DNA of 64,000 nt from Coprothermobacterota bacterium (GTDB taxonomy: Bacteria; Coprothermobacterota; HKB111): the NCBI GenBank assembly GCA_037440465.1, contig JBBIUB010000001.1, positions 96,001 to 160,000 of the forward strand, written 5' to 3'. Positions 1-64,000 of this stretch are shown in pieces. The position numbers were made by a program, and so were the translations under genes. The notes beneath the pieces were generated by a model, which was not told the DNA's origin, did not search any database, and saw nothing but the letters and a program-made list of their open reading frames with translations. Every line of letters starts with the position of its first letter. Positions within the stretch are counted from its first letter, which is position 1.

Positions 1-980
1 TGTATTAGGGAAGCGAGACGCATTTCCATGAATACATCCAGATTATTATTACAGGGAGCACCGTCAGCACCTAACGAAACATCAATACCCATTTCCAACA
101 TTTTTGGGATTGGTGCTATACCTGATGCCAGTTTAAGGTTAGAAGAGGGACAGTGGAGTACTTTTGTTCCAGTATTCTTGAGCGTTTCCAGCTCTTTTTC
201 GGTTACATGTACACAGTGAGCTAAAAGAAGATTTTCTCCAGTTAGTCCTAACGAATCGAGGTATTCAATATTATCCTTTCCAAATCTTTCTTTTACAAGT
301 CTCACTTCTTCTCTGTTTTCTGAAGCGTGAGTGTGAAGTAAGAGGTTATTTTTTTGAGCTAATTCTTTAGCACTAATAAGGAGTTCTTCAGTAGAAGATA
401 TAACAAACCGAGGTGTAACTGCATAACGAATCCTACCTCCATCTTTAAGATGAAATGTTTTTATGAGTTCTTCAGTTTCCCTGAGAGTATTTGAAGTTCT
501 TTCTTTTAACAGATCAGGACTATCAGATCCAAAATCCATCATTACTTTCCCACAAGTGGCCCTTATTCCTGTCTCAAGTAGAACATCAAAAACCACTTCG
601 CTATGGTGAACAGTAGCCATATCTAATATACAGGTGGTTCCACCTCTAATGAGTTCTGCCACTCCCAGTAATGCTGAAATCCTTATAGTTTCTTTATCAA
701 GAGAAGTTTCAAAAGGTAAGATTCTTTTTTTTAACCAGTCTAAAAGCTCCAGGTCATTTGCTTGATTGCGAAAAAGTGTCTGAATTAAGTGAATGTGAGT
801 CTGTATCAACCCTGGAATTACCCATTTACCTTCTGCATCTATTACCAGGTTAGCTGTGTTCCGGGAACTTTCAAGCTCTTTTATAATGTTCCCTTCTACA
901 TAAATATCGCCTTTGAACACCCTTCTTCGGGGGTCCATAGTAATTAATAGTCCATTTTTTACCAGAATGGATGAGTTCAT
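1..980 (-). CDS. Metal-dependent amidohydrolase, MTA/SAH or 5'-deoxyadenosine deaminase / SsnA-like (runs off window start)
   Basis: Not in ORF track. Manual translation from ATG at 980 (overlaps upstream TGA): MNSSILVKNG...PGLIQTHIHL...GGTT...HTHASE...AHCVH...HCPSSN...GADGAPCNN. Confidence 0.88.
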   Translation of the reverse strand, partial: MNSSILVKNGLLITMDPRRRVFKGDIYVEGNIIKELESSRNTANLVIDAEGKWVIPGLIQTHIHLIQTLFRNQANDLELLDWLKKRILPFETSLDKETIRISALLGVAELIRGGTTCILDMATVHHSEVVFDVLLETGIRATCGKVMMDFGSDSPDLLKERTSNTLRETEELIKTFHLKDGGRIRYAVTPRFVISSTEELLISAKELAQKNNLLLHTHASENREEVRLVKERFGKDNIEYLDSLGLTGENLLLAHCVHVTEKELETLKNTGTKVLHCPSSNLKLASGIAPIPKMLEMGIDVSLGADGAPCNNNLDVFMEMRLASLI

Positions 981-1990
981 AAACGTCCATTTCCCATTAT
1001 CAGAGCCATCAATGCTTTCTGAATGTGGAGCCTGTTTTCTGCCTCATCTTTAACTACTGAATGTGGTCCATCAATGACCTCATTAGTGACCTCAAATCCC
1101 CTGTCAGCAGGAAGGGGGTGCATATATAGAGCGTGTTTTTTAGTTAGGCTCATCATCTGAAAGTCGCATCTCCAGGAAGGATATTTCTTAATAAGTTCTA
1201 TTCCTTCTTTTTGATCCTGTGTGTATACTAAAGGACCCCAGGACTTAGGAATAACTACATCAGCATCCTTGAAAGCCTCATCCATACCTTGAGGATCGCT
1301 GACTATTTTGAGGTTTCCCCCACCATCCTGTGCCCTTTGTTGTGCCAGCTCTACAATCTCTTTTTGAAGATTAAACTCGGGAGGATGAGCTAAAACCACA
1401 TCTATACCATAACGGGGCATAAGAGTAATCAAACTCTGAGGGACAGAGATAGGTCTAACATAATTAGGGGCATGGGTCCATGATACGCCAAGCTTTAAAC
1501 CTTTTAGATTGCGGGTGGAGAATTTTTCCATCATAGTCAATAAATCTCCCATTATCTGAGGAGGATGATAAACATCATCCTGCATGTTGATAACAGGAAT
1601 AGAAGCGTACTTTTCAACTTCCCTGAGGTATTTATGTCCTTCATTATAAGTACAATATCTTATAGATATCCCATGACCATAACGACTCAAAACCTCTGCT
1701 GTATCTTTTGGACCCTCTCCATGAGAAATCTGCAAGGCAGAAGGGCTCAAAAAATGGGCATGACCACCAAGCTGGGTCATACCAGCCTCAAAAGAGTTTC
1801 TTGTTCTGGTAGAAGAGTCAAAAAATATCATAAATAGGGTTTTATTCTTAAGTATCTCGTGGGGGAAACCAAGACCAAAAAGCATTTTAAGGTAAAAAGC
1901 TACCTCTATTATGGTATCCAGCTCTTCTCTATTCCAATCTTCATGTGTTATAAAATGTCTTCCTCTTAAGTCAGTTCGCAAAACAGTCAC
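977..1990 (-). CDS. YgeW-like (knotted) carbamoyltransferase
   Basis: STRTR, HPPQ and HPLPADR motifs. SWTHAPNYVRPISVPQS and PKSWG resemble YgeW rather than true OTC. Real start may be TTG at 1981, since GGAG abuts the GTG. Confidence 0.82.
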   Translation of the reverse strand: MTVLRTDLRGRHFITHEDWNREELDTIIEVAFYLKMLFGLGFPHEILKNKTLFMIFFDSSTRTRNSFEAGMTQLGGHAHFLSPSALQISHGEGPKDTAEVLSRYGHGISIRYCTYNEGHKYLREVEKYASIPVINMQDDVYHPPQIMGDLLTMMEKFSTRNLKGLKLGVSWTHAPNYVRPISVPQSLITLMPRYGIDVVLAHPPEFNLQKEIVELAQQRAQDGGGNLKIVSDPQGMDEAFKDADVVIPKSWGPLVYTQDQKEGIELIKKYPSWRCDFQMMSLTKKHALYMHPLPADRGFEVTNEVIDGPHSVVKDEAENRLHIQKALMALIMGNGRL

Positions 1991-2020
1991 CTCCTTATAA
2001 TAAATCTAAAATTTTCACTG

Positions 2021-2051
2021 GAATCCTTGACCCCTTGAATCCTTGACTCCT
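2021..2051. repeat. Short tandem repeat (about 4 x 8-mer, GAATCCTT/GACCCCTT)
   Basis: gaatccttgaccccttgaatccttgactcct in the intergenic gap. Confidence 0.7.
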
Positions 2052-2068
2052 ATGTTTATTTAAATATG

Positions 2069-3271
2069 TTACCCATTTCTTTGGCTGAAAACATGTGGAA
2101 ATAGAGCATAAAACTCTGTAGCCTTTAAAAGATGGTCAACAGGAACCTGATCATTGCTGGTATGAGCATACTCTTCCTCACCAGGTCCATACCCTATAGT
2201 TGGAATGCCTGCTTTACCCATCCAGTATACTCCGTTGGTACTGAAATTCCACCTACCCAACGTAGCTTTCTCGCTCGTTAATAAATAATGTGTTTCCTGA
2301 GCTACTTTGACAAAGGGAGACATTTCAGGAAGAGCCCAGGAAGGAAAATAGTGTTCTAATTTAAGGTTCATGCCGGTATAAGCCTTAAAAACAGACTCTA
2401 TAACTTCTATCTTTCCTCCATAAGGCTGAATAGCTTCCTCAATCTCTTTTTTTACTCTTTCCAGAGTCTCACCCGCTGTCAACCTTCTATCAATAAAAAG
2501 AGTAGCTTTTGCAGGTACAGCGTTAATAGATGAAGTATCTACCTTCAAGTCTGAAACAACGAGGCTACCCTTCCCAAGAAAATGGTCTTCCAGAAAATTT
2601 TTATTCAACTCTTCCAATTCTAATAGAGCCTTTGAAGATTTAATAAGTGCGTTTTCCCCTAAATGAGGCATGGAAGCATGAGCAGAACGACCGGTAAAAG
2701 ATATGGAAAATTCAACTCTACCTCTATGACCACGATAAATTCTAAGTCCTGTAGGTTCACCAATAACAACACCCTCTGGTCTCATGCCTTTATTTTCTAC
2801 AAGCACCTGGCTGGCTAAACCGTCGCATATTTCTTCAGCATTACCTTGAAGGTAAAGAGTAAATTCGGAAGGAAGAAGATTTAGCTCTCTGGCAATTACC
2901 ATACCAAAAAACATAGAGGCAAAACCACCTTTTTCATCACCTGCCCCCAATCCATAAATTACTCCATCTTCTTCGTAAGCATTAAAAGGGTCTCCCTTCC
3001 AGGAATTAATATCTCCAACGCCTACTGTATCTAAATGAGCATCGTAAACCATGGCTCGGGGCCCTTCACCTATTCTAATAAGAGCATTACCCATAGGGTC
3101 TCTTTCAAAATCCAGTCCCCATTGGATCGCCTGGTTTTCAACAAAGGTTACTATATCTTTAATGTCTCCACAAATGCTTTTAATACCAATTAAATCCCTT
3201 AATAAATTTTTTATCTCATTCTTTTTTTTAAAACCAACTTCCTTAATCTTATTTATCAACTCTTCTTTCAT
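2069..3271 (-). CDS. YgeY-family M20 metallo-hydrolase
   Basis: DAHLDTVG, DEKGG, EEICDG, EPTGLRIYRGHRGR, FSTNGV, GPGEEEYAH. Confidence 0.85.
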   Translation of the reverse strand: MKEELINKIKEVGFKKKNEIKNLLRDLIGIKSICGDIKDIVTFVENQAIQWGLDFERDPMGNALIRIGEGPRAMVYDAHLDTVGVGDINSWKGDPFNAYEEDGVIYGLGAGDEKGGFASMFFGMVIARELNLLPSEFTLYLQGNAEEICDGLASQVLVENKGMRPEGVVIGEPTGLRIYRGHRGRVEFSISFTGRSAHASMPHLGENALIKSSKALLELEELNKNFLEDHFLGKGSLVVSDLKVDTSSINAVPAKATLFIDRRLTAGETLERVKKEIEEAIQPYGGKIEVIESVFKAYTGMNLKLEHYFPSWALPEMSPFVKVAQETHYLLTSEKATLGRWNFSTNGVYWMGKAGIPTIGYGPGEEEYAHTSNDQVPVDHLLKATEFYALFPHVFSQRNG

Positions 3272-4291
3272 CTATTCAATAACCTCTATTTTTTCAAGTA
3301 TAGCAATTTGTTCTTCAGTAAGCCCTGTTTGATGTTCCCTTTCTGGAATCTCTACTACCTTTTCTTCTCCTAATAGTGCTGTAGAAAGGTACCGAAAGCC
3401 ATGATCATTAAACATGGTTATCACTCTTTTAAATTTAGGATGTTTCTTCTTGAGCTTCAAAGCCCCAACCACGTTAGCTCCAGTAGATATTCCAACAAAA
3501 AGACCTTCTTCTCTGGACATTCTGTTAGCCATATCAATAGCTTCCTGGGATGAAACAAGAACCACACCGTCAAGAAGGGTAATATCAAAAATAGAAGGTA
3601 CAAAACCATCACCTATTCCTTCTATCTTATGGTAACCCCAACCCCTCCCAGCTAAAATAGCGCACTCTTTAGGTTCTATGGCAAATATTCTAATTGAGGG
3701 GTTCTTCTCTTTCAAAAACTTGGCAACACCTGTAATTGTCCCTGCACTACCTTGCGTTGCTATAAAGGCATCAATAGTTCCACCTGTCTGTTCCCATATT
3801 TCGGGACCAGTTGTCATATAGTGAGCCTCTACATTTAAAGGATTATTAAACTGATTTACCCAAAAATATTTGCCCGGTTCCACTTCTAATAATTCCTGAA
3901 CTTTCTTAAGAGTAAGATCTACATCAGATTCTGCTCCTGGTGTAAACATTATTTCTGCTCCAAAGGCTCGGATAGCTTTCTTCCTTTCTTCACTCATACC
4001 ATCGGGCATTATTATCAAAACTGGATGACCCAAAAAAGCTCCCATCATAGCTGTAGCAATTCCCGTATTGCCTGTAGTAGCTTCAAGAATAGTTATTCCA
4101 GGTTTTAGCTTTCCTTCCTTTATTGCTGAGGTTAGAATGTGGAGAAGGATTCTGTCCTTCAGGCTACCTGAAGGATTTAGAAATTCACACTTCCCAAGAA
4201 TCTCCAATTCCTCCTTAACTCCAATCCTGGTAAGTTTTAAAAGAGGAGTTTTACCAATAAGCTGAGTTAGGTTCTCTTTATACTTTGACAT
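3272..4291 (-). CDS. Cysteine synthase-family (fold type II) PLP enzyme
   Basis: IGKTPL, NPSGSLKDR (PLP Lys), EATTGNTG, NQFNN, HKIEGIG, EEGLFVGISTGA. Confidence 0.85.
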   Translation of the reverse strand: MSKYKENLTQLIGKTPLLKLTRIGVKEELEILGKCEFLNPSGSLKDRILLHILTSAIKEGKLKPGITILEATTGNTGIATAMMGAFLGHPVLIIMPDGMSEERKKAIRAFGAEIMFTPGAESDVDLTLKKVQELLEVEPGKYFWVNQFNNPLNVEAHYMTTGPEIWEQTGGTIDAFIATQGSAGTITGVAKFLKEKNPSIRIFAIEPKECAILAGRGWGYHKIEGIGDGFVPSIFDITLLDGVVLVSSQEAIDMANRMSREEGLFVGISTGANVVGALKLKKKHPKFKRVITMFNDHGFRYLSTALLGEEKVVEIPEREHQTGLTEEQIAILEKIEVIE

Positions 4292-4324
4292 TAAAATTAC
4301 CTCCAGATATTTTTATAAACCTCC

Positions 4325-5521
4325 TCATATCCGAGGAAAGGGCTTGCTTAAAGCATGAGTTGGGCAGAGAGAATAGCAGAGTCCGCAGCCCACGCAACAG
4401 TCTTCATCAAGAAAAAGATAGCTTCTACCGTTTTCCTCTTTGATACTCAAGGCTTCACTCACGCAGGTTTTTACACAGAGTCCACAGGTTTTACACTTTT
4501 CTTCATCAACTACAGTTGCTACCCGTTCCACCACTTCATCTTGACCATCCTTCAGGGAGCGAAGGTAAAGACCCTGGATATCCTTCACAGAAGTGAAATC
4601 ATGCTCTTCTAACCACTCCTCTAACTCCCTTACCACTCTGCCGAAGATAGAAGGTCCCTCTAGTATGGCACCAGTACATATCTGAACCATAGAAGCTCCT
4701 GCCATTAAAAATTCCACTACATCACTCCCCGATAAAACACCGCCTACTCCAATAACTGGCCTTTTTGTAGAACGAGCAATGTCAAAAACAATCCTCAGAG
4801 CTAATGGTTTAATAGGTGCTCCTGATATCCAGCCAAAGCCATACTTGCTTCCCAGTACAGGTTCAACCTTATCAATATCAAAAGTTAACGTAGGACCTAA
4901 GGAATTGATAGCCACAAAACCATCTACATAAGGTTCTAAGGCTTGTACTAACTCAATAACATCAGGGACATTTGGAGAAATCTTGGGAAATATTGGGATA
5001 GATACAGCATTTCTAAGGGATTTAGCTGTATCTACCAAAGGTTCCAGACTTTTACCCAGGTAATGCAGGGAAAACTCAATAGCTGAAACCCCCTTTTTCT
5101 CCACTAAAGGACCTATCTCCCTAACTTGAGCTGGAGAATATCCTATGCTGGCAATCACTGGAAGATTAGAGCTAAGGGCTATATCATACTCCTTATTAAG
5201 CCAGTCTTCTAAAGGTTTTTCAGACCAGAGTTCAGTATTTAGAAGAGCCTGGCTTAATTTGATCTTAACCCTCGAGGCTTTAACTAACTTACCTTGAATT
5301 ACCGTAGATATCTCATGAAGCAATTCCCCTCTTTGTGGAACCATCATATTAGGTTTAGGTACTTTAGCAGGGTTGGTTGATACAGTCTTGGTAACCAAAC
5401 CACCTGCACCACCTTTAGCCATCTTTAAAAGGGTATCACCGTCACGGGAAGGAGTGCCTGCTGCCACCAGAATCGGGTTCGGGAATCTGATTCCACAAAG
5501 ATCTACCCTAAGATCCACCAT
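4325..5521 (-). CDS. DHOD/dihydropyrimidine dehydrogenase (PreA)-like FMN oxidoreductase with C-terminal 2x[4Fe-4S] domain
   Basis: NPILVAAG, LVTKT, NTELWSE, KISPN, AINS, ISG, GVGGV; CKTCGLCVKTC and CVGCGLCYSLCP. Confidence 0.8.
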   Translation of the reverse strand: MVDLRVDLCGIRFPNPILVAAGTPSRDGDTLLKMAKGGAGGLVTKTVSTNPAKVPKPNMMVPQRGELLHEISTVIQGKLVKASRVKIKLSQALLNTELWSEKPLEDWLNKEYDIALSSNLPVIASIGYSPAQVREIGPLVEKKGVSAIEFSLHYLGKSLEPLVDTAKSLRNAVSIPIFPKISPNVPDVIELVQALEPYVDGFVAINSLGPTLTFDIDKVEPVLGSKYGFGWISGAPIKPLALRIVFDIARSTKRPVIGVGGVLSGSDVVEFLMAGASMVQICTGAILEGPSIFGRVVRELEEWLEEHDFTSVKDIQGLYLRSLKDGQDEVVERVATVVDEEKCKTCGLCVKTCVSEALSIKEENGRSYLFLDEDCCVGCGLCYSLCPTHALSKPFPRI

Positions 5522-7451
5522 CCTTCCTCCTTATAACCCTACCATAACTTTCCAGCTCCAGAGCTACATCTTCCAAGCCAGCTTCAGCCAGGGTTTCGTA
5601 ATAAAAATTACTCGTCTCAGAATCATATTTCCTGACTTCATAATATTCCTTAAGCATTGGTTCCAGTTTACATACCTGCCCTTTAGCTGGGCCAGAGGGC
5701 ATTGGTTCTTCGGTAAAACGAGGGTGTAAGGTATCTTTTGAAAGTCCAGCTCTCATATTAAAGGCTCTTCTAAGGTGAGCGATTCTTCTTGCTAACTTTC
5801 TTACTTCCTCAACATCTAAGTATTTTCTAAGACCTGTTGAGTAAGCAATAACTTTAGAGAACTCTGGAAAATAATAAATGGGAGGCCACATAACCCCGTA
5901 CTTACAGAGAATAAGAGAATCACAGATAGCAAAGGCTTCCTCCTGGTCAGCTACCATGTATCCTTTATAAGTTTCATCCAGTAGATTACAGCAGATATCA
6001 GGATCAAGATGAGGAAACCGCTCTAAGGATTTGTTTCTGAAGCCCAGTTCATCAATGATACTCAAGCTTCTAAGGTGATCTGCCCCCCTTACATTGATTG
6101 CATAAGTAAGTCCAACAGATTTATGAGCTCTTGGATCTTGAGCAGAGGCGTCCATACCATTTACTTCTATAGCATACCTTTCCGCTCCTTTTCCAATCTT
6201 CTTTGAAGCAAGATAAACCCCTTCAGCCAGTACATCACCAATTCCTTCTCTTCTTACTATCATCTCAAGAAGTTTAAGAGCTACATCTCCGTCTCCCCAT
6301 TTAATCTCTAAACCATCTGTATCTTCTTTTGTCAGGATGCCTTTCTCAAAAAGCTCCATAGCAAAAGCTACCATAGAACCAGTAGAGATAGTATCAACCC
6401 CATAAGCATTAGCAAGATAATTAGCCCTAACAGGTATGTCCAGGTCAGAAACCATGATATTAGGACCCCAGGCATCTACTGTCTCATATTCTGGTCCTTC
6501 AGACTTCGTGCCAGAATACTTTCCTTCTTTTATCAAGGAGAAGTACTTACATTGAATGCCACAACCAAAACATGATTTATGGGCTATACGATAACCTTTC
6601 CTTATAGCTTCTCCACCTACCTTCTCAATTTCCGGGTAAAATCCATCGTAATGATTTTTAACTGGAAGTCGACCAATGGTATTCATGGCATCCATAAGAC
6701 CGGTAGTACCATATTTTCTGGAAGTATGTTTAATGTAGTTGGACCATTCTCCATATTTATGTTCTTTAAACATTTGGGTTGAAAAATCCATAAATTCTTG
6801 AGAATGTTTGACTCTTACAGGAAGGCTACCTCTTACTGCAATTGCTTTAAGATTCTTTGAGCCCAGAACAGCACCTATGCCTGTTCGTCCTGCAGCTCGA
6901 TAGTAATCAGACATTACTGCAGAAAAACGAACCAGTTTTTCACCTGCAGGACCAATGGTAAGAACTCTGATATCTGGATCATTATGTTCTTTTTCCAGCA
7001 TAGCAGTAGTATCAAAGGTTGTTTTTCCCCATAAATGGGAAGCGTTTCTTATTTCTACTCTTTCATCTTCTATAAAAAGATATACTGGAGAATCTGATTT
7101 ACCAGTAATAACAATTAAATCATAGCCAGCATACTTAAGCTCAGGACCAAAAAAACCACCTGCATGAGCTTCTCCCCAGCGAAGCGTTTGAGGAGATAAA
7201 GACGCTACCATATATCTACCCGAAGGCGGAAAGAGAGTTCCAGTTATTGGACCCACTGCCAAAACAAAGACATTCTCAGGAGATAATGGGTTTATACCTT
7301 GCTTTATATTATCCCAGAGAACTTTAGCAGCAAAACCGTCTCCACCAAGATAATCTTTAGCCCAAGAAATAGGTAATTCTCTTTTTTCTACTTTCCCTGA
7401 AGATAGGTCTACGAAGATATACTTACCCTGATAACCTCCAAGAGGATACAT
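5508..7451 (-). CDS. Tungsten aldehyde:ferredoxin oxidoreductase (AOR/WOR) family, large subunit 2
   Basis: YLGG, GPELKYAGYD, IGPAGE, AAGRTG.GAV.GSK, CFGCGIQC, GPEYET, DTIS, RGADH. Confidence 0.92.
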   Translation of the reverse strand: MYPLGGYQGKYIFVDLSSGKVEKRELPISWAKDYLGGDGFAAKVLWDNIKQGINPLSPENVFVLAVGPITGTLFPPSGRYMVASLSPQTLRWGEAHAGGFFGPELKYAGYDLIVITGKSDSPVYLFIEDERVEIRNASHLWGKTTFDTTAMLEKEHNDPDIRVLTIGPAGEKLVRFSAVMSDYYRAAGRTGIGAVLGSKNLKAIAVRGSLPVRVKHSQEFMDFSTQMFKEHKYGEWSNYIKHTSRKYGTTGLMDAMNTIGRLPVKNHYDGFYPEIEKVGGEAIRKGYRIAHKSCFGCGIQCKYFSLIKEGKYSGTKSEGPEYETVDAWGPNIMVSDLDIPVRANYLANAYGVDTISTGSMVAFAMELFEKGILTKEDTDGLEIKWGDGDVALKLLEMIVRREGIGDVLAEGVYLASKKIGKGAERYAIEVNGMDASAQDPRAHKSVGLTYAINVRGADHLRSLSIIDELGFRNKSLERFPHLDPDICCNLLDETYKGYMVADQEEAFAICDSLILCKYGVMWPPIYYFPEFSKVIAYSTGLRKYLDVEEVRKLARRIAHLRRAFNMRAGLSKDTLHPRFTEEPMPSGPAKGQVCKLEPMLKEYYEVRKYDSETSNFYYETLAEAGLEDVALELESYGRVIRRKDGGS

Positions 7452-7453
7452 TG

Positions 7454-7942
7454 CTAACCTTCCTTCTGTATAAGAGAAATATATTTCAACATCTTTTCTG
7501 CTCCCAGCCTCTTTTTTCTTAAGCCAACTTTATCTGCTGCGGCATATTCAATAGCCTCAACAGGACAAAACTCTACACATTTAGGGGTTCCACCACATAA
7601 ATCACATTTCATGGCAACTTTCTTTAAAGAATGAACCGAAGCACCCCCAAAAGGGCAAACCATAATACAGGTATAACATCCAATACACTTCTTTTCATTT
7701 AAAAGTACAACTCTCAACTGACTATCCCTATAAAGAGCCCGAGAGGGGCAAGACTCCAGGCACAAAGCAGTTTCACATTGCTGGCAAGTTATAGGTATGT
7801 CTATACCATCTCTCTTAAAACTGACCACCGAAATCCGGGAAAGCCTTGGATTAAAGACACCTTCGTGCTCAAAAGAGCATGCCAGTTCACAGATACGACA
7901 ACCGGTACATTTATCAAGATCTACTATAAGTAATTTATCCAT
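7454..7942 (-). CDS. 4x[4Fe-4S] ferredoxin-like subunit (WorS/CooF-type)
   Basis: CTGCRICELAC, CQQC....CLESCP, CIGCYTCIMVCP, CDLC.....CVEFCP. Confidence 0.9.
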   Translation of the reverse strand: MDKLLIVDLDKCTGCRICELACSFEHEGVFNPRLSRISVVSFKRDGIDIPITCQQCETALCLESCPSRALYRDSQLRVVLLNEKKCIGCYTCIMVCPFGGASVHSLKKVAMKCDLCGGTPKCVEFCPVEAIEYAAADKVGLRKKRLGAEKMLKYISLIQKEG

Positions 7943-8170
7943 TTAACCTCCACCTATAGACCAGAGAATTTTAACCTGGTCTCCGTTCTTTAATGGTGTT
8001 TCCATGCTCTTGAAACTTTCATTTACCAGGATTAGGAAAGGGGCAAAAGAAGGAAGTTCTAAATGAGTTATTAGATCTGAAACAGTTGAGTCTTCTAACA
8101 ACCCTATTACTTCTTCCCTACCCTGGTAAAATTCCCGTAATGGTCCAAAAACGCTTACTTTAATCTTCAT
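7943..8170 (-). CDS. moaD: MoaD/ThiS sulfur carrier
   Basis: 75 aa, ILVNE, C-terminal GG, located between AOR genes. Confidence 0.8.
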   Translation of the reverse strand: MKIKVSVFGPLREFYQGREEVIGLLEDSTVSDLITHLELPSFAPFLILVNESFKSMETPLKNGDQVKILWSIGGG

Positions 8171-8218
8171 AATAATTGTTTTTCTCCCACTTTGCTGCTA
8201 ATTAAGGTTGGAAGATTC

Positions 8219-8345
8219 CGTGACATGTAATGTGTGACATGTAATAAGTAATATGAAATCTGTGAAATGTAAATTATAATTATCTCTCATCGCTTGTCTC
8301 CTTTAATCTATAATCTGTTAATTATTACTCGTTACTCATCACCCA
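8219..8345. repeat. Degenerate 7-mer repeat tract
   Basis: GTGACATGTAAT x2, then TAAGTAA/TGTGAAA; 3' part ATTACTCGTTACTCATCAC shared with 43864-43967. Confidence 0.55.
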
Positions 8346-8346
8346 C

Positions 8347-10242
8347 TTATTCATAATAGCCTTCCGGTAAATCAGGGATAAGCTCATCTAATCCTAATTC
8401 TTTGAGTGTTGAAGGTCTGGGAATACCGTCCAAGGTCCATCCTCTCTCTTTATAATAATCATCTAACATATAAGACAATTCTACAACCTGCCCTTTAGCG
8501 CCACCTTCTGTGGCTTTTTCCTTTAAGAGCCGCTCCGGTAGCGTATCTTCTTTACGAGAAAGACCCAAACGTACGTTGTACATCCTCTGGAGATTAATAA
8601 TCCTCTCGCCTAACTTTTCAAGTTCTTTTATACTATAATCCCAACCTACTGTCAATTTCAGGGCTTTTGTAAGCTCTTCATAACCTAAAGTTGGTGGAAC
8701 CATCGTCCCATATTTGCAAACTACTGATGACTCTACTACAGCTCCCCAGTTCTCATTAACATAAATCATATGCCCCTTATGGACAGGGTTTAATCTGTCA
8801 GCCATTTCGGGCATATACTTTGCTCCATAGATTCTTTCTACTTCTTCGTCAAATCCACCTTCATCCAAAACTGGAAAAGCATAAAGATGGTCAGCTCCCC
8901 GAGCAGAAACTGCTATGGCTAAACCCATGGATTTTTGACCTCTTGGCTCCTGGCCAGCTATTTCCATTTTTTTAACTGCCATCACATAATTTATTGCTTC
9001 CCCACCTATTATCTGAGCTGCTTTAAAAGAACCTTCAGCTAAGAGGTTAGCTAAGGGGCCTTCACGATAAGCGATGCGTTTAGTGAGTTCAACGACTGTC
9101 TCAGCATCTCCAAAGAAAAGATCTAAATCATCTCTGTACTCAACGGGTAGGAGTCCAAGATCTGCCAATTCCATAGCAAAGGAAATGACAGCACCCGTAC
9201 CGATAGTATCTAAACCAAGATTATTGCAGAGATAACCAGCATAAATAATCGCTTCAAGATCGTTAACACCACAACGAGAACCAAGGGCAGCTACTGTCTC
9301 AAACTCAGGACCCCCTGTAATACAGCTATATTTACCTTCTTTTACCTGGCAATACCTCCCACAACGCTGAGCACAGGAGAAATCAGCCCGAGGTTTTATC
9401 AGATATTTATCTCTGAGCTCTTTGCCACTTATTAGATGAGCATCTTTAAAATAACCTGAGCGGAGGTTGTTTGTAGGGAGCCTTCCTATTTCAGACATAA
9501 TCTCTGTAAGACCAGCAGTACCATAAATCACACGTGTACCTGCAATTGGGTCTTGAATAAGTTTCTGAATTAATTCTTTCATATAAGGAAGATAATTTAT
9601 CTTATCAAAGACTTCTATACCCTGGTTTCCTTTAACTACTATTGCCTTAACTTTTTTTGAACCCATTACAGCTCCCACTCCTGAGCGAGCTGCTACCCTA
9701 TCCCTATCGTTCACTATTGAAGAAATAAGAACCAATTTTTCACCTGAAGGACCTATGGATATAATCCTCACATCACTCCCAAGTTCATTCTTTATTATAT
9801 CTTCTGTTTCATGAACAGTCTTACCCCAGATATGAGTGGCTTCCTTAATTAAAACCCTATCATTATTAATATAAATATAAACAGGTTCGGCTGAACTACC
9901 TTCAAGCACCAAACCATCATATCCAGCGAATTTAAGTTCAGGAGCCCAATGGCCTGCAGAATGTGCTTCACCCCATATGCCAGTCAAAGGTGATTTTGTG
10001 GTAACCACATAGCGATTGCCCTGTGGCCAGAGAGTACCAGTCAAAGGACCGGTAAAGACGAATAATTTGTTTTCTGATGATAAAGGTTCTACTTCTGCAC
10101 CTACTTCATGATAAAGAAAATAAGAAGCAAGTCCCGTTCCCCCCAGATATTTAATCAGAAGTTGATCATCCAAACTTTCTTTTTTGTAGCTTTTATCATC
10201 CAGATTTATTCTAAGAATCTGTCCTCTGTATCCCTTATTCAC
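8347..10242 (-). CDS. Tungsten aldehyde:ferredoxin oxidoreductase (AOR/WOR) family, large subunit 1
   Basis: KSPLTG, APELKFAGYD, IGPSGE, AARSG.GAVMGSK, GPEFET, DTIG, RGADH. Confidence 0.92.
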   Translation of the reverse strand: MNKGYRGQILRINLDDKSYKKESLDDQLLIKYLGGTGLASYFLYHEVGAEVEPLSSENKLFVFTGPLTGTLWPQGNRYVVTTKSPLTGIWGEAHSAGHWAPELKFAGYDGLVLEGSSAEPVYIYINNDRVLIKEATHIWGKTVHETEDIIKNELGSDVRIISIGPSGEKLVLISSIVNDRDRVAARSGVGAVMGSKKVKAIVVKGNQGIEVFDKINYLPYMKELIQKLIQDPIAGTRVIYGTAGLTEIMSEIGRLPTNNLRSGYFKDAHLISGKELRDKYLIKPRADFSCAQRCGRYCQVKEGKYSCITGGPEFETVAALGSRCGVNDLEAIIYAGYLCNNLGLDTIGTGAVISFAMELADLGLLPVEYRDDLDLFFGDAETVVELTKRIAYREGPLANLLAEGSFKAAQIIGGEAINYVMAVKKMEIAGQEPRGQKSMGLAIAVSARGADHLYAFPVLDEGGFDEEVERIYGAKYMPEMADRLNPVHKGHMIYVNENWGAVVESSVVCKYGTMVPPTLGYEELTKALKLTVGWDYSIKELEKLGERIINLQRMYNVRLGLSRKEDTLPERLLKEKATEGGAKGQVVELSYMLDDYYKERGWTLDGIPRPSTLKELGLDELIPDLPEGYYE

Positions 10243-10636
10243 GGAAATCCTCCTTTAGCTCTATGACTCCAGAGGGACAAATTGTGACACATTTCTCACA
10301 GACCTCGCAGATGAGGGGTGTTTTTTTCTCAGGATGAAGACTCACAGCTTCATAAGGACAGATTTCTTCACAGATTCCACATAAGATGCATAGTTCCTCA
10401 TCAATAGATACCACTCCCTCTTTTTTTCTCAAAGCCAGAGTCGAGCAATTATCAATACAAGGTGCGGGTTCACAATTTTGACAGAACTTCACTTCGTCCC
10501 TGCTATCATCAAAACGTTTGGTTTTAGCCCGAGATACAGCAGGATTTATCACTCCATAATGAACGAAAGAACAAACAGATTCATGTATCCTGCACCCCGT
10601 ACAAACAAGAGGGTTAACCTTCAAATGGCGACCCAT
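10235..10636 (-). CDS. Polyferredoxin-like small subunit
   Basis: CTGCRIHESVC, CQNC....CIDNC, CILCGICEEICP, CEVCEKCVTICP. Confidence 0.88.
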   Translation of the reverse strand: MGRHLKVNPLVCTGCRIHESVCSFVHYGVINPAVSRAKTKRFDDSRDEVKFCQNCEPAPCIDNCSTLALRKKEGVVSIDEELCILCGICEEICPYEAVSLHPEKKTPLICEVCEKCVTICPSGVIELKEDFRE

Positions 10637-10790
10637 TCCTTTTTCTCCTTTTTACATTCCATACTTGACTCCGTGAAACCTTTTTTCTATTTAACTAAAT
10701 GATTGTTTAAACAAAGATTTATATTTACTATTAAAACACATAAAGAGAATAAATTGTTACAAATAGTACAAGTATTTATCATCTATGTTG

Positions 10791-10799
10791 TGCTATAAT
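10791..10799 (+). promoter_or_regulatory. Extended -10 promoter (TGnTATAAT) for moeB/thiF-cupin
   Basis: TGCTATAAT ending 19 nt before the ATG at 10819. Confidence 0.6.
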
Positions 10800-10818
10800 T
10801 CAAAATAGGAACTCATAA

Positions 10819-11619
10819 ATGGAAAGGTATAAAGTACAAACAAGATTCAAGGAAATAGGAGAAGGTGGTCAGGCTAAATTAGCTGAAGGAAGAGTTTGTA
10901 TTATTGGCCTGGGGGGTCTTGGGGGGTTTTTAAGCGAACTTCTTACCAGGGCGGGTGTTGGTCGAATAACCCTTATAGATTTTGATTCAGTTGAAATATC
11001 CAACCTACAAAGACAGATTCTTTACAACGAAGATGATGCAAATGAAGGAAAGTTAAAAGTAGAAACCGCATTAGAGAAACTTAGTAAAATAAACAGTGAA
11101 ATAGACTTAGTTGGTTATTCTCTGTACCTTTCTCCGCAGAATGCTGAAAAATTCTTACTTGGTCATGACTTGATCCTTGATGGAACTGACAACTATGGAA
11201 CCCGTTATTTATTAAATGACATTGCTGTTAAACATTCAATCCCCTGGATATTCCAGGCAGTTGCTGGAGCTTATGGTATGGCATCAATGATAATTCCTGG
11301 GGAAACACCTTGTCTGAAAGAAATATTACCTGAAGATATTAGCTCTCAGGCTCTACATTGTTCCACTGTAGGTGTAATCTCACCTATCATAGCATCAACA
11401 ACTGCTTTTACTATTACTCAAACATTAAAGTTTTTAACCCAAGGCAAAGAAAACATCGATAGAGGTCTGGCTTTGATAGACCTTTGGCATCCATCTTTTG
11501 AATTAATAGAATTGAATAAAAACCTTCAAGATCCTTGTCCTGTATGCGAATTGAGAAAATTTGAATACCTGGAAGGTGATAAATTTCCCAAACCAAGTGT
11601 TAAAGGATCTGCTTGTTAA
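10819..11619 (+). CDS. MoeB/ThiF-family adenylyltransferase
   Basis: IIGLGGLG, SNLQRQ, DGTDN, CSTVG, CPVC; divergent from moaD/AOR. Confidence 0.88.
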   Translation: MERYKVQTRFKEIGEGGQAKLAEGRVCIIGLGGLGGFLSELLTRAGVGRITLIDFDSVEISNLQRQILYNEDDANEGKLKVETALEKLSKINSEIDLVGYSLYLSPQNAEKFLLGHDLILDGTDNYGTRYLLNDIAVKHSIPWIFQAVAGAYGMASMIIPGETPCLKEILPEDISSQALHCSTVGVISPIIASTTAFTITQTLKFLTQGKENIDRGLALIDLWHPSFELIELNKNLQDPCPVCELRKFEYLEGDKFPKPSVKGSAC

Positions 11620-11634
11620 TATAAAGGAGGAAGA

Positions 11635-11973
11635 ATGTATAAGGTTTATGAAAAAGAAGTTAAACCCGAAATAGTTGAAGAGGGTAAAGCTGCTACTATC
11701 AAATGGATATTACATAAAGGTATTGGGGTACCAAACTTTGAGTTGCGTATTTTTGAGATTCAACCAGGCGGGCGTACACCTGAACATGTGCATCATTGGG
11801 AACATGAAGTGTATGTATTATCTGGTAATGGGAAGGTTAAAAGTGAAAGGGGGGATGCAGAGTTAAAACCTGGAGTGGCAGTATTTGTTCCTCCTCAGGA
11901 AAAACATGTTTTTGTAAATGATGGGGAGGAAGAATTAAAGTTTATCTGTGTTATACCTCGTAGAGAGGGATAA
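11635..11973 (+). CDS. Cupin-domain protein
   Basis: PEHVHHWEHEVYVLSG and VPPQEKH cupin motifs; GGAGG RBS. Confidence 0.85.
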   Translation: MYKVYEKEVKPEIVEEGKAATIKWILHKGIGVPNFELRIFEIQPGGRTPEHVHHWEHEVYVLSGNGKVKSERGDAELKPGVAVFVPPQEKHVFVNDGEEELKFICVIPRREG

Positions 11974-11981
11974 AAATACTC

Positions 11982-12011
11982 TTGACAGGAACCAATATAG
12001 ATGAGTAAAAT
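11982..12011 (+). promoter_or_regulatory. Sigma70-type promoter for nucleoside ABC operon
   Basis: TTGACA (11982) - 18 nt - TAAAAT (12006). Confidence 0.55.
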
Positions 12012-12079
12012 CATATTGTAATTATGCAGTACTCATTTATAATAAACTGCAAAATTTAAAAAAAATTAGGAGGTATAAA

Positions 12080-13342
12080 GTGAGGAAATTTTTAATAGGT
12101 TCGTTGGTTGTAACTTTAATTTTAGGTTCACTTTCACTGTTTTTTTCTCTTACCTCTAACAGCCTTGTAGAAGCTGGAGAAAAAATCAAGATTGGTTTGG
12201 TAACTGATGTAGGTGGGAGAGGAGACAAATCGTTTAACGATTCTGCCTTAAGAGGTCTGGAAAACTGGGCTGCTGGCTTAAAGATGGTTGCTGGTGTTGG
12301 TTATCAAGCATTAACCGATGCAGAGTACAACAAAATCATTGAAGATGAAGCACCAGGTTTGCTGGATCGTGGTATAAGGAAGTTTGATGTCGAACCCATG
12401 ATTCTTGAATCAAAAGCTAGTGAAGACTATATACCTAATCTTAAAACCTTAGCTGATCAGGGTTGTAAACTCGTTATTGGCGTTGGTTTCATGCTTACTG
12501 ATGCTATTGAAGAAGTTGCCCCTCTCTATCCAAACACTTACTTTATGTTAATTGATGGTTTTATTGAGACACCTCCTCCAAATGTAGTATGCTACTTATT
12601 CAAAGAAGAAGAAGGCTCATTCCTGGTTGGAGCTCTGGTTGGTAAAATGACCACTACAAATAAAGTCGGCTTCGTTGGAGGAATGGACTTATTTATCATT
12701 CACAGATTTGAAGCAGGTTATAAAGCAGGCTTAAAAACAGTTAATCCCGACGCAGAAACATTTGTAGGATACACAGGAAATTTCACCAGCGCTGAAGATG
12801 GTCAGAAAATTGCTAAAACACAGTTCGACCAGGGAGCAGACATTGTCTACCATGCTTCCGGTGCTTGTGGAATTGGTGTAATCGAAGAAGCAAAAGGAAG
12901 ACCTGCAGGCTACTACGCTGTTGGAGTTGACTCTGACCAGGATTACCTCGCTCCTGGTAAGGTTCTTACATCGATGATAAAGCACGTAGATTACGCTGTA
13001 TGGCTTTCCATAGAATCAGTTGTAATTAATACCTTCACAAGTGGCCATGTTACCCTTGGTGTTAAAGAGGGTGGCGTTGGTATTTCACCATTAAAATATA
13101 CTAAAGACTTAATTCCATTAGCCGTCCTTGATGAAGTAGAAGAACTTAAAGACATGATAATTGCTGGCGACATCAAAGTTCCAGCATCAAGAGAAGAGTA
13201 CGATGAGTGGGTAAAAACGCTTGCGGAAGAACCAGAACCAGAAGAACCTGCTAAAAAGACAAATTGGTTGTTAATTGCAGGACTTATTGTTGTTGCTTTA
13301 GCTATCGTTAAATTCCTCTTTTTGAAAGGTAAGAAAAAATAG
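12080..13342 (+). CDS. BMP/PnrA-family nucleoside ABC transporter substrate-binding protein
   Basis: DVGGRGDKSFND, GVGF, FKEEEGSF, GVDSDQ, TSMIK; signal peptide and C-terminal TM tail. Confidence 0.9.
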   Translation: MRKFLIGSLVVTLILGSLSLFFSLTSNSLVEAGEKIKIGLVTDVGGRGDKSFNDSALRGLENWAAGLKMVAGVGYQALTDAEYNKIIEDEAPGLLDRGIRKFDVEPMILESKASEDYIPNLKTLADQGCKLVIGVGFMLTDAIEEVAPLYPNTYFMLIDGFIETPPPNVVCYLFKEEEGSFLVGALVGKMTTTNKVGFVGGMDLFIIHRFEAGYKAGLKTVNPDAETFVGYTGNFTSAEDGQKIAKTQFDQGADIVYHASGACGIGVIEEAKGRPAGYYAVGVDSDQDYLAPGKVLTSMIKHVDYAVWLSIESVVINTFTSGHVTLGVKEGGVGISPLKYTKDLIPLAVLDEVEELKDMIIAGDIKVPASREEYDEWVKTLAEEPEPEEPAKKTNWLLIAGLIVVALAIVKFLFLKGKKK

Positions 13343-13381
13343 CAGGAGTATAACTTTTTAAAATACACTTTTAAGCCAAAG

Positions 13382-13413
13382 GAAAAGGGTGGGAAGAAAT
13401 CCCACCCTTTTCT
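13382..13413 (+). terminator. Hairpin after BMP gene (partial terminator / mRNA stabiliser)
   Basis: AAAAGGGTGGGA-agaaa-TCCCACCCTTTT. Confidence 0.75.
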
Positions 13414-13430
13414 TAACGGAGGTGAAAGAT

Positions 13431-14966
13431 TTGGTAAATGCTATAGAAGTAAAAAATATTACAAAAGTATTTCCAGAAGTAGTAGCAAACGATAACATTT
13501 CCTTTGAAATAAAAAAAGGTGAGATATTCGCAATTATTGGAGAAAATGGAGCTGGTAAAACAACTCTAATGAACATTCTTTATGGCTTGTACACTCCTGA
13601 TAGCGGAGATGTTTATATTGGTGGGAAGAAGATTATTCATAACTCACCGAAAAAAGCCATAGATTTAGGTGTTGGCATGGTCCACCAACATTTTATGCTT
13701 ATTCCAAAATTTTCAGTCACAGACAATATTGTATTGGGACAAGAATTTACTGTAAATGGTCTTGTATTAGATCAAAAAAAATCAATTCAAAGCGTAAGAG
13801 AAATATCTGAGAAATATAAATTAAAAGTTGACCCTGAGGAGAAAGTAGAAAATCTTTCAGTTGGTGTACAACAACGAGTTGAGATACTTAAAGTCCTCTT
13901 CAGAGGAGCAGTTATTCTTATTCTGGATGAACCCACAGCAGTTCTTACTCCTCAAGAGTCAAGGGAGCTCTTTGATACCATTAGAGCATTAAAGGAGCAA
14001 GGTAAAACAGTCATATTTATTTCTCACAAACTAAAAGAGGTTCTGGAAATAGCAGACAGAATTGCTGTTTTGAAAAATGGAAGAGTTGTGGGAATCAAAG
14101 GAAAGGAAGAAACAAGTGAAAAGGATTTAGCAAGAATGATGGTAGGGAGAGATGTTATATTTGAATCTCCAAAAAAGTATGCTGAACCCGGTGAAGTAAC
14201 TTTAGCAGTTGAAAACATTACTATCATTGGAGATAAAGGAATACCTACTGTCAAAAACATCTCATTTAAATTAAGAAAAAGTGAAATCCTTGGAATCGCT
14301 GGAATAGAAGGTAATGGGCAGGCTGAACTGGTCGAAGCTTTGACAGGTCTTCGTCCGATTGAGTCAGGGACAATAAAAATAAATGACCAGGTCATAGAAG
14401 AGTTTACTCCCTGGAATATCAGGAAGAAAGGGGTAGCTCATATCCCTGAAGATAGAAGGAAAAGAGGTCTAATATTACCCTTTACTGTTTCATACAACCT
14501 AATTCTTGGAAGGCAGAGAGAAAAGAATTTTTCGAGAAGTATCTTACTTAATAATTCAGGTATATCTAAATATTCTGAAGGTAAAATTGATGAGTTTGAT
14601 ATTAGGCCAAGAAATAAAAACCTAAAAACAGAATCCCTGTCAGGTGGTAATCAACAAAAGATAATCGTAGCAAGAGAAATATCTTATAATCCTGAAATAC
14701 TTATCGCTTCCCAGCCCACAAGAGGACTCGATGTAGGTGCTATAGAATTTGTTCATAAAAGGCTCGTGGATCAAAGAGAATTTGGAAAGGCAATTCTCCT
14801 GATTTCTTTAGAGCTTGAAGAAATAATGATGTTATCAGATAGAATTGCAGTTATTTATAACGGTGAGTTCGTGGGAATTCTCAATAGAAATGAAGCATCA
14901 GAAGAAGAAATAGGCTTATTGATGTTAGGAGCTAAAAGGCAACCTAAAGAGGAGATGAGAGTATGA
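13431..14966 (+). CDS. Nucleoside ABC transporter ATP-binding protein (duplicated ABC)
   Basis: GENGAGKT, DEPTAVL, LSGGNQQK, QPTRGLD; in-frame TTG at 13431 after GGAGGTG. Confidence 0.9.
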   Translation: MVNAIEVKNITKVFPEVVANDNISFEIKKGEIFAIIGENGAGKTTLMNILYGLYTPDSGDVYIGGKKIIHNSPKKAIDLGVGMVHQHFMLIPKFSVTDNIVLGQEFTVNGLVLDQKKSIQSVREISEKYKLKVDPEEKVENLSVGVQQRVEILKVLFRGAVILILDEPTAVLTPQESRELFDTIRALKEQGKTVIFISHKLKEVLEIADRIAVLKNGRVVGIKGKEETSEKDLARMMVGRDVIFESPKKYAEPGEVTLAVENITIIGDKGIPTVKNISFKLRKSEILGIAGIEGNGQAELVEALTGLRPIESGTIKINDQVIEEFTPWNIRKKGVAHIPEDRRKRGLILPFTVSYNLILGRQREKNFSRSILLNNSGISKYSEGKIDEFDIRPRNKNLKTESLSGGNQQKIIVAREISYNPEILIASQPTRGLDVGAIEFVHKRLVDQREFGKAILLISLELEEIMMLSDRIAVIYNGEFVGILNRNEASEEEIGLLMLGAKRQPKEEMRV

Positions 14967-16099
14967 ATGAACTATTACATTGGTGGAATAGAAAAAGGGA
15001 GAATGTCCTGGATTTTGCTGTACCCATAATGGCAATATTAACGGGGTTTTTTGTAGCTGCTATTTTAATAAAAGCTACTGGAAAAAGCCCTATAGATGCA
15101 TATAGGCTATTAATTCAAGGCGCTTTTGGGAGAACCTTCCAGGAATTACTATCCTTAAGGTTAGCTGGTGAAGGGTTGTTGAAGGGAGGGATTCTTGCTC
15201 TAACTGGACTCTCAGTAGCTGTAGCTTTTAAATCCGGTTTATTTAATATCGGAGCTGAAGGGCAGTTCATAGTAGGTTCTATTACTGCAGCATTTTTGGG
15301 CTTTAAATTACATTTCCCACCTTGGATAAATATCCCTATTATTCTCCTGGCTGTAATACTCACATCTGGATTATATGGAGCTTTAGCTGGTTATCTTAAA
15401 GTAAAAAAAGGTGTTCATGAAGTTATAACAACCATTATGTTGAACTGGACAGCGGTTCACCTCATAGAAAATTGGATAGTTGTTGGACCCTTCAATATCT
15501 TAAGATATTATCCCAGAGCAATCCGAGCGGGGACTCCTTATGTTCAGGATAATTCTCGCTTGTTTCCTCTTTTTGAGGGTACAAGATTGAACGCCACAAT
15601 TTTTATTGCTATTATAGCTGTAATAGTGGTTTACTATCTATTAAACAAGACCGTCACTGGTTACGAAATACAGGCAACTGGAAAAAATCCAGAAGCAGCG
15701 AGATATTCGGGTATAAAAACAGGAAAATCAATGATATTAGCAATGTTTATCTCTGGAGCTCTTGCTGGATTAGCCGGAGCATGTATGATACTCGGCACAG
15801 AAAAACAGTACCCTGGCGTATTCAGACCTGGTTATGGATTTGATGGAATTGCTATGGCTTTAATCGGAGCTACATCTCCAATTGGAACCTTTGCAACATC
15901 TCTTTTCTTTGGTTTTCTACGATCAGGAGCTACAAGCATGCAGCTTATTGGAATCCATAAAACATTTGCAGATATTATCCAGGGTACAGCAACCCTTTTT
16001 GTTGCCAGTCAGCTGGCAATAAGATATTTGATTATGAGGTTAGAAAAACGTAGAAAACCTGAGGTTAAAGAGATTATAAAAAGCGAGGTGCCCAAATGA
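14963..16099 (+). CDS. Nucleoside ABC transporter permease
   Basis: GLFNIGAEGQ, HEVITTIMLN, GYGFDGIA. Confidence 0.9.
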   Translation: MNELLHWWNRKRENVLDFAVPIMAILTGFFVAAILIKATGKSPIDAYRLLIQGAFGRTFQELLSLRLAGEGLLKGGILALTGLSVAVAFKSGLFNIGAEGQFIVGSITAAFLGFKLHFPPWINIPIILLAVILTSGLYGALAGYLKVKKGVHEVITTIMLNWTAVHLIENWIVVGPFNILRYYPRAIRAGTPYVQDNSRLFPLFEGTRLNATIFIAIIAVIVVYYLLNKTVTGYEIQATGKNPEAARYSGIKTGKSMILAMFISGALAGLAGACMILGTEKQYPGVFRPGYGFDGIAMALIGATSPIGTFATSLFFGFLRSGATSMQLIGIHKTFADIIQGTATLFVASQLAIRYLIMRLEKRRKPEVKEIIKSEVPK

Positions 16100-17046
16100 G
16101 TATAATACAGATAATCATTTCTGTAATCTCTTCACTTCTAAAATTTGGGACACCCTTAATTTTAGCTGGCTTGGGTGGAGTGATTACTGAAAATGCAGGA
16201 GTTGTAAATATTGCTCTTGAAGGAATGATGCGGATAGGTGGATTTTTTGCTGTCTTTGGTTCTTATTTAACAGGAAATCCCTGGTATGGTTTAATATTAG
16301 GACTAATTGCTGGAGCTATAGCTGGATTACTCCATGCATATATTTCTGTTTCTCTTAAAGGAAATCAGATTGTAAGCGGAGTGGCCATAAACATATTCGC
16401 TCTTGGAGGAATTACATTTTTTTTGGAGAGATACTTTAACACAACTGGTCATTCACCTTCAGTTAATTCCTTTATAGACAAACCACTTTTCCCAATATTA
16501 GTTAAAATACCTGTTATAGGAGAAATATTTTCTGTTATGAACATATTTGTTTTTCTGGCAATAACACTTCCCTTCATAATTCACTTCTATCTTTATAGAA
16601 CTTCCTGGGGGTTAAGACATCGTTCAGTTGGCGAAAATCCTAAGGCTGCTGATACTATGGGAATAAATGTATATCTTGTCAGGTATATCGCAGTTATTAT
16701 CTCTGGAGCACTGGCAGGTTTATCCGGAGCATCTATTTCTATCGGTCAGTTAAGCCTTTTTGATAACCATATGCCTGCTGGCCTTGGTTTTATTGCCCTT
16801 GCAGCAATGATTTTTGGAAAATGGAAACCCATCGGCACTCTAATTGCTGCTTTTTTCTTTACCATGGCTACTGTGGCTCAGATATATATCCAGACACTTG
16901 CTCCTCACATTCTTAAAATAATACCCAGAGGCTTTTTCTTAGCTTTTCCATATATTCTCACCATATTAATCCTTGCTGGTTTTGTTGGAAGAGCAGTAGC
17001 ACCAGCTGCTGATGGTGTTCCATATGAGAAGGGAGAAAAACTCTAA
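16096..17046 (+). CDS. Nucleoside ABC transporter permease
   Basis: GVVNIALEGMM, VGENP.AAD..G, GFIALAA.IFG.W. Confidence 0.9.
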   Translation: MSIIQIIISVISSLLKFGTPLILAGLGGVITENAGVVNIALEGMMRIGGFFAVFGSYLTGNPWYGLILGLIAGAIAGLLHAYISVSLKGNQIVSGVAINIFALGGITFFLERYFNTTGHSPSVNSFIDKPLFPILVKIPVIGEIFSVMNIFVFLAITLPFIIHFYLYRTSWGLRHRSVGENPKAADTMGINVYLVRYIAVIISGALAGLSGASISIGQLSLFDNHMPAGLGFIALAAMIFGKWKPIGTLIAAFFFTMATVAQIYIQTLAPHILKIIPRGFFLAFPYILTILILAGFVGRAVAPAADGVPYEKGEKL

Positions 17047-17426
17047 AGAGAGGTTGTAAACTCTTGGTATTTTTCAAAAGATAAAAGCTCTTCTATCTTT
17101 TCTGATTCTGAGGGCTTTATTTTTGCTATCCACCCATCTTCATAAGGGCTTTGGTTTATATATTCGGGGTTTTCAGGCAAGGAATTATTAATATCTACAA
17201 CTTCTCCGTCCAATGGCATGTAAACTTCGCTAGCAGACTTAACTGACTCAACAACAGCTAATACATCTCCTGTTTTTAACAGTTTTCCAACTTGGGGTAA
17301 TTCAACAAAAAGAATATCACCTAATTGCCTCTGAGCATAATCTGATATTCCTACATTAAAAAACCCTTCTTCTTTAGGGCAAATCCATGTATGATCCTTA
17401 GTAAACCTTAAACTTGATTCATCCAT
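17043..17426 (-). CDS. gcvH: Glycine cleavage system H protein
   Basis: GISDYAQ..LGD, VESVKSASEV (lipoyl Lys), PY..GW. Confidence 0.93.
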   Translation of the reverse strand: MDESSLRFTKDHTWICPKEEGFFNVGISDYAQRQLGDILFVELPQVGKLLKTGDVLAVVESVKSASEVYMPLDGEVVDINNSLPENPEYINQSPYEDGWIAKIKPSESEKIEELLSFEKYQEFTTSL

Positions 17427-18061
17427 TTTTCTTTCTCCTTCATTAAAATATTTAATATTTCTTCTTCACTTACTGGATAAAACTCATTATAGAACTCCCC
17501 CACAGCATAGAAAATATCTGGTACATGAAGAATAATTACATCTGAGGCTTTTATTTTAAGCCTTTCTACTGACTCTCTTGAACTAACCGGCGCTGCAACT
17601 ATCACTTCAGAAGCTCCTTCACGAAGTAAATAATGGAGAGCTGCCTCTACAGATAACCCCGTAGCAAGACCATCATCTATAAGAAGAACTTTCTTATTTT
17701 TAACTTCTCTCTTCACCAAGACTTTTCTGTAAGTTTTATCACGTTCCTTTAGTTCTCTATGGAAATTAGATGCTGTTTTTGTTAAATAATCGCTGGGTAA
17801 CTGAGCTATAACATATTCATCTTTTCCTTTGAAAATTTCCCCATCTAAAGTTACAATAGCTATTGCATACTCGGGATTACCTGGTGGTCCAATTTTTTTT
17901 ACCAAAACAAAATCCAGTGGTATTCTCATATTATCTGCTACTACGCTGGCTACTACCAATCCACCTCGAGGGAGTCCAATAATCAGGTCAGCTTGAAACT
18001 CCATTTTAGATAAGTATTTATCTAAAAGTTCCCCAGCTTCGTTACGATTCTGATATCTCAT
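17408..18061 (-). CDS. Phosphoribosyltransferase-family protein
   Basis: GLPRGG, VLLIDDGLATG, FYAVGEFY. Confidence 0.85.
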   Translation of the reverse strand: MRYQNRNEAGELLDKYLSKMEFQADLIIGLPRGGLVVASVVADNMRIPLDFVLVKKIGPPGNPEYAIAIVTLDGEIFKGKDEYVIAQLPSDYLTKTASNFHRELKERDKTYRKVLVKREVKNKKVLLIDDGLATGLSVEAALHYLLREGASEVIVAAPVSSRESVERLKIKASDVIILHVPDIFYAVGEFYNEFYPVSEEEILNILMKEKEKWMNQV

Positions 18062-18422
18062 CTGACTTAATATCTACTTTACCTTTTAAAACTGCACCAT
18101 CCTGCAATTCTACACGAGCAGCAGATATATTACCCTTAATATGAGCAGAACTTAAAAGTTCTACTTTTTCAGTACAATTGATATCGCCTTCAACTTTTCC
18201 TAATACACTCAAATTAGTAGAAGTGATATTACCTCTAACAACACCTTTCTTGCCAATCACTACCAATGATTCTATCTTTATTTCCCCTTCTACTACTCCA
18301 TCTATTCTTAATCCATCTTTTCCTTCAAGATTTCCAATTACCTTGCTGCTTTCTCCAATGATTGTTCCAATAGCGGCTTCTTCTATCTTTTTGACTTTTT
18401 CTTTACTTCCAAAAATTGGCAT
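18042..18422 (-). CDS. Bactofilin (polymer-forming cytoskeletal protein)
   Basis: TIIG...GNL...LRIDG...G.V.G.I beta-helix repeats. Confidence 0.88.
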   Translation of the reverse strand: MPIFGSKEKVKKIEEAAIGTIIGESSKVIGNLEGKDGLRIDGVVEGEIKIESLVVIGKKGVVRGNITSTNLSVLGKVEGDINCTEKVELLSSAHIKGNISAARVELQDGAVLKGKVDIKSDEISES

Positions 18423-18453
18423 ATTAATAACCTCTTAAATAATTATTAATAAA

Positions 18454-19368
18454 TTATGGCAAATATGGTAAGGGATCAATAGATGCTCCCTTATAACGAA
18501 CTTCATAATGGAGATGAGACCCAGTTGTAATACCGCTTGTGCCAACATAACCAATGATTTGTCCTTTTGTGACTTCCTGACCTTTTTTTACTATAGCCTT
18601 GCTCAAATGAGCATATAGAGTAGAAATTCCATCCCTGTGATATACTGTCACAGTCTTCCCCAGGCTACCAGAATATCCAACTTCTGTTACTTTCCCATCA
18701 GCAGAAACTCTAATTCCAGTCCCATAAGAAGCAAGAATATCAATACCTCTATGGAAATCTCTACCTTTCCATACAGGGTGCCTTCTCCAGCCAAAATAAG
18801 ATACAATAGGACCTAAGACAGGATAAATATCAGGTGTTTTTTGTTTTAATTCTTTAAATATGTCTGTTGCTTCCTGCAATGCTGTAAGAGTTTCAGCTGT
18901 ACTTCTAGCATCAAGATTAAGCTGAGTCAATGATTCCGAAATGGAAAGAAATTCATCGTTAGCATTTCTACTCACTGACCATATATTTGAATCTCTACCT
19001 GCAAGAAGATCATCAAGAGATACTTTAGTGGGACCTAATTTTAGGGATTCCCTTACCTCTTCTTCAATTTGTCCAAGATATGTTAAATAATTTTTTATTA
19101 CCTCACTCTCTTCTTTAACACTCATCAAGAGGTTGTTCAATTGCCTATTATGGGATTGAACCTTTTTGAGAGTCTGCCAAGATTCCTGTCTAAGGTGACG
19201 CTCACTCAAGTAAAGGGGCAAAAGAGTTAGAGTAGAAAGGATACCTATTACCCAGAGTGAAATCAGTCCAAGGAGTATATCTTTTAAAACCCTTTTTCTA
19301 ACTGAAAACCTAAATGATTTCCCTTCCTGGTGAGGAATAATGTATATTGTAAATTTATCTTCTTTCAT
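18454..19368 (-). CDS. M23 peptidase (TM, coiled coil, LytM domain)
   Basis: FHRGID, YAHL, TTGSHLHYEV. Confidence 0.9.
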   Translation of the reverse strand: MKEDKFTIYIIPHQEGKSFRFSVRKRVLKDILLGLISLWVIGILSTLTLLPLYLSERHLRQESWQTLKKVQSHNRQLNNLLMSVKEESEVIKNYLTYLGQIEEEVRESLKLGPTKVSLDDLLAGRDSNIWSVSRNANDEFLSISESLTQLNLDARSTAETLTALQEATDIFKELKQKTPDIYPVLGPIVSYFGWRRHPVWKGRDFHRGIDILASYGTGIRVSADGKVTEVGYSGSLGKTVTVYHRDGISTLYAHLSKAIVKKGQEVTKGQIIGYVGTSGITTGSHLHYEVRYKGASIDPLPYLP

Positions 19369-19840
19369 CCCTTAATTTATTCCAGGTTTCTTTTAACATA
19401 TTCTCTTCTTCCTCAGAAATAGGAGATTGTGGTACTCCTGAATCTATCTCCCTCATAAATACTCTACTTCCATCACGACTACTCATTACAGTTATCACAA
19501 AACCATCGCCATTCTTATTTATAACGCCTAAGGAGTAGCCAAGACCATTTACTGCATCACCAAAAGGTTTAAATCTGGTAAATCCAACCCCTTTTAGACT
19601 CATTTCATCAGACTTAACAAGTCCTTTTACTGATTTCTCAACTTCTTCCAGTTTTTTTATATATTGGTCTAAATTCTTAACCTGTCGACTATTACGCTGG
19701 TAAACTTGGAATATTCTAATTAAAAAATATAAAGTTGTCAGTGCAATAAAAAAAGCAATAATAGATATTAATATAAGCCTCTCAAACCCAACTTCTTTAA
19801 TATCTGATAGGAACAACGTATTTAACATAACATTCTCCAT
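19355..19840 (-). CDS. DUF4446-like membrane protein
   Basis: N-terminal TM; VGFTRFKPFGD...SLG...GDGFVIT...SEEE. Confidence 0.6.
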   Translation of the reverse strand: MENVMLNTLFLSDIKEVGFERLILISIIAFFIALTTLYFLIRIFQVYQRNSRQVKNLDQYIKKLEEVEKSVKGLVKSDEMSLKGVGFTRFKPFGDAVNGLGYSLGVINKNGDGFVITVMSSRDGSRVFMREIDSGVPQSPISEEEENMLKETWNKLRDERR

Positions 19841-19845
19841 TTCAT

Positions 19846-19883
19846 AAAAGGGCGTTGTAAGTTAATTACTCACAACGCCCTTT
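19846..19883 (-). terminator. Intrinsic terminator after hup
   Basis: Minus strand AAAGGGCGTTGTGAGT-aatta-ACTTACAACGCCCTTTT. Confidence 0.8.
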
Positions 19884-19894
19884 AATTAACAATT

Positions 19895-20182
19895 CTAACC
19901 CATTGCAACAGATTTCCTAAGTTCCTTACCTGCTCTGAAAACTGGAACCTTTTTAGCTGGAATTTTGATACGAACTTTTTCTTTGGCTTTTCTGGGATGA
20001 ACTCCCATTCGAGCTGCTCTTGTGCGAACATCAAAGGTACCAAAACCCACTATCTTAACTGGTTCTCCTTGTGCATTGCTATCAAGAATAGAATCAAAAA
20101 CAGCGTTAATAACACCAGCTGCGACTTTTTTAGTTACGCCAGCTTTCTCTGCTACTACATTAATTAATTCGGGCTTATTCAC
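19895..20182 (-). CDS. hup: HU DNA-binding protein
   Basis: MNKPELI, GFGTF, RAARMG, PVFRAGKEL. Confidence 0.93.
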   Translation of the reverse strand: MNKPELINVVAEKAGVTKKVAAGVINAVFDSILDSNAQGEPVKIVGFGTFDVRTRAARMGVHPRKAKEKVRIKIPAKKVPVFRAGKELRKSVAMG

Positions 20183-20221
20183 TTACATATCACCTCCTTT
20201 CTTTAATATTTACACAAATGG

Positions 20222-20250
20222 AGTATACAAGAATAATTATAAATTGTCAA
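20222..20250 (-). promoter_or_regulatory. Sigma70 promoter for hup
   Basis: TTGACA (20250-20245) - 17 nt - TATACT (20227-20222). Confidence 0.75.
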
Positions 20251-21388
20251 GATATTTTAAGGTTTCTTCTAAATATTTTTCATCATTTGAGTTGGCTGGT
20301 AATTCAAAGTCAGGAATTAAACCCTTGTCATTTATAAATCTACCTGATGGTAACTTATATTTTGCAATGGTGAGTTTTAAAGCGGTACCATCTTTTAAAT
20401 TCCAAACTCTTTGAACCGAACCTTTTCCAAATGTTTTTCTCCCAATAAGAATAGCAGCATCATGGTCCTGTAAAGCTCCTGCTATAATCTCAGAAGCACT
20501 GGCAGTACCTTCATCAATCCATACAGAAAGTGGTAATTTGTACCGTGGATCTGTTCCTTTATAAGTTTGAGATCTGCCATCGTTATCAACTATAGAAACA
20601 ATCTCACCTTTTATAAATAATTTTGCGACATCTACTGCTGGTTCGAGAAGTCCGCCAGGATTTTTTCTAAGATCAATAACAAAGCCTTTTGACCCCAATT
20701 TGACTAAATTAGAAATAGCTTTTTCAACATCATCCGGGGTAACCTCATTAAATAAAGAAATCTTTAAATAACCAAGTGTTTTATTGAGCATCTTAGATTC
20801 AACTGTAATTATCTTTATTATCTGCCGGATAAGATTCACTTCATAAGCAGAATCTCCCCTTTTAAATTCTATTTGAACTTTAGTATCTGGGTTACCTCTA
20901 ATCATACCCGCTACCCTTTCAAGTGTAAACCCTTCTACATTTATTCCATCAACCTTTATTACAATATCTCCAGATTGAACCCCTGCTCTTGAAGCAGGAG
21001 TATCAGGAAAAGGTGCAATTACTATTTTATTACTTTCTTTTAAACCGAGCTGTATTCCAACTCCCCCATAAAAACCTCTGGCTTCATCTTTAAGATGCTT
21101 ATAATCTTCTTCTTCCAGTGTATAGGAGTATGGATCACCTAAAGATTGAACAATACCTGAAAGTAAGCCTTTAAATATTTTTGTCCAATCAAATTCATTT
21201 TTAAAATATGACTCTTTCTCTATTAGATTTATTGTATCTTTTAGAACACTTTTTTGCTCCTGGCTTAGCGGTAAAATTTCCTTTGAAATAACAGGAACAA
21301 AGTATCTACCGGTTAGGTATCCCCCCGAAAAGAGGATAAGACCAATAGCAATAAATACAATATACTTTTTAAACTTATCCAAATTCAT
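20237..21388 (-). CDS. ctpA: S41 C-terminal processing peptidase (PDZ)
   Basis: DPYS, GGVGI, DLRKNPGG, TASASE, TFGKGSVQ. Confidence 0.9.
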   Translation of the reverse strand: MNLDKFKKYIVFIAIGLILFSGGYLTGRYFVPVISKEILPLSQEQKSVLKDTINLIEKESYFKNEFDWTKIFKGLLSGIVQSLGDPYSYTLEEEDYKHLKDEARGFYGGVGIQLGLKESNKIVIAPFPDTPASRAGVQSGDIVIKVDGINVEGFTLERVAGMIRGNPDTKVQIEFKRGDSAYEVNLIRQIIKIITVESKMLNKTLGYLKISLFNEVTPDDVEKAISNLVKLGSKGFVIDLRKNPGGLLEPAVDVAKLFIKGEIVSIVDNDGRSQTYKGTDPRYKLPLSVWIDEGTASASEIIAGALQDHDAAILIGRKTFGKGSVQRVWNLKDGTALKLTIAKYKLPSGRFINDKGLIPDFELPANSNDEKYLEETLKYLDNL

Positions 21389-21407
21389 TCTCCTTATTAT
21401 TAAATAA

Positions 21408-22562
21408 CTAAGGTAGCCACTTTTGAGGATCTACATGCACTCCGTTTATAATAATTTCAAAATGAAGGTGAGGACCTGTAGAATACCCTGTGCTACCACA
21501 TAGACCAATTATTGTGCCTTGTTCAACCCATTGACCTTTACTTACTAAAATCTTACTAAAATGAGCATATCTTGTAGCAATACCATCTCCATGATATATT
21601 AGCACGGTTAAACCATAGAAGGCACGCCAACCTGTGAAAACAACTTCTCCACTCCTGGAAGCAATTATTGGAGTACCGGTCGGAGCTGCAATATCAATAC
21701 CCCAATGTCTTCCTAGGTACTTTCTCCAAACTCCAAAAGGTGAGGTTATTCTCCCTATTAAGGGCCAAATAAAACCTTCACCTGAACGAGATGCTGTAGA
21801 AGTGCCTTTCTTTTTTCTTTCTTCCTCCAGTTTCTTTAATAATGATTGAATTTCTCTTTGTTCTTTAAATATCTGAGCCTTAAGCTCTGCAGATCGCTTT
21901 GCGTAATCCTCTTTTTCAGATTGAACATCCTCCAATAATGACTCTTTTTGAGAAACAGCTCTATTTAAATCCTTTTTCTTTTGAGATAAATCATCTTTTA
22001 GTTTAGCTACTCCCTCAAGCTTCACAACTAAATCTTCTTTTTTACTTGTCAGCTCTTTATGCTTAATCCGACTTTCTTCAAGAAGGTTCTTATCCGAAGA
22101 AAAAATGAATCCAAAATGTTTACTATATTTGCTTAAGTCGGTAAGGTTATTCTCGCCATTAAAATAAAATATCAGTACTCCACCTCTCAAAATACGTTCA
22201 AGATGAACTAACCTTTTTTTTATCTTTTCTAAATGATCTTTTATAGCTAACTCTAATCTCATTATCTCTTTTTCTGTTTTTCTTGTCTCTTTTTCAAGGG
22301 TACTCAATCTGTTTTCAAGATATTTTATATCTTTTTCTCTACTCTCAATCTCTCGGTCTAATTTCTGAATCTCCTTAAAAAGATTTTTTTCCTTGGTAGC
22401 TAATTTACTAACAATTTGATTTACAGAATTTAAAGTTTTTTGTAATAGAGTAAGTTTATCTTGCTTAGTTTTAATATCTTTCTGAGTTTCACTAAAAGCT
22501 AATTCAGACATAGAAAAAATAATAATTATTATTAAAAATAATGCGATAATTCTTTTAATCAT
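21408..22562 (-). CDS. EnvC-like coiled-coil M23 murein hydrolase (activator)
   Basis: Long coiled coil; HWGID, YAH, STGPHLHFE; downstream of ftsEX. Confidence 0.85.
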   Translation of the reverse strand: MIKRIIALFLIIIIIFSMSELAFSETQKDIKTKQDKLTLLQKTLNSVNQIVSKLATKEKNLFKEIQKLDREIESREKDIKYLENRLSTLEKETRKTEKEIMRLELAIKDHLEKIKKRLVHLERILRGGVLIFYFNGENNLTDLSKYSKHFGFIFSSDKNLLEESRIKHKELTSKKEDLVVKLEGVAKLKDDLSQKKKDLNRAVSQKESLLEDVQSEKEDYAKRSAELKAQIFKEQREIQSLLKKLEEERKKKGTSTASRSGEGFIWPLIGRITSPFGVWRKYLGRHWGIDIAAPTGTPIIASRSGEVVFTGWRAFYGLTVLIYHGDGIATRYAHFSKILVSKGQWVEQGTIIGLCGSTGYSTGPHLHFEIIINGVHVDPQKWLP

Positions 22563-23474
22563 TTAGGCTTCCCTCAAATATCTTTGAGTAGCAAACAGGG
22601 CTCCCAGGGCGCCAATAAAAGCACCAATGATAATAAGGCTAACCCATAGGTACCACCAGTTACCAAGAGCAAAATTACCAAGTGGGTTTAATAACCTGAG
22701 CATATCATGTAAAAATTTCTTAAGAGTTGGATGAAAAATTATTAAGATTGTTAGAGCTACTGCTCCCCCTAAAAACCCATATAAAAGACCTTCTAATATA
22801 AATGGTCTCTTAATATAGCCTGGTGGTGCTCCCACCAAATACATAACCAGCACTTCCTCCTTTCTATTTCTTATTGCCAGACCAACGGTTAATGATATAA
22901 GGATAGTAGCAAATATTGTAAATAAAGTAAAGACCAATCCACCTATTAGCCTGACCATAGAAAGTAAATTACTTACTCTTGAAATGGCTTCACCCATATT
23001 TAATATCTCTGTTATGATGGGAATTTCTCTTAAGAGAGTAATAATTTTAGGAGCATCTTCAAGATAGTTTAAAGTGATTTCTACGGAATAAGGAATTGGG
23101 TTTTCATCCAAAGATAGAATTATTGCTCCTTCTTCTCCAAGTACAGCAGCTAATTGATTTAACGCTTCCTGGGGAGTTATAAGCTCAGCAGACTTAACCT
23201 CAGGTCTCTTCTTGATAAAATCAAGCATGCCATCCATAGCTTCTTCTAAAGTATTTTTCTCAATGTAAGCCACAATAGAAATCTGTGACTGTAAATGATA
23301 GACAACCTCCCTAAAAACAAGGATGGTAACAACAGAAACAAAGAGAACAGTTAGAGCTATTGCTATCGAAAAAGTTGCAGCCAGAGTTACATATATATTC
23401 CTATACAAGCCTTTAGTAGCCTGCTTAAATGCTCTTAACCATCCAGTAATTAGTAGAAGGTGGTTATCTTTCAC
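22563..23474 (-). CDS. ftsX: Cell division permease FtsX
   Basis: ENPIP, R.EEV.VM.LVGA...YIKRPF..EG. Confidence 0.88.
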   Translation of the reverse strand: MKDNHLLLITGWLRAFKQATKGLYRNIYVTLAATFSIAIALTVLFVSVVTILVFREVVYHLQSQISIVAYIEKNTLEEAMDGMLDFIKKRPEVKSAELITPQEALNQLAAVLGEEGAIILSLDENPIPYSVEITLNYLEDAPKIITLLREIPIITEILNMGEAISRVSNLLSMVRLIGGLVFTLFTIFATILISLTVGLAIRNRKEEVLVMYLVGAPPGYIKRPFILEGLLYGFLGGAVALTILIIFHPTLKKFLHDMLRLLNPLGNFALGNWWYLWVSLIIIGAFIGALGALFATQRYLREA

Positions 23475-24126
23475 TAATGACCCTCCCTTCTTTAATTCTA
23501 ATTACTCTCCCTGGAATTTTCTTTACAAGCTCTTCATTATGGGTAGCTACAACTAAAGTCATACCTTTTCTATGTAACATTTCCAGTAAATCTATTATAG
23601 CATGGGTAGTTTCTGAATCAAGATTAGCAGTGGGTTCATCCGCTAAAATGAGATAAGGTTCAAAAGCTATCGCCCGGGAAATAGCTACCCTTTGCTGCTC
23701 ACCACCTGATAACTCATTCGGGAAGAGATCACCTTTATTTTTTAAATCAACGAGTTCGAATAGTTCTGCTAATCTATATTTAATATCATTATCCGACCAA
23801 CCTAATACCTCAAGTGGGAGTGAAACATTCTCAGCAACTGTTCTATATGGAACCAGTCTAAAATCTTGAAATATCACACCTATCTGTCTTCTTAGGGATG
23901 CTATCTCATCATATGATATTTTGGAAAGGTTCTTCCCCTTGAAAGAAACGGTTCCAAAAGTAGGTGTTTGAGCCCTGTATGCTAACTCAAGAAGAGTAGT
24001 TTTACCAGACCCAGTGTGGCCATGAATGTAAATAAACTCACCTTCATCAATATTAATATTTATATCTCTTAAGGCAACTACCCTACGAGATGGATAAACT
24101 TTAGTTACATGATGGTAGGTTAGCAT
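23464..24126 (-). CDS. ftsE: Cell division ATP-binding protein FtsE
   Basis: GHTGSGKT, RRQIGVIFQDFRL, LSGGEQQR, ADEPT. Confidence 0.9.
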   Translation of the reverse strand: MLTYHHVTKVYPSRRVVALRDININIDEGEFIYIHGHTGSGKTTLLELAYRAQTPTFGTVSFKGKNLSKISYDEIASLRRQIGVIFQDFRLVPYRTVAENVSLPLEVLGWSDNDIKYRLAELFELVDLKNKGDLFPNELSGGEQQRVAISRAIAFEPYLILADEPTANLDSETTHAIIDLLEMLHRKGMTLVVATHNEELVKKIPGRVIRIKEGRVISER

Positions 24127-25196
24127 AATTTTTTAGAAATGCCTCAATAAAAATTTCAATTTCTCCTCTCATAACTGCTTCTACATTACCTGTCTCAGTA
24201 TTAGTACGATGATCTTTCACTAATTGATAAGGTTGAAATACATACGATCTTATCTGATTCCCCCAGGATGCACTTTTATGTTCACCTTTTATAATTTTTA
24301 ATTCTTCTTTCTTTTCATCTTCTCTCTTTTGAAAAAGACGGGAGTATAGAACCTTCAAGGCAGTTGCCTTATTCAAGTGTTGTGATCTCTCATTCTGGCA
24401 GGAAACAACTAATCCCGTTGGAAGATGAACAATCCGCACAGCGGAATCCGTTTTTTGAAGATGTTGCCCTCCCTTTCCAGAAGCACGAAACGTATCAATT
24501 CTTAAATCTTTATCATCTATTTCATAATTTACCTCTTCTATCTCAGGAGTAATCTCAACAAGAGCAAATGATGTGTGCCGCTTTTTATTTGTATCATATG
24601 GAGAAATCCTTACTAGTCTATGAACACCTGCCTCTCCCTTAAGATATCCATAAGCGTAATCTCCTTTAATATGATAGGTTATACTCTTTATTCCAGCTTC
24701 CTCACCTGGAGAAAGGTCTATTGTCTTTACTGTAAAACCTCTTTTTTCACTCCATAAAACATACATATGAGCAAGAAGTTCTGCCCAGTCCTGAGCATCC
24801 ACCCCACCAGAACCAGCATGGATGGAAAGATATACAGAGTTTTGATCAAAAGGGTCTTTGAATAAAAGTAAAAGCTTAAATTCTGAGGCTTCTTTAATTC
24901 CCTTTTCAAGTTTTACCTCAAACTCTTTTATAAGAGATAAATCCTGAGTTTCTTCTATAAGTTCTTTAAACGCTACAAGTTCTTCTTCAAATTTTTCCAG
25001 TTCTTCAAAACGAGATAACAGTCTTTTCAGTCCTTCTTTTTCTTTAAGAATCTTGTGAGTGTCTGTTTGGTTTTGCCAAAAAACAGGATCTTCTGTTTTA
25101 AGTATCAAATCATTTAACCGGTCTCTGAAACCACTTCTTTCAAAGAAACCCCCTTATTTCCATCATTTCTTCTTTAAAACCAGTTTCATCTATCAA
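24101..25196 (-). CDS. prfB: Peptide chain release factor 2 (programmed +1 frameshift)
   Basis: GGQ and SPY motifs. TTG start at 25196 gives MIDETGFKEEMMEIRGFL, then AGGGGG-TTT-CTT-TGA-A; the +1 frame (ERSGFRDRLND) joins the 25108 ORF. Confidence 0.93.
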
Positions 25197-27550
25197 TTAT
25201 GTCTTCCTCTTTTCTGTGCACTTGATGATGAAGAAGAATCTCGAACCTGAAAATGAAACAACATTCTTAGAGTTTCTTTTTTTATCGAAAAAAGCATTTC
25301 TGTGAATAAGCGATGAGCCTCATAACGAAACTCTATTAGAGGTTCTTTTTGAGCGTAAGCCCTTAAGCCAATACCTTCTTTTATATGATCAATATTCAAC
25401 AGATGTTCTTTGAAGTGCCAATCAAGAGTCCTTAAGAACACATATCTTTCTGCTGATCTCATAAGAGAATGTCCATATGTATGCTCTCTTTCATCGTATT
25501 TTTGAATGCAAAATGAAGTCAACTCATCTTCTTTTAGAGATCCTTCATTAAGGTCATAAGGAAGGGATCCAAAAATCGCCAGGAACTCTTTTTTTAAATA
25601 ATCAAAATCCAACATACCTTCTTCTAAAATTCGGATGTAATATTGTATTACATCTTTAATCATAGAATGAATTTGTTCCTTTAAATTGTCAGAATAAAGA
25701 ACCTGTTTGCGTTCTTTATATATAAAGTCTCTCTGGCGGTTCAAAACATCATCATAATTTAAAAGGGCTTTACGAATCTCAAAATTGTATTTCTCAACTC
25801 TTTTTTGAGCAGTCTCAATAGCTCTACTTAATAGTGGATGGTCCAGTGGCTCATCTTCTGGAAAGTTCAATCGAGTCATTAGGCTTTGTATCGTTTCACC
25901 TCCAAATATTCTCATCAACTCATCATTCAATCCTACAAAGAAACGCGACTCACCAGGATCGCCCTGTCTTCCAGAACGACCCCTAAGTTGATTATCTATT
26001 CTTCTACTTTCATGTCTTTCAGTTCCCAAAACATATAACCCACCAAGCGCTTGAACACCTTCCTCAAGAACAATATCAACTCCCCTACCAGCCATATTAG
26101 TTGCTATAGTCACAGCATATTTTTTGCCTGCTTTAGCAATTATAGCAGCTTCTTTTTCATGATATTTAGCATTAAGGACTTCATGAGGTACTCCTTCTCT
26201 CTTGAGCATAGAGCTCAGTACTTCAGACTTCTCTATAGATCTGGTACCTACCAATACAGGTCTGCCTATTTTGTAATTCCTTATTATATCTTTTATTATA
26301 GCTTTGAATTTAGCTTTCTCAGTTTTATAAACAATATCATTATTATCAACCCTGATCATAGGTTTATGAGTAGGAATTACCACTGTCTCAAGACCATATA
26401 TAGACCTAAATTCCTCTGCTTCAGTATAGGCTGTTCCAGTCATTCCTGAAAGCTTCTTATACATTCTAAAGAAGTTCTGAATGCTTATAGTAGCAAGAGT
26501 TTGTGTTTCTTCTCGGACAAGCACCCCTTCTTTAGCTTCGATGGCTTGATGAAGACCTTCGCTGTACCTTCTACCGGGAAGCAACCTACCTGTAAACTCA
26601 TCTACTATAATTACTTCTCCTTCTTTAGCAACATAGTCAACATCTTTTCTAAAGAGCTGATGAGCTCTAATGGCTTGAGTGATATATTTCAATACATTGG
26701 AATGTTCAGGATCATACAAATTATCTACTTTAAGCAGATTTTCTAATTTTTTAACACCATCATCAGTAAGAGTAGCTGTTTTAGTTTTGTGGTCTAACTC
26801 AAAGTCTTCTCCTTCTTTAAGCCGTGAAGCCCAACGATTAGCTCGATAATAAGAAGTTGTGGATTCTTCAGCTGGACCGGCTATAATAAGAGGAGTTCTT
26901 GCTTCATCTATAAGAATAGAATCTACCTCGTCTACTATAGCATAATTAAGCTCTTTCTGAAAAATTTCTTTTACATCTAAAGACATATTATCTCTTAAGT
27001 AATCGAACCCAAACTCCGAATTAGTACCATAAATAATATCAGCTTGATAAACTTTTTTCTTTTCCTCATGACTCTGTCCATGTTTAATTACTCCTACTTC
27101 AAGTCCAAGGAAATTATAAATAGGACCCATCCATTGAGCATCCCTTTGAGCAAGATACTCGTTGACAGTAACTATATGAACCCCTTTTCCAGTAATAGCA
27201 TTAAGACAAACAGGTAGAGTAGCTACAAGAGTTTTGCCTTCACCTGTTTTCATTTCAGCAATCATTCCCTTGTGAAGAACAATACCACCAAGAATCTGAA
27301 CATCAAATGGTCTTAGACTGATTGTTCTCCAGGCAACTTCCCTTGTCACAGCAAATATGTCAGGGATAAGTTTATCCAGAGCTTCACCATTCTGAAACTT
27401 ATTTTTTTGAAGGAAAAAACTGTTTCTTAGTTCGGTATCAGAATATTTCTTAAATTCATCATCCAATGAGTTTATTCTTACTAGTAAAGGTTTTATAGTA
27501 TTTAAAATTTTGTTAGAAGGGTCGAGATACCCTTTCAAAAAATTTAGCAA
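25193..27550 (-). CDS. secA: Preprotein translocase ATPase SecA
   Basis: EMKTGEGKT, DEVDS, TNMAGRG, QLRGRSGRQGDPG. Confidence 0.97.
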   Translation of the reverse strand: MLNFLKGYLDPSNKILNTIKPLLVRINSLDDEFKKYSDTELRNSFFLQKNKFQNGEALDKLIPDIFAVTREVAWRTISLRPFDVQILGGIVLHKGMIAEMKTGEGKTLVATLPVCLNAITGKGVHIVTVNEYLAQRDAQWMGPIYNFLGLEVGVIKHGQSHEEKKKVYQADIIYGTNSEFGFDYLRDNMSLDVKEIFQKELNYAIVDEVDSILIDEARTPLIIAGPAEESTTSYYRANRWASRLKEGEDFELDHKTKTATLTDDGVKKLENLLKVDNLYDPEHSNVLKYITQAIRAHQLFRKDVDYVAKEGEVIIVDEFTGRLLPGRRYSEGLHQAIEAKEGVLVREETQTLATISIQNFFRMYKKLSGMTGTAYTEAEEFRSIYGLETVVIPTHKPMIRVDNNDIVYKTEKAKFKAIIKDIIRNYKIGRPVLVGTRSIEKSEVLSSMLKREGVPHEVLNAKYHEKEAAIIAKAGKKYAVTIATNMAGRGVDIVLEEGVQALGGLYVLGTERHESRRIDNQLRGRSGRQGDPGESRFFVGLNDELMRIFGGETIQSLMTRLNFPEDEPLDHPLLSRAIETAQKRVEKYNFEIRKALLNYDDVLNRQRDFIYKERKQVLYSDNLKEQIHSMIKDVIQYYIRILEEGMLDFDYLKKEFLAIFGSLPYDLNEGSLKEDELTSFCIQKYDEREHTYGHSLMRSAERYVFLRTLDWHFKEHLLNIDHIKEGIGLRAYAQKEPLIEFRYEAHRLFTEMLFSIKKETLRMLFHFQVRDSSSSSSAQKRGRHN

Positions 27551-27580
27551 TGGGATATTTCCATTAAAAGTTCTTAATAA

Positions 27581-28111
27581 TTAAAACTCACCCAGAATAA
27601 GACCAAGGTCCCCCTCAGTCCTTTTGTATATAAGTCCGATATTGCCAGTGGAAGCATGAAGGAAAAGAAAAAAATCATGCCCAAGAAGCTCCATTTCTTC
27701 TATGGCTTCATCTTCATCCATCAGTCTTAAGAAAAACCTCTTTGTCTTAACAACTTTTGATTTCTTCTCTTTAACTGCACTTTCTTCTTTTATTGCTCTT
27801 ATGACCTCATTTGGTTGAGAACGAGATGATAGTCGTTCCTTATAACGCCTTATTTGCTTTTCAAGTTTTTCAATTGCAAAGTCTATAGCTAAATACATAT
27901 CAGAACCTAATTCTTCGCTTCTGACTACTTTACCTGAAGCTAAAAGCGTTATCTCTGCAGTACTTCTTCCTCTCTCTAACCCTAAAGTAATAGTAACACT
28001 CTGAATGTTTCCAAAATAACGGGTCATTTTGTTAAGTTTGTTTACAGCATATTCTTTCAAATCTTCGGTAATCTCAATATTTTTACCTTGTACATTTATA
28101 TTCATCGTCAT
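27581..28111 (-). CDS. hpf: Ribosome hibernation promoting factor (long HPF)
   Basis: GKNIEIT, DMYLAID...KLEKQIRRYK, MELLGHDF, YKR..G. Confidence 0.9.
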   Translation of the reverse strand: MTMNINVQGKNIEITEDLKEYAVNKLNKMTRYFGNIQSVTITLGLERGRSTAEITLLASGKVVRSEELGSDMYLAIDFAIEKLEKQIRRYKERLSSRSQPNEVIRAIKEESAVKEKKSKVVKTKRFFLRLMDEDEAIEEMELLGHDFFLFLHASTGNIGLIYKRTEGDLGLILGEF

Positions 28112-28181
28112 TTACCTCCATTAATAAGCAACTTAATTAATTCCTATTATCACACCATCTGATGTAATAGTTTACCAGATT

Positions 28182-28826
28182 TCATAGTTGTTTACACAAT
28201 GTGAATGTTTCAACAGTTATAGCGCCATTTAATTTGAGTACTTTTTGACAGGATTTGATGGTTTCGCCAGTTGTAAAAACATCATCAATTAATATTATTC
28301 TTTTTCCTTTTATATCCTTACAAGATGAAAAGACGCCTTTTACATTTTCTCTTCTTTGAGCAGATGAAAGACCTACCTGAGGTCTCGTCTCTTTAACCTT
28401 TACCAAGCATCTTTTTAAATTTGGCATTGGATACTCGCATATAAATCCCTTTACTAAAGCTTCAGACTGATTATAACCTCTATTTCTTAACTCCCTTCTA
28501 TGCAAAGGGACTGGAATAATTCCGTCAAAAAATGAGTTGGTCAGTGTATTGAAATATCTACCCATAATCATCCCAAGTATAACTCCTAAATCATAAAAAC
28601 CTTTATATTTCATTAGGTGAACTAATTCTCTTATTTTTCCCTCGTAGAAAAAAAGGCTAAATGATTGAAGCTTTTCATCCCTCATTGGCTTAGCCAGGGT
28701 TTCTATTTCCTTCAGACAAGAAGGACATAAAACAGTAAAACCATAGATTCCACAAAGAACACATCTTGATGGGATAAGGACTTCCCTAAGTTCCTTAAAT
28801 AAGGGAATAAACCAGCTTCCCTTCAA
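28182..28826 (-). CDS. comF: ComF-family amidophosphoribosyltransferase-like protein
   Basis: CVLC...CPSC, PVPLH, RGYNQ, IDDVFTTG. Confidence 0.85.
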   Translation of the reverse strand: MKGSWFIPLFKELREVLIPSRCVLCGIYGFTVLCPSCLKEIETLAKPMRDEKLQSFSLFFYEGKIRELVHLMKYKGFYDLGVILGMIMGRYFNTLTNSFFDGIIPVPLHRRELRNRGYNQSEALVKGFICEYPMPNLKRCLVKVKETRPQVGLSSAQRRENVKGVFSSCKDIKGKRIILIDDVFTTGETIKSCQKVLKLNGAITVETFTLCKQL

Positions 28827-30027
28827 AGACTGCTCCCTTTACATGAGAAACTCCAACCCTATATCCCAGATGCTTAAAATCAGGAAAATCCATGATAATC
28901 ATATCTGCGCTTTTACCTTCCTCTATACTTCCAGTTATTCTGTCTATTCCAAGCGAATAAGCAGCATTTAGTGTAGCTGCTATAATAGCTTCTTGTAAGG
29001 GCATACCAAGTAGGGTTACTGCAAGAGAGATAATAAATTCCATACTTTCCACCATAGATGTACCTGGATTAAAATCAGTCCCTAAAGCTACTTTCAAACC
29101 AAGCTCCTTGAAGCGTTTGTATTGTGGATACATGTCCAACCCCAGTGAATATACAGTACCAGGTAATAATATTGCAACTACTCCCTTATCTGCCATAGAT
29201 TTAAGTGATTCATCACTACTCCTGAGAAGATGATCGGCACTCATAGCCCCTGTTTCTGCAGCAAGAAGAGCTCCACTAATATCATTGAATTCATCGGCGT
29301 GAAGTCTTATTTTGAAACCAAGTTTTTTCGCTTCATTTAAGAAGGGTAAAACTTCTTCTGATGTAAAAACACCCTTTTCTACAAAAGCATCAACAAAAGT
29401 AGCCAATCCTCTTTTGGCTATTTCTGGTAGTACCTGGTAAGTCATGTAATCAACATAATCTCCTGGATTATTTTTAAACTCTGGGGGTAAAGCATGCAAA
29501 CCAAGAAATGTTGGAATTAAGCGAGCAATTTTTTCATGATTTAGAGCTTTAACCACATAGAGCATCTTGATTTCACTTTCAAGATCTAATCCATAACCAC
29601 TCTTAACCTCAAATGTAGTTGAACCGCTTTTTAATAGTGCCAAAAGATTTCTTTTTGATGAAGCAAATAAATCTTCGAAACTACTTTCTCTTACCTTTTT
29701 TACTGTTTGGAGAATTCCACCTCCAGATTTTAGAATCTCAAGGTAAGAAGCTCCTTGAAAACGTAAGTGAAATTCGTTCTCTCTAAAGCCAGAAAAAACC
29801 AGGTGAGTATGTGGATCAACAAATCCTGGTAAAACCGTTCCTCCTTCTGCATCCAGTTCCTTCCCATCATTTTTTAATAATAGATCACTACTATAAGGTC
29901 CAACATAAACAACCTTTCCTTCATTTACACCTATTAGACCATTTAGAATGATCTTAAGTATATCGCACCCTGTTTCTGGTGTAACTATTTGAGATATATT
30001 TTTTATAATAAGATCACACTCAATCAT
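28795..30027 (-). CDS. hutI: Imidazolonepropionase
   Basis: DPHTH, KSGYGL, HADE, SADHL, TDFNPG. Confidence 0.92.
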   Translation of the reverse strand: MIECDLIIKNISQIVTPETGCDILKIILNGLIGVNEGKVVYVGPYSSDLLLKNDGKELDAEGGTVLPGFVDPHTHLVFSGFRENEFHLRFQGASYLEILKSGGGILQTVKKVRESSFEDLFASSKRNLLALLKSGSTTFEVKSGYGLDLESEIKMLYVVKALNHEKIARLIPTFLGLHALPPEFKNNPGDYVDYMTYQVLPEIAKRGLATFVDAFVEKGVFTSEEVLPFLNEAKKLGFKIRLHADEFNDISGALLAAETGAMSADHLLRSSDESLKSMADKGVVAILLPGTVYSLGLDMYPQYKRFKELGLKVALGTDFNPGTSMVESMEFIISLAVTLLGMPLQEAIIAATLNAAYSLGIDRITGSIEEGKSADMIIMDFPDFKHLGYRVGVSHVKGAVFEGKLVYSLI

Positions 30028-30925
30028 ATAATTTTTCCAGAAGTCTTTCCTCCAGAGTTATATTTGAAGTAGGTCCTTTAAGCTTAATAAAGTAAGCAAG
30101 TGATTGGATAAGAGCTCTTGCTGGTGGAAGACCAATAATCTCGCTTTCAAGCACTTCTACCCCATATCTCTGTGCTTCTAATTTGACGAGTTCATATACT
30201 CTATAAAGAGGAGTAGATTCAAAATCCAATAGATTCATAGTTACCTGAATAATTCCTTGCTCTTTAAGTTCCATCCCTTTCGCCTGGACACCGATCAAGC
30301 CACCAGATGATTCTCTGACCGCTTTTGCTACCTTCTCGGCTACCTTTAAGTCATCTGTCTTAAGGTTTATGTTGTATGCTAAGAGGAACTTACGAGCACC
30401 AACTGCTACTGCTCCTGCTGTAGGATGAAGACAGGGCTCTCCGAAATCTGGAAACCTTTCTTTCTTTTTTATCTCTTCCTTAAGTTCTTCAAATTCACCC
30501 TTCCTGACATCTGGTAATCTTATTCTTTGAGGAACAGTAGCAGAATAAGCATAAAGGTAAGCTGGAATATGGAGCTCGGAAGCAATCCTCTGACCTAATT
30601 CTCTTGATAAGCCAATGCAATCTTTCATTGTGACATTTCTAAAAGGAATGAAAGGTATTACATCCATAGAACCTATGCGAGGGTGAGTTCCTTTATGCTT
30701 GTTAAGATCGATTAGTTCTGAAGCCTTCTCTGTACCTCGGAAAAGCGCTTCTAAAATCGGAGCTGGCTTACCTACTAAAGTTACCACCGATCGATTATGG
30801 TCAGAATCGGAAGAGAGATCTAGAACATGGGCCCCCTGAACAGAAGATAAAGCACTAACAATCTTATCAATAACCTCTTGTTTCCGCCCTTCACTGAAGT
30901 TTGGGACACTTTCTACTAATTGCAT
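30020..30925 (-). CDS. ftcD: Glutamate formimidoyltransferase
   Basis: ESVPNFSEGR, DHNRSV, HPRIG..DV.PF, GARKFL.AYN. Confidence 0.9.
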   Translation of the reverse strand: MQLVESVPNFSEGRKQEVIDKIVSALSSVQGAHVLDLSSDSDHNRSVVTLVGKPAPILEALFRGTEKASELIDLNKHKGTHPRIGSMDVIPFIPFRNVTMKDCIGLSRELGQRIASELHIPAYLYAYSATVPQRIRLPDVRKGEFEELKEEIKKKERFPDFGEPCLHPTAGAVAVGARKFLLAYNINLKTDDLKVAEKVAKAVRESSGGLIGVQAKGMELKEQGIIQVTMNLLDFESTPLYRVYELVKLEAQRYGVEVLESEIIGLPPARALIQSLAYFIKLKGPTSNITLEERLLEKLYD

Positions 30926-31144
30926 AATAGTAACTCCTTTCTAAGTAAAATTATAACTTACAGTTAAGTAGAATTTTTATACCACATCTTTTCCTTAATT
31001 ATAACCTCCCATCCTTCTTTTTAATATGTTATAATTGTTTTTGTTAAATTGATAATCTCAATATTAACATCGAGGGACCCTTAAAGTTAAGTAACCAAAC
31101 GTAAGAAGAACATTTTAAATTAAATTTTATAAGGGAGATCCACA

Positions 31145-31858
31145 ATGATTGAAGTTCAAGAGTTAAAAAAGAACTTTAATAAAGTAGAAGCACTCAGGGG
31201 TATTTCCTTTAATGTTAAACCAGGGATAATCTTTGGTCTCTTAGGACCCAATGGAGCTGGCAAGACCACTAATATTAGAATCATTTCCACTATTATCAAA
31301 CCAACTGCAGGTAAAGTTCTTGTTGATGGGATAGATATTGATAAGAACCCGGATAGAGCAAGAGCAAAACTCGGTATACTTTATGAAAATGCTGGTCTAT
31401 ATAGAAGACTCACAGGAGAAGAGAATGTTCTTTACTTCGCTGGTTTATTTGGATTAGATATGACAACCGCTAAGAAAAGGATGAAAGACTTCTTTGAGGT
31501 ATTGGAAATAGATTATGCTAAACGTATTGCAGGGCAATACTCAAAAGGAATGTCCCAGAAGGTTGCCTTAGTTCGTGCTCTTATTGCTAATCCTCCCATC
31601 GTAATGCTGGATGAACCCACTGCTGGACTGGATGTAACATCATCAGTAAAGGTGAGAGAATCTCTTAACTATTTAAAAGAAAATGGTAAGACTGTCATAG
31701 TATCTACCCACCTGATGTCAGAAGTAGAAGCCCTTTGCGATGAAGTAGTTATCATTGACCGTGGTCTATTAGTTGAGCAAGGTAGCCCAAAGGATATTAA
31801 GAATCGCTATAACTCATCTAACTTAGAAGAAGCCTTTATAAAAGTGGTGAAAAAATGA
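31145..31858 (+). CDS. ABC exporter ATP-binding protein, NatA-like
   Basis: GPNGAGKT, YSKGM.QK, DEPT.GLD. Confidence 0.8.
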   Translation: MIEVQELKKNFNKVEALRGISFNVKPGIIFGLLGPNGAGKTTNIRIISTIIKPTAGKVLVDGIDIDKNPDRARAKLGILYENAGLYRRLTGEENVLYFAGLFGLDMTTAKKRMKDFFEVLEIDYAKRIAGQYSKGMSQKVALVRALIANPPIVMLDEPTAGLDVTSSVKVRESLNYLKENGKTVIVSTHLMSEVEALCDEVVIIDRGLLVEQGSPKDIKNRYNSSNLEEAFIKVVKK

Positions 31859-33009
31859 AGACACAACTTATCTTCCTGAAAGAATTAAAAGATGCTTTTA
31901 GAGATAAAAGAACTATTATTATGACCATAGTTATACCAACCCTCCTTATCCCCCTAATGCTTTTCGGGCAGTTTTTTATACAAAAAACAGAAATAGAACG
32001 AGCTCAAGAACAGGTTGTTAAATTAATTTACTCAGGACCTGCTGATATAAAAGAACTTCTCGTTGTTGATAAAAAAATTGTTTTTCTTCCTTTTTCTGAT
32101 GAAATTGGCAAAAAAATAGAAGAAAAAGATGCTGATGCAGCTTTAGTAATTCAGGATGGAAAAGCCGTTATTCATTATGACCCCACTAAACCTACTTCTG
32201 CTTATGCCAGCCAGAAGTTAAAGAATTATCTACTAATTTATAGCGAAAAAGTAATTGAAGCAAGACTCCAAAATATTGGGTTAGATCCGAATATCATTAA
32301 GGTCTTTGATATAAAAGAGGAAAGTGTAGCTTCTCCAAGTAAAATGGGAGCTTTCTTTGCAGCAATGCTTATACCAATAATGATACTTTCTATAGGAATA
32401 TCGGGGAACATGTACCTCTTTTCTGACATAGGTGCAGGAGAGAAAGAAAGGGGAACATTAGAACCTTTGTTAGCTACACCTGCTAAACGACAAGAAATCG
32501 CTACAGGTAAATGGTTAGCAGTAAGCTCATTATCCTTTTTCTCAATAGTTCTTATGCTGGTGGTGATGCTTCTTACCATTAACTATGGCCAACCATTATT
32601 TCTCATGCCCGGTCAAGAAGGGGCATCCTTAAAGCTTGAACCAATAGCACTGATAATCCTGACTCTGGGAGGACTTCTTTTAGCTCTTTCAGGTGGTGCT
32701 TTACAGTTTACCATCTCCATCTGGGCGCGGAACATCCGGGAGGCTCAGCTCTACCTTGGCTATCTACCTATGGTAGTAATTTTACCAGTAGTATTTCTTA
32801 ATATCATGGGGATTATGGGGAATATCCCTAACTGGTCTTACTATATACCTCTAATTAATCTCTATCCCATCATATATACAGCCATTATGAATGAGATGGT
32901 ATTTAGCAAGATACTAATAGCTTTGAGTACAAATACACTACTGACCATCCTGGGAATAATGCTGGTTACCAGAATCCTAAATCGTGAGGAAGTTATTTTG
33001 AGGACTTAG
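31855..33009 (+). CDS. ABC exporter permease, NatB-like
   Basis: KELKDAFRDKRT, AGEKERGTLEPLL.TP, multiple TM segments. Confidence 0.82.
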   Translation: MKTQLIFLKELKDAFRDKRTIIMTIVIPTLLIPLMLFGQFFIQKTEIERAQEQVVKLIYSGPADIKELLVVDKKIVFLPFSDEIGKKIEEKDADAALVIQDGKAVIHYDPTKPTSAYASQKLKNYLLIYSEKVIEARLQNIGLDPNIIKVFDIKEESVASPSKMGAFFAAMLIPIMILSIGISGNMYLFSDIGAGEKERGTLEPLLATPAKRQEIATGKWLAVSSLSFFSIVLMLVVMLLTINYGQPLFLMPGQEGASLKLEPIALIILTLGGLLLALSGGALQFTISIWARNIREAQLYLGYLPMVVILPVVFLNIMGIMGNIPNWSYYIPLINLYPIIYTAIMNEMVFSKILIALSTNTLLTILGIMLVTRILNREEVILRT

Positions 33010-33337
33010 ATATTTTCAAAACTTACATTATAAATTGGGAAAAGTTGAAAAGCTGAATTTTTAATGTTCAAAAATTGAGTAGGTTAAGTTCAAGGTGACA
33101 AAAAACCTGACATCATTTTTGTTACTATTAAGACAATTTAGCCTTTAATTTCACTCCGCTTTTCTACTTTTAATCAGTTAAAAACCATAAACTGAATAGT
33201 ATGTCATGGACATTACACAGGGCAATAGATGGTAATGGCACCATAACAGTATTTATCCAGTAATTAAAATATAAGAAATAGTAGCGAGAGTAAATTAATT
33301 AATAATATTTAAGTTATTTTCCCAATAAGTGAATTAG

Positions 33338-34024
33338 TTACAACTTCCAGAGTAATCTGTTGGATATAATCTTATAACTAATCAGGCCTCTTGACAGTAG
33401 AGAGGATAGATATGCCATTATTGGTGTGTTTACCAGATAATACTCTCCCATACCTGTAATGTTGACTCCATGGTGATCACATAATTCTTTCAAAATCCCG
33501 GATACTTCTTTCTCTTCTTTGAGAATATCAAGAATAAGGTTTTCGTTTTCTTTGATAGCATTCAAGTTAAACTCTATCAACTCTTTTAGATTATCCCCTG
33601 GTTGAGCATGGGTTGGCACATAAAACTTATATTTTGATTCTCTCAACCAATTCAAAGTATCCTTACATTTATCGATATCAATGGCGAAAATTACTCTGTA
33701 TTTATCTATTATTTCTCTTGAAAATATAGCATCTGCGAGGAAAAGTACCCCATCAATTTCCAGTCCAATCTGGTTGGGAGAATGACCCGCTAGAGGAATC
33801 ACTTTAAACTCCACTTCATTCAATTTAAAATCTTTTTCTGATATGACCATATCTACACAAGATGGTTTAGATAAAAAGAATTTTTCTGTTAAAGTAGAGG
33901 GAGGATTAGCACCAGAAAAAAGATACAAAGGCTCAAGAATGGGATTTTCTATGATGGCCAATTCAACTGAAGGTGCAAGAATCTTTGCACCTGTCTTTTC
34001 TTTAATGAAATAATTCCCTCCAAA
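33338..34024 (-). pseudogene. MBL-fold metallo-hydrolase, N-terminally truncated
   Basis: GHSPNQ, FLAD and PTH present. The frame extends upstream only to FGGNYFIKEKTGAKILAP, then a TAG at 34036-34034; no HxHxDH. Confidence 0.7.
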
Positions 34025-34070
34025 TATCCCTTTCTATCTTAATAAGCTCCAATATAAGAACCTCCGGAAC

Positions 34071-34778
34071 TTATCCTCCTAAGTATGCTTCCTTTACCTT
34101 AGGGTTCTCTTTTAGATTTTTACATGACCCCTCTAATACTATATTGCCAACCTCCATTAAATAACCGTAGTCGGAGTATTCTAAAGCCATTCTGGCATTT
34201 TGTTCTACCAGAAGAATAGTTGTCCCAAACTCATTTATTTTTTTTATAACTTCAAAAAGTTCATTAACCAGGACTGGTGCTAAACCCATAGATGGTTCAT
34301 CCAATAGCATCAGCTTACCTTTTGTTACCATGGCACGTGCCACAGCTAACATCTGCTGTTCTCCTCCAGAAAGTGTTCCAGCAGTCTGTGTTGACCTTTC
34401 CTTAAGTCGAGGGAATAGTGAAAAAACCAGTTCAAGGTCACCTTTTATCTCTTTTTTATTTTTTCTTGTCCAACCCGCTAATTCGAGATTCTCTAAAACA
34501 GTTAGGGTAGAAAATACTTTCCTTCCTTCTGGGACATGTGCAATCCCCATAGAAACGATTTCATGTGCAGGCGTTTTTGTAATATCCTTTCCGTCAAAGA
34601 TTATGATCCCTTCTTTGGGAACTAACCCGGAGATTGCTCGTAATGTCGTTGATTTACCTGCTCCATTAGCTCCAATGAGAGTTATAATCTTTCCTTTCTC
34701 AACCTGGAAATTTATCTCTTTTAGAGCCCTTATTCCTCCATAGGACACTTTGAGGTTTTTTGCTTCCAGTATTATCAT
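34071..34778 (-). CDS. livF: Branched-chain amino acid ABC ATPase
   Basis: GANGAGKS, HVPEGR, LSGGEQQM, DEPSMGLAP. Confidence 0.9.
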   Translation of the reverse strand: MIILEAKNLKVSYGGIRALKEINFQVEKGKIITLIGANGAGKSTTLRAISGLVPKEGIIIFDGKDITKTPAHEIVSMGIAHVPEGRKVFSTLTVLENLELAGWTRKNKKEIKGDLELVFSLFPRLKERSTQTAGTLSGGEQQMLAVARAMVTKGKLMLLDEPSMGLAPVLVNELFEVIKKINEFGTTILLVEQNARMALEYSDYGYLMEVGNIVLEGSCKNLKENPKVKEAYLGG

Positions 34779-35554
34779 TACAGTTCAACCCTCCCCTTCC
34801 CCAGATAAGCCTCAATAACTTTAGCATTGTTCTGAATATCACTAGGTGTACCTTCTGCTATAGTTACTCCAAAATCCATAACTTTTATCCACTCACATAT
34901 CTTCATAACAAATCTCATTTGGTGCTCAATAACTAAAAGGGTAAGGCCAAATTCTCTCTTTATATTTAGAAGTAGCTCCATTAAGGCATCTATTTCTCTA
35001 GGGTTCATACCTGCTGCTGGTTCGTCCAGTAATAGTACTCTGGGTTTGGTTGCCAAAGCTCGGGCTATCTCCAGCCTCCTTTGCTCTCCATAAGGTAAGT
35101 TTTTAGCCAATTCTCCTGCTCTATGCACCAAACCAAGGGTTTCCAGTAGCTGTATTGATTCACCTTTTATTCTTTTTTCTTCTCTATCATAAAAGGAATT
35201 CCTCAAAAAAACATCAAAATATCTGGCTTTATATTTAAGGTGAAAACCTATTCTAACGTTGTCAAGAACAGTAAGATTTCCAAATAACCTTATATTCTGG
35301 AATGTCCTGGCTACACCCCTGGAAATTACCTCATGAGGTTTGAGTTTTGTTATTTCTTCACCTTTGAAATAAATAGAGCCCTTTGTGGGGATATATACAC
35401 CTGTAACAAGATTAAAAACTGTTGTTTTACCAGCACCGTTTGGTCCTATTATTCCCCATAAGGCACCTTCTGGTAGTTCAAGATTAAAGTTAATAACAGC
35501 CTTGAGTCCACCAAAGAACTGAGTTAACTCGGTGGTAGTTAGTACAGCTCCCAT
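34778..35554 (-). CDS. livG: Branched-chain amino acid ABC ATPase
   Basis: FGGL, RTFQNIRLF, LPYGEQRRLE, DEPAAG. Confidence 0.9.
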   Translation of the reverse strand: MGAVLTTTELTQFFGGLKAVINFNLELPEGALWGIIGPNGAGKTTVFNLVTGVYIPTKGSIYFKGEEITKLKPHEVISRGVARTFQNIRLFGNLTVLDNVRIGFHLKYKARYFDVFLRNSFYDREEKRIKGESIQLLETLGLVHRAGELAKNLPYGEQRRLEIARALATKPRVLLLDEPAAGMNPREIDALMELLLNIKREFGLTLLVIEHQMRFVMKICEWIKVMDFGVTIAEGTPSDIQNNAKVIEAYLGKGRVEL

Positions 35555-36562
35555 TTATCTATCCTCCTCAGGAATAAGTATTTTTGCCTCTTTTCCCCCA
35601 AACAACCCTTCAGGTCTGAAGAGAATAATTATAATAAGTAAGAAGGAATAAAGTACCATCCTCCATTCCTGCCCTACCTCAAAACCCCACCTTGGCAGTG
35701 TAAAACTACTCATTGAAGAAAAAAGCACAGGAAGAGCATATCTTTCCAGAACAGTTAGAACAAAGGCTGCTAGAATTGAGCCTGTCAGACTTCCCATTCC
35801 TCCAACATATAAAAATACCAGTAATAAAATTGAACCCATAAAACCAAATTGCGTAGGGTGAGCAATCTTAATAAGATGGCAGAGTAAACCACCACCAATT
35901 CCAGCAAAGAATGCCCCTACTGTGAAGGCGAACATCTTATATTTTGTGGTATCAACACCAACCAAAGCGGAGGCTATATAGTCTTCCCGAATAGATAAAA
36001 GGGCACGACCATAGCTGGAATAAATAATATTTCTTAATATTAGTATGGTCAGGAAGGTTATCAAAAATATAATTGTGAAGTCTGAAATACGGGGTATTCC
36101 TAAAAGACCTCTTGGTCCTCCAACATAGTCAATGTTATTAATAATCACCCTTATCATTTCTCCAAACCCCAGGGTAGTTATTGCCAGATAATCACCCCTA
36201 AGTCTGAAGCTAGGGATGCTTATTAAGAAACCAGCTAACGCTGCAGCGATTCCACCTAAAGTGAGGGCAACCAGGAAAAGTGGTACGCGAGTATGCATGG
36301 GAGTATCAATAGATAATTTCCAGATCAGGGTGGTTAAAATACCAGAAATGTAAGCTCCGATACCTGCAAAACCCATATGTCCAATAGAAAACTGGCCAGT
36401 AAAACCGTTAATGAGATTCAAACTGGATGTAAGAATCATATAAACCAAAGATAAATTTATAACTAACATGGGGAAATCGCCAAGAAACCCTATAGTTTTT
36501 AATCCAAATACAACCAGATAAACTGCCAGACCTGCTAAAATAAGTTTTAAATCCCTTTTCAT
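35555..36562 (-). CDS. livM: Branched-chain amino acid ABC permease
   Basis: GQFSIGH, RLRGDYLAI.TLGFGE. Confidence 0.9.
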   Translation of the reverse strand: MKRDLKLILAGLAVYLVVFGLKTIGFLGDFPMLVINLSLVYMILTSSLNLINGFTGQFSIGHMGFAGIGAYISGILTTLIWKLSIDTPMHTRVPLFLVALTLGGIAAALAGFLISIPSFRLRGDYLAITTLGFGEMIRVIINNIDYVGGPRGLLGIPRISDFTIIFLITFLTILILRNIIYSSYGRALLSIREDYIASALVGVDTTKYKMFAFTVGAFFAGIGGGLLCHLIKIAHPTQFGFMGSILLLVFLYVGGMGSLTGSILAAFVLTVLERYALPVLFSSMSSFTLPRWGFEVGQEWRMVLYSFLLIIIILFRPEGLFGGKEAKILIPEEDR

Positions 36563-36570
36563 ATCTTCTC

Positions 36571-37482
36571 CTACACCTTTTCAGCAGTCTTCTCCCCCAG
36601 TATTCCTTGAGGTCTAAAGAGAAGAACTAATATTAAGATAGCAAAGGCTATACCCTCTCCGTATAGAGAGCGATAAGCAGTGGCATAAGTTTCAGCAATG
36701 CCCATTATATAGCCACCCAGCATTGCACCAGGTATATTCCCTATACCTCCTAAAACAGCAGCTACAAAAGCTTTTAAGCCTGGTAGAATACCCATGTAGG
36801 GAAAAATCCTGGGGTATGTTATGGAAGCCAGAAGGCCTGCAGCACCAGCAAAAGAACCCCCTATAAAAAATGTGAAAGTAATAATTTTCTCTACATCTAT
36901 TCCCATAAGTCTTGCAGCATCTTTATCCAGAGCCACTGCCCTCATTGCTTTCCCCATCATCGTTTTTCTTACTATAAAAGTAAGGAAAAGCATTAAACTT
37001 ATTGTCACAGCCAGATTAATTATCTGATAGTTATTAAGTTGTATTAAACCAAATTGATAAGGTCTTCTCTGAATAATCTCAGGAAAAGCCCTAAAGGAAG
37101 CGCCTATAAAAGGTAATGAGGAAAAGAGGTATTCGATAAACATAGATACACCAATTGCTGCGATCAGGGCAGAAAGTCTTGGACGGTATCTTAGAGGCTT
37201 ATAGACTAATCGATTGGTTAACATGGCTGCGCATGCAGAAGCAAGCATACTCCCAATAAATATCAGCACAATGGGAGCATTACCTAGCCTTGCTACTAAA
37301 TAAGTGGACATAAAAAAAGCAGCATAGGCACCTATCATAAAAAAATCCCCATGAGCAAAATTTATCAACCTAATTATGCCATACACCATGGTATAACCCA
37401 GGGCAATCAGAGCATATATAGAGCCTAATTGAATCCCATTAACTAACTGCTTGAAATTGAATATAGCGCTGATAGTTTCCAT
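36571..37482 (-). CDS. livH: Branched-chain amino acid ABC permease
   Basis: YALIALGYTMVYG, NFAHG, KAFVAAVLGGIG. Confidence 0.9.
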   Translation of the reverse strand: METISAIFNFKQLVNGIQLGSIYALIALGYTMVYGIIRLINFAHGDFFMIGAYAAFFMSTYLVARLGNAPIVLIFIGSMLASACAAMLTNRLVYKPLRYRPRLSALIAAIGVSMFIEYLFSSLPFIGASFRAFPEIIQRRPYQFGLIQLNNYQIINLAVTISLMLFLTFIVRKTMMGKAMRAVALDKDAARLMGIDVEKIITFTFFIGGSFAGAAGLLASITYPRIFPYMGILPGLKAFVAAVLGGIGNIPGAMLGGYIMGIAETYATAYRSLYGEGIAFAILILVLLFRPQGILGEKTAEKV

Positions 37483-37534
37483 AGAGTATTAACTTTCTCC
37501 TTTATTCACGCATAAATCAAAACGATTTTTATAA

Positions 37535-37572
37535 CAAAAGATGGGGGGAGGCAGATGTGCTCTCCCCCCTTT
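37535..37572 (-). terminator. Hairpin after livK (partial terminator / stabiliser)
   Basis: Minus strand GGGGGAGAGCAC-atct-GCCTCCCCCC followed by ATCTTTTGTT. Confidence 0.65.
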
Positions 37573-37595
37573 AATTACAAACCTGCTATATCAGT

Positions 37596-38732
37596 TTATG
37601 GCTCTACGGTTGCTCTGTAAATGTGCTTACCACCCTTAATCTCAATTATTACAGCAGACTTAATGGGGTCACCATTTTCATCAAATTGAATAACACCAGA
37701 AACAGCACTGAACTTAGCTACTTTCAGAGCATCCTTAATCTTTGTGCCATCTGTTGAGCCAGCTCTCTTAATAGCATCAAACATAACATTTGCAGCATCA
37801 TAAGCTAAAGCTGCCAGAGCATCAGGGTCTGTGCCAAATTTGGCTTTGAACCTGTTCACAAAATCCTGCACAATAGGCCTTGTGTCATCTTTAGAAAAAT
37901 GGTTGGTATAGAAGCCTCCTTCAATAGCATCTCCACCTATCTTGACAAGATCCGGAGAATCCCATCCATCTCCACCAAGGAAAGCACCTGTGAAGCCAAG
38001 GGCTCTGGCTTGTTTGGCAATTAATCCAGCATCGTTGTAGTAATCCGGGATGTAAATAAGTTCTGGGCCTGCAGCAATAATTTTTGTTAGTTGAGCATGA
38101 AAGTCGGTAACTCCAGCTGGATGTCCTTCAAAAGCTACAATGGTTCCACCAAGCTTTACAAACTGAGCTTGAAAGAATTCTGCTAGTCCTTTTGTATAGT
38201 CGTTTGCAATATCGTAAAGTACTCCTACTTTCTTTAGTCCGAGATTCTTGTAAGCAAAGTTTGCCCCTACTGTTCCCTGGAATGGGTCAAGGAAACAAGC
38301 CCTGAAGATAAAATCTTTACCAATCGTAACTTTGGGGTTAGTAGAAGTTGGAGAGATCATAGGGATCTTACTTTCTTGAGCTACAGAAGACATAGGAATA
38401 GAGCACTTACTCATAACTGTCCCCACAATTGCATATACCTTCTCCATCTCAATTAACCTGGTTGCTTCACTTACTGCTGTTGTAGGGTCTCCCTTATCGT
38501 CTGCTACTTTCAAGAAAATTTTTCTCCCAAGAATCCCTCCATTGGCATTCCACTCCTCAGCAGCAAGCTCTACTCCCTGCTTAGTAGAAATGCCAAAGGT
38601 AGCAGCTTCACCACTTATTGGAGCTACAACCCCAATTACAATATCTCCCACTTCAGCTTTAGGTTTAACAAAATAATATGCAACACCAGCAACTACAAGC
38701 ACCACTACTAAAATCCAAACCCAATTTTTCAT
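37596..38732 (-). CDS. livK: Branched-chain amino acid ABC substrate-binding protein
   Basis: N-terminal TM, NANGGILG, FRACFLDPFQG, GGDGWDS, LAYDA. Confidence 0.88.
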   Translation of the reverse strand: MKNWVWILVVVLVVAGVAYYFVKPKAEVGDIVIGVVAPISGEAATFGISTKQGVELAAEEWNANGGILGRKIFLKVADDKGDPTTAVSEATRLIEMEKVYAIVGTVMSKCSIPMSSVAQESKIPMISPTSTNPKVTIGKDFIFRACFLDPFQGTVGANFAYKNLGLKKVGVLYDIANDYTKGLAEFFQAQFVKLGGTIVAFEGHPAGVTDFHAQLTKIIAAGPELIYIPDYYNDAGLIAKQARALGFTGAFLGGDGWDSPDLVKIGGDAIEGGFYTNHFSKDDTRPIVQDFVNRFKAKFGTDPDALAALAYDAANVMFDAIKRAGSTDGTKIKDALKVAKFSAVSGVIQFDENGDPIKSAVIIEIKGGKHIYRATVEP

Positions 38733-38762
38733 GCCTTTACCTCCTTAAAAATAGTTTCGCCT

Positions 38763-38791
38763 ATTCTATCAATCATTTTCAATTCTGTCAA
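38763..38791 (-). promoter_or_regulatory. Sigma70 promoter for liv operon
   Basis: TTGACA (38791-38786) - 17 nt - TAGAAT (38768-38763). Confidence 0.75.
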
Positions 38792-38854
38792 TGTTTTTTA
38801 CAAAAGTTGATGTTACTATTTTGAAATGTTAAGGATTATTAGTATTATGAAACA

Positions 38855-38903
38855 ATATGCTGAAACGATGATAAATTAAGTTCAGCACATAGTTCAACAT
38901 GAA
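38855..38903. repeat. Degenerate nested palindromic REP-like element
   Basis: TGCTGAAAC...AAGTTCAGCAC..AGTTCAACATGA; colinear with 52376-52424. Confidence 0.5.
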
Positions 38904-39186
38904 AATAATAAAATAGATTCAGAAGATAAAAAAATAGATATTTATTTATAGTCAAGACCTTAACCTTAATCTACTCCGCTTTTTAATTTTAAATATCCTG
39001 TTATTTAACAATTCCTAAACATATTTTTTAAAAACACCTTTTTATCTAAGAATAACCAAAAAAATTAGAATTTTTAAATGAAAAAAATACTTAAATAAAG
39101 GAATCATATAGCATACCAGGAAATATTCATATGATTTAAATAGCATTAAAAAGTATAGTTAAACACTAAGATATGTTTATTGGAAG

Positions 39187-40005
39187 TTATTTAATCTTCT
39201 CTTCAAGAAAGAGGGTCTTCTGGTAAGCAGCCCAAACGGCTTTTGATATAGCTGTTCTGAAATTTTCTTTTTCCAGTTGATAAAGAGCTTCTGCTGATGT
39301 TCCTCCTGGTGAAGTTACCATATTCTTAAGTTCTGCTGGATGTTGTGATGTATGGATAGCCAGAAGAGTAGAGCCAAGTATAGTCTTTAATACCATTTCT
39401 TTTGCAAGATCTCGAGGAAAACCCAGATGAACTGCTGCATCTACAAATGCTTCAATAAAAAGAAAAATATAACTGGGTCCTGTTCCACTTACTGCTGTGG
39501 CCATGGCAACATACTGTTCATCTTCTACATATATCTCCTCCCCGAGAGCCTTCAACACTTCCCTTACCTTTTCCTTTGTATCATCATCAACCTCAGGAGT
39601 GCCTGTCCAGAGGGTTACTCCCTTTCCTATCTGGGCTGGAGTATTGGGCATAGACCTCACTATCTTGTTGTGTTTTAAACCTTCCCGGAGAAAAGATAGG
39701 GTAGCACCAGCAGCAATGGATATGACAACCTGTTTTTCCTCAAGCTTTCCCTGAAGGTCAGAAAAAACCGCCTTAAGGTTCTGCGGTTTTACTGATAAAA
39801 CTATAATATCAGAACCCTGAGCTGCTTCTAAATTAGAAGTAGTTACTTTTATTCCGAATTCGTTCTTTAAGCCATCTAATTTAGAAAGACGAGGTCCACT
39901 GGCGATGATATTTTTCGCACCTGATAGTTTATTAGTAAGTAATCCCTGAATAAAACTCCTGGCCATGGCTCCGCCGCCAATAAAAGATATTTTATCTATT
40001 TTCAT
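39187..40005 (-). CDS. proC: Pyrroline-5-carboxylate reductase
   Basis: FIGGGAMA, VKPQ, SIAAG, RSMPNTP, VTSPGGT. Confidence 0.93.
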   Translation of the reverse strand: MKIDKISFIGGGAMARSFIQGLLTNKLSGAKNIIASGPRLSKLDGLKNEFGIKVTTSNLEAAQGSDIIVLSVKPQNLKAVFSDLQGKLEEKQVVISIAAGATLSFLREGLKHNKIVRSMPNTPAQIGKGVTLWTGTPEVDDDTKEKVREVLKALGEEIYVEDEQYVAMATAVSGTGPSYIFLFIEAFVDAAVHLGFPRDLAKEMVLKTILGSTLLAIHTSQHPAELKNMVTSPGGTSAEALYQLEKENFRTAISKAVWAAYQKTLFLEEKIK

Positions 40006-40067
40006 ATTAGTCTCCTTCTTCTGATAGAATCAATTCATATTGTTTCTCAGTACTTATCTGATTATTA

Positions 40068-41582
40068 CTAAATTTTACCTTCAACACCAGAGGACTTTAA
40101 CAAAAACCTTTTGAAATCCTCAAGTTCCCTACTTAAAGATCTATCTTCTTTGAAGGGAGTAAGGAATTTACTATTTTCATCAAAAAAACGACGTGTTCCT
40201 CTGCCAGATAATTCCAAGCCTTGTCTTCTTACTGCTTCAAAAGAAACATACAATTCGATTGTAACTAATGAATAAAGATTATTAATTAGATCAAGAAGTT
40301 TCAAGACAGCATTCATCCCCATGCTTACATGGTCTTCCTGCCCTTGTGCTGTTGGTATAGAATCTGAAGAAGCAGGGTGGGTAAGGACTTTATTATAATT
40401 CACCAGAGAGGCAGCCTGATATTGAAGAAGCATAAGCCCATTATCAACTCCAGGTCTTTCTGCCAGATAAGTATGAAGTGATTTTTCGTATGTGCCACTT
40501 AAAATTTTATCAACTCTTCTTTCAGAGATAGACCCAAGAAAACTCAAAGCCAAATTTAGTGTATCCGCAGCCCAAGCAAGAGGAGCACCATGAAAATTAC
40601 CCTGACTGATAACCCGACCGTCAGAGGTAATAAGAGGATTGTCTGTGACAGAGTTTATTTCAGTTTCAATGATATCTTTTATAATTGATAAAGCCAAAAA
40701 AACAGTTCCATGTACTTGAGGAATGCATCTTATAGAATAGGCTTCTTGAACTCTATGAAGAGGAAGTGGGTTTATCAATTTACTATCCCGTAGATTATCT
40801 CTAATACTAAGTATGGTTTCTTTGAACCCTTTATGCGGACGTAAAGTAAAAACTTCATCTTCTAAAAAAGATGTTGAGGATCTCATAGCTTCAATTGTCA
40901 TAGAAGCTGCTAAGTTAAATAGTTTCCAGAGGTTTTTTCCAAGATGATAAGAATAGATAAGAAGGGATAACATTGCTTGAGTTCCATTTATTAATGCAAG
41001 CCCTTCCTTGAGCTTTAGAGGATAAGGTTTTAGTTTTAAAAAATCAAGAGCTTCGTTGCCTTTCATATGTTGGCCCTTCAACTGAACCTCTCCTTCTCCT
41101 ACTAAGGGTTGAGCTAAGTGTGCTAAAGGAATTAGATCGCCAGAAGCTCCAACTGAACCTCTTCTTGGAACTACAGGGTATACTTCATTGTTTAGAAACT
41201 CAATAAGATACCTAACCAGTTCCCCCCTTACACCTGAATAATTATTAAGTAGAGTGTGCGCTCTTAAAAGAAGCATAGCCCGTATCACAGGCTCTGGCAA
41301 TGGTTCCCCTAAGCCCTGAGCATGGCTTAGAATCAATTTTTTCTGAAGAAGGTGCGATTCTTCAGGAGTTACACCAATTTCCGATAGCGATCCAAACCCT
41401 GTAGTAATTCCATAAATCTGCTGACCACTCATAACAATTTTCTCTAAAACCAAGAATGTTTCATTCATCTTATTAAGTATAGTAGGATGTAGAATTACTT
41501 TTCTCTTTTCAAGAGCTACTTCGAGAACTTCATAAAGAGTTATGGGTTGATCACTTAGAATAAGTTCGTCTTTGTTATCCAA
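40068..41582 (-). CDS. hutH: Histidine ammonia-lyase
   Basis: YGITTGFG, LILSH, GSVGASGDL (MIO), INGTQ, YSIRC.PQ, GNFHG, QEDHVSM. Confidence 0.88.
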   Translation of the reverse strand: MDNKDELILSDQPITLYEVLEVALEKRKVILHPTILNKMNETFLVLEKIVMSGQQIYGITTGFGSLSEIGVTPEESHLLQKKLILSHAQGLGEPLPEPVIRAMLLLRAHTLLNNYSGVRGELVRYLIEFLNNEVYPVVPRRGSVGASGDLIPLAHLAQPLVGEGEVQLKGQHMKGNEALDFLKLKPYPLKLKEGLALINGTQAMLSLLIYSYHLGKNLWKLFNLAASMTIEAMRSSTSFLEDEVFTLRPHKGFKETILSIRDNLRDSKLINPLPLHRVQEAYSIRCIPQVHGTVFLALSIIKDIIETEINSVTDNPLITSDGRVISQGNFHGAPLAWAADTLNLALSFLGSISERRVDKILSGTYEKSLHTYLAERPGVDNGLMLLQYQAASLVNYNKVLTHPASSDSIPTAQGQEDHVSMGMNAVLKLLDLINNLYSLVTIELYVSFEAVRRQGLELSGRGTRRFFDENSKFLTPFKEDRSLSRELEDFKRFLLKSSGVEGKI

Positions 41583-41588
41583 TAAGCC

Positions 41589-41966
41589 TCACTCCAATAT
41601 TACCAGAGAGTCTCCGGTATTAACTACCTTTCCTTCTGAAACTAAAAGTTCAAATACTATACCATCTCGAGGTACCAATATCTCACTTTCCATTTTCATC
41701 GCTTCTATTAAAATAATTGCTTCTCCTTTTTTAATTGACTGGCCTTTTTGTGTCCTTATCTTTAAAATCCTACCAGGCAAGGGGGCTTTTACAATAACTT
41801 TTGAGCTTTCAGTAGACAAAGATGTTTGTTTTACAGTATCAACTTCTGAAGTTAAATTTCTTTCAATAATCTCCTGCTGTTGCACTTGTCTAACATCTTC
41901 CTTTATCTCTTCAACCTCGACTTCAAATAATTTTCCTTCTACTCTAACCCGAAAACGTCGTTGCAT
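41589..41966 (-). CDS. Biotin carboxyl carrier (MmdC-like)
   Basis: APLPG, EAMKME. Confidence 0.88.
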   Translation of the reverse strand: MQRRFRVRVEGKLFEVEVEEIKEDVRQVQQQEIIERNLTSEVDTVKQTSLSTESSKVIVKAPLPGRILKIRTQKGQSIKKGEAIILIEAMKMESEILVPRDGIVFELLVSEGKVVNTGDSLVILE

Positions 41967-41969
41967 ATA

Positions 41970-42284
41970 TTACCTCCATGATAGTCTTCGTGAAGATTCC
42001 AAAATTGAACATACTAAATTTCTAGATGTCTGCTTACGACCTGGTAAAATAATTCTATTTTCTTTCTCCTCTTCAAGTAGATAAAGAACTGCCCCCAGAA
42101 CAGCAGCTTGAGTCAAATGAATTTCGCTTTTTTCCATTTTATTCCTGCTTATGTTTTCAGTTATCATTTTTCTTTTGGTTCTGGTAAGTAAAATACCCAT
42201 AAGAAAAACAAGAAACCCTAAAGAACCAAGCACTACAAAAGTAGTAAACAATCCATTAATAGAAATTAATAAAACATCTTTCAC
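41970..42284 (-). CDS. OadG/MmdD-like small membrane subunit
   Basis: One N-terminal TM and AAVLGAV motif; located between carboxyltransferase and biotin carrier. Confidence 0.6.
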   Translation of the reverse strand: MKDVLLISINGLFTTFVVLGSLGFLVFLMGILLTRTKRKMITENISRNKMEKSEIHLTQAAVLGAVLYLLEEEKENRIILPGRKQTSRNLVCSILESSRRLSWR

Positions 42285-42304
42285 TTCTATACTCCAAAGA
42301 TTAA

Positions 42305-43846
42305 TTATAAAGGCATATTACCGTGTTTTCTCGGAGGTCTAAACTCTCTCTTATTTACAGCAACGAGAAGAGCCTGGCATAATCTCCAGCGTACATCTGT
42401 AGGTTCAAGAATATCATCTATGTATCCTCTCGCAGTAGCCACATAAGGGTTTGCGTATCTTGATTTATAATTTTCAATAAGAGAAGACCTTGTTTCTCCA
42501 GGGTTAGGGCTACCCTCTATTTCTTTCTTAAATATTATGTCAGCAGCTCCCTCTGGACCCATTACAGCAATCTCAGTAGTTGGTAATCCAAAAACATAAT
42601 CCCCTCCCAGATGTCTACTACTCATAGCAATATATGCTCCACCATAAGCCTTTCTCACTATTAAAGTTATCTTAGGTACCGTTGCTTCAGAATATGCATA
42701 TAAAAGTTTAGCTCCATGTCTAACTATTCCCCCATATTCCTGCATTCTTCCAGGCATATAACCTGGAACGTCAACTAAAGTAAGAAGAGGAATGTTAAAG
42801 GAATCGCAAAACCGAACAAATCGCGAAGCTTTATCAGATGAATCAATATCAAGAACACCAGCTAAGTATTGTGGTTGATTTGCAACAATTCCAACTACCC
42901 TACCACCAAGAGTACCAAAACCTATTACAAGGTTCGGGGCAAATGATTCTTGAATCTCAAAGAAATTCTTATTATCCAGTATTTCCTTAATAACTTCTTT
43001 CATATTGTATCCCTTTGTGGAGTCAACGGGAATAATCTCCTGTAAATACTGGGTTGACCTATCCAAAGGATCTGAGTTTTCTTTAGTAGGCGGGTCCTCA
43101 CTATTGTTAGAAGGTAAAAATGAAAGAAGTCTTCGGGTTAAAAGAAGAGCTTCTTTATCATCTGGAGCTACAAAATGGATGTTGCCACTGTGTTGAGCAT
43201 GAACCTCAGCACCACCAAGATCCTCAAGAGAGATTTCTTCTTGTGTTACTGTTTTTACAACTTGAGGACCTGTTATAAACATATAAGCAATTTTACTCAT
43301 AATCGTAAAATCTGTCAAAGCAGGTGAATATACAGCACCACCAGCGCAGGGCCCAAGGAGTACGGAAATCTGGGGTATAACACCAGAAGCAATAGTATTT
43401 CGATAAAAAATTTCTCCATATCCCTTTAAGGAATCAATTCCTTCCTGGATTCGTGCTCCACCAGAGTCATTGAGACCAACAAGAGGAACGCCATATTTTA
43501 AAGCGGCTTCCTGAACCTTCACAATCTTCTGGGCATGGGTTTCACCTAACGAGCCACCAGCGACAGTAAAATCCTGAGCAAAAACATAAACCAAACGACC
43601 ATCTATGGTACCGTATCCTGCAACGACACCGTCTCCAGGAAGTTCCTGCTTATCTAAACCAAAATCTGTTGCTCTATGCCTGGCGAATAAATCCTGTTCA
43701 ACAAAAGTTGTTTTATCAAGTAGTATCTCCAGGCGTTCACGAGCAGTTAGTTTCCCTTGTTGGTGGTGTTTTTTAATCCTTTCTTCTCCCCCTCCTAACT
43801 TAAGAGTCCTTTTGCGGTTCTTTAAGTCGTCAATCTTCTCCTCCAT
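42305..43846 (-). CDS. Acyl-CoA carboxyltransferase (methylmalonyl-CoA decarboxylase alpha / PccB family)
   Basis: GKLTARER, DSGGARIQEG, GPCAGGAVYSP, RKAYGGA, RKHGNMPL. Confidence 0.92.
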   Translation of the reverse strand: MEEKIDDLKNRKRTLKLGGGEERIKKHHQQGKLTARERLEILLDKTTFVEQDLFARHRATDFGLDKQELPGDGVVAGYGTIDGRLVYVFAQDFTVAGGSLGETHAQKIVKVQEAALKYGVPLVGLNDSGGARIQEGIDSLKGYGEIFYRNTIASGVIPQISVLLGPCAGGAVYSPALTDFTIMSKIAYMFITGPQVVKTVTQEEISLEDLGGAEVHAQHSGNIHFVAPDDKEALLLTRRLLSFLPSNNSEDPPTKENSDPLDRSTQYLQEIIPVDSTKGYNMKEVIKEILDNKNFFEIQESFAPNLVIGFGTLGGRVVGIVANQPQYLAGVLDIDSSDKASRFVRFCDSFNIPLLTLVDVPGYMPGRMQEYGGIVRHGAKLLYAYSEATVPKITLIVRKAYGGAYIAMSSRHLGGDYVFGLPTTEIAVMGPEGAADIIFKKEIEGSPNPGETRSSLIENYKSRYANPYVATARGYIDDILEPTDVRWRLCQALLVAVNKREFRPPRKHGNMPL

Positions 43847-43863
43847 ACTTCCTCCCTAATTAT

Positions 43864-43967
43864 TAGTAATAAGTTAAGAGTAATGAGTAACGAGTTTAAA
43901 ATCCTTAAATCTCAAATCCTCAAATCCTGTTTTTATTACTCATCACCAGTCACTCGTTACAAGTCAC
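43864..43967. repeat. Hairpin built from 7-mer repeats around an AAATCCT tract
   Basis: GAGTAATGAGTAACGAGT ... (AAATCCT)n ... ATTACTCATCAC..ACTCGTTAC. Confidence 0.65.
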
Positions 43968-43983
43968 ATATATAGGCGACAGA

Positions 43984-45798
43984 TCAACTTACCGGGACAA
44001 TTTGAATATTGGCTTCATATTTGTTAATAATATCGTCTAAATCACTTGCTTGAAGAACCTCTTTTTCTTTTAACTGATAGGCTACTTCCTCAGCTAAATT
44101 TTTCCTTTCTACTAATATTTCTTTCACTTTTTTATAGCACTCATCTACAATAGACCTAACTTCTGCATCAATTAGAGAAGCTATTTCTGCGCTTAACGCT
44201 TTTGCTTTTACAAGATCCCGACCCAGAAATACCATACCTTCCTTCTCTGCATAGTTTATGGGACCAAGTTGACTGCTCATCCCATACTCTACAACCATCC
44301 TATGAGCTATTTCAGTGGCTTGTTCAAGGTCATTCTCTGCGCCGGTCGTAATTTCATTAAGGATAATTTCCTCTGCTACTCTTCCACCAAGAAAAACAGA
44401 GATTTTCGCTAAAAGTTGTTCTCTTGTCATGATATAACGGTCTTCCGAAGGTAAAGGGATAGTATATCCAAGAGCCCTTCCTCTGGACACTACTGAGATA
44501 CGATGCACCGGATCAGCTTGCGGAATACACTTAGAAACTATGGCATGTCCTGTTTCATGAACAGCAATAATCAATTTCTCTCTTTCGCTTACAACTCTAT
44601 TCTTCTGAGGACCAGCAATTATTCTATCAACAGCTTCTTCTAATTCACTGGCATATATCATCTTCTTCCCGCGTCTGGCCGCTAAAAGAGCAGCCTCATT
44701 TAATAAATTACCAAGATCAGCACCGGAAAACCCTGGCGTACGTTTTGCAAGAGTCTCAAGGTTAACATCAGGTGCGAAAGGTTTCCCTTTGCTATGAACC
44801 TTTAAAATCTCCAAACGACCTTTAATGTCAGGTATATCAATCAACACCCTGCGGTCAAAACGACCTGGCCTTAGTAAAGCAGGATCTAAAATATCAGGCC
44901 TGTTAGTTGCAGCTATAACAATGACTCCAAGGTAAGGGTCAAAACCATCCATTTCAACAAGGAGTTGGTTCAAAGTCTGTTCTCTTTCATCATGGCCTCC
45001 TCCAATCCCCGCTCCTCTCTGACGACCTACAGCATCTATCTCATCAATAAAGATAATACATGGCGCTTGCTTCTTTGCTTGGTCAAAAAGATCTCTTACC
45101 CGAGAAGCTCCTACCCCTACGAATAATTCTACAAACTCAGAGCCACTTACCGTAAAAAATGGTACACTTGCTTCTCCAGCCACAGCTCGTGCTAACAGTG
45201 TTTTGCCACACCCTGGAGGCCCTATTAAAAGTACACCTTTTGGTATTTTAGCACCAAGAGTCTGGAATTTGCGTGGATCCCTTAAAAATTCTACGACTTC
45301 CTGAAGCTCCATCTTGGATTCCTCAACACCTGCAGCGTCTTTAAATGTTACCTTAGGCTTATTATCAAGGAATAGCTTGGCTTTGCTTCTTCCAAAAGAG
45401 AATGCTTGACTGTTGGCTCCTTGAAGCTGCCGGACGAAAAAAAAGACTAGAAAAATAAGGGCTGCCAATGGTAGAATATTAAAAAATATTGTCCCCAACC
45501 AGTCAGTACGCGGGGGTTTAGCAATAATATCAACATCATAACTTCTGATTCTCTCTACTGCTGCATCATCCAACCAGGGAACGTGAACTGAGTATTTTAT
45601 CCCTTCTTGTAGTGTCACTTTCAAGGTTTTATCTTCAATGACAACTGAACTTACCTTATTTTGGGATAATAATTCTTGAAATTCGGTATAGGAAATATCA
45701 GAAACTTTTGTATTTTGAGAATAGGATTGATAAAAACTCCACACCAGAATCCCTATTAATATCATAATAAAGAAGTATCTACTAAATTTAATATCCAT
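43984..45798 (-). CDS. ftsH: ATP-dependent zinc metalloprotease FtsH
   Basis: [27 protein letters not shown]. Confidence 0.97.
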
Positions 45799-45803
45799 AT
45801 TTT

Positions 45804-45812
45804 ATTATAGCA
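45804..45812 (-). promoter_or_regulatory. Extended -10 promoter 5 nt before the ftsH ATG
   Basis: Minus strand TGCTATAAT-aaaat-ATG. Confidence 0.6.
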
Positions 45813-45816
45813 CCTG

Positions 45817-46353
45817 TTATAAATAAAGTTCTTCCTTGAGTACTCCTACAAACGGAAGGTTCCTATGTTTCCCACCAAAATCGAGTCCATACCCCACTAC
45901 AAATTTATTCGGTATGGAAAAACCTATGTACTCTACATTAACTTCTACTTTACGCCTTTCTTTCTTATCAAGAAGTACACAAGTCCTTAAACTTTTTGGA
46001 TTCCTTGAAGTCAATAACTCTTGAATATATTTAAGTGTCAATCCAGTATCTACAATGTCCTCTATAAGTAAAACATTCTTGTCTTCGACAGGCTCATCCA
46101 AATCTTTAATAATACGAACTACTCCAGAGGATTCTGTAGCCTTTCCATAGCTGGAAACTCCAATAAAATCTATTGTCACGGGAATCTCAAGTTTTCGTAT
46201 AAGGTCAGATGCAAAAATTGTAGCTCCCTTCAGCACAGATACTGTGTGGATAGTTTCGCCTTTGTAATCCTTGCTAATCTCTTTAGCCAGTTCTTCTACC
46301 CTAGCCTGAAGCACTTCTTCACTAATTAATACCTCTTCTATAAGATTTCCCAT
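45817..46353 (-). CDS. hpt: Hypoxanthine phosphoribosyltransferase
   Basis: VLKG, SSYG, IEDIVDTG, FVVGYGLD. Confidence 0.95.
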   Translation of the reverse strand: MGNLIEEVLISEEVLQARVEELAKEISKDYKGETIHTVSVLKGATIFASDLIRKLEIPVTIDFIGVSSYGKATESSGVVRIIKDLDEPVEDKNVLLIEDIVDTGLTLKYIQELLTSRNPKSLRTCVLLDKKERRKVEVNVEYIGFSIPNKFVVGYGLDFGGKHRNLPFVGVLKEELYL

Positions 46354-46435
46354 TTTACATCCTCCATGTTAATTATTTTTAGATAATCTTTCTTATTTAT
46401 TAATTTAGTGGGTCATTCTCCTATTAAGTTGCGTA

Positions 46436-47824
46436 TTATAGCTTAAGGATTCCCTTTTCTTTAACTGTTATGAGAATCCCTTCTTCCCCGACACCAACTT
46501 GGGCTTTATCAACGCCTATTATCCAAAAAACTCTTTCGTTATCCGCTAATACAGGTATGGCTTCCCTTTTATCTCTTTCAATTTTTTTATCAATCATTAT
46601 ATCCTGTATTTTCCTGGTATGACCTTGTATTCTTCTAAGACTTATCTTATCTCCGGGTAATCTTGATCTTACAATTAATGGATAACGATAGCTATTTAAG
46701 GGAAGAAATATCTCATTATCTCTTTCTTCTACTGGTTTTTTTGCATATTCTACTTTCAAAGTTACGCCAGATTCATCAATACGAGTGATCCCGGGTATAG
46801 CTAGAGTGTAATTAAAACTACACTTATCTGGCAAATCCTTTACTTCTACAAGTAAGGGTGAAATAGGTAATATTAAAAATTGTCCTTCTTTTTTGGCAAT
46901 ATAGCCAGTTTTAAGGTCTACTTCAACATCTTTACTTCTAGTTGTGATACTTAGTACTCTGTGTATCATATCTCTGCTTGCTTTAATGTCTAAATCTTCA
47001 AGAATAGTAAGAATTAATCTTTTCTTTAAAACTGAAGGAATACCACTGAAAAGGGAAAGGTCTACCCTCCAAAAACTGCCTACTTTTTTAGCAATTTTTT
47101 CTAAAATACCTTTTACGATATTTTCCATAAAGTAATCTACCTCTTTAGCATCTTCGGCTATAGAAAATAAGTGCTCTTTAAAACCTGGGTTGATTTTTAG
47201 TAATTCTGGAAAAATCTGGAGACGGACCTTATTTCTTATATACTGCATATCAAAATTGCAGGAATCTACTACAAAAGGAATTCCTTTCACGCTTGCATAT
47301 TCTAAAATCTCGTTGCGATAGAATGGTAAAAGAGGTCTAAATAAATCCTCTTTGAGAATCTCCATTGCCTTAAGACCCCTGATACCTACTCCAGTAAGTA
47401 ATCTATAAAATACAGTTTCCACCTGATCATCAGCATTATGTGCGGTCACAATATAACCTTCCCCTAATGAATCAAGACAGTCTCTTAAACCTTTATATCT
47501 CAATATTCTCCCTGCTTCTTCGGGGGATATCTTTTTTTTATTAACGAAATCTTTTACAGACTTTTTCTCTACAATCAAAGGAATAGACCACTCCCTGGTT
47601 ACCTTTTGAAGAAAAATAACATCTCTGTCTGCATCTTCTCTCATTCCGTGATGAAGATGATAAGCATAAAGGTTAAAACAAAATTCCTGAGCTACCTCTT
47701 TAAGAAGATAAGTAAGAACCATAGAATCCACTCCTCCTGATAATCCAATTAGTAAAAGACAACCATTAGAAGGTAGTGTCAAGGATGAAATTATTTTCTT
47801 TAATTTGGGAATTGGGTTTAACAT
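46436..47824 (-). CDS. tilS: tRNA(Ile)-lysidine synthetase
   Basis: SGGVDS, R.LRY, AHNADDQ.ET, RPLL, RNKVR. Confidence 0.93.
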   Translation of the reverse strand: MLNPIPKLKKIISSLTLPSNGCLLLIGLSGGVDSMVLTYLLKEVAQEFCFNLYAYHLHHGMREDADRDVIFLQKVTREWSIPLIVEKKSVKDFVNKKKISPEEAGRILRYKGLRDCLDSLGEGYIVTAHNADDQVETVFYRLLTGVGIRGLKAMEILKEDLFRPLLPFYRNEILEYASVKGIPFVVDSCNFDMQYIRNKVRLQIFPELLKINPGFKEHLFSIAEDAKEVDYFMENIVKGILEKIAKKVGSFWRVDLSLFSGIPSVLKKRLILTILEDLDIKASRDMIHRVLSITTRSKDVEVDLKTGYIAKKEGQFLILPISPLLVEVKDLPDKCSFNYTLAIPGITRIDESGVTLKVEYAKKPVEERDNEIFLPLNSYRYPLIVRSRLPGDKISLRRIQGHTRKIQDIMIDKKIERDKREAIPVLADNERVFWIIGVDKAQVGVGEEGILITVKEKGILKL

Positions 47825-47832
47825 ATTAGTAG

Positions 47833-47906
47833 TGGCGGCGCAGGGATTCGAACCCCGGACACTACGGGTATGAGCCGTATGCTCTAACCAACTGAGCTAC
47901 ACCGCC
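47833..47906 (-). tRNA. tRNA-Met (CAT), elongator type; CCA not encoded
   Basis: GGCGGTGTAGCTCAGTTGGTTAGAGCATACGGCTCATACCCGTAGTGTCCGGGGTTCGAATCCCTGCGCCGCCA. Confidence 0.9.
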
Positions 47907-47925
47907 CTGCGCAACTAATAATAAA

Positions 47926-48002
47926 TGGTAGCGGGGGAAGGATTTGAACCTTCGACCTCCGGGTTATGAGCCCGGCGAGCTACCTGGCTGCTCCACCCCG
48001 CG
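47926..48002 (-). tRNA. tRNA-fMet (CAT), initiator
   Basis: CGCGGGGTGGAGCAG...GGGCTCATAACCC...CCCCGCTACCA; 1:72 mismatch and 3 G-C pairs in the anticodon stem. Confidence 0.95.
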
Positions 48003-48012
48003 ATAACTATTT

Positions 48013-48042
48013 ATTATACCCTTAAAAATAGGATCTTGTCAA
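48013..48042 (-). promoter_or_regulatory. Sigma70 promoter for tRNA-fMet/tRNA-Met(-tilS)
   Basis: TTGACA (48042-48037) - 18 nt - TATAAT (48018-48013). Confidence 0.8.
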
Positions 48043-48051
48043 TTAAAGTAT

Positions 48052-49008
48052 TTAAGAATCCCTGACAATCCAGGTTCCTGTCTCATTTCTTAAAGCGGAT
48101 ATCAGAGAATCAGGAGAAGCTATAAGCACCTTTCCATTTATTTTTTCGAGGTACTTTATGGACGCCAAAATTTTAGGGCCCATGCTCCCCGCTGGAAAAT
48201 GCCCTTCATTATAATACCTCTTGGCTTCAAATAGAGTCATTTTACTTATCTTCTTCTCATTATCTTTGCCGAAGTTTAAAGCTACTTGAGAAACGCCTGT
48301 TAGAATTATAAACAAACCAGCTCCGAGTTCTTCAGCTAAAAGAGCAGAGCCTAAATCTTTATCAATAACTGCCTCCACACCTATTAATTTTCCACCATCA
48401 TTACATACAGGTATTCCCCCACCACCAACAGCAACAACAAGGTGACCTCTTTCAGTTAGATCCTCGATGGCTCTGTATTCTATTATCTCACGGGGTATTG
48501 GTGAAGGTACAATCCTTCTCCATCCACGTCCTGAATCTTCCTTAACAACCCAACCTTTTTCTTTACTCAACTTGCAGGCTTCCTCTTCAGAATAGAAAAG
48601 ACCAACATATTTTGTAGGATTTTTAAAGGCTGGATCTTCCTTATCTACTAAGGTTCGTGTTACAACAGAAACAACAGATCGATTAACTCCAGCTTGATTC
48701 AAGGCTTCCTGAAGTGGTTGGATCATCATATATCCTATACTTCCCTGAGTTTCTGCACCACACACATCCAATGTATGGGGAGGGACTGCATGTTGACTAA
48801 GCTCCGAACGCAAAAGGGTATTTCCAACCTGGGGACCGTTGCCATGGGTTATTACGATATTCAGATCCTCTCTCATCAGAAATGGGAGAAGATGCTTTAC
48901 TGTCTCTTTTATGTTTTTGTATTGTTCTTCAACAGTACCTTTTTCGCCAGTTCGCAAAATAGCATTTCCACCGAGTGCTATCACTATGAACTCTTTACCG
49001 TTTCTCAA
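48052..49008 (-). CDS. arcC: Carbamate kinase
   Basis: ALGGNA, THGNGPQVG, GGGGIPV, AVIDKD, GSMGPK. Confidence 0.95.
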   Translation of the reverse strand: MRNGKEFIVIALGGNAILRTGEKGTVEEQYKNIKETVKHLLPFLMREDLNIVITHGNGPQVGNTLLRSELSQHAVPPHTLDVCGAETQGSIGYMMIQPLQEALNQAGVNRSVVSVVTRTLVDKEDPAFKNPTKYVGLFYSEEEACKLSKEKGWVVKEDSGRGWRRIVPSPIPREIIEYRAIEDLTERGHLVVAVGGGGIPVCNDGGKLIGVEAVIDKDLGSALLAEELGAGLFIILTGVSQVALNFGKDNEKKISKMTLFEAKRYYNEGHFPAGSMGPKILASIKYLEKINGKVLIASPDSLISALRNETGTWIVRDS

Positions 49009-49017
49009 TTTAGACTC

Positions 49018-49944
49018 CTAAAGTAAAAGAGCCAGGATGGCTTTCTGAGCGTGCAGCCTATTTTCAGCTTGGTCAAAAACCACTGATTGAGGTCCATCCA
49101 TTACCTCGTTGGTTATCTCTTCTCCTCTGTGTGCGGGTAGGCAGTGTAACACAACAGCTTCAGGAGAAGCAAAGTTTAGAAGTGAAGAATTAACTTGATA
49201 AGGTATAAAGACCTTCTTCCTCTCTATAGCCTCCTCTTCTTGCCCCATACTGGCCCAAACATCTGAATATACTACATCTGCTTTCTCTATAGCTTCTTCA
49301 GGATTGGAAACTACCTTGATGGTGCCACCACTCTTCAAAGCTTCCGCCTGAGCCATTTCTACGACAAAAGCTGATGGTTCATAGTAAGGAGGCGAAGCTA
49401 CTCTTATATGCATTCCCACCTTGGCTCCACCAAGAAGAAGGGCGTTACACACATTGTTTCCATCACCTATATAAGCCATGGTCACCCCCTTAAGACTTCC
49501 CTTCTTCTCCTTGACAGTCATAAGATCTCCAAGAACCTGGCAGGGGTGATATAGGTCAGATAAACCATTTATCACTGGTATAGAAGCATATTCAGCTAAC
49601 TCCTCAAGAGTCTTATGAGAATAGACTCTTGCCATTATACCGTTTAAATAACGAGAAAGTGTGCGAGCTGTGTCTGCAATGGTTTCTCCTCTTTTAAGCT
49701 GAAGATCTTGAGCTCCGAGATAAAGGGCATGGCCTCCAAGCTCATACATAGCAACTTCAAAAGAGACCCTGGTGCGAGTTGAGGGTTTCTCAAAAATCAT
49801 ACCGAGAGTCTTACCCTGCAAAGAATTATGAATTATATTGCTTCTCTTCATCCTTTTCAACATAAACCCTGTTTCTAAAATTTCTTCTATCTCTTCTAAG
49901 GATAAATCTCCCAGGCTTAATAGGTCTCTTCCCCTAAGATTCAT
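49018..49944 (-). CDS. arcB: Ornithine carbamoyltransferase (probably catabolic)
   Basis: STRTR, HPCQ, DVWASMG, HCLP. Confidence 0.93.
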   Translation of the reverse strand: MNLRGRDLLSLGDLSLEEIEEILETGFMLKRMKRSNIIHNSLQGKTLGMIFEKPSTRTRVSFEVAMYELGGHALYLGAQDLQLKRGETIADTARTLSRYLNGIMARVYSHKTLEELAEYASIPVINGLSDLYHPCQVLGDLMTVKEKKGSLKGVTMAYIGDGNNVCNALLLGGAKVGMHIRVASPPYYEPSAFVVEMAQAEALKSGGTIKVVSNPEEAIEKADVVYSDVWASMGQEEEAIERKKVFIPYQVNSSLLNFASPEAVVLHCLPAHRGEEITNEVMDGPQSVVFDQAENRLHAQKAILALLL

Positions 49945-51287
49945 GCTTCCACCTCCTTTTCCTTGATTATATGAGGAATTCTCTCTTTAAGAATGGAGCT
50001 CAGGGTAGGCTCCCCAATCTCTTGAAGCTCGTAAGTCACACGGACCGCTGGCTTATTTAGTTTTACTAGCCTTCGTAAATCTATGGGTGTAGCTACAATT
50101 ACCAAATCAGCTGGAATTTGATTAAGGGTCTCTTCCATCTCCTTTATCTGGTTCTCGCTATAACCCATAGCTGGTAGAACATCTTCAGTTTGAGTATAGC
50201 GGGTAAAGGTACCTTTAATGGTTCCTACTGCATAAGGTTTTGGGCTAATAATTTCAGATGCCCCATATTTCAGAGCTGCAACATAGCCAGCGCCATACGC
50301 CATCTCTCCATGAGTTAAAGTAGGACCATCTTCAACTATCACTACTTTCTTTCCTCTTATCTTCCCCCCTTCCTCTACATATATAGGAGAAGCAGCTTCA
50401 ACTATAATTGCCCGGGGATTAAACTTACGGGCACTAACCCTTACCTTATTCACATTATCAAGAGAAGCTGTATCAAGCTTATTTATAACTAAAACATCGG
50501 CTGATCTCAGATTGGTCTCACCTGGGTGATAACCAATCTCATGACTGGCCCTCAGCGGATCAAGAACCACTATACTTAAATCACTCTTATAGAATGAAAA
50601 GTCATTATTTCCACCATCCCACACAACCACATCTGCTTCTCGCTGAGCAGATTCCAGAATATCGCCGTAGTCAACACCAGCATATACAATCATTCCCTTA
50701 ATAATATGAGGTTCATACTCTTCCATCTCTTCTATGGTGCATTTGTGCTTTTCAAGGTCAGCAATGGTCTCAAATCTCTGTACTCTCTGGATGGCAAGGT
50801 CACCATAGGGCATGGGGTGCCTGACAACAACCACTTTGAGTCCCATCTCCTTTAAAATGCCGGCAACCCTTCTGGTAGTCTGACTCTTACCTGCCCCAGT
50901 TCTAATAGCCCCTACAGAAACTACCGGTTTTCTTGCTGCGATCTGGGTGCTACCTGGCCCTAAAAGCCAGAAATCTGCTCCTGAAGCAAGAGTAAGAGAT
51001 GCCTTGTGCATAACATATTCGTGAGAAACATCGCTATAAGAAAAAACTATTACTTTTACACCCAGTTCTTTAATTAAACGGGTAAGCTCTTCTTCAGCAT
51101 ATATAGGAATACCCATTGGATATAATTTACCAGACAGAGATGAAGGATACTTCCTGCCCTCTATATCGGGAATCTGAGTGGCTGTAAAAGCAATAACTTC
51201 ATACTTCTCATTATCTCTGAAAAAAACATTGAAATTATGAAAATCACGTCCAGCTGCTCCCATAATGAGCACTTTGATTCTTCCCAT
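49941..51287 (-). CDS. arcE: Arginine synthetase ArcE-like P-loop protein (often annotated GTPase / cDPG synthase-like)
   Basis: MGAAGRDFHNFN, RTGAGKS, RHPMPYG, WDGGNND, EDGPTLTHG; coupled to OTC and carbamate kinase. Confidence 0.75.
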   Translation of the reverse strand: MGRIKVLIMGAAGRDFHNFNVFFRDNEKYEVIAFTATQIPDIEGRKYPSSLSGKLYPMGIPIYAEEELTRLIKELGVKVIVFSYSDVSHEYVMHKASLTLASGADFWLLGPGSTQIAARKPVVSVGAIRTGAGKSQTTRRVAGILKEMGLKVVVVRHPMPYGDLAIQRVQRFETIADLEKHKCTIEEMEEYEPHIIKGMIVYAGVDYGDILESAQREADVVVWDGGNNDFSFYKSDLSIVVLDPLRASHEIGYHPGETNLRSADVLVINKLDTASLDNVNKVRVSARKFNPRAIIVEAASPIYVEEGGKIRGKKVVIVEDGPTLTHGEMAYGAGYVAALKYGASEIISPKPYAVGTIKGTFTRYTQTEDVLPAMGYSENQIKEMEETLNQIPADLVIVATPIDLRRLVKLNKPAVRVTYELQEIGEPTLSSILKERIPHIIKEKEVEA

Positions 51288-51310
51288 GTTGAGACCCCCT
51301 TAATTGAAAA

Positions 51311-51709
51311 TTATCTCTTTCTATACTGACGATCTTTACGAGCTCGATGAAGACCAAATTTCTTTCTTTCTTTCTCACGTGGGTCTCTGGTTAATAACCC
51401 TTCTTTTCTTAAAACTGGCTTGAGCTCGGGGTCAAGATTAACAATAGCTCTTGCAATTCCCAAACTTAAAGCTCCAGCCTGCCCTGAAATACCTCCTCCC
51501 CCGACCCGAGCAGAAATATCCAGTAGAGAAAGTGTATTCGTAACAATGAGAGGCTTAGTTACACGCAATTCTAAGGATTTCCTCTCCTGAAGAAGTTCCA
51601 ATAATGATTTTCCATTAACCACTATATTTCCAGTACCTTTTCTCGCCAAAATCACAGCCACAGCCCTTTTTCTTCGACCAGTAGCTTGAATTGTTGTAAT
51701 TGGAATCAT
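51311..51709 (-). CDS. rpsI: 30S ribosomal protein S9
   Basis: ATGRRK, GGG.SGQAGA, LTRDPR.KERKK. Confidence 0.96.
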   Translation of the reverse strand: MIPITTIQATGRRKRAVAVILARKGTGNIVVNGKSLLELLQERKSLELRVTKPLIVTNTLSLLDISARVGGGGISGQAGALSLGIARAIVNLDPELKPVLRKEGLLTRDPREKERKKFGLHRARKDRQYRKR

Positions 51710-52164
51710 GCCTCTTCCCTCTCTTTTACAATATCAATTAACTTCGGTTCCTGTGCAGAATGAGGATGCAAAGGACCCGAATAAACTTTAAGCCTTTTAT
51801 ACATCTTCCTACCAAGTGTTGTTTTTGGAAGCATAAGGCGCACTGCTTTTTCTAAAACCCTCTCAGGGAAATTTTCTAATACCTTGGAAAGAGGGGTCGC
51901 TTTTAAACCCCCCTGGTAACCAGAATAGTGGTAGTATTTCTTTTGAGCCAACTTCTTTCCGGTTATTTTTATATCTTTAGCATTGATAACTATAACAAAA
52001 CTACCCATATCAACATGCGGTGTAAACTCTACTTTATTCTTTCCCTGAAGATAGCGACTAATTTGAGATGCCAGCCTTCCAAGAATCTTACCCTTAGCAT
52101 CAACAAGATGCCAGTCTCTTTTTACCTCTTTAATATTTATAAACCTTGTTTTAGTAGTTTCCAT
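51706..52164 (-). CDS. rplM: 50S ribosomal protein L13
   Basis: VDA....LGRLAS, FTPHVD, HYSGYQGGLK, HPHSAQ.P. Confidence 0.96.
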   Translation of the reverse strand: METTKTRFINIKEVKRDWHLVDAKGKILGRLASQISRYLQGKNKVEFTPHVDMGSFVIVINAKDIKITGKKLAQKKYYHYSGYQGGLKATPLSKVLENFPERVLEKAVRLMLPKTTLGRKMYKRLKVYSGPLHPHSAQEPKLIDIVKEREEA

Positions 52165-52206
52165 TTCTTAAATGGTCTTATGCCTCCTTAAAAATAACTA
52201 AAAAAC

Positions 52207-52235
52207 ATTCTAAAACAAACCCCTCTCTTTGTCAA
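52207..52235 (-). promoter_or_regulatory. Sigma70 promoter for rplM-rpsI
   Basis: TTGACA (52235-52230) - 17 nt - TAGAAT (52212-52207). Confidence 0.75.
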
Positions 52236-52375
52236 GCACGGTGTTTGTTCTCAAATAATTATTAAATATAATATTTATCATAATAATTATACACTATCTT
52301 CTCATTAAGGGTACATATTTTACTTACCTATATCGGATAGGATATCTATTCCCGTCAAACTGAATTTATTTTATG

Positions 52376-52474
52376 AGACCCTGAAACAATCCTGAATAGA
52401 TTTTAGGACAGGGCCCAAGGTGACCCCCCACCCCACTCTCCCTCTACGAAGGGGAGGATTAAGGAGGGGGTGAC
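52376..52474. repeat. REP-like nested palindrome plus adjacent C-rich/G-rich hairpin
   Basis: AGACCCTGAAAC..TCCTGAA...TTTAGGA...CAAGGTGAC, then CCCCC..CTCCCTCT-acga-AGGGGAG..GGGGG. Confidence 0.5.
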
Positions 52475-52551
52475 AAAACTGAAATGCTTTTCAGCTTTTT
52501 CAAATAAAAACTCCTCTTTTGAATTTTACTTAATATGGATTATAAAAAGTC

Positions 52552-52580
52552 TTGACATTTATAAATATTATTATTATAAT
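52552..52580 (+). promoter_or_regulatory. Perfect consensus sigma70 promoter for KAS III-like operon
   Basis: TTGACA (52552) - 17 nt - TATAAT (52575). Confidence 0.85.
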
Positions 52581-52614
52581 GTGAAAGGTGAATCAGGTAT
52601 AAAAAGGAGTGCTT

Positions 52615-53613
52615 ATGGAAAACAAAAGGACGTCGAGAATTATAGGAACAGGTCTACATGTACCAGAAAAGGTTTTAACAAACCAATATTTTAATGATTT
52701 CTTTAAGGAAGATGTTGGTTCATGGCTTGAAGGTGTTGTAGGTCAAAAGGAAAGGCATGTCCTTGGAGATAATGAATCGGTGGTAGATATTGCTGTTCCT
52801 GCAGCTATTATGGCTATTGAAGAAGGTAAAATCAAGCCCGAAGACATAGACATTATCATTGTTTCTTCTGATACTCATGAATACATTTCACCACCAACAT
52901 CCTTTGTTGTACAAAATAAATTGGGTGCTAAAAATGCAGCAGTATTTGATTTAAACGCCTCATGCGCCTCATTTGTAACAGCTCTTGTAACAGCAGATAA
53001 ATGGCTTAAAGATGAGGAAAGTTTTAAATATGTATTAGTTATTGGTGAATATGGAATGACAAAATATCTAAACTGGAATGATAAATACACTGCTACCCTC
53101 TTTGCTGATGGTGCAGGAGCTTTTCTTCTTAAAGCAGAAAATGATGAAGAAGAAGGAGTAATAGACTCCGTATTTATAGCTGATGGAAGTTATTATGATT
53201 ATATTGGGGTCTTCGGTGGAGGAACAAGGTTCCCCTTAAGAGAAGAAACTATTCAACAGGGTTTACATCAATTGAGAATAATGAAAAGGTATCCACCCGA
53301 CATTAACTCCAGGAACTGGCCAATTCTTATAGAAAATCTCCTCCAAAAAGTTGGAAAAGAAGTTACAGACATAGACATGATTTTCTTTACTCAAATTAAT
53401 CTTGGTACAATTAAAGAGGTAATGACTAATCTAAATATTCCAATAGAGAAAACCCACTGGATAATGGATAAATACGGCTACACCGGTTCTGCTTGTATAC
53501 CTATGGCTGTTCATGATGCCCGATTAAATAATAAATTAAAAAAAGGAGATTTCGTGGTAATGATAGCCTCTGGAGCAGGCTTTGCTATGGGAGCTATAGC
53601 ACTAAAATGGTAA
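52615..53613 (+). CDS. KAS III (FabH)-fold protein 1, non-canonical active site
   Basis: NASCASF, LFADGAGA; TQIN in place of HQAN, YGYTGSA in place of YGNT.AA; ATG at 52615 after AAGGAG. Confidence 0.85.
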   Translation: MENKRTSRIIGTGLHVPEKVLTNQYFNDFFKEDVGSWLEGVVGQKERHVLGDNESVVDIAVPAAIMAIEEGKIKPEDIDIIIVSSDTHEYISPPTSFVVQNKLGAKNAAVFDLNASCASFVTALVTADKWLKDEESFKYVLVIGEYGMTKYLNWNDKYTATLFADGAGAFLLKAENDEEEGVIDSVFIADGSYYDYIGVFGGGTRFPLREETIQQGLHQLRIMKRYPPDINSRNWPILIENLLQKVGKEVTDIDMIFFTQINLGTIKEVMTNLNIPIEKTHWIMDKYGYTGSACIPMAVHDARLNNKLKKGDFVVMIASGAGFAMGAIALKW

Positions 53614-53658
53614 TTTATATTAATCAAAACCAGTTTAGTAGAGGAGATTTTAAATAAT

Positions 53659-54642
53659 ATGCGGTCGGTAAAAATAAGTTCTACTGGAATATATTCACCT
53701 TCCAGAACTATGTTCACTGAAGAAATAAATGAATTAGTTGGTGAGGATATAACTTACTGGGCGGTAGAGAAGATGGGCTTAAAAGTAAAAAAAATCTCAG
53801 AACCCGATGAAGCAGCCTCAGATTTAGCAGTAAAAGCAAGTATTGAAGCTATTAATAAAGCAGGAATAAAACCAGAAGACCTTGATCTTCTGATAGTAGC
53901 AACAGATACCCCTGACTATTTTTCCCCTGCTACATCTTCAATTGTTCAATGTAAATTAGGTGCTAAAAATGCAGGTACTTTTGATGTCAATTGTGCTTGC
54001 GCTGGCTTGGTTACGGCATTGGATATAGCTACTAAATATATCCTTACGGATAGTTCTTTTAAAAAGGTTCTTATAGTTGGTACTTACGCTATGACTAAGT
54101 TTCTCAATTGGAAAGATAAAGTAACAGCTCCTATTTTTTCAGACGGCGCAGGAGCAATTATACTGGAAGAAACAGATAATGGTCCTGGATTCCTGACCTC
54201 TAAACTAATTGCAGATGGTTGTTTCTATGACTATTTAGGTGTTTACCTCGGCTCAGGAGCAGTACCCACACCTGAATACATAGAAAAAGGGTTACATTTC
54301 GTCAGATATAACAAAAGATATCCTGATGTAAATTCAGAAAATTGGCCAAGCTTGGTGCGAGATACGCTCAAAAAGGTAAATCTTACTTCTCAAGATATTG
54401 ACATGATAATCTTCACTCAAGTCCGTAAATTTACCATAGAAGAAGTAATGGAAAAACTCAATCTCCCTCTTTCTAAAACATACATGGTTATGCACAAATA
54501 TGGGTACACAGGCTCCGCCTGTATCCCTATGGCTTTGAATGATGCCCTTGAAGAAAGGAAAATAAAAAAGGGAGACCTTGTAGTTTTTTGCTCATCAGGA
54601 GGTGGGTATGCGATGGCAGCATACGCCATGAGATGGGTTTAA
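53659..54642 (+). CDS. KAS III (FabH)-fold protein 2, non-canonical active site
   Basis: NCACAG, IFSDGAGA; TQVR and YGYTGSA. Confidence 0.85.
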   Translation: MRSVKISSTGIYSPSRTMFTEEINELVGEDITYWAVEKMGLKVKKISEPDEAASDLAVKASIEAINKAGIKPEDLDLLIVATDTPDYFSPATSSIVQCKLGAKNAGTFDVNCACAGLVTALDIATKYILTDSSFKKVLIVGTYAMTKFLNWKDKVTAPIFSDGAGAIILEETDNGPGFLTSKLIADGCFYDYLGVYLGSGAVPTPEYIEKGLHFVRYNKRYPDVNSENWPSLVRDTLKKVNLTSQDIDMIIFTQVRKFTIEEVMEKLNLPLSKTYMVMHKYGYTGSACIPMALNDALEERKIKKGDLVVFCSSGGGYAMAAYAMRWV

Positions 54643-54662
54643 AAATAAAAGGAGGTACGACC

Positions 54663-55430
54663 ATGCCATATTTACCATTTAAGAACGGAAATTTATACTA
54701 TGAAGAATCAGGAGAAGGCGATAGGAAACTCCTCTTTGTGCATGGAAACATCGCTTCTCTTAATTACTGGAGAAAATTAAGACCTTATTTACCAACTAAG
54801 ATAAAGTGTTTTTTCCTCGACCTTCCCGGATATGGTAAATCTGATAATATTTCGCCATATAACCTTGAATCCTTTGCTGATTCAATTATCTATTTTGCTG
54901 AAAAATTAGAGCTCAAAACCTTTACCTATGTTGGACATTCCACCGGGGGGCTTATAGGTATAATATCTACCTTAAAAGGTGCTCCAATAGCAAAACTTAT
55001 CCTTATATCTACCGTTCCTGCAAGTGGATATCCTCTTACAGAAGATTCCAGAGCTGCTTTTACCTTTCTTATGACTAATAGGGACTTCCTCGAGCAGACC
55101 TTAAGGAACCATGTATTTCCTAGCATCTCAGATGAAAACTTAGCACTTGAACTTATTCAAGATGCAGTAAGAGCCATTCCCCAGGGTTACACCGATGTTC
55201 CAGAAAGCCTGGGTGAAACAAATGTCCTTAAGGAGGCTAAAGAACTAAAGATTCCCATCCTTTTTATCCATGGGACAGAAGATAAAGTCATTCCACTTGA
55301 TTGGGCAAGAGAAACTTTTGACACAATAAATGGGAAGGTAATTATTCTGAAAGGTGCCGGTCACACACCTCAGATTTCTTTCCCACAGGAAGTAGCAACA
55401 CATATAGTGAACTTTGTAAAGGAGAATTAA
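54663..55430 (+). CDS. Alpha/beta hydrolase (esterase)
   Basis: HGN oxyanion, GHSTGG, GTEDKV, GAGH; ATG at 54663 after GGAGG. Confidence 0.88.
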   Translation: MPYLPFKNGNLYYEESGEGDRKLLFVHGNIASLNYWRKLRPYLPTKIKCFFLDLPGYGKSDNISPYNLESFADSIIYFAEKLELKTFTYVGHSTGGLIGIISTLKGAPIAKLILISTVPASGYPLTEDSRAAFTFLMTNRDFLEQTLRNHVFPSISDENLALELIQDAVRAIPQGYTDVPESLGETNVLKEAKELKIPILFIHGTEDKVIPLDWARETFDTINGKVIILKGAGHTPQISFPQEVATHIVNFVKEN

Positions 55431-55432
55431 AT

Positions 55433-56176
55433 ATGGGAAAGTTTGAAAACAAAATAAGTATTGTTACAGGTGGTGGAAGAGGAATTGGTAAAGAGATATG
55501 CCTATCTTTTGCTACAGAAGGAGCTAAGATAGTCATCTGGGATATAGACCAAGAAAGAGCACAGGAGGTTAAAGGTCGGTGTGAAGCACTGGGCATAGAA
55601 GTCCTGGTTCAACGGGTTGATGTAACCAATAGAAACCAGATTAAAAATGCAGTTGATGAAGTTATTGGCAAGTGGGGTAGAATAGATATTCTTGTTAATA
55701 ATGCAGGCATAACCCGAGATGCTTATCTTTCAAAAATGTCAGAAGAAGATTTCGATATGGTTATAAACATTAATCTTAAGGGCGTATTTAACTGTACTCA
55801 ATTAGTTGTTCCTCATATGATGACCCAAAACTACGGAAATATAATATGTATCTCCTCTATAGTAGGTAGAGATGGAAATATCGGGCAAACCAACTATGCT
55901 GCTTCCAAAGCTGGAGTAATAGGTATGGTCAAGACCTGGGGTAAAGAACTCGCCAGGTTTAACATTAGAGCCAATGCTATTGCTCCTGGCTTTATCGCTA
56001 CAGAAATGACCCAAAAAGTTCCAGAGAAGGTCATTGAGATGGTAAAGGAAAAAACACCCTTGAAACGCCTGGGAACACCGCAAGAAATAGGAAGACTGGC
56101 TGTTTTCCTCGCCTCTGAAGAATCCTCCTTCATCACCGGCCAGGTCATAAGTGTTGATGGAGGTCTTGTCCTCTAA
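55433..56176 (+). CDS. SDR, FabG / acetoacetyl-CoA reductase family
   Basis: TGGGRGIG, NNAGITRD, GNIGQTNYAASK, APGFI. Confidence 0.88.
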   Translation: MGKFENKISIVTGGGRGIGKEICLSFATEGAKIVIWDIDQERAQEVKGRCEALGIEVLVQRVDVTNRNQIKNAVDEVIGKWGRIDILVNNAGITRDAYLSKMSEEDFDMVININLKGVFNCTQLVVPHMMTQNYGNIICISSIVGRDGNIGQTNYAASKAGVIGMVKTWGKELARFNIRANAIAPGFIATEMTQKVPEKVIEMVKEKTPLKRLGTPQEIGRLAVFLASEESSFITGQVISVDGGLVL

Positions 56177-56190
56177 TTAAGGGTGATGAG

Positions 56191-57414
56191 TTGAGTAAAA
56201 GAGAACCAAGAACTTCCAAGGGAATTAGAGCAAAAGATCTGCTCATTGAAAAAGCTGAAGAATTATTTTACCAGAAAGGCTATTTTCAGACTTCTATCCC
56301 AGCCATAGTTAAAGAAGCTCGTCTAAGTGTACCTTCTTTTTATCAATATTTTAAAAATAAGGAAGATGTTCTACTGGAGATTGTCTCAGTCCTATCTAAA
56401 GAGTTCCTGGGTGAATTACGGAAATCCCTGGAAAATACTGATAATACAGAAATTGCCATTCATAATTTCTATAAAACATTTCTTACCTTCCTTTATAACA
56501 ACAAGAAGAAGTATAAAATCTTCAGAGAAACAGAGTTTGCAGGCTACTCTTTCGTGAAGGATTTCTATATCCACCTAACAGACTTAGTAAAGGAATTTCT
56601 TTATAAAGATATTCCTTCAGACAAATTAAAAGATGACTTATCATATACCCTGATTGGTTCTGCATATTTCGTTGCTTTAAAAAAGATTGACTGGGAGAGC
56701 TCCTCAAACATAGATTTTCTTGCTGATAATCTTATTCAATTCTTTCTAAAAGGCATTGATAAAAAAAGAAACTATGTTTTTTCACCTGCCTGGAAGGAAA
56801 GAATAGAAATAACCTCTCAAGAACAAGTACTAACAAGGGGAGAGCGTACTCAGAAAGATATCCTAAAAGCTGCAGAAAAGCTTTTTGGAAATAAAGGTTT
56901 CTGGGAAACTCATATCTCTGATATAACTAACGATATTGATATTGGTCAAGGTACTTTCTACCTATATTTTGACTCTAAGATTGAACTCTTGAGCAAATTA
57001 GTAAAAGAAATTAATAGAGGGTTAAGATATACGGTTTACCAGTATATAAAAGAAGCCAGTGATAGGCGAGAGATAGAAGTTAAAGGTTTAGTAGCTTTCT
57101 CAGATTACATAATAGAACACAAAAACGCTTACCGTGTGGTACGAGAAGCTGAATTCGTTGATAGGGAAATAGGTAAATGGTATTACAACCGGGTTGTAGA
57201 GCCTTACGCTATCAAACTTAAAGAAGCCATTGAAAAAGGAGAAGTTTCCAGTATTGACCCTGAGATATTAGCACTGGCTATTATAGGAGTTGGTCATTTT
57301 CTGGGATTACGTTGGGTAGTCTGGAACAACGATAATAATAAAGGAATACCCTCTGAATCTCTTTACAATACTCTAAAGATTATTTTATGGGGAGCAAAAA
57401 ATGAAAAGAATTGA
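56191..57414 (+). CDS. Tandem (double) TetR-family regulator
   Basis: Two HTH modules: AEELF..KGY...FYQYFKNK and AEKLF..KGF...FYLYFDSK, each followed by RE.EF. Confidence 0.85.
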   Translation: MSKREPRTSKGIRAKDLLIEKAEELFYQKGYFQTSIPAIVKEARLSVPSFYQYFKNKEDVLLEIVSVLSKEFLGELRKSLENTDNTEIAIHNFYKTFLTFLYNNKKKYKIFRETEFAGYSFVKDFYIHLTDLVKEFLYKDIPSDKLKDDLSYTLIGSAYFVALKKIDWESSSNIDFLADNLIQFFLKGIDKKRNYVFSPAWKERIEITSQEQVLTRGERTQKDILKAAEKLFGNKGFWETHISDITNDIDIGQGTFYLYFDSKIELLSKLVKEINRGLRYTVYQYIKEASDRREIEVKGLVAFSDYIIEHKNAYRVVREAEFVDREIGKWYYNRVVEPYAIKLKEAIEKGEVSSIDPEILALAIIGVGHFLGLRWVVWNNDNNKGIPSESLYNTLKIILWGAKNEKN

Positions 57415-58684
57415 TATAGATGATCTTTTGAGGATTATCCCACCTAAAGCAAGTATCGTTGTAGGAATGGTTGCTGCTCAACCAAAAGAATTTCTTTTTA
57501 ACCTTCACAGGAAACAAGATGTAGAACTTATTACAGTGACTTTAGCTCTACCACTTGAGGCATATGAATTTTTTTCAAATCCTCTATATAAGGACAAATT
57601 TCTACTGGAAGCCTGGTATCATGGTCCTTTTGCCAGGAAGGCGTATGAGTTAGGAACTGTCACTTTTGTCCCCAATCAACTTAACAAAGCAGGTATTGAT
57701 AGACAAGAAGTAAATCCGCCAGATGTTATAGTTCTTACTTCGCCACCCATTGATCAATATGGATACTTTAACCTTTCTCTCTCTGTAACTTATGAAAAAT
57801 ACCTGGCTCTTCAAAAGAAAAAAGGAGCCATGGTTGTCATTGAAATCAATAAAAATCTTCCAAGAGTACTGGGAGATACATTTCTTCCCCATAGTTATGT
57901 TGATTACTATTATGAGACGGACATGCCCTTATTTTCACTTGAAGAACAGAAAACCCAGAGAGAGGAAGAAAAAATTGGCCATTTAATTTCAGAGTTAGTT
58001 GAAGATGGCTCAACTATTCAATTGGGAATAGGAGGCATTCCAAATACAGTTGCCTATCTTTTAGAAAAAAAAGAAGACCTCGGTGTTCATACCGAGATGA
58101 TAACAGAAAGTATGGCTTATCTTTACAGAAAGGGGGTGATTAACGGAAGAAAGAAGAGTTTTTATCCTGCTACTATGGTAGGAACTTTTATTTATGGTTC
58201 AGCAAAGCTCTACGAATTTGCTCATGAAAACCCTGCTGTCACACTTTTACCCGGACATATAACCAATGATCCATACGTTATAGGGCAACAACACAAGATG
58301 GTTTCAATAAATACAGCTCTTATGATAGATTTAAATGGTCAGGTATGCTCAGAAAGTATTGGTCTTGAGCAGATAACAGGTACAGGTGGTCAGGTAAATT
58401 TCCACACAGGTGCTCAGTTCTCTCGTGGAGGAAAAGGGATTTTAGCCATAAAATCAACAGCTCGAAATGGTGAATTGTCCTCTATAGTACCTGTACTACC
58501 TCTCGGTTCAACAGTGACCCTATCTCGTAACGATGTAGATTACATAGTAACTGAATATGGTGTTGGAAGGTTAAAAGGTAGAAGTGTAAAGGAAAGAGTA
58601 GAAATATTAATTTCTATCGCTCACCCGAAGTTCAAAGATTACCTTCGGGAAGAAGCAAAAAGACTAAAAATCTATAATTGGTAG
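57401..58684 (+). CDS. Acetyl-CoA hydrolase / 4-hydroxybutyrate CoA-transferase family
   Basis: TIQLGIGGIP, GVHTEM, GTGGQ, VTEYG, IAHP.F. Confidence 0.9.
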   Translation: MKRIDIDDLLRIIPPKASIVVGMVAAQPKEFLFNLHRKQDVELITVTLALPLEAYEFFSNPLYKDKFLLEAWYHGPFARKAYELGTVTFVPNQLNKAGIDRQEVNPPDVIVLTSPPIDQYGYFNLSLSVTYEKYLALQKKKGAMVVIEINKNLPRVLGDTFLPHSYVDYYYETDMPLFSLEEQKTQREEEKIGHLISELVEDGSTIQLGIGGIPNTVAYLLEKKEDLGVHTEMITESMAYLYRKGVINGRKKSFYPATMVGTFIYGSAKLYEFAHENPAVTLLPGHITNDPYVIGQQHKMVSINTALMIDLNGQVCSESIGLEQITGTGGQVNFHTGAQFSRGGKGILAIKSTARNGELSSIVPVLPLGSTVTLSRNDVDYIVTEYGVGRLKGRSVKERVEILISIAHPKFKDYLREEAKRLKIYNW

Positions 58685-58693
58685 GAGGAGAAT

Positions 58694-60259
58694 GTGAAAA
58701 AAATTATCAGTATGTTATTAGTGTTAAGTATTTTTGCATGGGGCGCTCCTCAATCGATCGCTCAAACTGAAGGAGATGGTTTGCTTTTGGTTTTGCAGGT
58801 AGGATCAACATCTTACTTTAAAAACGGAACTAAACTTGAAATTGATGTAAAACCAGAAATTCTTAAAGGAAGAACCTTCGTACCTATTAGATTTGTGAGT
58901 GAAGCCATGGGAGCTAAGGTTACATGGGTTGAAGCTACTAAAACTGTTATAGTATCCACTGATAAAACCACTATTACCTTAAAAGTGGGCAGCATAGAAG
59001 CTCTAATAGATGGCAAGAAACATACTTTAGAAGCCGCTCCTTACATTAAAACCGGCAGAACTATGGCACCAGTAAGGTTAGTTAGCGAAGGATTAGGTCT
59101 TAATGTTTACTGGGAAGGTAAAGCCAAGCAGATTTTCCTTAGAGGAAAACCAATGGTAACAGTTCCTGGAATTTCTGACAATGAGATTAAAATTGGTTCA
59201 TTTATTGCCCTCACAGGAGTTCTGGCTTTTATAGGAGTACCTTACTATCAGGGGTTTCAATCATACCTCAATATGGTGAATGACGAGGGCGGAATCAATG
59301 GAAGAAAAATTAATCTTATTGTGGAAGATGACCGTTTTGACCCTGCAAGAACCGTAATTGGAGTTAGAAAACTTGTTGAAGAAGATAAAGTCTTCGCTAT
59401 TGTTGGTGGACTTGGAACTCCAGGTAGCCTTGCAGTTATGGATTATCTGAATAAAGGCAAGGTTCCTTTTGTATATCAAGCATCTGGTGTCTCTGTACTA
59501 TCTATTCCTGCTAAGCGTTATATATTCTCTGTTCAGCCAAATTACTATAATGAAGGTCAGATATTCGTAAGATACATTGTAGGAGAATTGAAACAAAAAA
59601 AGATTGCTGTACTTTACCAGAATGATGACGCTGGTAGAGAAGGCTTATTCGGAGTTAATACTGGAATAAGGAGATTTGGAGGAAACCTTGTTGCTGACCT
59701 CCCCTTCCCTGGTACAGAAACAGACTTTACTCCATATCTTTTAAGAGTTAAAGCCAGCGGCGCAGAATCCCTGATAGTCTATACTCTCAGTGCAGGCATT
59801 GGTGGTACGATCGTTAAAGCGGCAAAGGCTTTGGGGCTTACTCAAAAAATATTCCTGCCATATCCACATGCTGGAATTATCGCTGCGGCTGGTGATGCCT
59901 CAGAAGATGTGTATGTAACTGGTTGGGTTGATTTTTCAGATGCAAAAGATCCAGGTGTCATTAAATTTTGGGAAACTTGGCTTAAGTACTATCCTAAAGG
60001 TGACCCCCTACTTTTTGCTTATGCAGTAGCTGGTTTTGTTGCTGGTGAAGTATTTGTGGAATCACTAAAAAGACTTGGACCTTATCCAAGCCGTGAAGCA
60101 CTAATCTGGGCGCTTGAAGCCTTTAAGGGATGGGATGGTTATCTTGTTAAAGACCTTAGCTACGGACCTAAAGAAAGATCAGGTAAATACTCCATGTTCT
60201 TTATGCAGGTTCAGAAAAAGGAGCTTAAGAAAGTTAGCAGCTGGATTTCTGTTTTCTAA
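58694..60259 (+). CDS. Stalk (copper amine oxidase N-terminal-like) domain fused to Liv-type substrate-binding protein
   Basis: GRTFVPIRFVSEAMGA and GRTMAPVRLVSEGLG repeats, then GISDNEIKIG...NDEGGINGRKI. Confidence 0.85.
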   Translation: MKKIISMLLVLSIFAWGAPQSIAQTEGDGLLLVLQVGSTSYFKNGTKLEIDVKPEILKGRTFVPIRFVSEAMGAKVTWVEATKTVIVSTDKTTITLKVGSIEALIDGKKHTLEAAPYIKTGRTMAPVRLVSEGLGLNVYWEGKAKQIFLRGKPMVTVPGISDNEIKIGSFIALTGVLAFIGVPYYQGFQSYLNMVNDEGGINGRKINLIVEDDRFDPARTVIGVRKLVEEDKVFAIVGGLGTPGSLAVMDYLNKGKVPFVYQASGVSVLSIPAKRYIFSVQPNYYNEGQIFVRYIVGELKQKKIAVLYQNDDAGREGLFGVNTGIRRFGGNLVADLPFPGTETDFTPYLLRVKASGAESLIVYTLSAGIGGTIVKAAKALGLTQKIFLPYPHAGIIAAAGDASEDVYVTGWVDFSDAKDPGVIKFWETWLKYYPKGDPLLFAYAVAGFVAGEVFVESLKRLGPYPSREALIWALEAFKGWDGYLVKDLSYGPKERSGKYSMFFMQVQKKELKKVSSWISVF

Positions 60260-60275
60260 ATAAAGAACCTGTAAC

Positions 60276-60304
60276 GAGGTGGGGGTAAAACCAACCCCCA
60301 CCTC
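60276..60304 (+). terminator. Hairpin after SBP gene (probably a stabiliser; no U-tract)
   Basis: GAGGTGGGGGT-aaaacca-ACCCCCACCTC. Confidence 0.6.
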
Positions 60305-60329
60305 AATTATCTAAGAAAGGGGAGAAGAG

Positions 60330-61070
60330 TTGTTAAAAGTAGAAAACCTTACAGTCAGGTTTGGTGGATTGGTAGCAATAAATAAACTTTCTTTTGAGGT
60401 AAAACAAGGCTCTATTCATGGATTGATAGGCCCCAATGGTGCTGGAAAAACAACCGTATTTAATAGTATATTTAAGATTGTTCCTTATGATGGAACAATT
60501 AATTTCAAAGGTAATGACATCAGAAAATATCCAACTCATACTCTACCAGCAATGGGGATTACCAGAACATTTCAGAACCTGAGTATTTTTTCTTCAATGA
60601 CTGTGAAAGAAAATATTTTAGTAGGATTACATGCCAAAACTAGTAGTCTTCTCCTTAAAGACCTAATCGGTCTATATGTAGATACAGAAAAAGAACTTCA
60701 GTACATAAGTAAATCTTTAGGTGTCACACTATTACTACCTACCTATGCAGCTTTCCTTCCCTTCGGGACACTCAAGATGGTGGAGTTGGCAAGAGCTCTG
60801 ATAAGCGGACCTGAGCTATTGTTGCTGGATGAACCTGGAGCAGGGTTAAACCTTACAGAAAAAGAGAAGCTTAAAGGCTTGATAAAAGAGGTCAAAAATA
60901 AGGGAATCACTGTTTTGATTGTAGAACATGATATGGGTATAATCATGGATGTTTCGGACCACATAACCGTTATGAATTTCGGAGAAAAGATAGCTGAAGG
61001 ATCTGCCGATGAAATATCTCACAATCAGAAAGTCATTGAAGCTTATTTGGGGGAGGAAATCTATGCTTAA
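60330..61070 (+). CDS. Liv-type ABC ATPase (LivG-like)
   Basis: FGGL, GPNGAGKT, RTFQN, DEPGAG. Confidence 0.88.
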   Translation: MLKVENLTVRFGGLVAINKLSFEVKQGSIHGLIGPNGAGKTTVFNSIFKIVPYDGTINFKGNDIRKYPTHTLPAMGITRTFQNLSIFSSMTVKENILVGLHAKTSSLLLKDLIGLYVDTEKELQYISKSLGVTLLLPTYAAFLPFGTLKMVELARALISGPELLLLDEPGAGLNLTEKEKLKGLIKEVKNKGITVLIVEHDMGIIMDVSDHITVMNFGEKIAEGSADEISHNQKVIEAYLGEEIYA

Positions 61071-61764
61071 AATTGAAAAATTATCATCAGGTTATGGACC
61101 TCTTGAAGCCATTCATGGAATTAGTTTAACCGTAGAAAAAGGAGAGATCGTCGCTGTTCTGGGCTCTAATGGAGCAGGTAAAACCACTCTCCTCAAGACC
61201 ATTTCAGGATTAATCAGACTGACAAAAGGCCACGTTTCCTTTGAAGGAACCATTTTGAACAATCTCGAACCCCCAAATATTGTTAAATTGGGTATTATAC
61301 ATATCCCTGAAGGTAGGCGCATTTTTCCTGGATTGACAGTCAGAGAAAACCTAACTCTTGCTGGGTATTACCTCAAAAAAAATGAGCTTGATAATAGAAT
61401 CAAATTTGCTTACTCAATTTTTCCTCTTTTAAAAGAAAGAGAAAAACAATCAGGAGGAACATTAAGTGGAGGAGAACAACAGATGCTTGCTCTGGCAAGG
61501 GGTTTGATACCAAATCCAAAATTACTTCTCATGGATGAACCATCTCTTGGTCTTGCTCCGAAACTTGTTTCTTTAATTTATCAAACGCTGGAGAAACTGA
61601 AAAAAAATGGAATCACTATTCTTCTTGTAGAACAGAATGCAAAAAAAGCCTTAGAGGTTTCAGATAGAGCTTATGTTCTTACTACTGGTTACCTTACCCT
61701 GGAAGGCACATCCAGAGGGCTTATGTCCAATGAAAATGTCAAGAAACTTTATTTAGGGAGGTAG
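61063..61764 (+). CDS. Liv-type ABC ATPase (LivF-like)
   Basis: GSNGAGKT, PEGRR, LSGGEQQM; ATG at 61063 after GGAGG. Confidence 0.88.
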   Translation: MLKIEKLSSGYGPLEAIHGISLTVEKGEIVAVLGSNGAGKTTLLKTISGLIRLTKGHVSFEGTILNNLEPPNIVKLGIIHIPEGRRIFPGLTVRENLTLAGYYLKKNELDNRIKFAYSIFPLLKEREKQSGGTLSGGEQQMLALARGLIPNPKLLLMDEPSLGLAPKLVSLIYQTLEKLKKNGITILLVEQNAKKALEVSDRAYVLTTGYLTLEGTSRGLMSNENVKKLYLGR

Positions 61765-61765
61765 A

Positions 61766-62638
61766 ATGTTTGATACACTATTAAACTTGACAGCAAGAGG
61801 ACTCTCTACAGGCGCAATATACAGCCTTATCGCCATGGGAATTGTGCTTATTTTCCAGACCACCAGTGTGATGAATTTTGCTCAAGGAAATGCAGGCATG
61901 TTTATCACTTACCTGGCTTTCTTCCTCTTAGCTTTAAAAGTCCCTTTTCCTTTAGTTATAATATTAGCTTTGTTATTTGGAGCTCTGTTCGGTGGATTAA
62001 CCGAAAGATTTTTGATGAGGAGAGTTAGAGAAAGGTCACATGTAGGACTTCTCATGATTACACTTGGTCTCGCGCTCATTTTCGAAGGTTTGGCTGCTTC
62101 TATCTTTGGAACATTTCCCCTCAACTTCCCTCCTATTTTAACCGGGCCTCCCGTGCATGTAGGTCCAATAATCTTAAGCAAACAAGATATCATCGTTAAT
62201 TTATTATCATTGGCATTGTTTACATTGCTATTCCTGGTTCTTTATAAAACTAAAATTGGGATAGGAGCAAGGAGTATTGCTGAAGATGAATACGGTGCTA
62301 GAGTTTTGGGAATACCTGTTTTTAATATCTACATCTTTATCTGGGCATTGGGCTTTGCTTTACCAGGTTTAGCAGGTATTCTGGTAGTACCAAGATTCTC
62401 TCTCGAGCCTCACTTTATGGTGCCAATACAGATAAAAGCCTTTACAGCAGCGGTTTTTGGAGGGATGAACTCTGTTCAGGGAGCCATTGTTGGCGGTCTT
62501 CTTCTTGGTGTTTTAGAAAATATCGTTGCTTTCTATTACCCTATCCTTAAAGAAAGTTTTTCTTTGATTTTGGTAGTAATTGTGCTTTTAATTTTTCCCA
62601 CTGGACTATTTGGTAAAAGATCTCAGAGGAGGTTTTGA
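61766..62638 (+). CDS. Liv-type ABC permease (LivH-like)
   Basis: YSLIAMG, NFAQG, KAFTAAVFGG. Confidence 0.88.
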   Translation: MFDTLLNLTARGLSTGAIYSLIAMGIVLIFQTTSVMNFAQGNAGMFITYLAFFLLALKVPFPLVIILALLFGALFGGLTERFLMRRVRERSHVGLLMITLGLALIFEGLAASIFGTFPLNFPPILTGPPVHVGPIILSKQDIIVNLLSLALFTLLFLVLYKTKIGIGARSIAEDEYGARVLGIPVFNIYIFIWALGFALPGLAGILVVPRFSLEPHFMVPIQIKAFTAAVFGGMNSVQGAIVGGLLLGVLENIVAFYYPILKESFSLILVVIVLLIFPTGLFGKRSQRRF

Positions 62639-63585
62639 TGAAAAAAACGACCTTTTTAAGTATTGCTTTAATAATTCTTGCGCTGTCTTTGCCTTTACCA
62701 TTTTTATACATGCAAAAACCTTCTATTGTTGGCTATTTTAACATGGTAATACTTTTCGCTATTGGTACTCAAGGCCTTAATTTACTTTTGGGATACGCAG
62801 GTCAAGTATCTTTAGGCCATGCGGCTTTCATGGCTATAGGAGGGTACATATCTGCTATCTTAGTTATGAGTTATAATGTTAATAGCCTTTTTGCCATTGT
62901 GATTGCTACAGCTTTTGCTGGTTTATGTGGTCTCCTGGTAGGTTTTCCTTCCCTGAGACTATCCGGATTTTATTTAGCCATAGCAACCATGGCTCTTGGT
63001 AGTGCCACTACTGACCTGATAAAAAGACTAAGCATTACAGGTGGAGACCATGGCTTAAGAAGCATCTCTCCACTTAAGATATTAAATTTTGAATTTTACT
63101 CTGAATTTTCCAAATACTATCTATTCTTATTCATGATGGTGACAATATTTTTACTTGTTAAAAACCTTATTAATAGTAGAAGCGGAAGAGCTCTAAGAGC
63201 AATAAGAGATGCAGAACTGACTGCTGAATCTGTAGGAATAAATGTAGCTTATTATAAACTTGTAGCTTTTGTCTTATCATCAATGATTGCAGGTTTAAGC
63301 GGAGCTTTATATGCTCATTCAGTTTCTTATCTACACCCCAATACTTTTGGGTTAGGTTTCTCTATCGAATTCCTGGCAATGGCTATAGTTGGAGGATTAG
63401 GAACAATCTGGGGTCCTCTTTTAGGGGCATCTTTCTGGGTGCTTCTACCCAGAATCATTGGACCACGATTAGAATACTTATCTACAGTAGTATTTGGTAT
63501 AGCAGTAATACTGAGTGTAATGTTTCTACCATATGGTTTGAGTGAGATTATCTATCGTTTAGAGAAAAAAATGAAATTAAGATAA
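62638..63585 (+). CDS. Liv-type ABC permease (LivM-like)
   Basis: GQVSLGH, LRLSGFYLAIAT, GRALRAIRD. Confidence 0.88.
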   Translation: MKKTTFLSIALIILALSLPLPFLYMQKPSIVGYFNMVILFAIGTQGLNLLLGYAGQVSLGHAAFMAIGGYISAILVMSYNVNSLFAIVIATAFAGLCGLLVGFPSLRLSGFYLAIATMALGSATTDLIKRLSITGGDHGLRSISPLKILNFEFYSEFSKYYLFLFMMVTIFLLVKNLINSRSGRALRAIRDAELTAESVGINVAYYKLVAFVLSSMIAGLSGALYAHSVSYLHPNTFGLGFSIEFLAMAIVGGLGTIWGPLLGASFWVLLPRIIGPRLEYLSTVVFGIAVILSVMFLPYGLSEIIYRLEKKMKLR

Positions 63586-64000
63586 AATTGAAAACTCTTC
63601 CCTTATTTCTAATGATAATTCAGCCAGGAGCTTAAGAGCCCTGGCTGAACCTTCTACAGACATAGACGCCAGGCCACAAGAAGGGGTTATAAGACTCTGC
63701 TTTACAACCTGTTTATAAGGAATGCCAATCTCCACGAAGGGTGCAACCGCTTTTTTAAGAAGTTCTTTTAGGCTATATATCGATTCTTTAGCCAGTATTT
63801 CCTCGTCATTAGGAATAATACCCCAGGCAATAATCCCTCCACGCTCAAAGAAAGTTTTTACTTCTTTAGTGTAAAGACCCAGGGACTCAGAATAGTTATA
63901 AGCATCAAAGCTCAAGATATCAATATCAGTGTTTAAGAGTAGTGCCCAGTCGGTATTACCACAACAGTGAATTCCCTTAAGGCCTTGAATTCCCTTAAGA
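63577..64000 (-). CDS. MetE-like (cobalamin-independent methionine synthase catalytic-domain-like) protein, 3' part
   Basis: Frame is open to the window end: GIHCCGNTDW...SFDAY...AWGIIP...ITPSCGL. Confidence 0.7.
   Translation of the reverse strand, partial: LKGIQGLKGIHCCGNTDWALLLNTDIDILSFDAYNYSESLGLYTKEVKTFFERGGIIAWGIIPNDEEILAKESIYSLKELLKKAVAPFVEIGIPYKQVVKQSLITPSCGLASMSVEGSARALKLLAELSLEIREEFSILS

Follow-up and report, generated by a model that had tools for sequence, protein, structure and literature searches.

The genes at positions 1-10636 of the window (the whole stretch of 64,000 nucleotides that was analysed) would, as we judge with slightly better than even confidence, encode the central part of an anaerobic purine fermentation, in a modified version of the reductive uric-acid / 2,8-dioxopurine pathway, with enzymes of the aldehyde oxidoreductase (AOR) family acting on the purine ring. 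From the gene context, the two AORs are most likely candidates for ferredoxin-coupled (de)hydroxylases of that ring; activity on an N-heterocycle is not known for any enzyme of the AOR family, and literature searches returned no paper on AORs linked to purine breakdown. The AORs are the new part of the locus, while the use of UacX for YgfK is already published. Of the first interpretation of this region, the pathway logic, the Cys-less reductase and the AOR linkage stood; the ideas of AORs in place of Xdh, of CysK in place of YgeX and of tungsten dependence were weakened.

The gene run and the pathway that it resembles

ORF calls, Pfam and NCBIfam place a tight run of 10 genes on the minus strand, and all genes named in the first-pass annotation were found at their place and strand. 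The run is headed by Fd1 (10235-10636), a polyferredoxin and partner of AOR1, whose reading frame (8347-10242; AFOR_N and AFOR_C) it overlaps by 8 bases; AOR1 is the second AOR-family enzyme, from a sister subclade. After a gap of 176 bases, which holds a promoter-like site, follow a MoaD/ThiS-family sulfur carrier for pyranopterin cofactor synthesis (7943-8170; ThiS 42.6 bits, cut-off 22.5), with no gap Fd2 (7454-7942; an AorA/HydN-like polyferredoxin with 16 conserved Cys, partner of AOR2), and 2 bases further AOR2 (5508-7451), a pyranopterin oxidoreductase of the AOR family, from the purine-linked clade. AOR2 overlaps by 14 bases the start of the gene for a UacX-like reductase (4325-5521; DHO_dh plus 2x[4Fe-4S]), a Cys-less DPD/PydA-like enzyme, beyond which lie, after 33 bases, a CysK-like fold-II PLP enzyme (3272-4291) and, with no gap, a YgeY-family M20 hydrolase (2069-3271), the ureido-group hydrolase of the pathway. 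A gap of 78 bases separates YgeY from an OTC-like carbamoyltransferase (977-1990; OTCace_N and OTCace domains), which overlaps by 4 bases a purine/nucleoside-type deaminase (DadD/MtaD, TRZ/ATZ group; about 1-980, frame 3-980), with the N-terminal 326 of its 449 aa in the window. Divergent from this run, on the plus strand, are a MoeB/ThiF-family adenylyltransferase (10819-11619; ThiF 213.8 bits, below all equivalog cut-offs), predicted to activate MoaD, a small cupin (11635-11973; Cupin_2 in Pfam) and a BMP/PnrA-type ABC importer with a binding protein, an ATPase and two permeases (12080-17046).

The reductive uric-acid / 2,8-dioxopurine pathway was published in 2025, and its C. difficile-type variant comprises XdhD, UacX, SsnA, HyuA, UacY or YgeW+YqeA, YgeY and YgeX (PMC12507026; bioRxiv 10.1101/2025.04.24.650524). 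The system here resembles that variant in its UacX-type FMN/[4Fe-4S] reductase replacing YgfK, in YgeY, in the pairing of a carbamoyltransferase with an ATP-forming carbamate kinase, and in a fold-II PLP enzyme as the putative end step; SsnA and a hydantoinase are likewise encoded in the genome, and electrons would come from ferredoxin-type carriers, as has been suggested for the clostridial enzymes. Unlike in that variant, the cluster here is without XdhD/DOPDH and has instead two AORs, polyferredoxins and MoaD/MoeB; its carbamoyltransferase belongs to an unknotted OTC-like clade and not to YgeW, its PLP enzyme is CysK-like and not YgeX, SsnA with the hydantoinase and, separately, ArcC lie outside the cluster, and the DadD-type deaminase and the BMP importer are extra.

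In the proposed route, uptake would proceed through the BMP-type importer, and AOR1 and AOR2, presumably co-transcribed with the pathway genes, would add or remove ring oxygens to yield 2,8-dioxopurine, whose C4=C5 bond the ferredoxin-dependent UacX-type reductase would then saturate. Ring opening would fall to SsnA and a hydantoinase, encoded together on another contig. The OTC-like carbamoyltransferase would convert one ureido group to carbamoyl phosphate, with ATP formed by ArcC at 48052, YgeY would hydrolyse the other ureido group, and the CysK-like enzyme would possibly release pyruvate and ammonia; apart from the AORs, the parts of this route, among them the purine-type deaminase, are assigned by homology and gene context.

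Downstream enzymes and the nature of the substrate

The reading as a reductive urate/purine pathway was borne out by YgeY, which passes its models (TIGR03526 410.7 bits, cut-off 321.5; NF009555 408.7, cut-off 321), and by an OTC-like orthologue in G035 (49% identity), which lies within a canonical XdhABC-SsnA-Ade-hydantoinase-YgeY-ArcC-BMP cluster. The OTC-like protein itself scores below every NCBIfam cut-off (OTC 257/306, YgeW 198.6/453), and the label "YgeW-like" was given up, as the gene falls outside that family. It retains STRTR and HPxQ, the ornithine SMG loop is missing and HPLP is present instead of HCLP; orthologues with 49-57% identity adjoin YgeY, and the protein is a candidate functional stand-in for YgeW.

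The CysK-like enzyme passes the cysKM model (348.0 bits, cut-off 344.15) and falls below cysK (342.5, cut-off 350.95). It is one of two PALP proteins in this genome, the other being TrpB-like, and no YgeX was found in the genome, which agrees with the earlier idea of CysK in place of YgeX; however, L041 has a CysK-like orthologue (56% identity) next to a true diaminopropionate ammonia-lyase (DpaL), and the enzyme is an uncertain candidate for the last step, from diaminopropionate to pyruvate. The UacX-like reductase consists of a PydA/DPD FMN domain and a C-terminal 2x[4Fe-4S] domain, without an FAD/NADPH domain. It aligns with pig DPD residues 530-819 and 913-998, with the loop of the catalytic Cys671 ("SCP") deleted, which confirms the description as Cys-less. 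A DPD-like enzyme for YgfK is present here, but it is not new, as PMC12507026 already describes the PydA homologue UacX replacing YgfK.

The deaminase gene, first labelled only an amidohydrolase, extends 369 bases to the left of the window end, and its full-length product passes NF005557 (595.3 bits, cut-off 522) and fails the SsnA model (183.6, cut-off 444); it was therefore reassigned to the DadD/MtaD type, and SsnA or hydantoinase was rejected. Its orthologues (36-49% identity) are present in other AOR clusters. The SsnA of this genome is encoded on contig C11, adjacent to a hydantoinase-like gene, and passes both SsnA models (516.2 bits vs. 444; 497.7 vs. 455.5). The BMP/PnrA-type importer probably carries nucleosides or purines, and importers of this type also belong to the purine clusters of L030 and G035. 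The cupin matches ureidoglycine aminohydrolase weakly (29.9 bits, cut-off 200) and is not conserved in related clusters; the search with AOR2 retrieved 80 loci, only one of which has it nearby. ArcC (48052-49008, minus strand) passes TIGR00746 (386.5 bits, cut-off 358.25), as had been expected, is the sole carbamate kinase match in the genome (a single tblastn match), adjoins a true ArgF and could turn carbamoyl phosphate of the pathway into ATP.

UacX is a PydA/DPD homologue, and the OTC-like protein, the CysK-like enzyme and the deaminase match no characterised urate-pathway equivalog, so one may ask whether the substrate is another N-heterocycle or ureido compound (pyrimidine, pterin, hydantoin or modified purine) and not the common purines, with the AORs acting on it or on its aldehyde products. 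We regard this as distinctly improbable, since SsnA passes its equivalog in this genome, in G041 and in G043, YgfK and DpaL pass theirs beside AOR2 in L041, BMP importers and the purine-type deaminase recur in the clusters, and a set of two cyclic amidohydrolases plus two enzymes that cleave ureido groups suits the bicyclic purine and not a pyrimidine.

A purine-linked clade of AORs

A phylogeny of 105 AORs groups AOR1 with AOR2 in a 50-member clade (support 99); 40 of these members are located within 10 kb of UacX-, SsnA- or HyuA-like genes, as compared to 3/55 outside the clade. The purine-linked members come from Bacillota, Endomicrobia, Nitrososphaeria, Bathyarchaeia and Asgard MAGs; this tree and the neighbourhood survey show that this linkage of AORs to pathway genes persists across phyla and domains. 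Among the 80 loci fetched with AOR2, a UacX-like gene was present in 19/30 at 46% identity or more and in 1/50 below that value, and in a metagenome scan the two loci (of 44) with clade members both had UacX (0/42 in the others). UacX is directly downstream or one gene away in 20 of the 27 members of the AOR2 subclade, Fd2 is conserved directly upstream of AOR2 orthologues, MoaD recurs in L030, L041, L043 and L038, and the clusters hold two or three clade paralogues each. In L041 (at least 46% identity) YgfK, DpaL and SsnA, all above cut-off, lie near AOR2, which occupies the XdhD position of an otherwise canonical YgfK-SsnA-YgeX cluster. Four Thermoprotei genomes have an AOR2-clade gene without purine context and without SsnA. 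The AOR1-subclade members were all found in the flanks of AOR2 matches, so that their 15/15 context count is biased, and an independent search of 301 genomes from one phylum gave no further members.

It seems scarcely credible that the adjacency is a historical accident, in which an AOR/MoaD/MoeB unit came to lie beside laterally acquired purine genes without a functional link. In the close relatives G001-G005, AOR2, UacX and the OTC-like gene have no counterparts by orthology, and the region is therefore an acquired island; this, together with the promoter-like site in the AOR1-MoaD gap, is what such an accident would leave. Nevertheless, the order Fd1-AOR1-MoaD-Fd2-AOR2-UacX is shared with L030 at 56-69% identity, the Fd-AOR2-UacX unit is found again in Archaea, start and stop codons overlap within the run, and the synteny survey, in which the adjacency recurs in other phyla, already contradicts a chance association.

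The possible role of the AORs

The two AORs have their best PDB match in the Pyrococcus furiosus AOR (1AOR; 411 and 456 bits), and share with it and with Aromatoleum aromaticum AorABC (8C0Z) complete AFOR_N and AFOR_C domains as well as the catalytic Glu and His (Glu313/His448 equivalents) of ordinary aldehyde oxidoreductases. The polyferredoxin partner and the MoaD gene in the AOR operon are features which, we assume, the AorABC operon also has. Unlike these enzymes, AOR1 and AOR2 form a separate clade, whose signatures, a proline-rich insertion behind the fourth Cys of the cluster and Tyr -> Gln at PfAOR position 427, map close to the cofactor and the cluster; in AOR1, as in 15/15 members of its subclade, Asp stands in place of the first [4Fe-4S] Cys, no FAD subunit gene lies beside AOR1 or AOR2, and the context is purine catabolism, not aldehyde or amino-acid metabolism. 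Family membership suggests the tungsten type; a search of the genome for WtpA found none.

The proposed steps (e.g., C6 dehydroxylation of urate or xanthine, or C8/C2 hydroxylation) would be those of the Mo/Se enzymes XDH and DOPDH/XdhD in E. coli and Clostridium, and would formally equal the acid/aldehyde interconversion of AORs, with electrons passing via Fd1/Fd2 and the ferredoxin pool and the pyranopterin cofactor supplied with MoaD and MoeB. Two AORs here would face the two pterin hydroxylases, XDH and DOPDH, of the known pathway, which use electron carriers other than NAD(P)H (bioRxiv 10.1101/2025.04.24.650524). Common to these Se-dependent Mo hydroxylases and the AORs would be reversible insertion or removal of purine ring oxygen at a pyranopterin metal centre; in contrast, the AORs are of an unrelated fold, bis-pyranopterin, normally with W and without MCD/Se, and PF02738 (xanthine-oxidase family) is absent from the cluster.

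On contig C2 of this genome lies an operon for a Mo-type XdhABC together with a nucleobase permease, and therefore the AORs are not simply "where Xdh would be", as had been claimed; for this genome, that replacement is at most partly true. The claim fares better elsewhere, since PF02738 was present in 2 of the 20 other carrier genomes tested and absent in 18, which, these being MAGs, means "not found". Because of this count, and because of the XdhD position of AOR2 in L041, a stand-in role for Xdh-type enzymes in carriers is plausible.

The same XdhABC operon, the retained Glu and His, true AORs as the closest solved structures and the adjacency of Fd2, AOR2 and UacX would also suit ordinary aldehyde:ferredoxin oxidoreductases with an indirect part in the pathway, taking an aldehyde from a late step of the variant route or from amino-acid fermentation and making reduced ferredoxin for UacX and the net-reductive pathway; UacX, which lacks an NAD(P)H domain, depends on a low-potential donor (PMC12507026). 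We consider this rather unlikely: the published pathway has no aldehyde intermediate (PMC12507026), Pfam and NCBIfam show no aldehyde-forming enzyme in the cluster, general ferredoxin supply poorly explains a dedicated clade with several paralogues per cluster, and the 18 PF02738-negative carriers would be left without any enzyme making 2,8-dioxopurine.

Ring chemistry by the AORs has a precedent for non-aldehyde activity in the class II benzoyl-CoA reductase BamB (4Z3W), an enzyme of the AOR family whose target is an aromatic ring and not an aldehyde, although it is much more distant from AOR1 and AOR2 (257 and 200 bits) and has the partners BamC-I and a CoA-ester substrate. The presence of AORs within a purine operon, as in many uncultured bacteria and archaea, hints at a possible new job for this family.

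The gene run and its surroundings

Ten closely packed genes lie on the minus strand from position 10636 down to the left edge of the window, as determined by ORF calling, Pfam and NCBIfam, in a genome assembly (G000) of 1.28 Mb with a completeness of 94.5%. First in transcription order is the polyferredoxin Fd1 (10235-10636), which overlaps AOR1 (8347-10242; Pfam AFOR domains of 254.2 and 407.6 bits) by 8 bases; after a gap of 176 bases there follow a MoaD/ThiS protein (7943-8170), with no gap a second polyferredoxin, Fd2 (7454-7942), and 2 bases further on AOR2 (5508-7451; AFOR domains of 265.3 and 381.0 bits). AOR2 overlaps by 14 bases a DHO_dh-domain reductase with a C-terminal 2x[4Fe-4S] domain (4325-5521), here called UacX-like, and then come, after 33 bases, a CysK-like PLP enzyme (3272-4291) and, directly abutting it, YgeY (2069-3271; NCBIfam 410.7 bits, cut-off 321.5). 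The last two genes are an OTC-like carbamoyltransferase (977-1990), 78 bases from YgeY and below every NCBIfam cut-off, and a deaminase of the DadD/MtaD type (3-980, with 369 more bases left of the window), the two overlapping by 4 bases. Divergent from this run, on the plus strand at 10819-17046, are genes for MoeB/ThiF, a small cupin and a BMP-type ABC importer. The first-pass annotation had described the same run and divergent genes, and the ORF calls and family searches bear it out. It had also named ArcC (48052-49008) as a carbamate kinase; this is a true family member, 46 kb from the cluster, adjoining a true ArgF, and the sole copy found in G000.

Among Rfam elements, including a riboswitch ahead of the operon, none was found, the only matches in the window being two tRNAs, and promoter and terminator scans gave counts no higher than those in shuffled sequence. 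As the five nearest relatives (G001-G005) have no orthologue of AOR2, UacX or the OTC-like gene, the region looks like an acquired island.

Left of the window, an MFS transporter, a HlyIII-family protein and ArsC come first; beyond them is AOR3, a third AOR accompanied by a polyferredoxin and by subunits resembling NuoF and HoxU. A hydantoinase, which the first-pass annotation proposed to look for on this side, is not among these genes. The AOR3 genes (12507-17047 of L001, a stretch outside the window; G000:C1:88507-93047) resemble an NAD(P)H-linked AOR complex. Also in this stretch, at 8851-11040, is a helicase gene of the Hel308 type, archaeal-like although the genome is bacterial; its NF002654 score of 817.6 bits falls short of the cut-off (887).

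Other genes were noticed in the window. Histidine-utilisation genes (HutI, glutamate formimidoyltransferase and HutH) are at 28795-30925 and 40068-41582, and a hypoxanthine phosphoribosyltransferase is at 45817-46353. The organism looks like a fermenter of amino acids and nucleobases. Upstream of ArgF and ArcC, an ORF of 448 amino acids (49941-51287) gives no hit to NCBIfam at E <= 1e-25 and could supply the missing partner of an ATP-yielding unit of the arginine/citrulline type.

Pathway enzymes and their proposed substitutes

In the pathway described in PMC12507026 and bioRxiv 10.1101/2025.04.24.650524, XdhD/DOPDH converts urate to 2,8-dioxopurine by dehydroxylation, while XDH, a second Mo/Se enzyme, channels hypoxanthine and xanthine into urate. 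2,8-dioxopurine is then reduced by YgfK or, in C. difficile, by the PydA homologue UacX, without the FAD domain; ring opening by SsnA and HyuA yields 2,3-diureidopropionate, whose ureido groups are removed by YgeY together with YgeW (plus carbamate kinase) or UacY, and diaminopropionate is converted to pyruvate by YgeX (same sources). The 2,8-dioxopurine pathway and the exchange of YgfK for UacX are already known.

The window reductase is UacX-like in that its architecture agrees with the one described for UacX (PF01180, no FAD domain; cf. PMC12507026). In the alignment to pig DPD (1GT8), the three-residue SCP loop carrying the catalytic Cys671 is deleted, the position of this residue in pig DPD being confirmed by the C671S and C671A entries. 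PreA/DPD was rejected as its identity, with NF006183 at 177.2 bits (cut-off 335) and the catalytic Cys loop gone. The earlier reading of a Cys-less DPD-like reductase in the place of YgfK was thus right, for a variant already published.

The amidohydrolase at the left edge is a real gene, but this label has to be replaced. SsnA and hydantoinase were considered and discarded (full-length protein of 449 amino acids; SsnA 183.6 bits, cut-off 444), and the protein passes the DadD-type deaminase model NF005557 over its full length (595.3 bits, cut-off 522). SsnA of this genome is encoded outside the window, on contig C11 (NF005540 516.2 bits, cut-off 444; TIGR03314 497.7 bits, cut-off 455.5), directly beside a cyclic amidohydrolase (allantoinase model 351.1 bits, cut-off 357.85; D-hydantoinase 291.3 bits, cut-off 393.25). 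The purine pathway of G000 is split over at least three loci, with this SsnA and hydantoinase-like pair at L016 (C11:2969-5667) and an Xdh operon at L017 (C2:36961-43702).

The gene called YgeW-like in the first-pass annotation also needs another name. It scores far below the YgeW models (NF005538 198.6 bits, cut-off 453; TIGR03316 186.3 bits, cut-off 500) and has 337 amino acids against 396 in the model. Ornithine carbamoyltransferase/ArgF was rejected as well (257.4 bits, cut-off 306): the ornithine-binding SMG loop is missing and HPLP replaces the HCLP motif, while the true ArgF of G000 has both and the OTC-like protein retains the carbamoyl-phosphate motifs. In G035, a canonical XdhABC-SsnA-adenine deaminase-hydantoinase cluster that also has a BMP importer holds a 49% orthologue, flanked by YgeY and ArcC; in G034, a 57% orthologue is flanked by YgeY and a hydantoinase. 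Judged by sequence and neighbourhood, the OTC-like enzyme is a predicted carbamoyltransferase that fills YgeW's place without being YgeW.

The CysK-like protein reaches the cysKM cut-off (348.0 bits, cut-off 344.15), misses the cysK equivalog (342.5 bits, cut-off 350.95), and shows, by eye, the PLP-Lys, Asn-loop and Gly-loop motifs. No YgeX (diaminopropionate ammonia-lyase) was found in G000, where the PALP proteins are this one and a TrpB-like one only, so the CysK-like enzyme is the sole candidate for the YgeX step. The earlier suggestion that it stands where YgeX would be is weakened by L041, a cluster of the YgfK type: the 56% orthologue there has as its neighbour a genuine diaminopropionate ammonia-lyase (630.3 bits, cut-off 532.25), so the enzyme is only a candidate for this role.

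Recurrence of the AOR cluster and the AOR tree

A scan with AOR2, taking one genome per species, gave 80 loci, all ORFs of which were compared with the window proteins and with the pathway proteins of G035. Of the 30 loci with an AOR of 46% identity or more to AOR2, 19 contain a UacX-like gene (45-56% identity); in L041, a further such locus, the AOR is surrounded by YgfK (883.7 bits, cut-off 835.3), DpaL and SsnA, and many loci also have SsnA-, hydantoinase-, DadD-, OTC-like and ThrC-like PLP genes and a second Fd and AOR pair. The carriers are MAGs of Bacillota, Anaerolineae, "Humimicrobiia", Endomicrobia, Nitrososphaeria, Bathyarchaeia, Geothermarchaeota and Asgard (Thor, Hermod, Prometh). 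Below 46% identity, a weak UacX-like gene was seen in one of 50 loci (L062) and SsnA or hydantoinase in none of the 50. In L030, a Bacillota MAG locus, the order Fd1-AOR1-MoaD-Fd2-AOR2-UacX is the same as in the window (56-69% identity), and since a 62% AOR3 orthologue comes directly after UacX inside this purine cluster, AOR3 may belong to the same system.

In a tree of 105 AOR homologues drawn from across the loci, made with the quick method FastTree, the AOR1 and AOR2 subclades (15 and 35 rows) are sisters and form one clade of 50, with a local support of 99; the rows are relatives and not independent events. In the survey of AOR gene neighbourhoods, a kind of check that had been suggested earlier, a UacX-, SsnA- or HyuA-like gene is present within 10 kb for 40/50 members of this purine-linked clade versus 3/55 outside it. 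For the AOR1 subclade, the context count of 15/15 is biased because every row came from the flank of an AOR2 hit. Of 27 members of the AOR2 subclade proper, 20 have UacX no more than 2.5 kb from AOR2 (about 11 directly downstream, about 8 one gene off), and among the seven members without a nearby UacX, four sit on contigs no longer than 6.3 kb. A metagenome scan with AOR1 returned 44 loci, mostly of distant AORs; two fall in the purine-linked clade, both with UacX downstream, and the other 42, which serve as a negative control, have no pathway genes (0/42). Among 301 genomes of the phylum of G041, AOR1 found no further member of the clade. A chance adjacency of AORs and purine genes is contradicted by this survey together with the tree, and we consider it hardly credible.

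In the archaeal clusters L031 (a Nitrososphaeria MAG, with three AORs), L037-L040 and L056 (Asgard MAGs), a ThrC-like PLP enzyme accompanies two OTC-like carbamoyltransferases; YgeY was not seen in the stretches examined, so both ureido groups may leave there as carbamoyl phosphate. In the Thermoprotei loci L051, L052, L055 and L058, an AOR2-clade gene and a polyferredoxin occur away from any purine genes, in genomes that have no SsnA, which speaks against a universal purine link, and their subclade may have another substrate. That another heterocycle is the substrate in the window is quite improbable to us. A different AOR-heterocycle neighbourhood was noticed in L163 (G158:C5:42000-61800), where an AOR of the ordinary type (44% to AOR1, no clade signatures) has as neighbours Xdh subunits, an amidohydrolase resembling SsnA (28%) and a gene resembling DPD (34%).

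Candidate role of AOR1 and AOR2

Both AOR1 and AOR2 have the two AFOR domains (PF02730 and PF01314) across their full length, and their closest solved structures are true AORs (1AOR, 411 and 456 bits). Taking C288, C291, C295 and C494 as the [4Fe-4S] ligands of PfAOR, with the numbering mapped through alignments, AOR2 retains CxxCxxxC and the fourth cluster Cys, and the first of these Cys is Asp in AOR1 and in all 15 members of its subclade. The equivalents of the catalytic Glu313 and His448 are kept in both (PEYE/PEFE and GADH align to the PfAOR motifs), and Tyr312 is Phe in AOR1. Compared with other AORs of the tree, the purine-linked clade has a proline-rich insertion after the fourth cluster Cys (WPPIYYF in AOR2) and Gln for PfAOR Tyr427; the eight best other matches in the 301 genomes (42-45% identity) are without the Asp and insertion signatures. 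The kept catalytic residues and the nearest structures would suit ordinary aldehyde oxidation, with the AORs supplying reduced ferredoxin to UacX; we hold this to be unlikely.

The first-pass annotation placed the two AORs where Xdh would be. No Mo hydroxylase of the XdhD/DOPDH type was found within 10 kb of the cluster, and the Mo-binding domain of the xanthine-oxidase family, PF02738, was searched in 20 other genomes with such clusters (19 with a clade member and one, that of L062, with a related AOR beside a UacX-like gene). It was matched in two (G051 and G054) and not found in 18, which is to be read as not found rather than absent, since completeness of the carriers was not reported. This favours the replacement, but G000 itself has one match, so that 3 of 21 carriers keep such an enzyme: on contig C2, a Mo-type XdhB-XdhC-XdhA operon lies with an NCS2 nucleobase permease, MocA and XdhC, generic by its scores (TIGR03313 308.5 bits, cut-off 1101.9; XdhA 550.8 bits, cut-off 780). 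The Mo-Xdh of G000 may share the work with the AORs. Where the AOR cluster has no SsnA, this gene is found elsewhere in the genome, scoring over the cut-off in G041 and G043 and slightly under it in G049 and G057, the same split arrangement as in G000. The tungstate-transport protein WtpA was not found in the 94.5% complete G000.

Homology and gene context show a predicted route of import, deamination, ferredoxin-dependent reduction, ring opening, ureido removal and a final PLP step. The BMP importer would take in the substrate, the DadD-type enzyme would deaminate it, and the UacX-like enzyme would reduce the ring with ferredoxin; SsnA and the hydantoinase-like enzyme, encoded elsewhere in G000, would open the rings. 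One ureido group would be removed phosphorolytically (by the OTC-like enzyme, with ArcC for ATP) and one hydrolytically (by YgeY), and the fold-II PLP enzyme would act last. The G000 cluster is a bacterial version, with YgeY, the OTC-like substitute of YgeW, the CysK-like enzyme without a genomic YgeX, and Mo-Xdh retained elsewhere. To hypothesize further, AOR1/Fd1 and AOR2/Fd2 would add or remove ring oxygens, bringing common purines to 2,8-dioxopurine in parallel to the XDH/DOPDH pair of the published pathway; removal of a lactam oxygen formally resembles the AOR-catalysed reduction of acid to aldehyde at very low potential. We lean slightly towards this reading of AOR1 and AOR2 as purine ring hydroxylases or dehydroxylases feeding the 2,8-dioxopurine pathway.

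The wider proposal, which we see as evenly poised, is that the clade is a dedicated one of ferredoxin-coupled, probably tungsten-dependent purine hydroxylases/dehydroxylases, the first AORs for N-heterocycles, giving a purine fermentation route free of Mo hydroxylases and Se in Bacteria and Archaea (Asgard, Bathyarchaeia, Nitrososphaeria, Endomicrobia, Bacillota). In the literature searched, no paper was found that ties an AOR-family clade to purine breakdown. The locus yields a testable enzyme pair and defined candidate substrates. If the AORs act on purines, the catalytic range of the tungsten AOR family, now aldehydes and benzoyl-CoA, would take in N-heterocycles as well, and this would explain how purines enter the 2,8-dioxopurine pathway in many uncultured anaerobes without enzymes of the xanthine dehydrogenase type, pointing to a Mo- and Se-independent, possibly ancient fermentation of nucleobases in subsurface and sediment Archaea and Bacteria.

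Follow-up and report, generated by a model that had tools for sequence, protein, structure and literature searches.

Two adjacent genes in a 64,000-nucleotide stretch of a Coprothermobacterota genome (the window) encode proteins with the fold of the fatty-acid initiation enzyme FabH, a ketoacyl-ACP synthase III (KAS III; EC 2.3.1.180), but with two residues of its catalytic triad replaced. This raises the question of what such proteins do at the head of an operon that also encodes an importer.

Two KAS III-fold paralogs and their clade

The first gene, KA, lies on the forward strand at 52615..53613 and encodes 332 amino acids from an ATG located 5 nt after AAAGGAG (the open reading frame list instead starts it at a GTG, 52609); the second, KB, follows on the same strand after a gap of 45 bp, at 53659..54642, and encodes 327 amino acids. 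The products are 49% identical (162/328), and both contain the Pfam domains ACP_syn_III and ACP_syn_III_C (80-92 bits), as expected of the KAS III fold. An AF2 model of KA (pLDDT 94.2) matches FabH, BioZ and PqsD in Foldseek with a TM of about 0.9; over the listed matches, such as FabH of B. subtilis (FabHA, 8vd9), A. aeolicus (2ebd) and E. coli (1hn9), the CoA-using BioZ (6kue) and PqsD (3h76), TMq is 0.84-0.92 at identities of 24-31%. Alignment to the solved FabHs pairs NASCAS with the FabH Cys region, FTQIN with pHQAN and GYTGSAC with GNTSAAS, and KB reads TQVR at the Thr motif. In both proteins the nucleophilic Cys of the Cys-His-Asn triad is kept, while His is replaced by Thr and Asn by Tyr. 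The reading frames, the Pfam domains and the alignments thus bear out the tandem KAS III-fold paralogs with Cys-Thr-Tyr that the first-pass annotation had described.

The replacements extend to a whole clade. Cys/Thr/Tyr is found in all 120 best database matches (KA itself among them) and in KB, with a tally of 122/122 sequences, and D86, C117, T259, Q260, Y289, T290 and C294 (KA numbering) are invariant in 56/56 aligned members. The clade shares the Pfam domains of FabH and has its nucleophilic Cys at the equivalent place, but differs from FabH by the Thr and Tyr, by an added Asp, by an extra invariant Cys after the Tyr and by a Ser in place of Phe87, which we take to be the pocket-closing residue of FabH; the co-varying set of the branch comprises Asp86, Ser92, Cys117, Thr259, Tyr289 and Cys294. 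A homolog search gave 12692 proteins, and co-variation was sampled in its 150 top-ranking representatives after clustering at 50%, 112 of them Cys-His-Asn proteins. Here, Asp86 is present in 16/17 of the Cys/Thr/Tyr proteins covering the column, whereas Asp or Glu occurs there in 0/112 Cys-His-Asn proteins, and the corresponding figures for Cys294 are 21/21 and 2/112. Variants of the form Asp/Cys/x/Tyr also occur in this sample. The Thr/Tyr pattern is far beyond chance. Inspection at the level of codons confirmed that both proteins carry every signature residue, i.e. Asp, Cys, Thr, Tyr and second Cys (D86, C117, T259, Y289 and C294 in KA; D83, C114, T253, Y283 and C288 in KB).

In a quick tree, which has SH-aLRT support only and long outgroup branches, the clade stands apart from canonical FabH, KA and KB fall into separate subclades, and KB groups with single-copy genes of G004, G008, G011 and L072. 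A recent tandem duplication is rejected by this tree, and sequence comparison indicates that KA and KB are old, anciently diverged paralogs of a widespread, uncharacterised KAS III-fold branch. The identical substitutions in the two copies are not separate events; they were inherited from this old family. The argument of the first-pass annotation for selection rather than decay is supported, as the signature is invariant across many phyla. A search of the full-text literature outside subscription journals returned no paper describing a KAS III enzyme with Cys/Thr/Tyr or this gene cluster, and the protein atlas offered generic KAS III cluster names only.

Conserved family positions are altered at 0/59 sites in KA and at 5/60 in KB (N23T, R47K, G203S, N262R and H281Y in KA numbering), a comparison that favours KA in that the alignment was drawn from KA's best matches. 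A degenerate KB is unsupported, the single copy of G004 departing further from the consensus (9/62). These counts bear on the possibility of an obligate KA-KB heterodimer, comparable to PqsBC or LstAB, in which catalysis would fall to one subunit and the other would have a mainly structural role. Such an arrangement would fit the close spacing of the genes, the retention of the pair in this genome (G000), G001 and G003, and the loss, from the KB of this lineage, of two residues that hardly vary elsewhere in the family, R47 and H281. Known KAS III heterodimers of the PqsBC/LstAB type have a catalytically dead partner, whereas KA and KB both keep all signature residues. Moreover, the KB type occurs as a single copy in the four relatives with which it groups, the more deviant G004 copy among them, and two copies are present in only 1/159 other loci, each there with its own SDR, against a single copy in 158/159. 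We therefore regard an obligate heterodimer as quite unlikely; it is more probable that the two paralogs differ in the acyl groups they accept than that one is active and the other dead. In one locus, L137, the KAS-SDR pair is repeated as a unit.

Separation from FabH and fatty-acid synthesis

The best named database matches of KA and KB are FabH, and the two could be seen as ordinary FabH isozymes with odd residues that initiate fatty-acid synthesis, or as decaying copies of these. Neither, however, reaches the FabH cut-off of NF006829 (249; KA 227.1, KB 238) or that of TIGR00747 (292.1; KA 205.6, KB 220.6). The equivalents of His244 and Asn274, presumably the FabH residues needed for malonyl decarboxylation, are missing clade-wide. 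Mostly lost as well is the equivalent of E. coli Arg249, which follows HQAN and which we assume to be the basic ACP-docking residue of FabH: Arg is found at this position in 3/21 Cys/Thr/Tyr as compared to 82/112 Cys-His-Asn representatives, and KA has Gly. The genome encodes a canonical FabH elsewhere (C13:34476-35450; NAGCSGF, HQANNR and GNTSAAS), a FabK-FabD-FabG-ACP-FabF set is located on C12, and full FAS II lies outside the contig under study. The KA and KB genes, by contrast, reside in an uptake operon away from the FAS genes; apart from the FabG-like SDR this operon contains no fab gene, and the fab linkage of a FAS II initiation enzyme was not found. The first-pass annotation had correctly stated that the operon lacks an ACP or FabD gene: none is present in 52.6-63.6 kb, and both are on another contig. 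As for decaying copies, the invariance of the signature excludes them.

The suggestion, made in the same annotation, of non-decarboxylating enzymes distinct from FabH is supported by the sub-cut-off scores, the clade-wide loss of His and Asn, the lost docking Arg and the canonical FabH elsewhere. Sequence evidence supports the conclusion that KA and KB are not fatty-acid initiation enzymes, and it makes a role as FabH isozymes extremely improbable.

The operon and its counterparts in other phyla

KA and KB head an operon of 11 genes, all on the forward strand, which continues with an esterase, a FabG-like SDR, a double TetR regulator, a CoA-transferase and an ABC importer. It is preceded, on the same strand, by a sigma-70-type promoter-like site (52552..52580; TTGACA, 17 nt, TATAAT) that is the sole 12/12 consensus match in 52100-64000, and a similar TTGACA...TATAAT site is found upstream of the KA ortholog of G001. 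The upstream spacer gave no match in Rfam, and operator-like inverted repeats were limited to weak AT-rich ones.

The gene following KB encodes an alpha/beta-hydrolase (54663..55430; Pfam Abhydrolase_1, 83.6 bits), a probable esterase with a Ser nucleophile (GHSTG), whose best NCBIfam match is an intracellular short-chain PHA depolymerase, at 115 bits under the 300 cut-off, and whose best PDB match is the poly(3-hydroxybutyrate) depolymerase 8ynv (E 7e-17), over the N-terminal half only. It is followed by the FabG-like classical SDR, a 3-oxoacyl/3-hydroxyacyl oxidoreductase (55433..56176; TIGR01830 310.4 bits, above 297.75), and by a double TetR-family regulator of 407 aa with two Pfam TetR_N stretches (56191..57414). 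The best NCBIfam matches of the regulator, under cut-off, are the acyl-CoA-sensing FasR and FadR types, and it is conserved in G001, G004, L013, L016, L027 and L072. The CoA-transferase (57401..58684; Pfam AcetylCoA_hyd_C, 199 bits) belongs to the 4-hydroxybutyrate / butyryl-CoA:acetate family and matches the 4-hydroxybutyrate CoA-transferase 3eh7 with an E of 4e-89. The importer comprises an ABC substrate-binding protein with Cu_amine_oxidN1 and Peripla_BP_6 domains (58694..60259), two ABC ATPases (60330-61070 and 61063-61764; Pfam ABC_tran) and two permeases (61766-62638 and 62635-63585; Pfam BPD_transp_2). Among solved structures, the relatives of the binding protein are of Leu/Ile/Val and aromatic-acid type (best E 4e-22), too distant to name a ligand; the protein is 73% identical to that of G001 and 58% to that of G004. 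The ATPases and permeases have the same order in G001 and are all present in G004. The operon is found in full again in G001, and G004, a complete genome, also has it but with a single gene of the KB type.

Across the family, 70/159 related loci are well flanked (at least 4 kb on each side), and module genes were counted within 8 kb in these. An acid-activating enzyme is present in 50/70 (AMP-ligase in 40, CoA-transferase in 10, the two never together) and adjacent in 38, the AMP-ligase taking the place of the CoA-transferase in other phyla. An SDR is present in 38/70, and a homolog approximately 50% identical to that of the window adjoins the KAS gene in 30/70; the window has both neighbours typical of the clade. 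A hydrolase is found in 31/70 loci, a binding protein in 25/70 and an archaeal-type thiolase with DUF35 in 17/70. Lineages with the module, among those sampled, include Chloroflexota, Acidobacteriota, Desulfobacterota-type bacteria, Competibacteraceae and Bipolaricaulota in addition to the present small-genome lineage, and the family has one cultured carrier, Bellilinea caldifistulae, whose genome contains the cluster. Twenty of the 70 well-flanked loci have no module gene nearby, an observation that stands against the function we favour below; at 17 loci that lack module genes, a comparison of 32 neighbouring proteins, including 3 from G004, showed nothing shared among loci. A PHA-synthase-like role for the larger hydrolase was considered and rejected, as the nucleophile is Ser, within G-x-S-x-G, in 18/18 ABH_a and 21/21 ABH_b proteins.

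Putative chemistry of the Cys/Thr/Tyr enzymes

We tentatively propose that KA and KB are CoA-dependent, ACP-independent, non-decarboxylating acyl-Cys enzymes that act on the 3-oxoacyl-CoA of the SDR within an operon for uptake and breakdown. From the fold, the residues, the clade membership and the content and conservation of the operon, we infer the class of substrate, the order of steps and the chemistry as follows. The substrate taken up by the ABC system would be an organic hydroxy-acid, either free or as an ester from which the alpha/beta-hydrolase would release it, and the CoA-transferase, or the AMP-ligase in other phyla, would make the CoA thioester of the acid. The FabG-like SDR would interconvert 3-hydroxyacyl-CoA and 3-oxoacyl-CoA, and the acyl group of the CoA thioester would load onto the conserved Cys of KA or KB, as in thiolase-superfamily enzymes. 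Because His and Asn are gone, no malonyl decarboxylation would be expected. Asp86, which occupies the site of the catalytic Glu of HMG-CoA synthase and which the alignment suggests to be near Cys117, may serve as general base, and the carbonyl or enolate oxygen may be bound by the hydroxyls of Thr and Tyr. Overall, the enzymes would cleave or form a C-C bond without decarboxylation, in a reaction of retro-Claisen or Claisen type.

True thiolases are present in related operons and in this genome, which weakens the idea of a simple thiolase-like cleavage entertained in the first-pass annotation. In G004, an AtoB-type thiolase gene starts approximately 45 bp after the CoA-transferase gene, with the same spacing in G008, and in the present genome a thiolase adjoins a 3-oxoacid CoA-transferase on contig 8; an AtoB-type thiolase was found in none of the 160 fetched loci. 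KA and KB would have in common with thiolases (AtoB/PhaA, and the archaeal type with DUF35) an acyl-Cys chemistry on CoA thioesters, and they share the link to an acid-activating enzyme and to an SDR of the 3-hydroxyacyl-CoA dehydrogenase type, but they belong to another branch of the superfamily and have no His/Cys acid-base pair. Profile scores agree: Thiolase_N gives 21.8 bits for KB, below its cut-off of 26.4, and no match for KA, and TIGR01930 gives 25.3 against 240.55. Since thiolases are already available in related operons and in the genome, a second retro-Claisen enzyme would seem superfluous if it acted on the same range of substrates.

The aligned acid raises a further alternative, namely a condensation as in HMG-CoA synthase or OleA, in which Asp86 would deprotonate the bound acyl group, which would then attack a thioester or a ketone; at loci with DUF35 and a thiolase, an archaeal-like thiolase/HMG-CoA synthase/DUF35 complex might form. 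Profile-profile alignment to HMG-CoA synthase (probability 97.85%) pairs C117 with the catalytic Cys and D86 with the Glu of GTES, which we take to be a catalytic residue. The clade and HMG-CoA synthase of the MvaS type (TIGR01835) share the thiolase-superfamily fold and an acid that precedes the catalytic Cys by 31-32 residues, and the thiolase-DUF35 loci mentioned above would suit such a complex. However, Asp replaces Glu, the His and Asn of HMG-CoA synthase are not kept (at the His the alignment is gapped, with Thr259 next to the gap), the clade genes have no mevalonate-pathway context, and scores fall far under the cut-offs (NF003274, 67-76 bits against 244; TIGR01835, 31.6 against 360). 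This genome, 94.5% complete, has no DUF35 match. As for OleABCD, many related loci likewise combine a KAS III-like enzyme, an SDR, an AMP-ligase and an alpha/beta-hydrolase. OleA, though, retains the Cys-His-Asn triad, with a Glu contributed by the partner subunit, and the family loci differ in the FabG type of the SDR, in the attached importer and TetR genes, which suggest catabolism, and in the exchange of the ligase for a CoA-transferase, an enzyme unable to form a beta-lactone; this exchange, seen in 10/50 loci, in G001, in G004 and in the window, leaves the family without a constant OleC-type partner. An Ole-type olefin or beta-lactone pathway is rejected on these three grounds, and condensation more generally appears unlikely.

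Doubtful, but deserving of mention beside the C-C chemistry that we prefer, is a C-O chemistry in which the Cys passes acyl groups from oxygen esters to CoA or the other way round. For instance, a hydroxyacyl ester already activated with CoA, perhaps a dimer or oligomer of 3-hydroxybutyrate, would be cleaved thiolytically by CoA and yield acyl-CoA with no second activation; the reverse would be an esterification. Ester formation through an acyl-Cys is known among KAS III-like enzymes (e.g. CerJ), the clusters often contain serine esterases (the 31/70 loci given above), the best named matches of the hydrolases, under cut-off, are PHB/PHA depolymerases, and with a true thiolase in related operons the KAS enzyme would be available for a different step. 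The tightest partner, however, is the SDR, adjacent in 30/70 loci, which points to a 3-oxo/3-hydroxy group rather than to an ester; the esterases could complete hydrolysis alone, and the depolymerase matches are weak and concern a generic N-terminal half. A more specific version, by which the whole clade would use CoA to cleave the oxygen esters of CoA-activated hydroxyacyl oligomers while conserving energy, with the present paralogs differing in chain position or length, strikes us as improbable. If true, it would represent a reaction undescribed in the thiolase superfamily, in which each ester bond, for example in 3-hydroxybutyrate dimers released from bioplastic-type storage polymers, is turned into acyl-CoA without hydrolysis and re-activation.

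Databases label these proteins FabH or ketoacyl-ACP synthase III and would thereby assign them wrongly to lipid synthesis, when the clade instead marks a conserved, probable uptake-and-breakdown module across the bacterial phyla sampled. With Bellilinea caldifistulae as a cultured carrier, the family is open to experiment. Once known, its reaction would provide a new active-site solution (Asp/Cys/Thr/Tyr) in a very well-studied superfamily, and it could reveal the use of hydroxy-acid esters by many uncultured anaerobes and sludge bacteria.

Active sites of the tandem paralogs

KA (52615-53613; 332 aa) and KB (53659-54642; 327 aa) are encoded in tandem on the same strand, share 49% identity across 328 residues, and each match both Pfam FabH domains. 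The ATG of KA lies 5 nt downstream of AAAGGAG, and an alternative GTG start at 52609 is unlikely. Residue-level alignment of KA to the solved FabHs 8vd9, 2ebd and 1zow placed NASCAS on the FabH active-site Cys, FTQIN on pHQAN and GYTGSAC on GNTSAAS, and the KB counterparts are NCACAG, FTQVR and GYTGSAC; the first-pass annotation, which had described Cys-Thr-Tyr for Cys-His-Asn in both paralogs, is therefore exact. AlphaFold2, given 56 homologs, modelled KA confidently (mean pLDDT 94.2, pTM 0.93), and the structures closest to this model are FabH, BioZ and PqsD (TM ~0.9, 24-31% identity).

Both proteins score below the two NCBIfam FabH cut-offs (KA 227.1 and KB 238 against 249; KA 205.6 and KB 220.6 against 292.1). 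Their genome, G000 (1.28 Mb, 35 contigs, 94.5% complete), encodes a third KAS III homolog on contig 13, which with NAGCSGF, HQANNR and GNTSAAS is a canonical FabH, while contig 12 carries FabK, PlsY, FabD, FabG, ACP and FabF. KA and KB are therefore dispensable for initiating fatty-acid synthesis in this genome.

A Cys/Thr/Tyr branch of KAS III enzymes

A search of 5.8 billion proteins by word index returned 2305 matches; in all 120 of those listed (KA itself included), and in KB, the three columns hold Cys, Thr and Tyr. The identical substitutions are thus present in both copies, as first noted; with all 120 listed matches sharing them, they do not represent two independent changes. Source databases label these proteins FabH-family only, and in the parts of the full-text literature available to us we found no description of a Cys/Thr/Tyr KAS III enzyme or its gene cluster. 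A cross-phylum alignment of 56 sequences is invariant, in KA numbering, at D86, D112, C117, Y146, D165, N231, W235, T259, Q260, M284, Y289, T290 and C294.

HMMER, run exhaustively against 1.84 billion representatives, returned 12692 matches at E up to 0.001; the best 150 comprise 21 Cys/Thr/Tyr proteins, 112 Cys/His/Asn proteins and 17 fragments or variants. In E. coli FabH, His244 and Asn274 serve malonyl decarboxylation, Arg249 serves ACP docking and Phe87 closes the pocket. Among these 150, four further changes co-vary with Cys/Thr/Tyr, a tabulation that is new: Asp at position 86 (16 of the 17 covering the column, against 0/112 Cys/His/Asn proteins, which have neither Asp nor Glu), Cys at 294 (21/21 against 2/112), loss of Arg at the Arg249 column (retained in 3/21 against 82/112) and Ser or Thr at the Phe87 column (16/17, where Cys/His/Asn proteins have mostly Phe, Met or Leu). 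Five representatives (P0136, P0151, P0185, P0186 and P0235) keep the Asp, or a Glu, and differ at other signature columns (D-C-N-Y, D-C-P-Y, E-C-S-Y, D-S-P-Y and D-C-T-W occur among them), hinting that the rewired KAS III enzymes form a broader set.

Four of 160 related loci (L012:14451-15458, minus strand; L034:13729-14772; L051:83-1102, minus strand; L061:5671-6711) contain another atypical KAS III-like family, which shares ~25% identity with KA and KB and is absent from G000. This family keeps the Cys and has TTEEW against DTPEY of the clade, KPSG for HQAN and GHIGEQD for GNTSAAS.

Three bacterial HMG-CoA synthase (HMGCS) genes from other genomes, one of them above the TIGR01835 cut-off, were aligned and compared with the clade profile against profile (match probability 97.85%). 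IIVSSDTH of KA falls on cVVGTESg, with D86 on the Glu of GTES, which we take to be the HMGCS general base, and C117 falls on the Cys of KHACYG; on this alignment, D86 would lie close to C117. The families differ in that Y289 aligns with the Asn of GNVYS and the HMGCS His lies beside T259, where the alignment is gapped. An HMGCS- or OleA-like condensation, third among the reactions that we consider for KA and KB, appears distinctly improbable.

In a quick maximum-likelihood tree of 63 subsampled rows, with SH-aLRT support only and long outgroup branches, the neighbours of KA are matches named candidate division WS2 and Cryosericum, while KB clusters with its G001 and G003 orthologs, next to single-copy genes of the same-phylum genomes G004, G008 and G011 and of locus L072 (support 91). 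On this tree KA and KB are old paralogs of different subclades; this and the rarity of the tandem pairing are new points. The pair occurs only in G000, G001 and G003, and just one of the 159 other clade-bearing loci holds a second copy: metagenome locus L137 (199-4527), ordered hydrolase-KAS-SDR-KAS-SDR, in which the KAS-SDR pair was duplicated as one unit. KB departs from the family consensus at 5/60 strongly conserved positions (N23T, R47K, G203S, N262R, H281Y), KA at 0/59 and the G004 single copy at 9/62, a comparison biased towards KA because the alignment was drawn from its best matches. Asp, Cys, Thr, Tyr and the second Cys are retained in both, and their sequences give no sign that either is a dead partner.

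The operon and its relatives

The only 12/12 TTGACA/TATAAT match in the operon region, a promoter-like site with a 17-nt spacer (52552-52580), lies upstream of KA and is followed by 11 genes that overlap or are separated by at most about 70 bp. After KA and KB come an alpha/beta-hydrolase with a Ser nucleophile (54663-55430), a FabG-like SDR (55433-56176; TIGR01830, 310 bits, above cut-off), a double TetR regulator with two tandem TetR_N domains (56191-57414; 407 aa), a CoA-transferase of the 4-hydroxybutyrate type (57401-58684; PDB 3eh7, E 4e-89), and an ABC importer formed by a binding protein (58694-60259; Cu_amine_oxidN1 and Peripla_BP_6) with two ATPases and two permeases (60330-63585). 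The binding protein carries its copper-amine-oxidase-N1-like domain at residues 44-148, N-terminal to Peripla_BP_6; its G004 and G001 orthologs align across about 522-524 residues, which suggests that they retain this domain. Within the 450-bp spacer upstream of KA, beside an oddly G+C-rich stretch, the piece 52372-52424 is repeated in the genome (85% identity across 53 nt at C1:164621-164673; 25 nt also on contigs 30 and 9); the spacer has no Rfam match. Between rpsI and the ornithine carbamoyltransferase gene, a 448-aa ORF (49941-51287, minus strand) lacks any Pfam match at E up to 1e-4.

G001 carries this operon with its gene order unchanged. The complete genome G004 has hydrolase, a single KB-type KAS, SDR, importer, double TetR and CoA-transferase, and about 45 bp past the latter an AtoB-type thiolase begins, with identical spacing in G008; that the single-copy operon of the phylum closes with a canonical thiolase is new. 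The double TetR is kept with the cluster in G001, G004, L013, L016, L027 and L072.

We fetched 160 loci (80 from genome contigs, 80 from metagenomes), 159 of them with a clade member, and scored neighbours up to 8 kb from the KAS gene in the 70 with at least 4 kb of flank on each side. An acid-activating enzyme is present in 50 of these 70 (AMP-ligase in 40, CoA-transferase in 10; 38 adjacent on the same strand), a FabG-like SDR in 38 (30 adjacent), an alpha/beta-hydrolase in 31, a binding protein in 25, an archaeal-type thiolase and a DUF35 protein in 17 each, and a double TetR in 7; 20 have none of these types, and 17 loci without module genes share no neighbours, their proteins being mutually unrelated. 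AMP-ligase and CoA-transferase never occur together, a mutual exclusion that is new, and their exchange at one place argues for a step that does no more than convert an acid to its acyl-CoA. The same interchange weighs against an Ole-type beta-lactone synthetase. Ser nucleophiles in both hydrolase groups rule out PHA synthases, so these proteins are hydrolases; their top named matches are PHB/PHA depolymerases and enol-lactonases, every one below cut-off.

A proposed non-decarboxylative role

KA and KB have the KAS III fold and the Cys, have lost the decarboxylation pair, have gained an acidic residue in the place of the HMGCS base and lack ACP context, and their clade is steadily accompanied by an acid-activating enzyme and a FabG-type SDR within importer operons. 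An imported 3-hydroxy acid would be activated with CoA and converted by the SDR to a 3-oxoacyl-CoA; the acyl group would move from the CoA thioester onto the Cys of KA or KB, which would then perform a non-decarboxylative reaction on the SDR's product.

The first-pass annotation had proposed thiolase-like cleavage or acyl transfer. What chiefly speaks against a plain thiolase is that true thiolases are already part of related operons and that G000 has its own, a canonical acetyl-CoA acetyltransferase directly downstream of a 3-oxoacid CoA-transferase A/B pair in an acetoacetate-type module that is not linked to the window (C8:42365-45029, minus strand). Ester or thioester acyl transfer, ranked second, seems unlikely. 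Claisen or retro-Claisen chemistry ranks first, as a tentative preference, and 3-hydroxybutyrate or a PHA-derived ester would, from the weak hydrolase matches, be a reasonable guess for the substrate.
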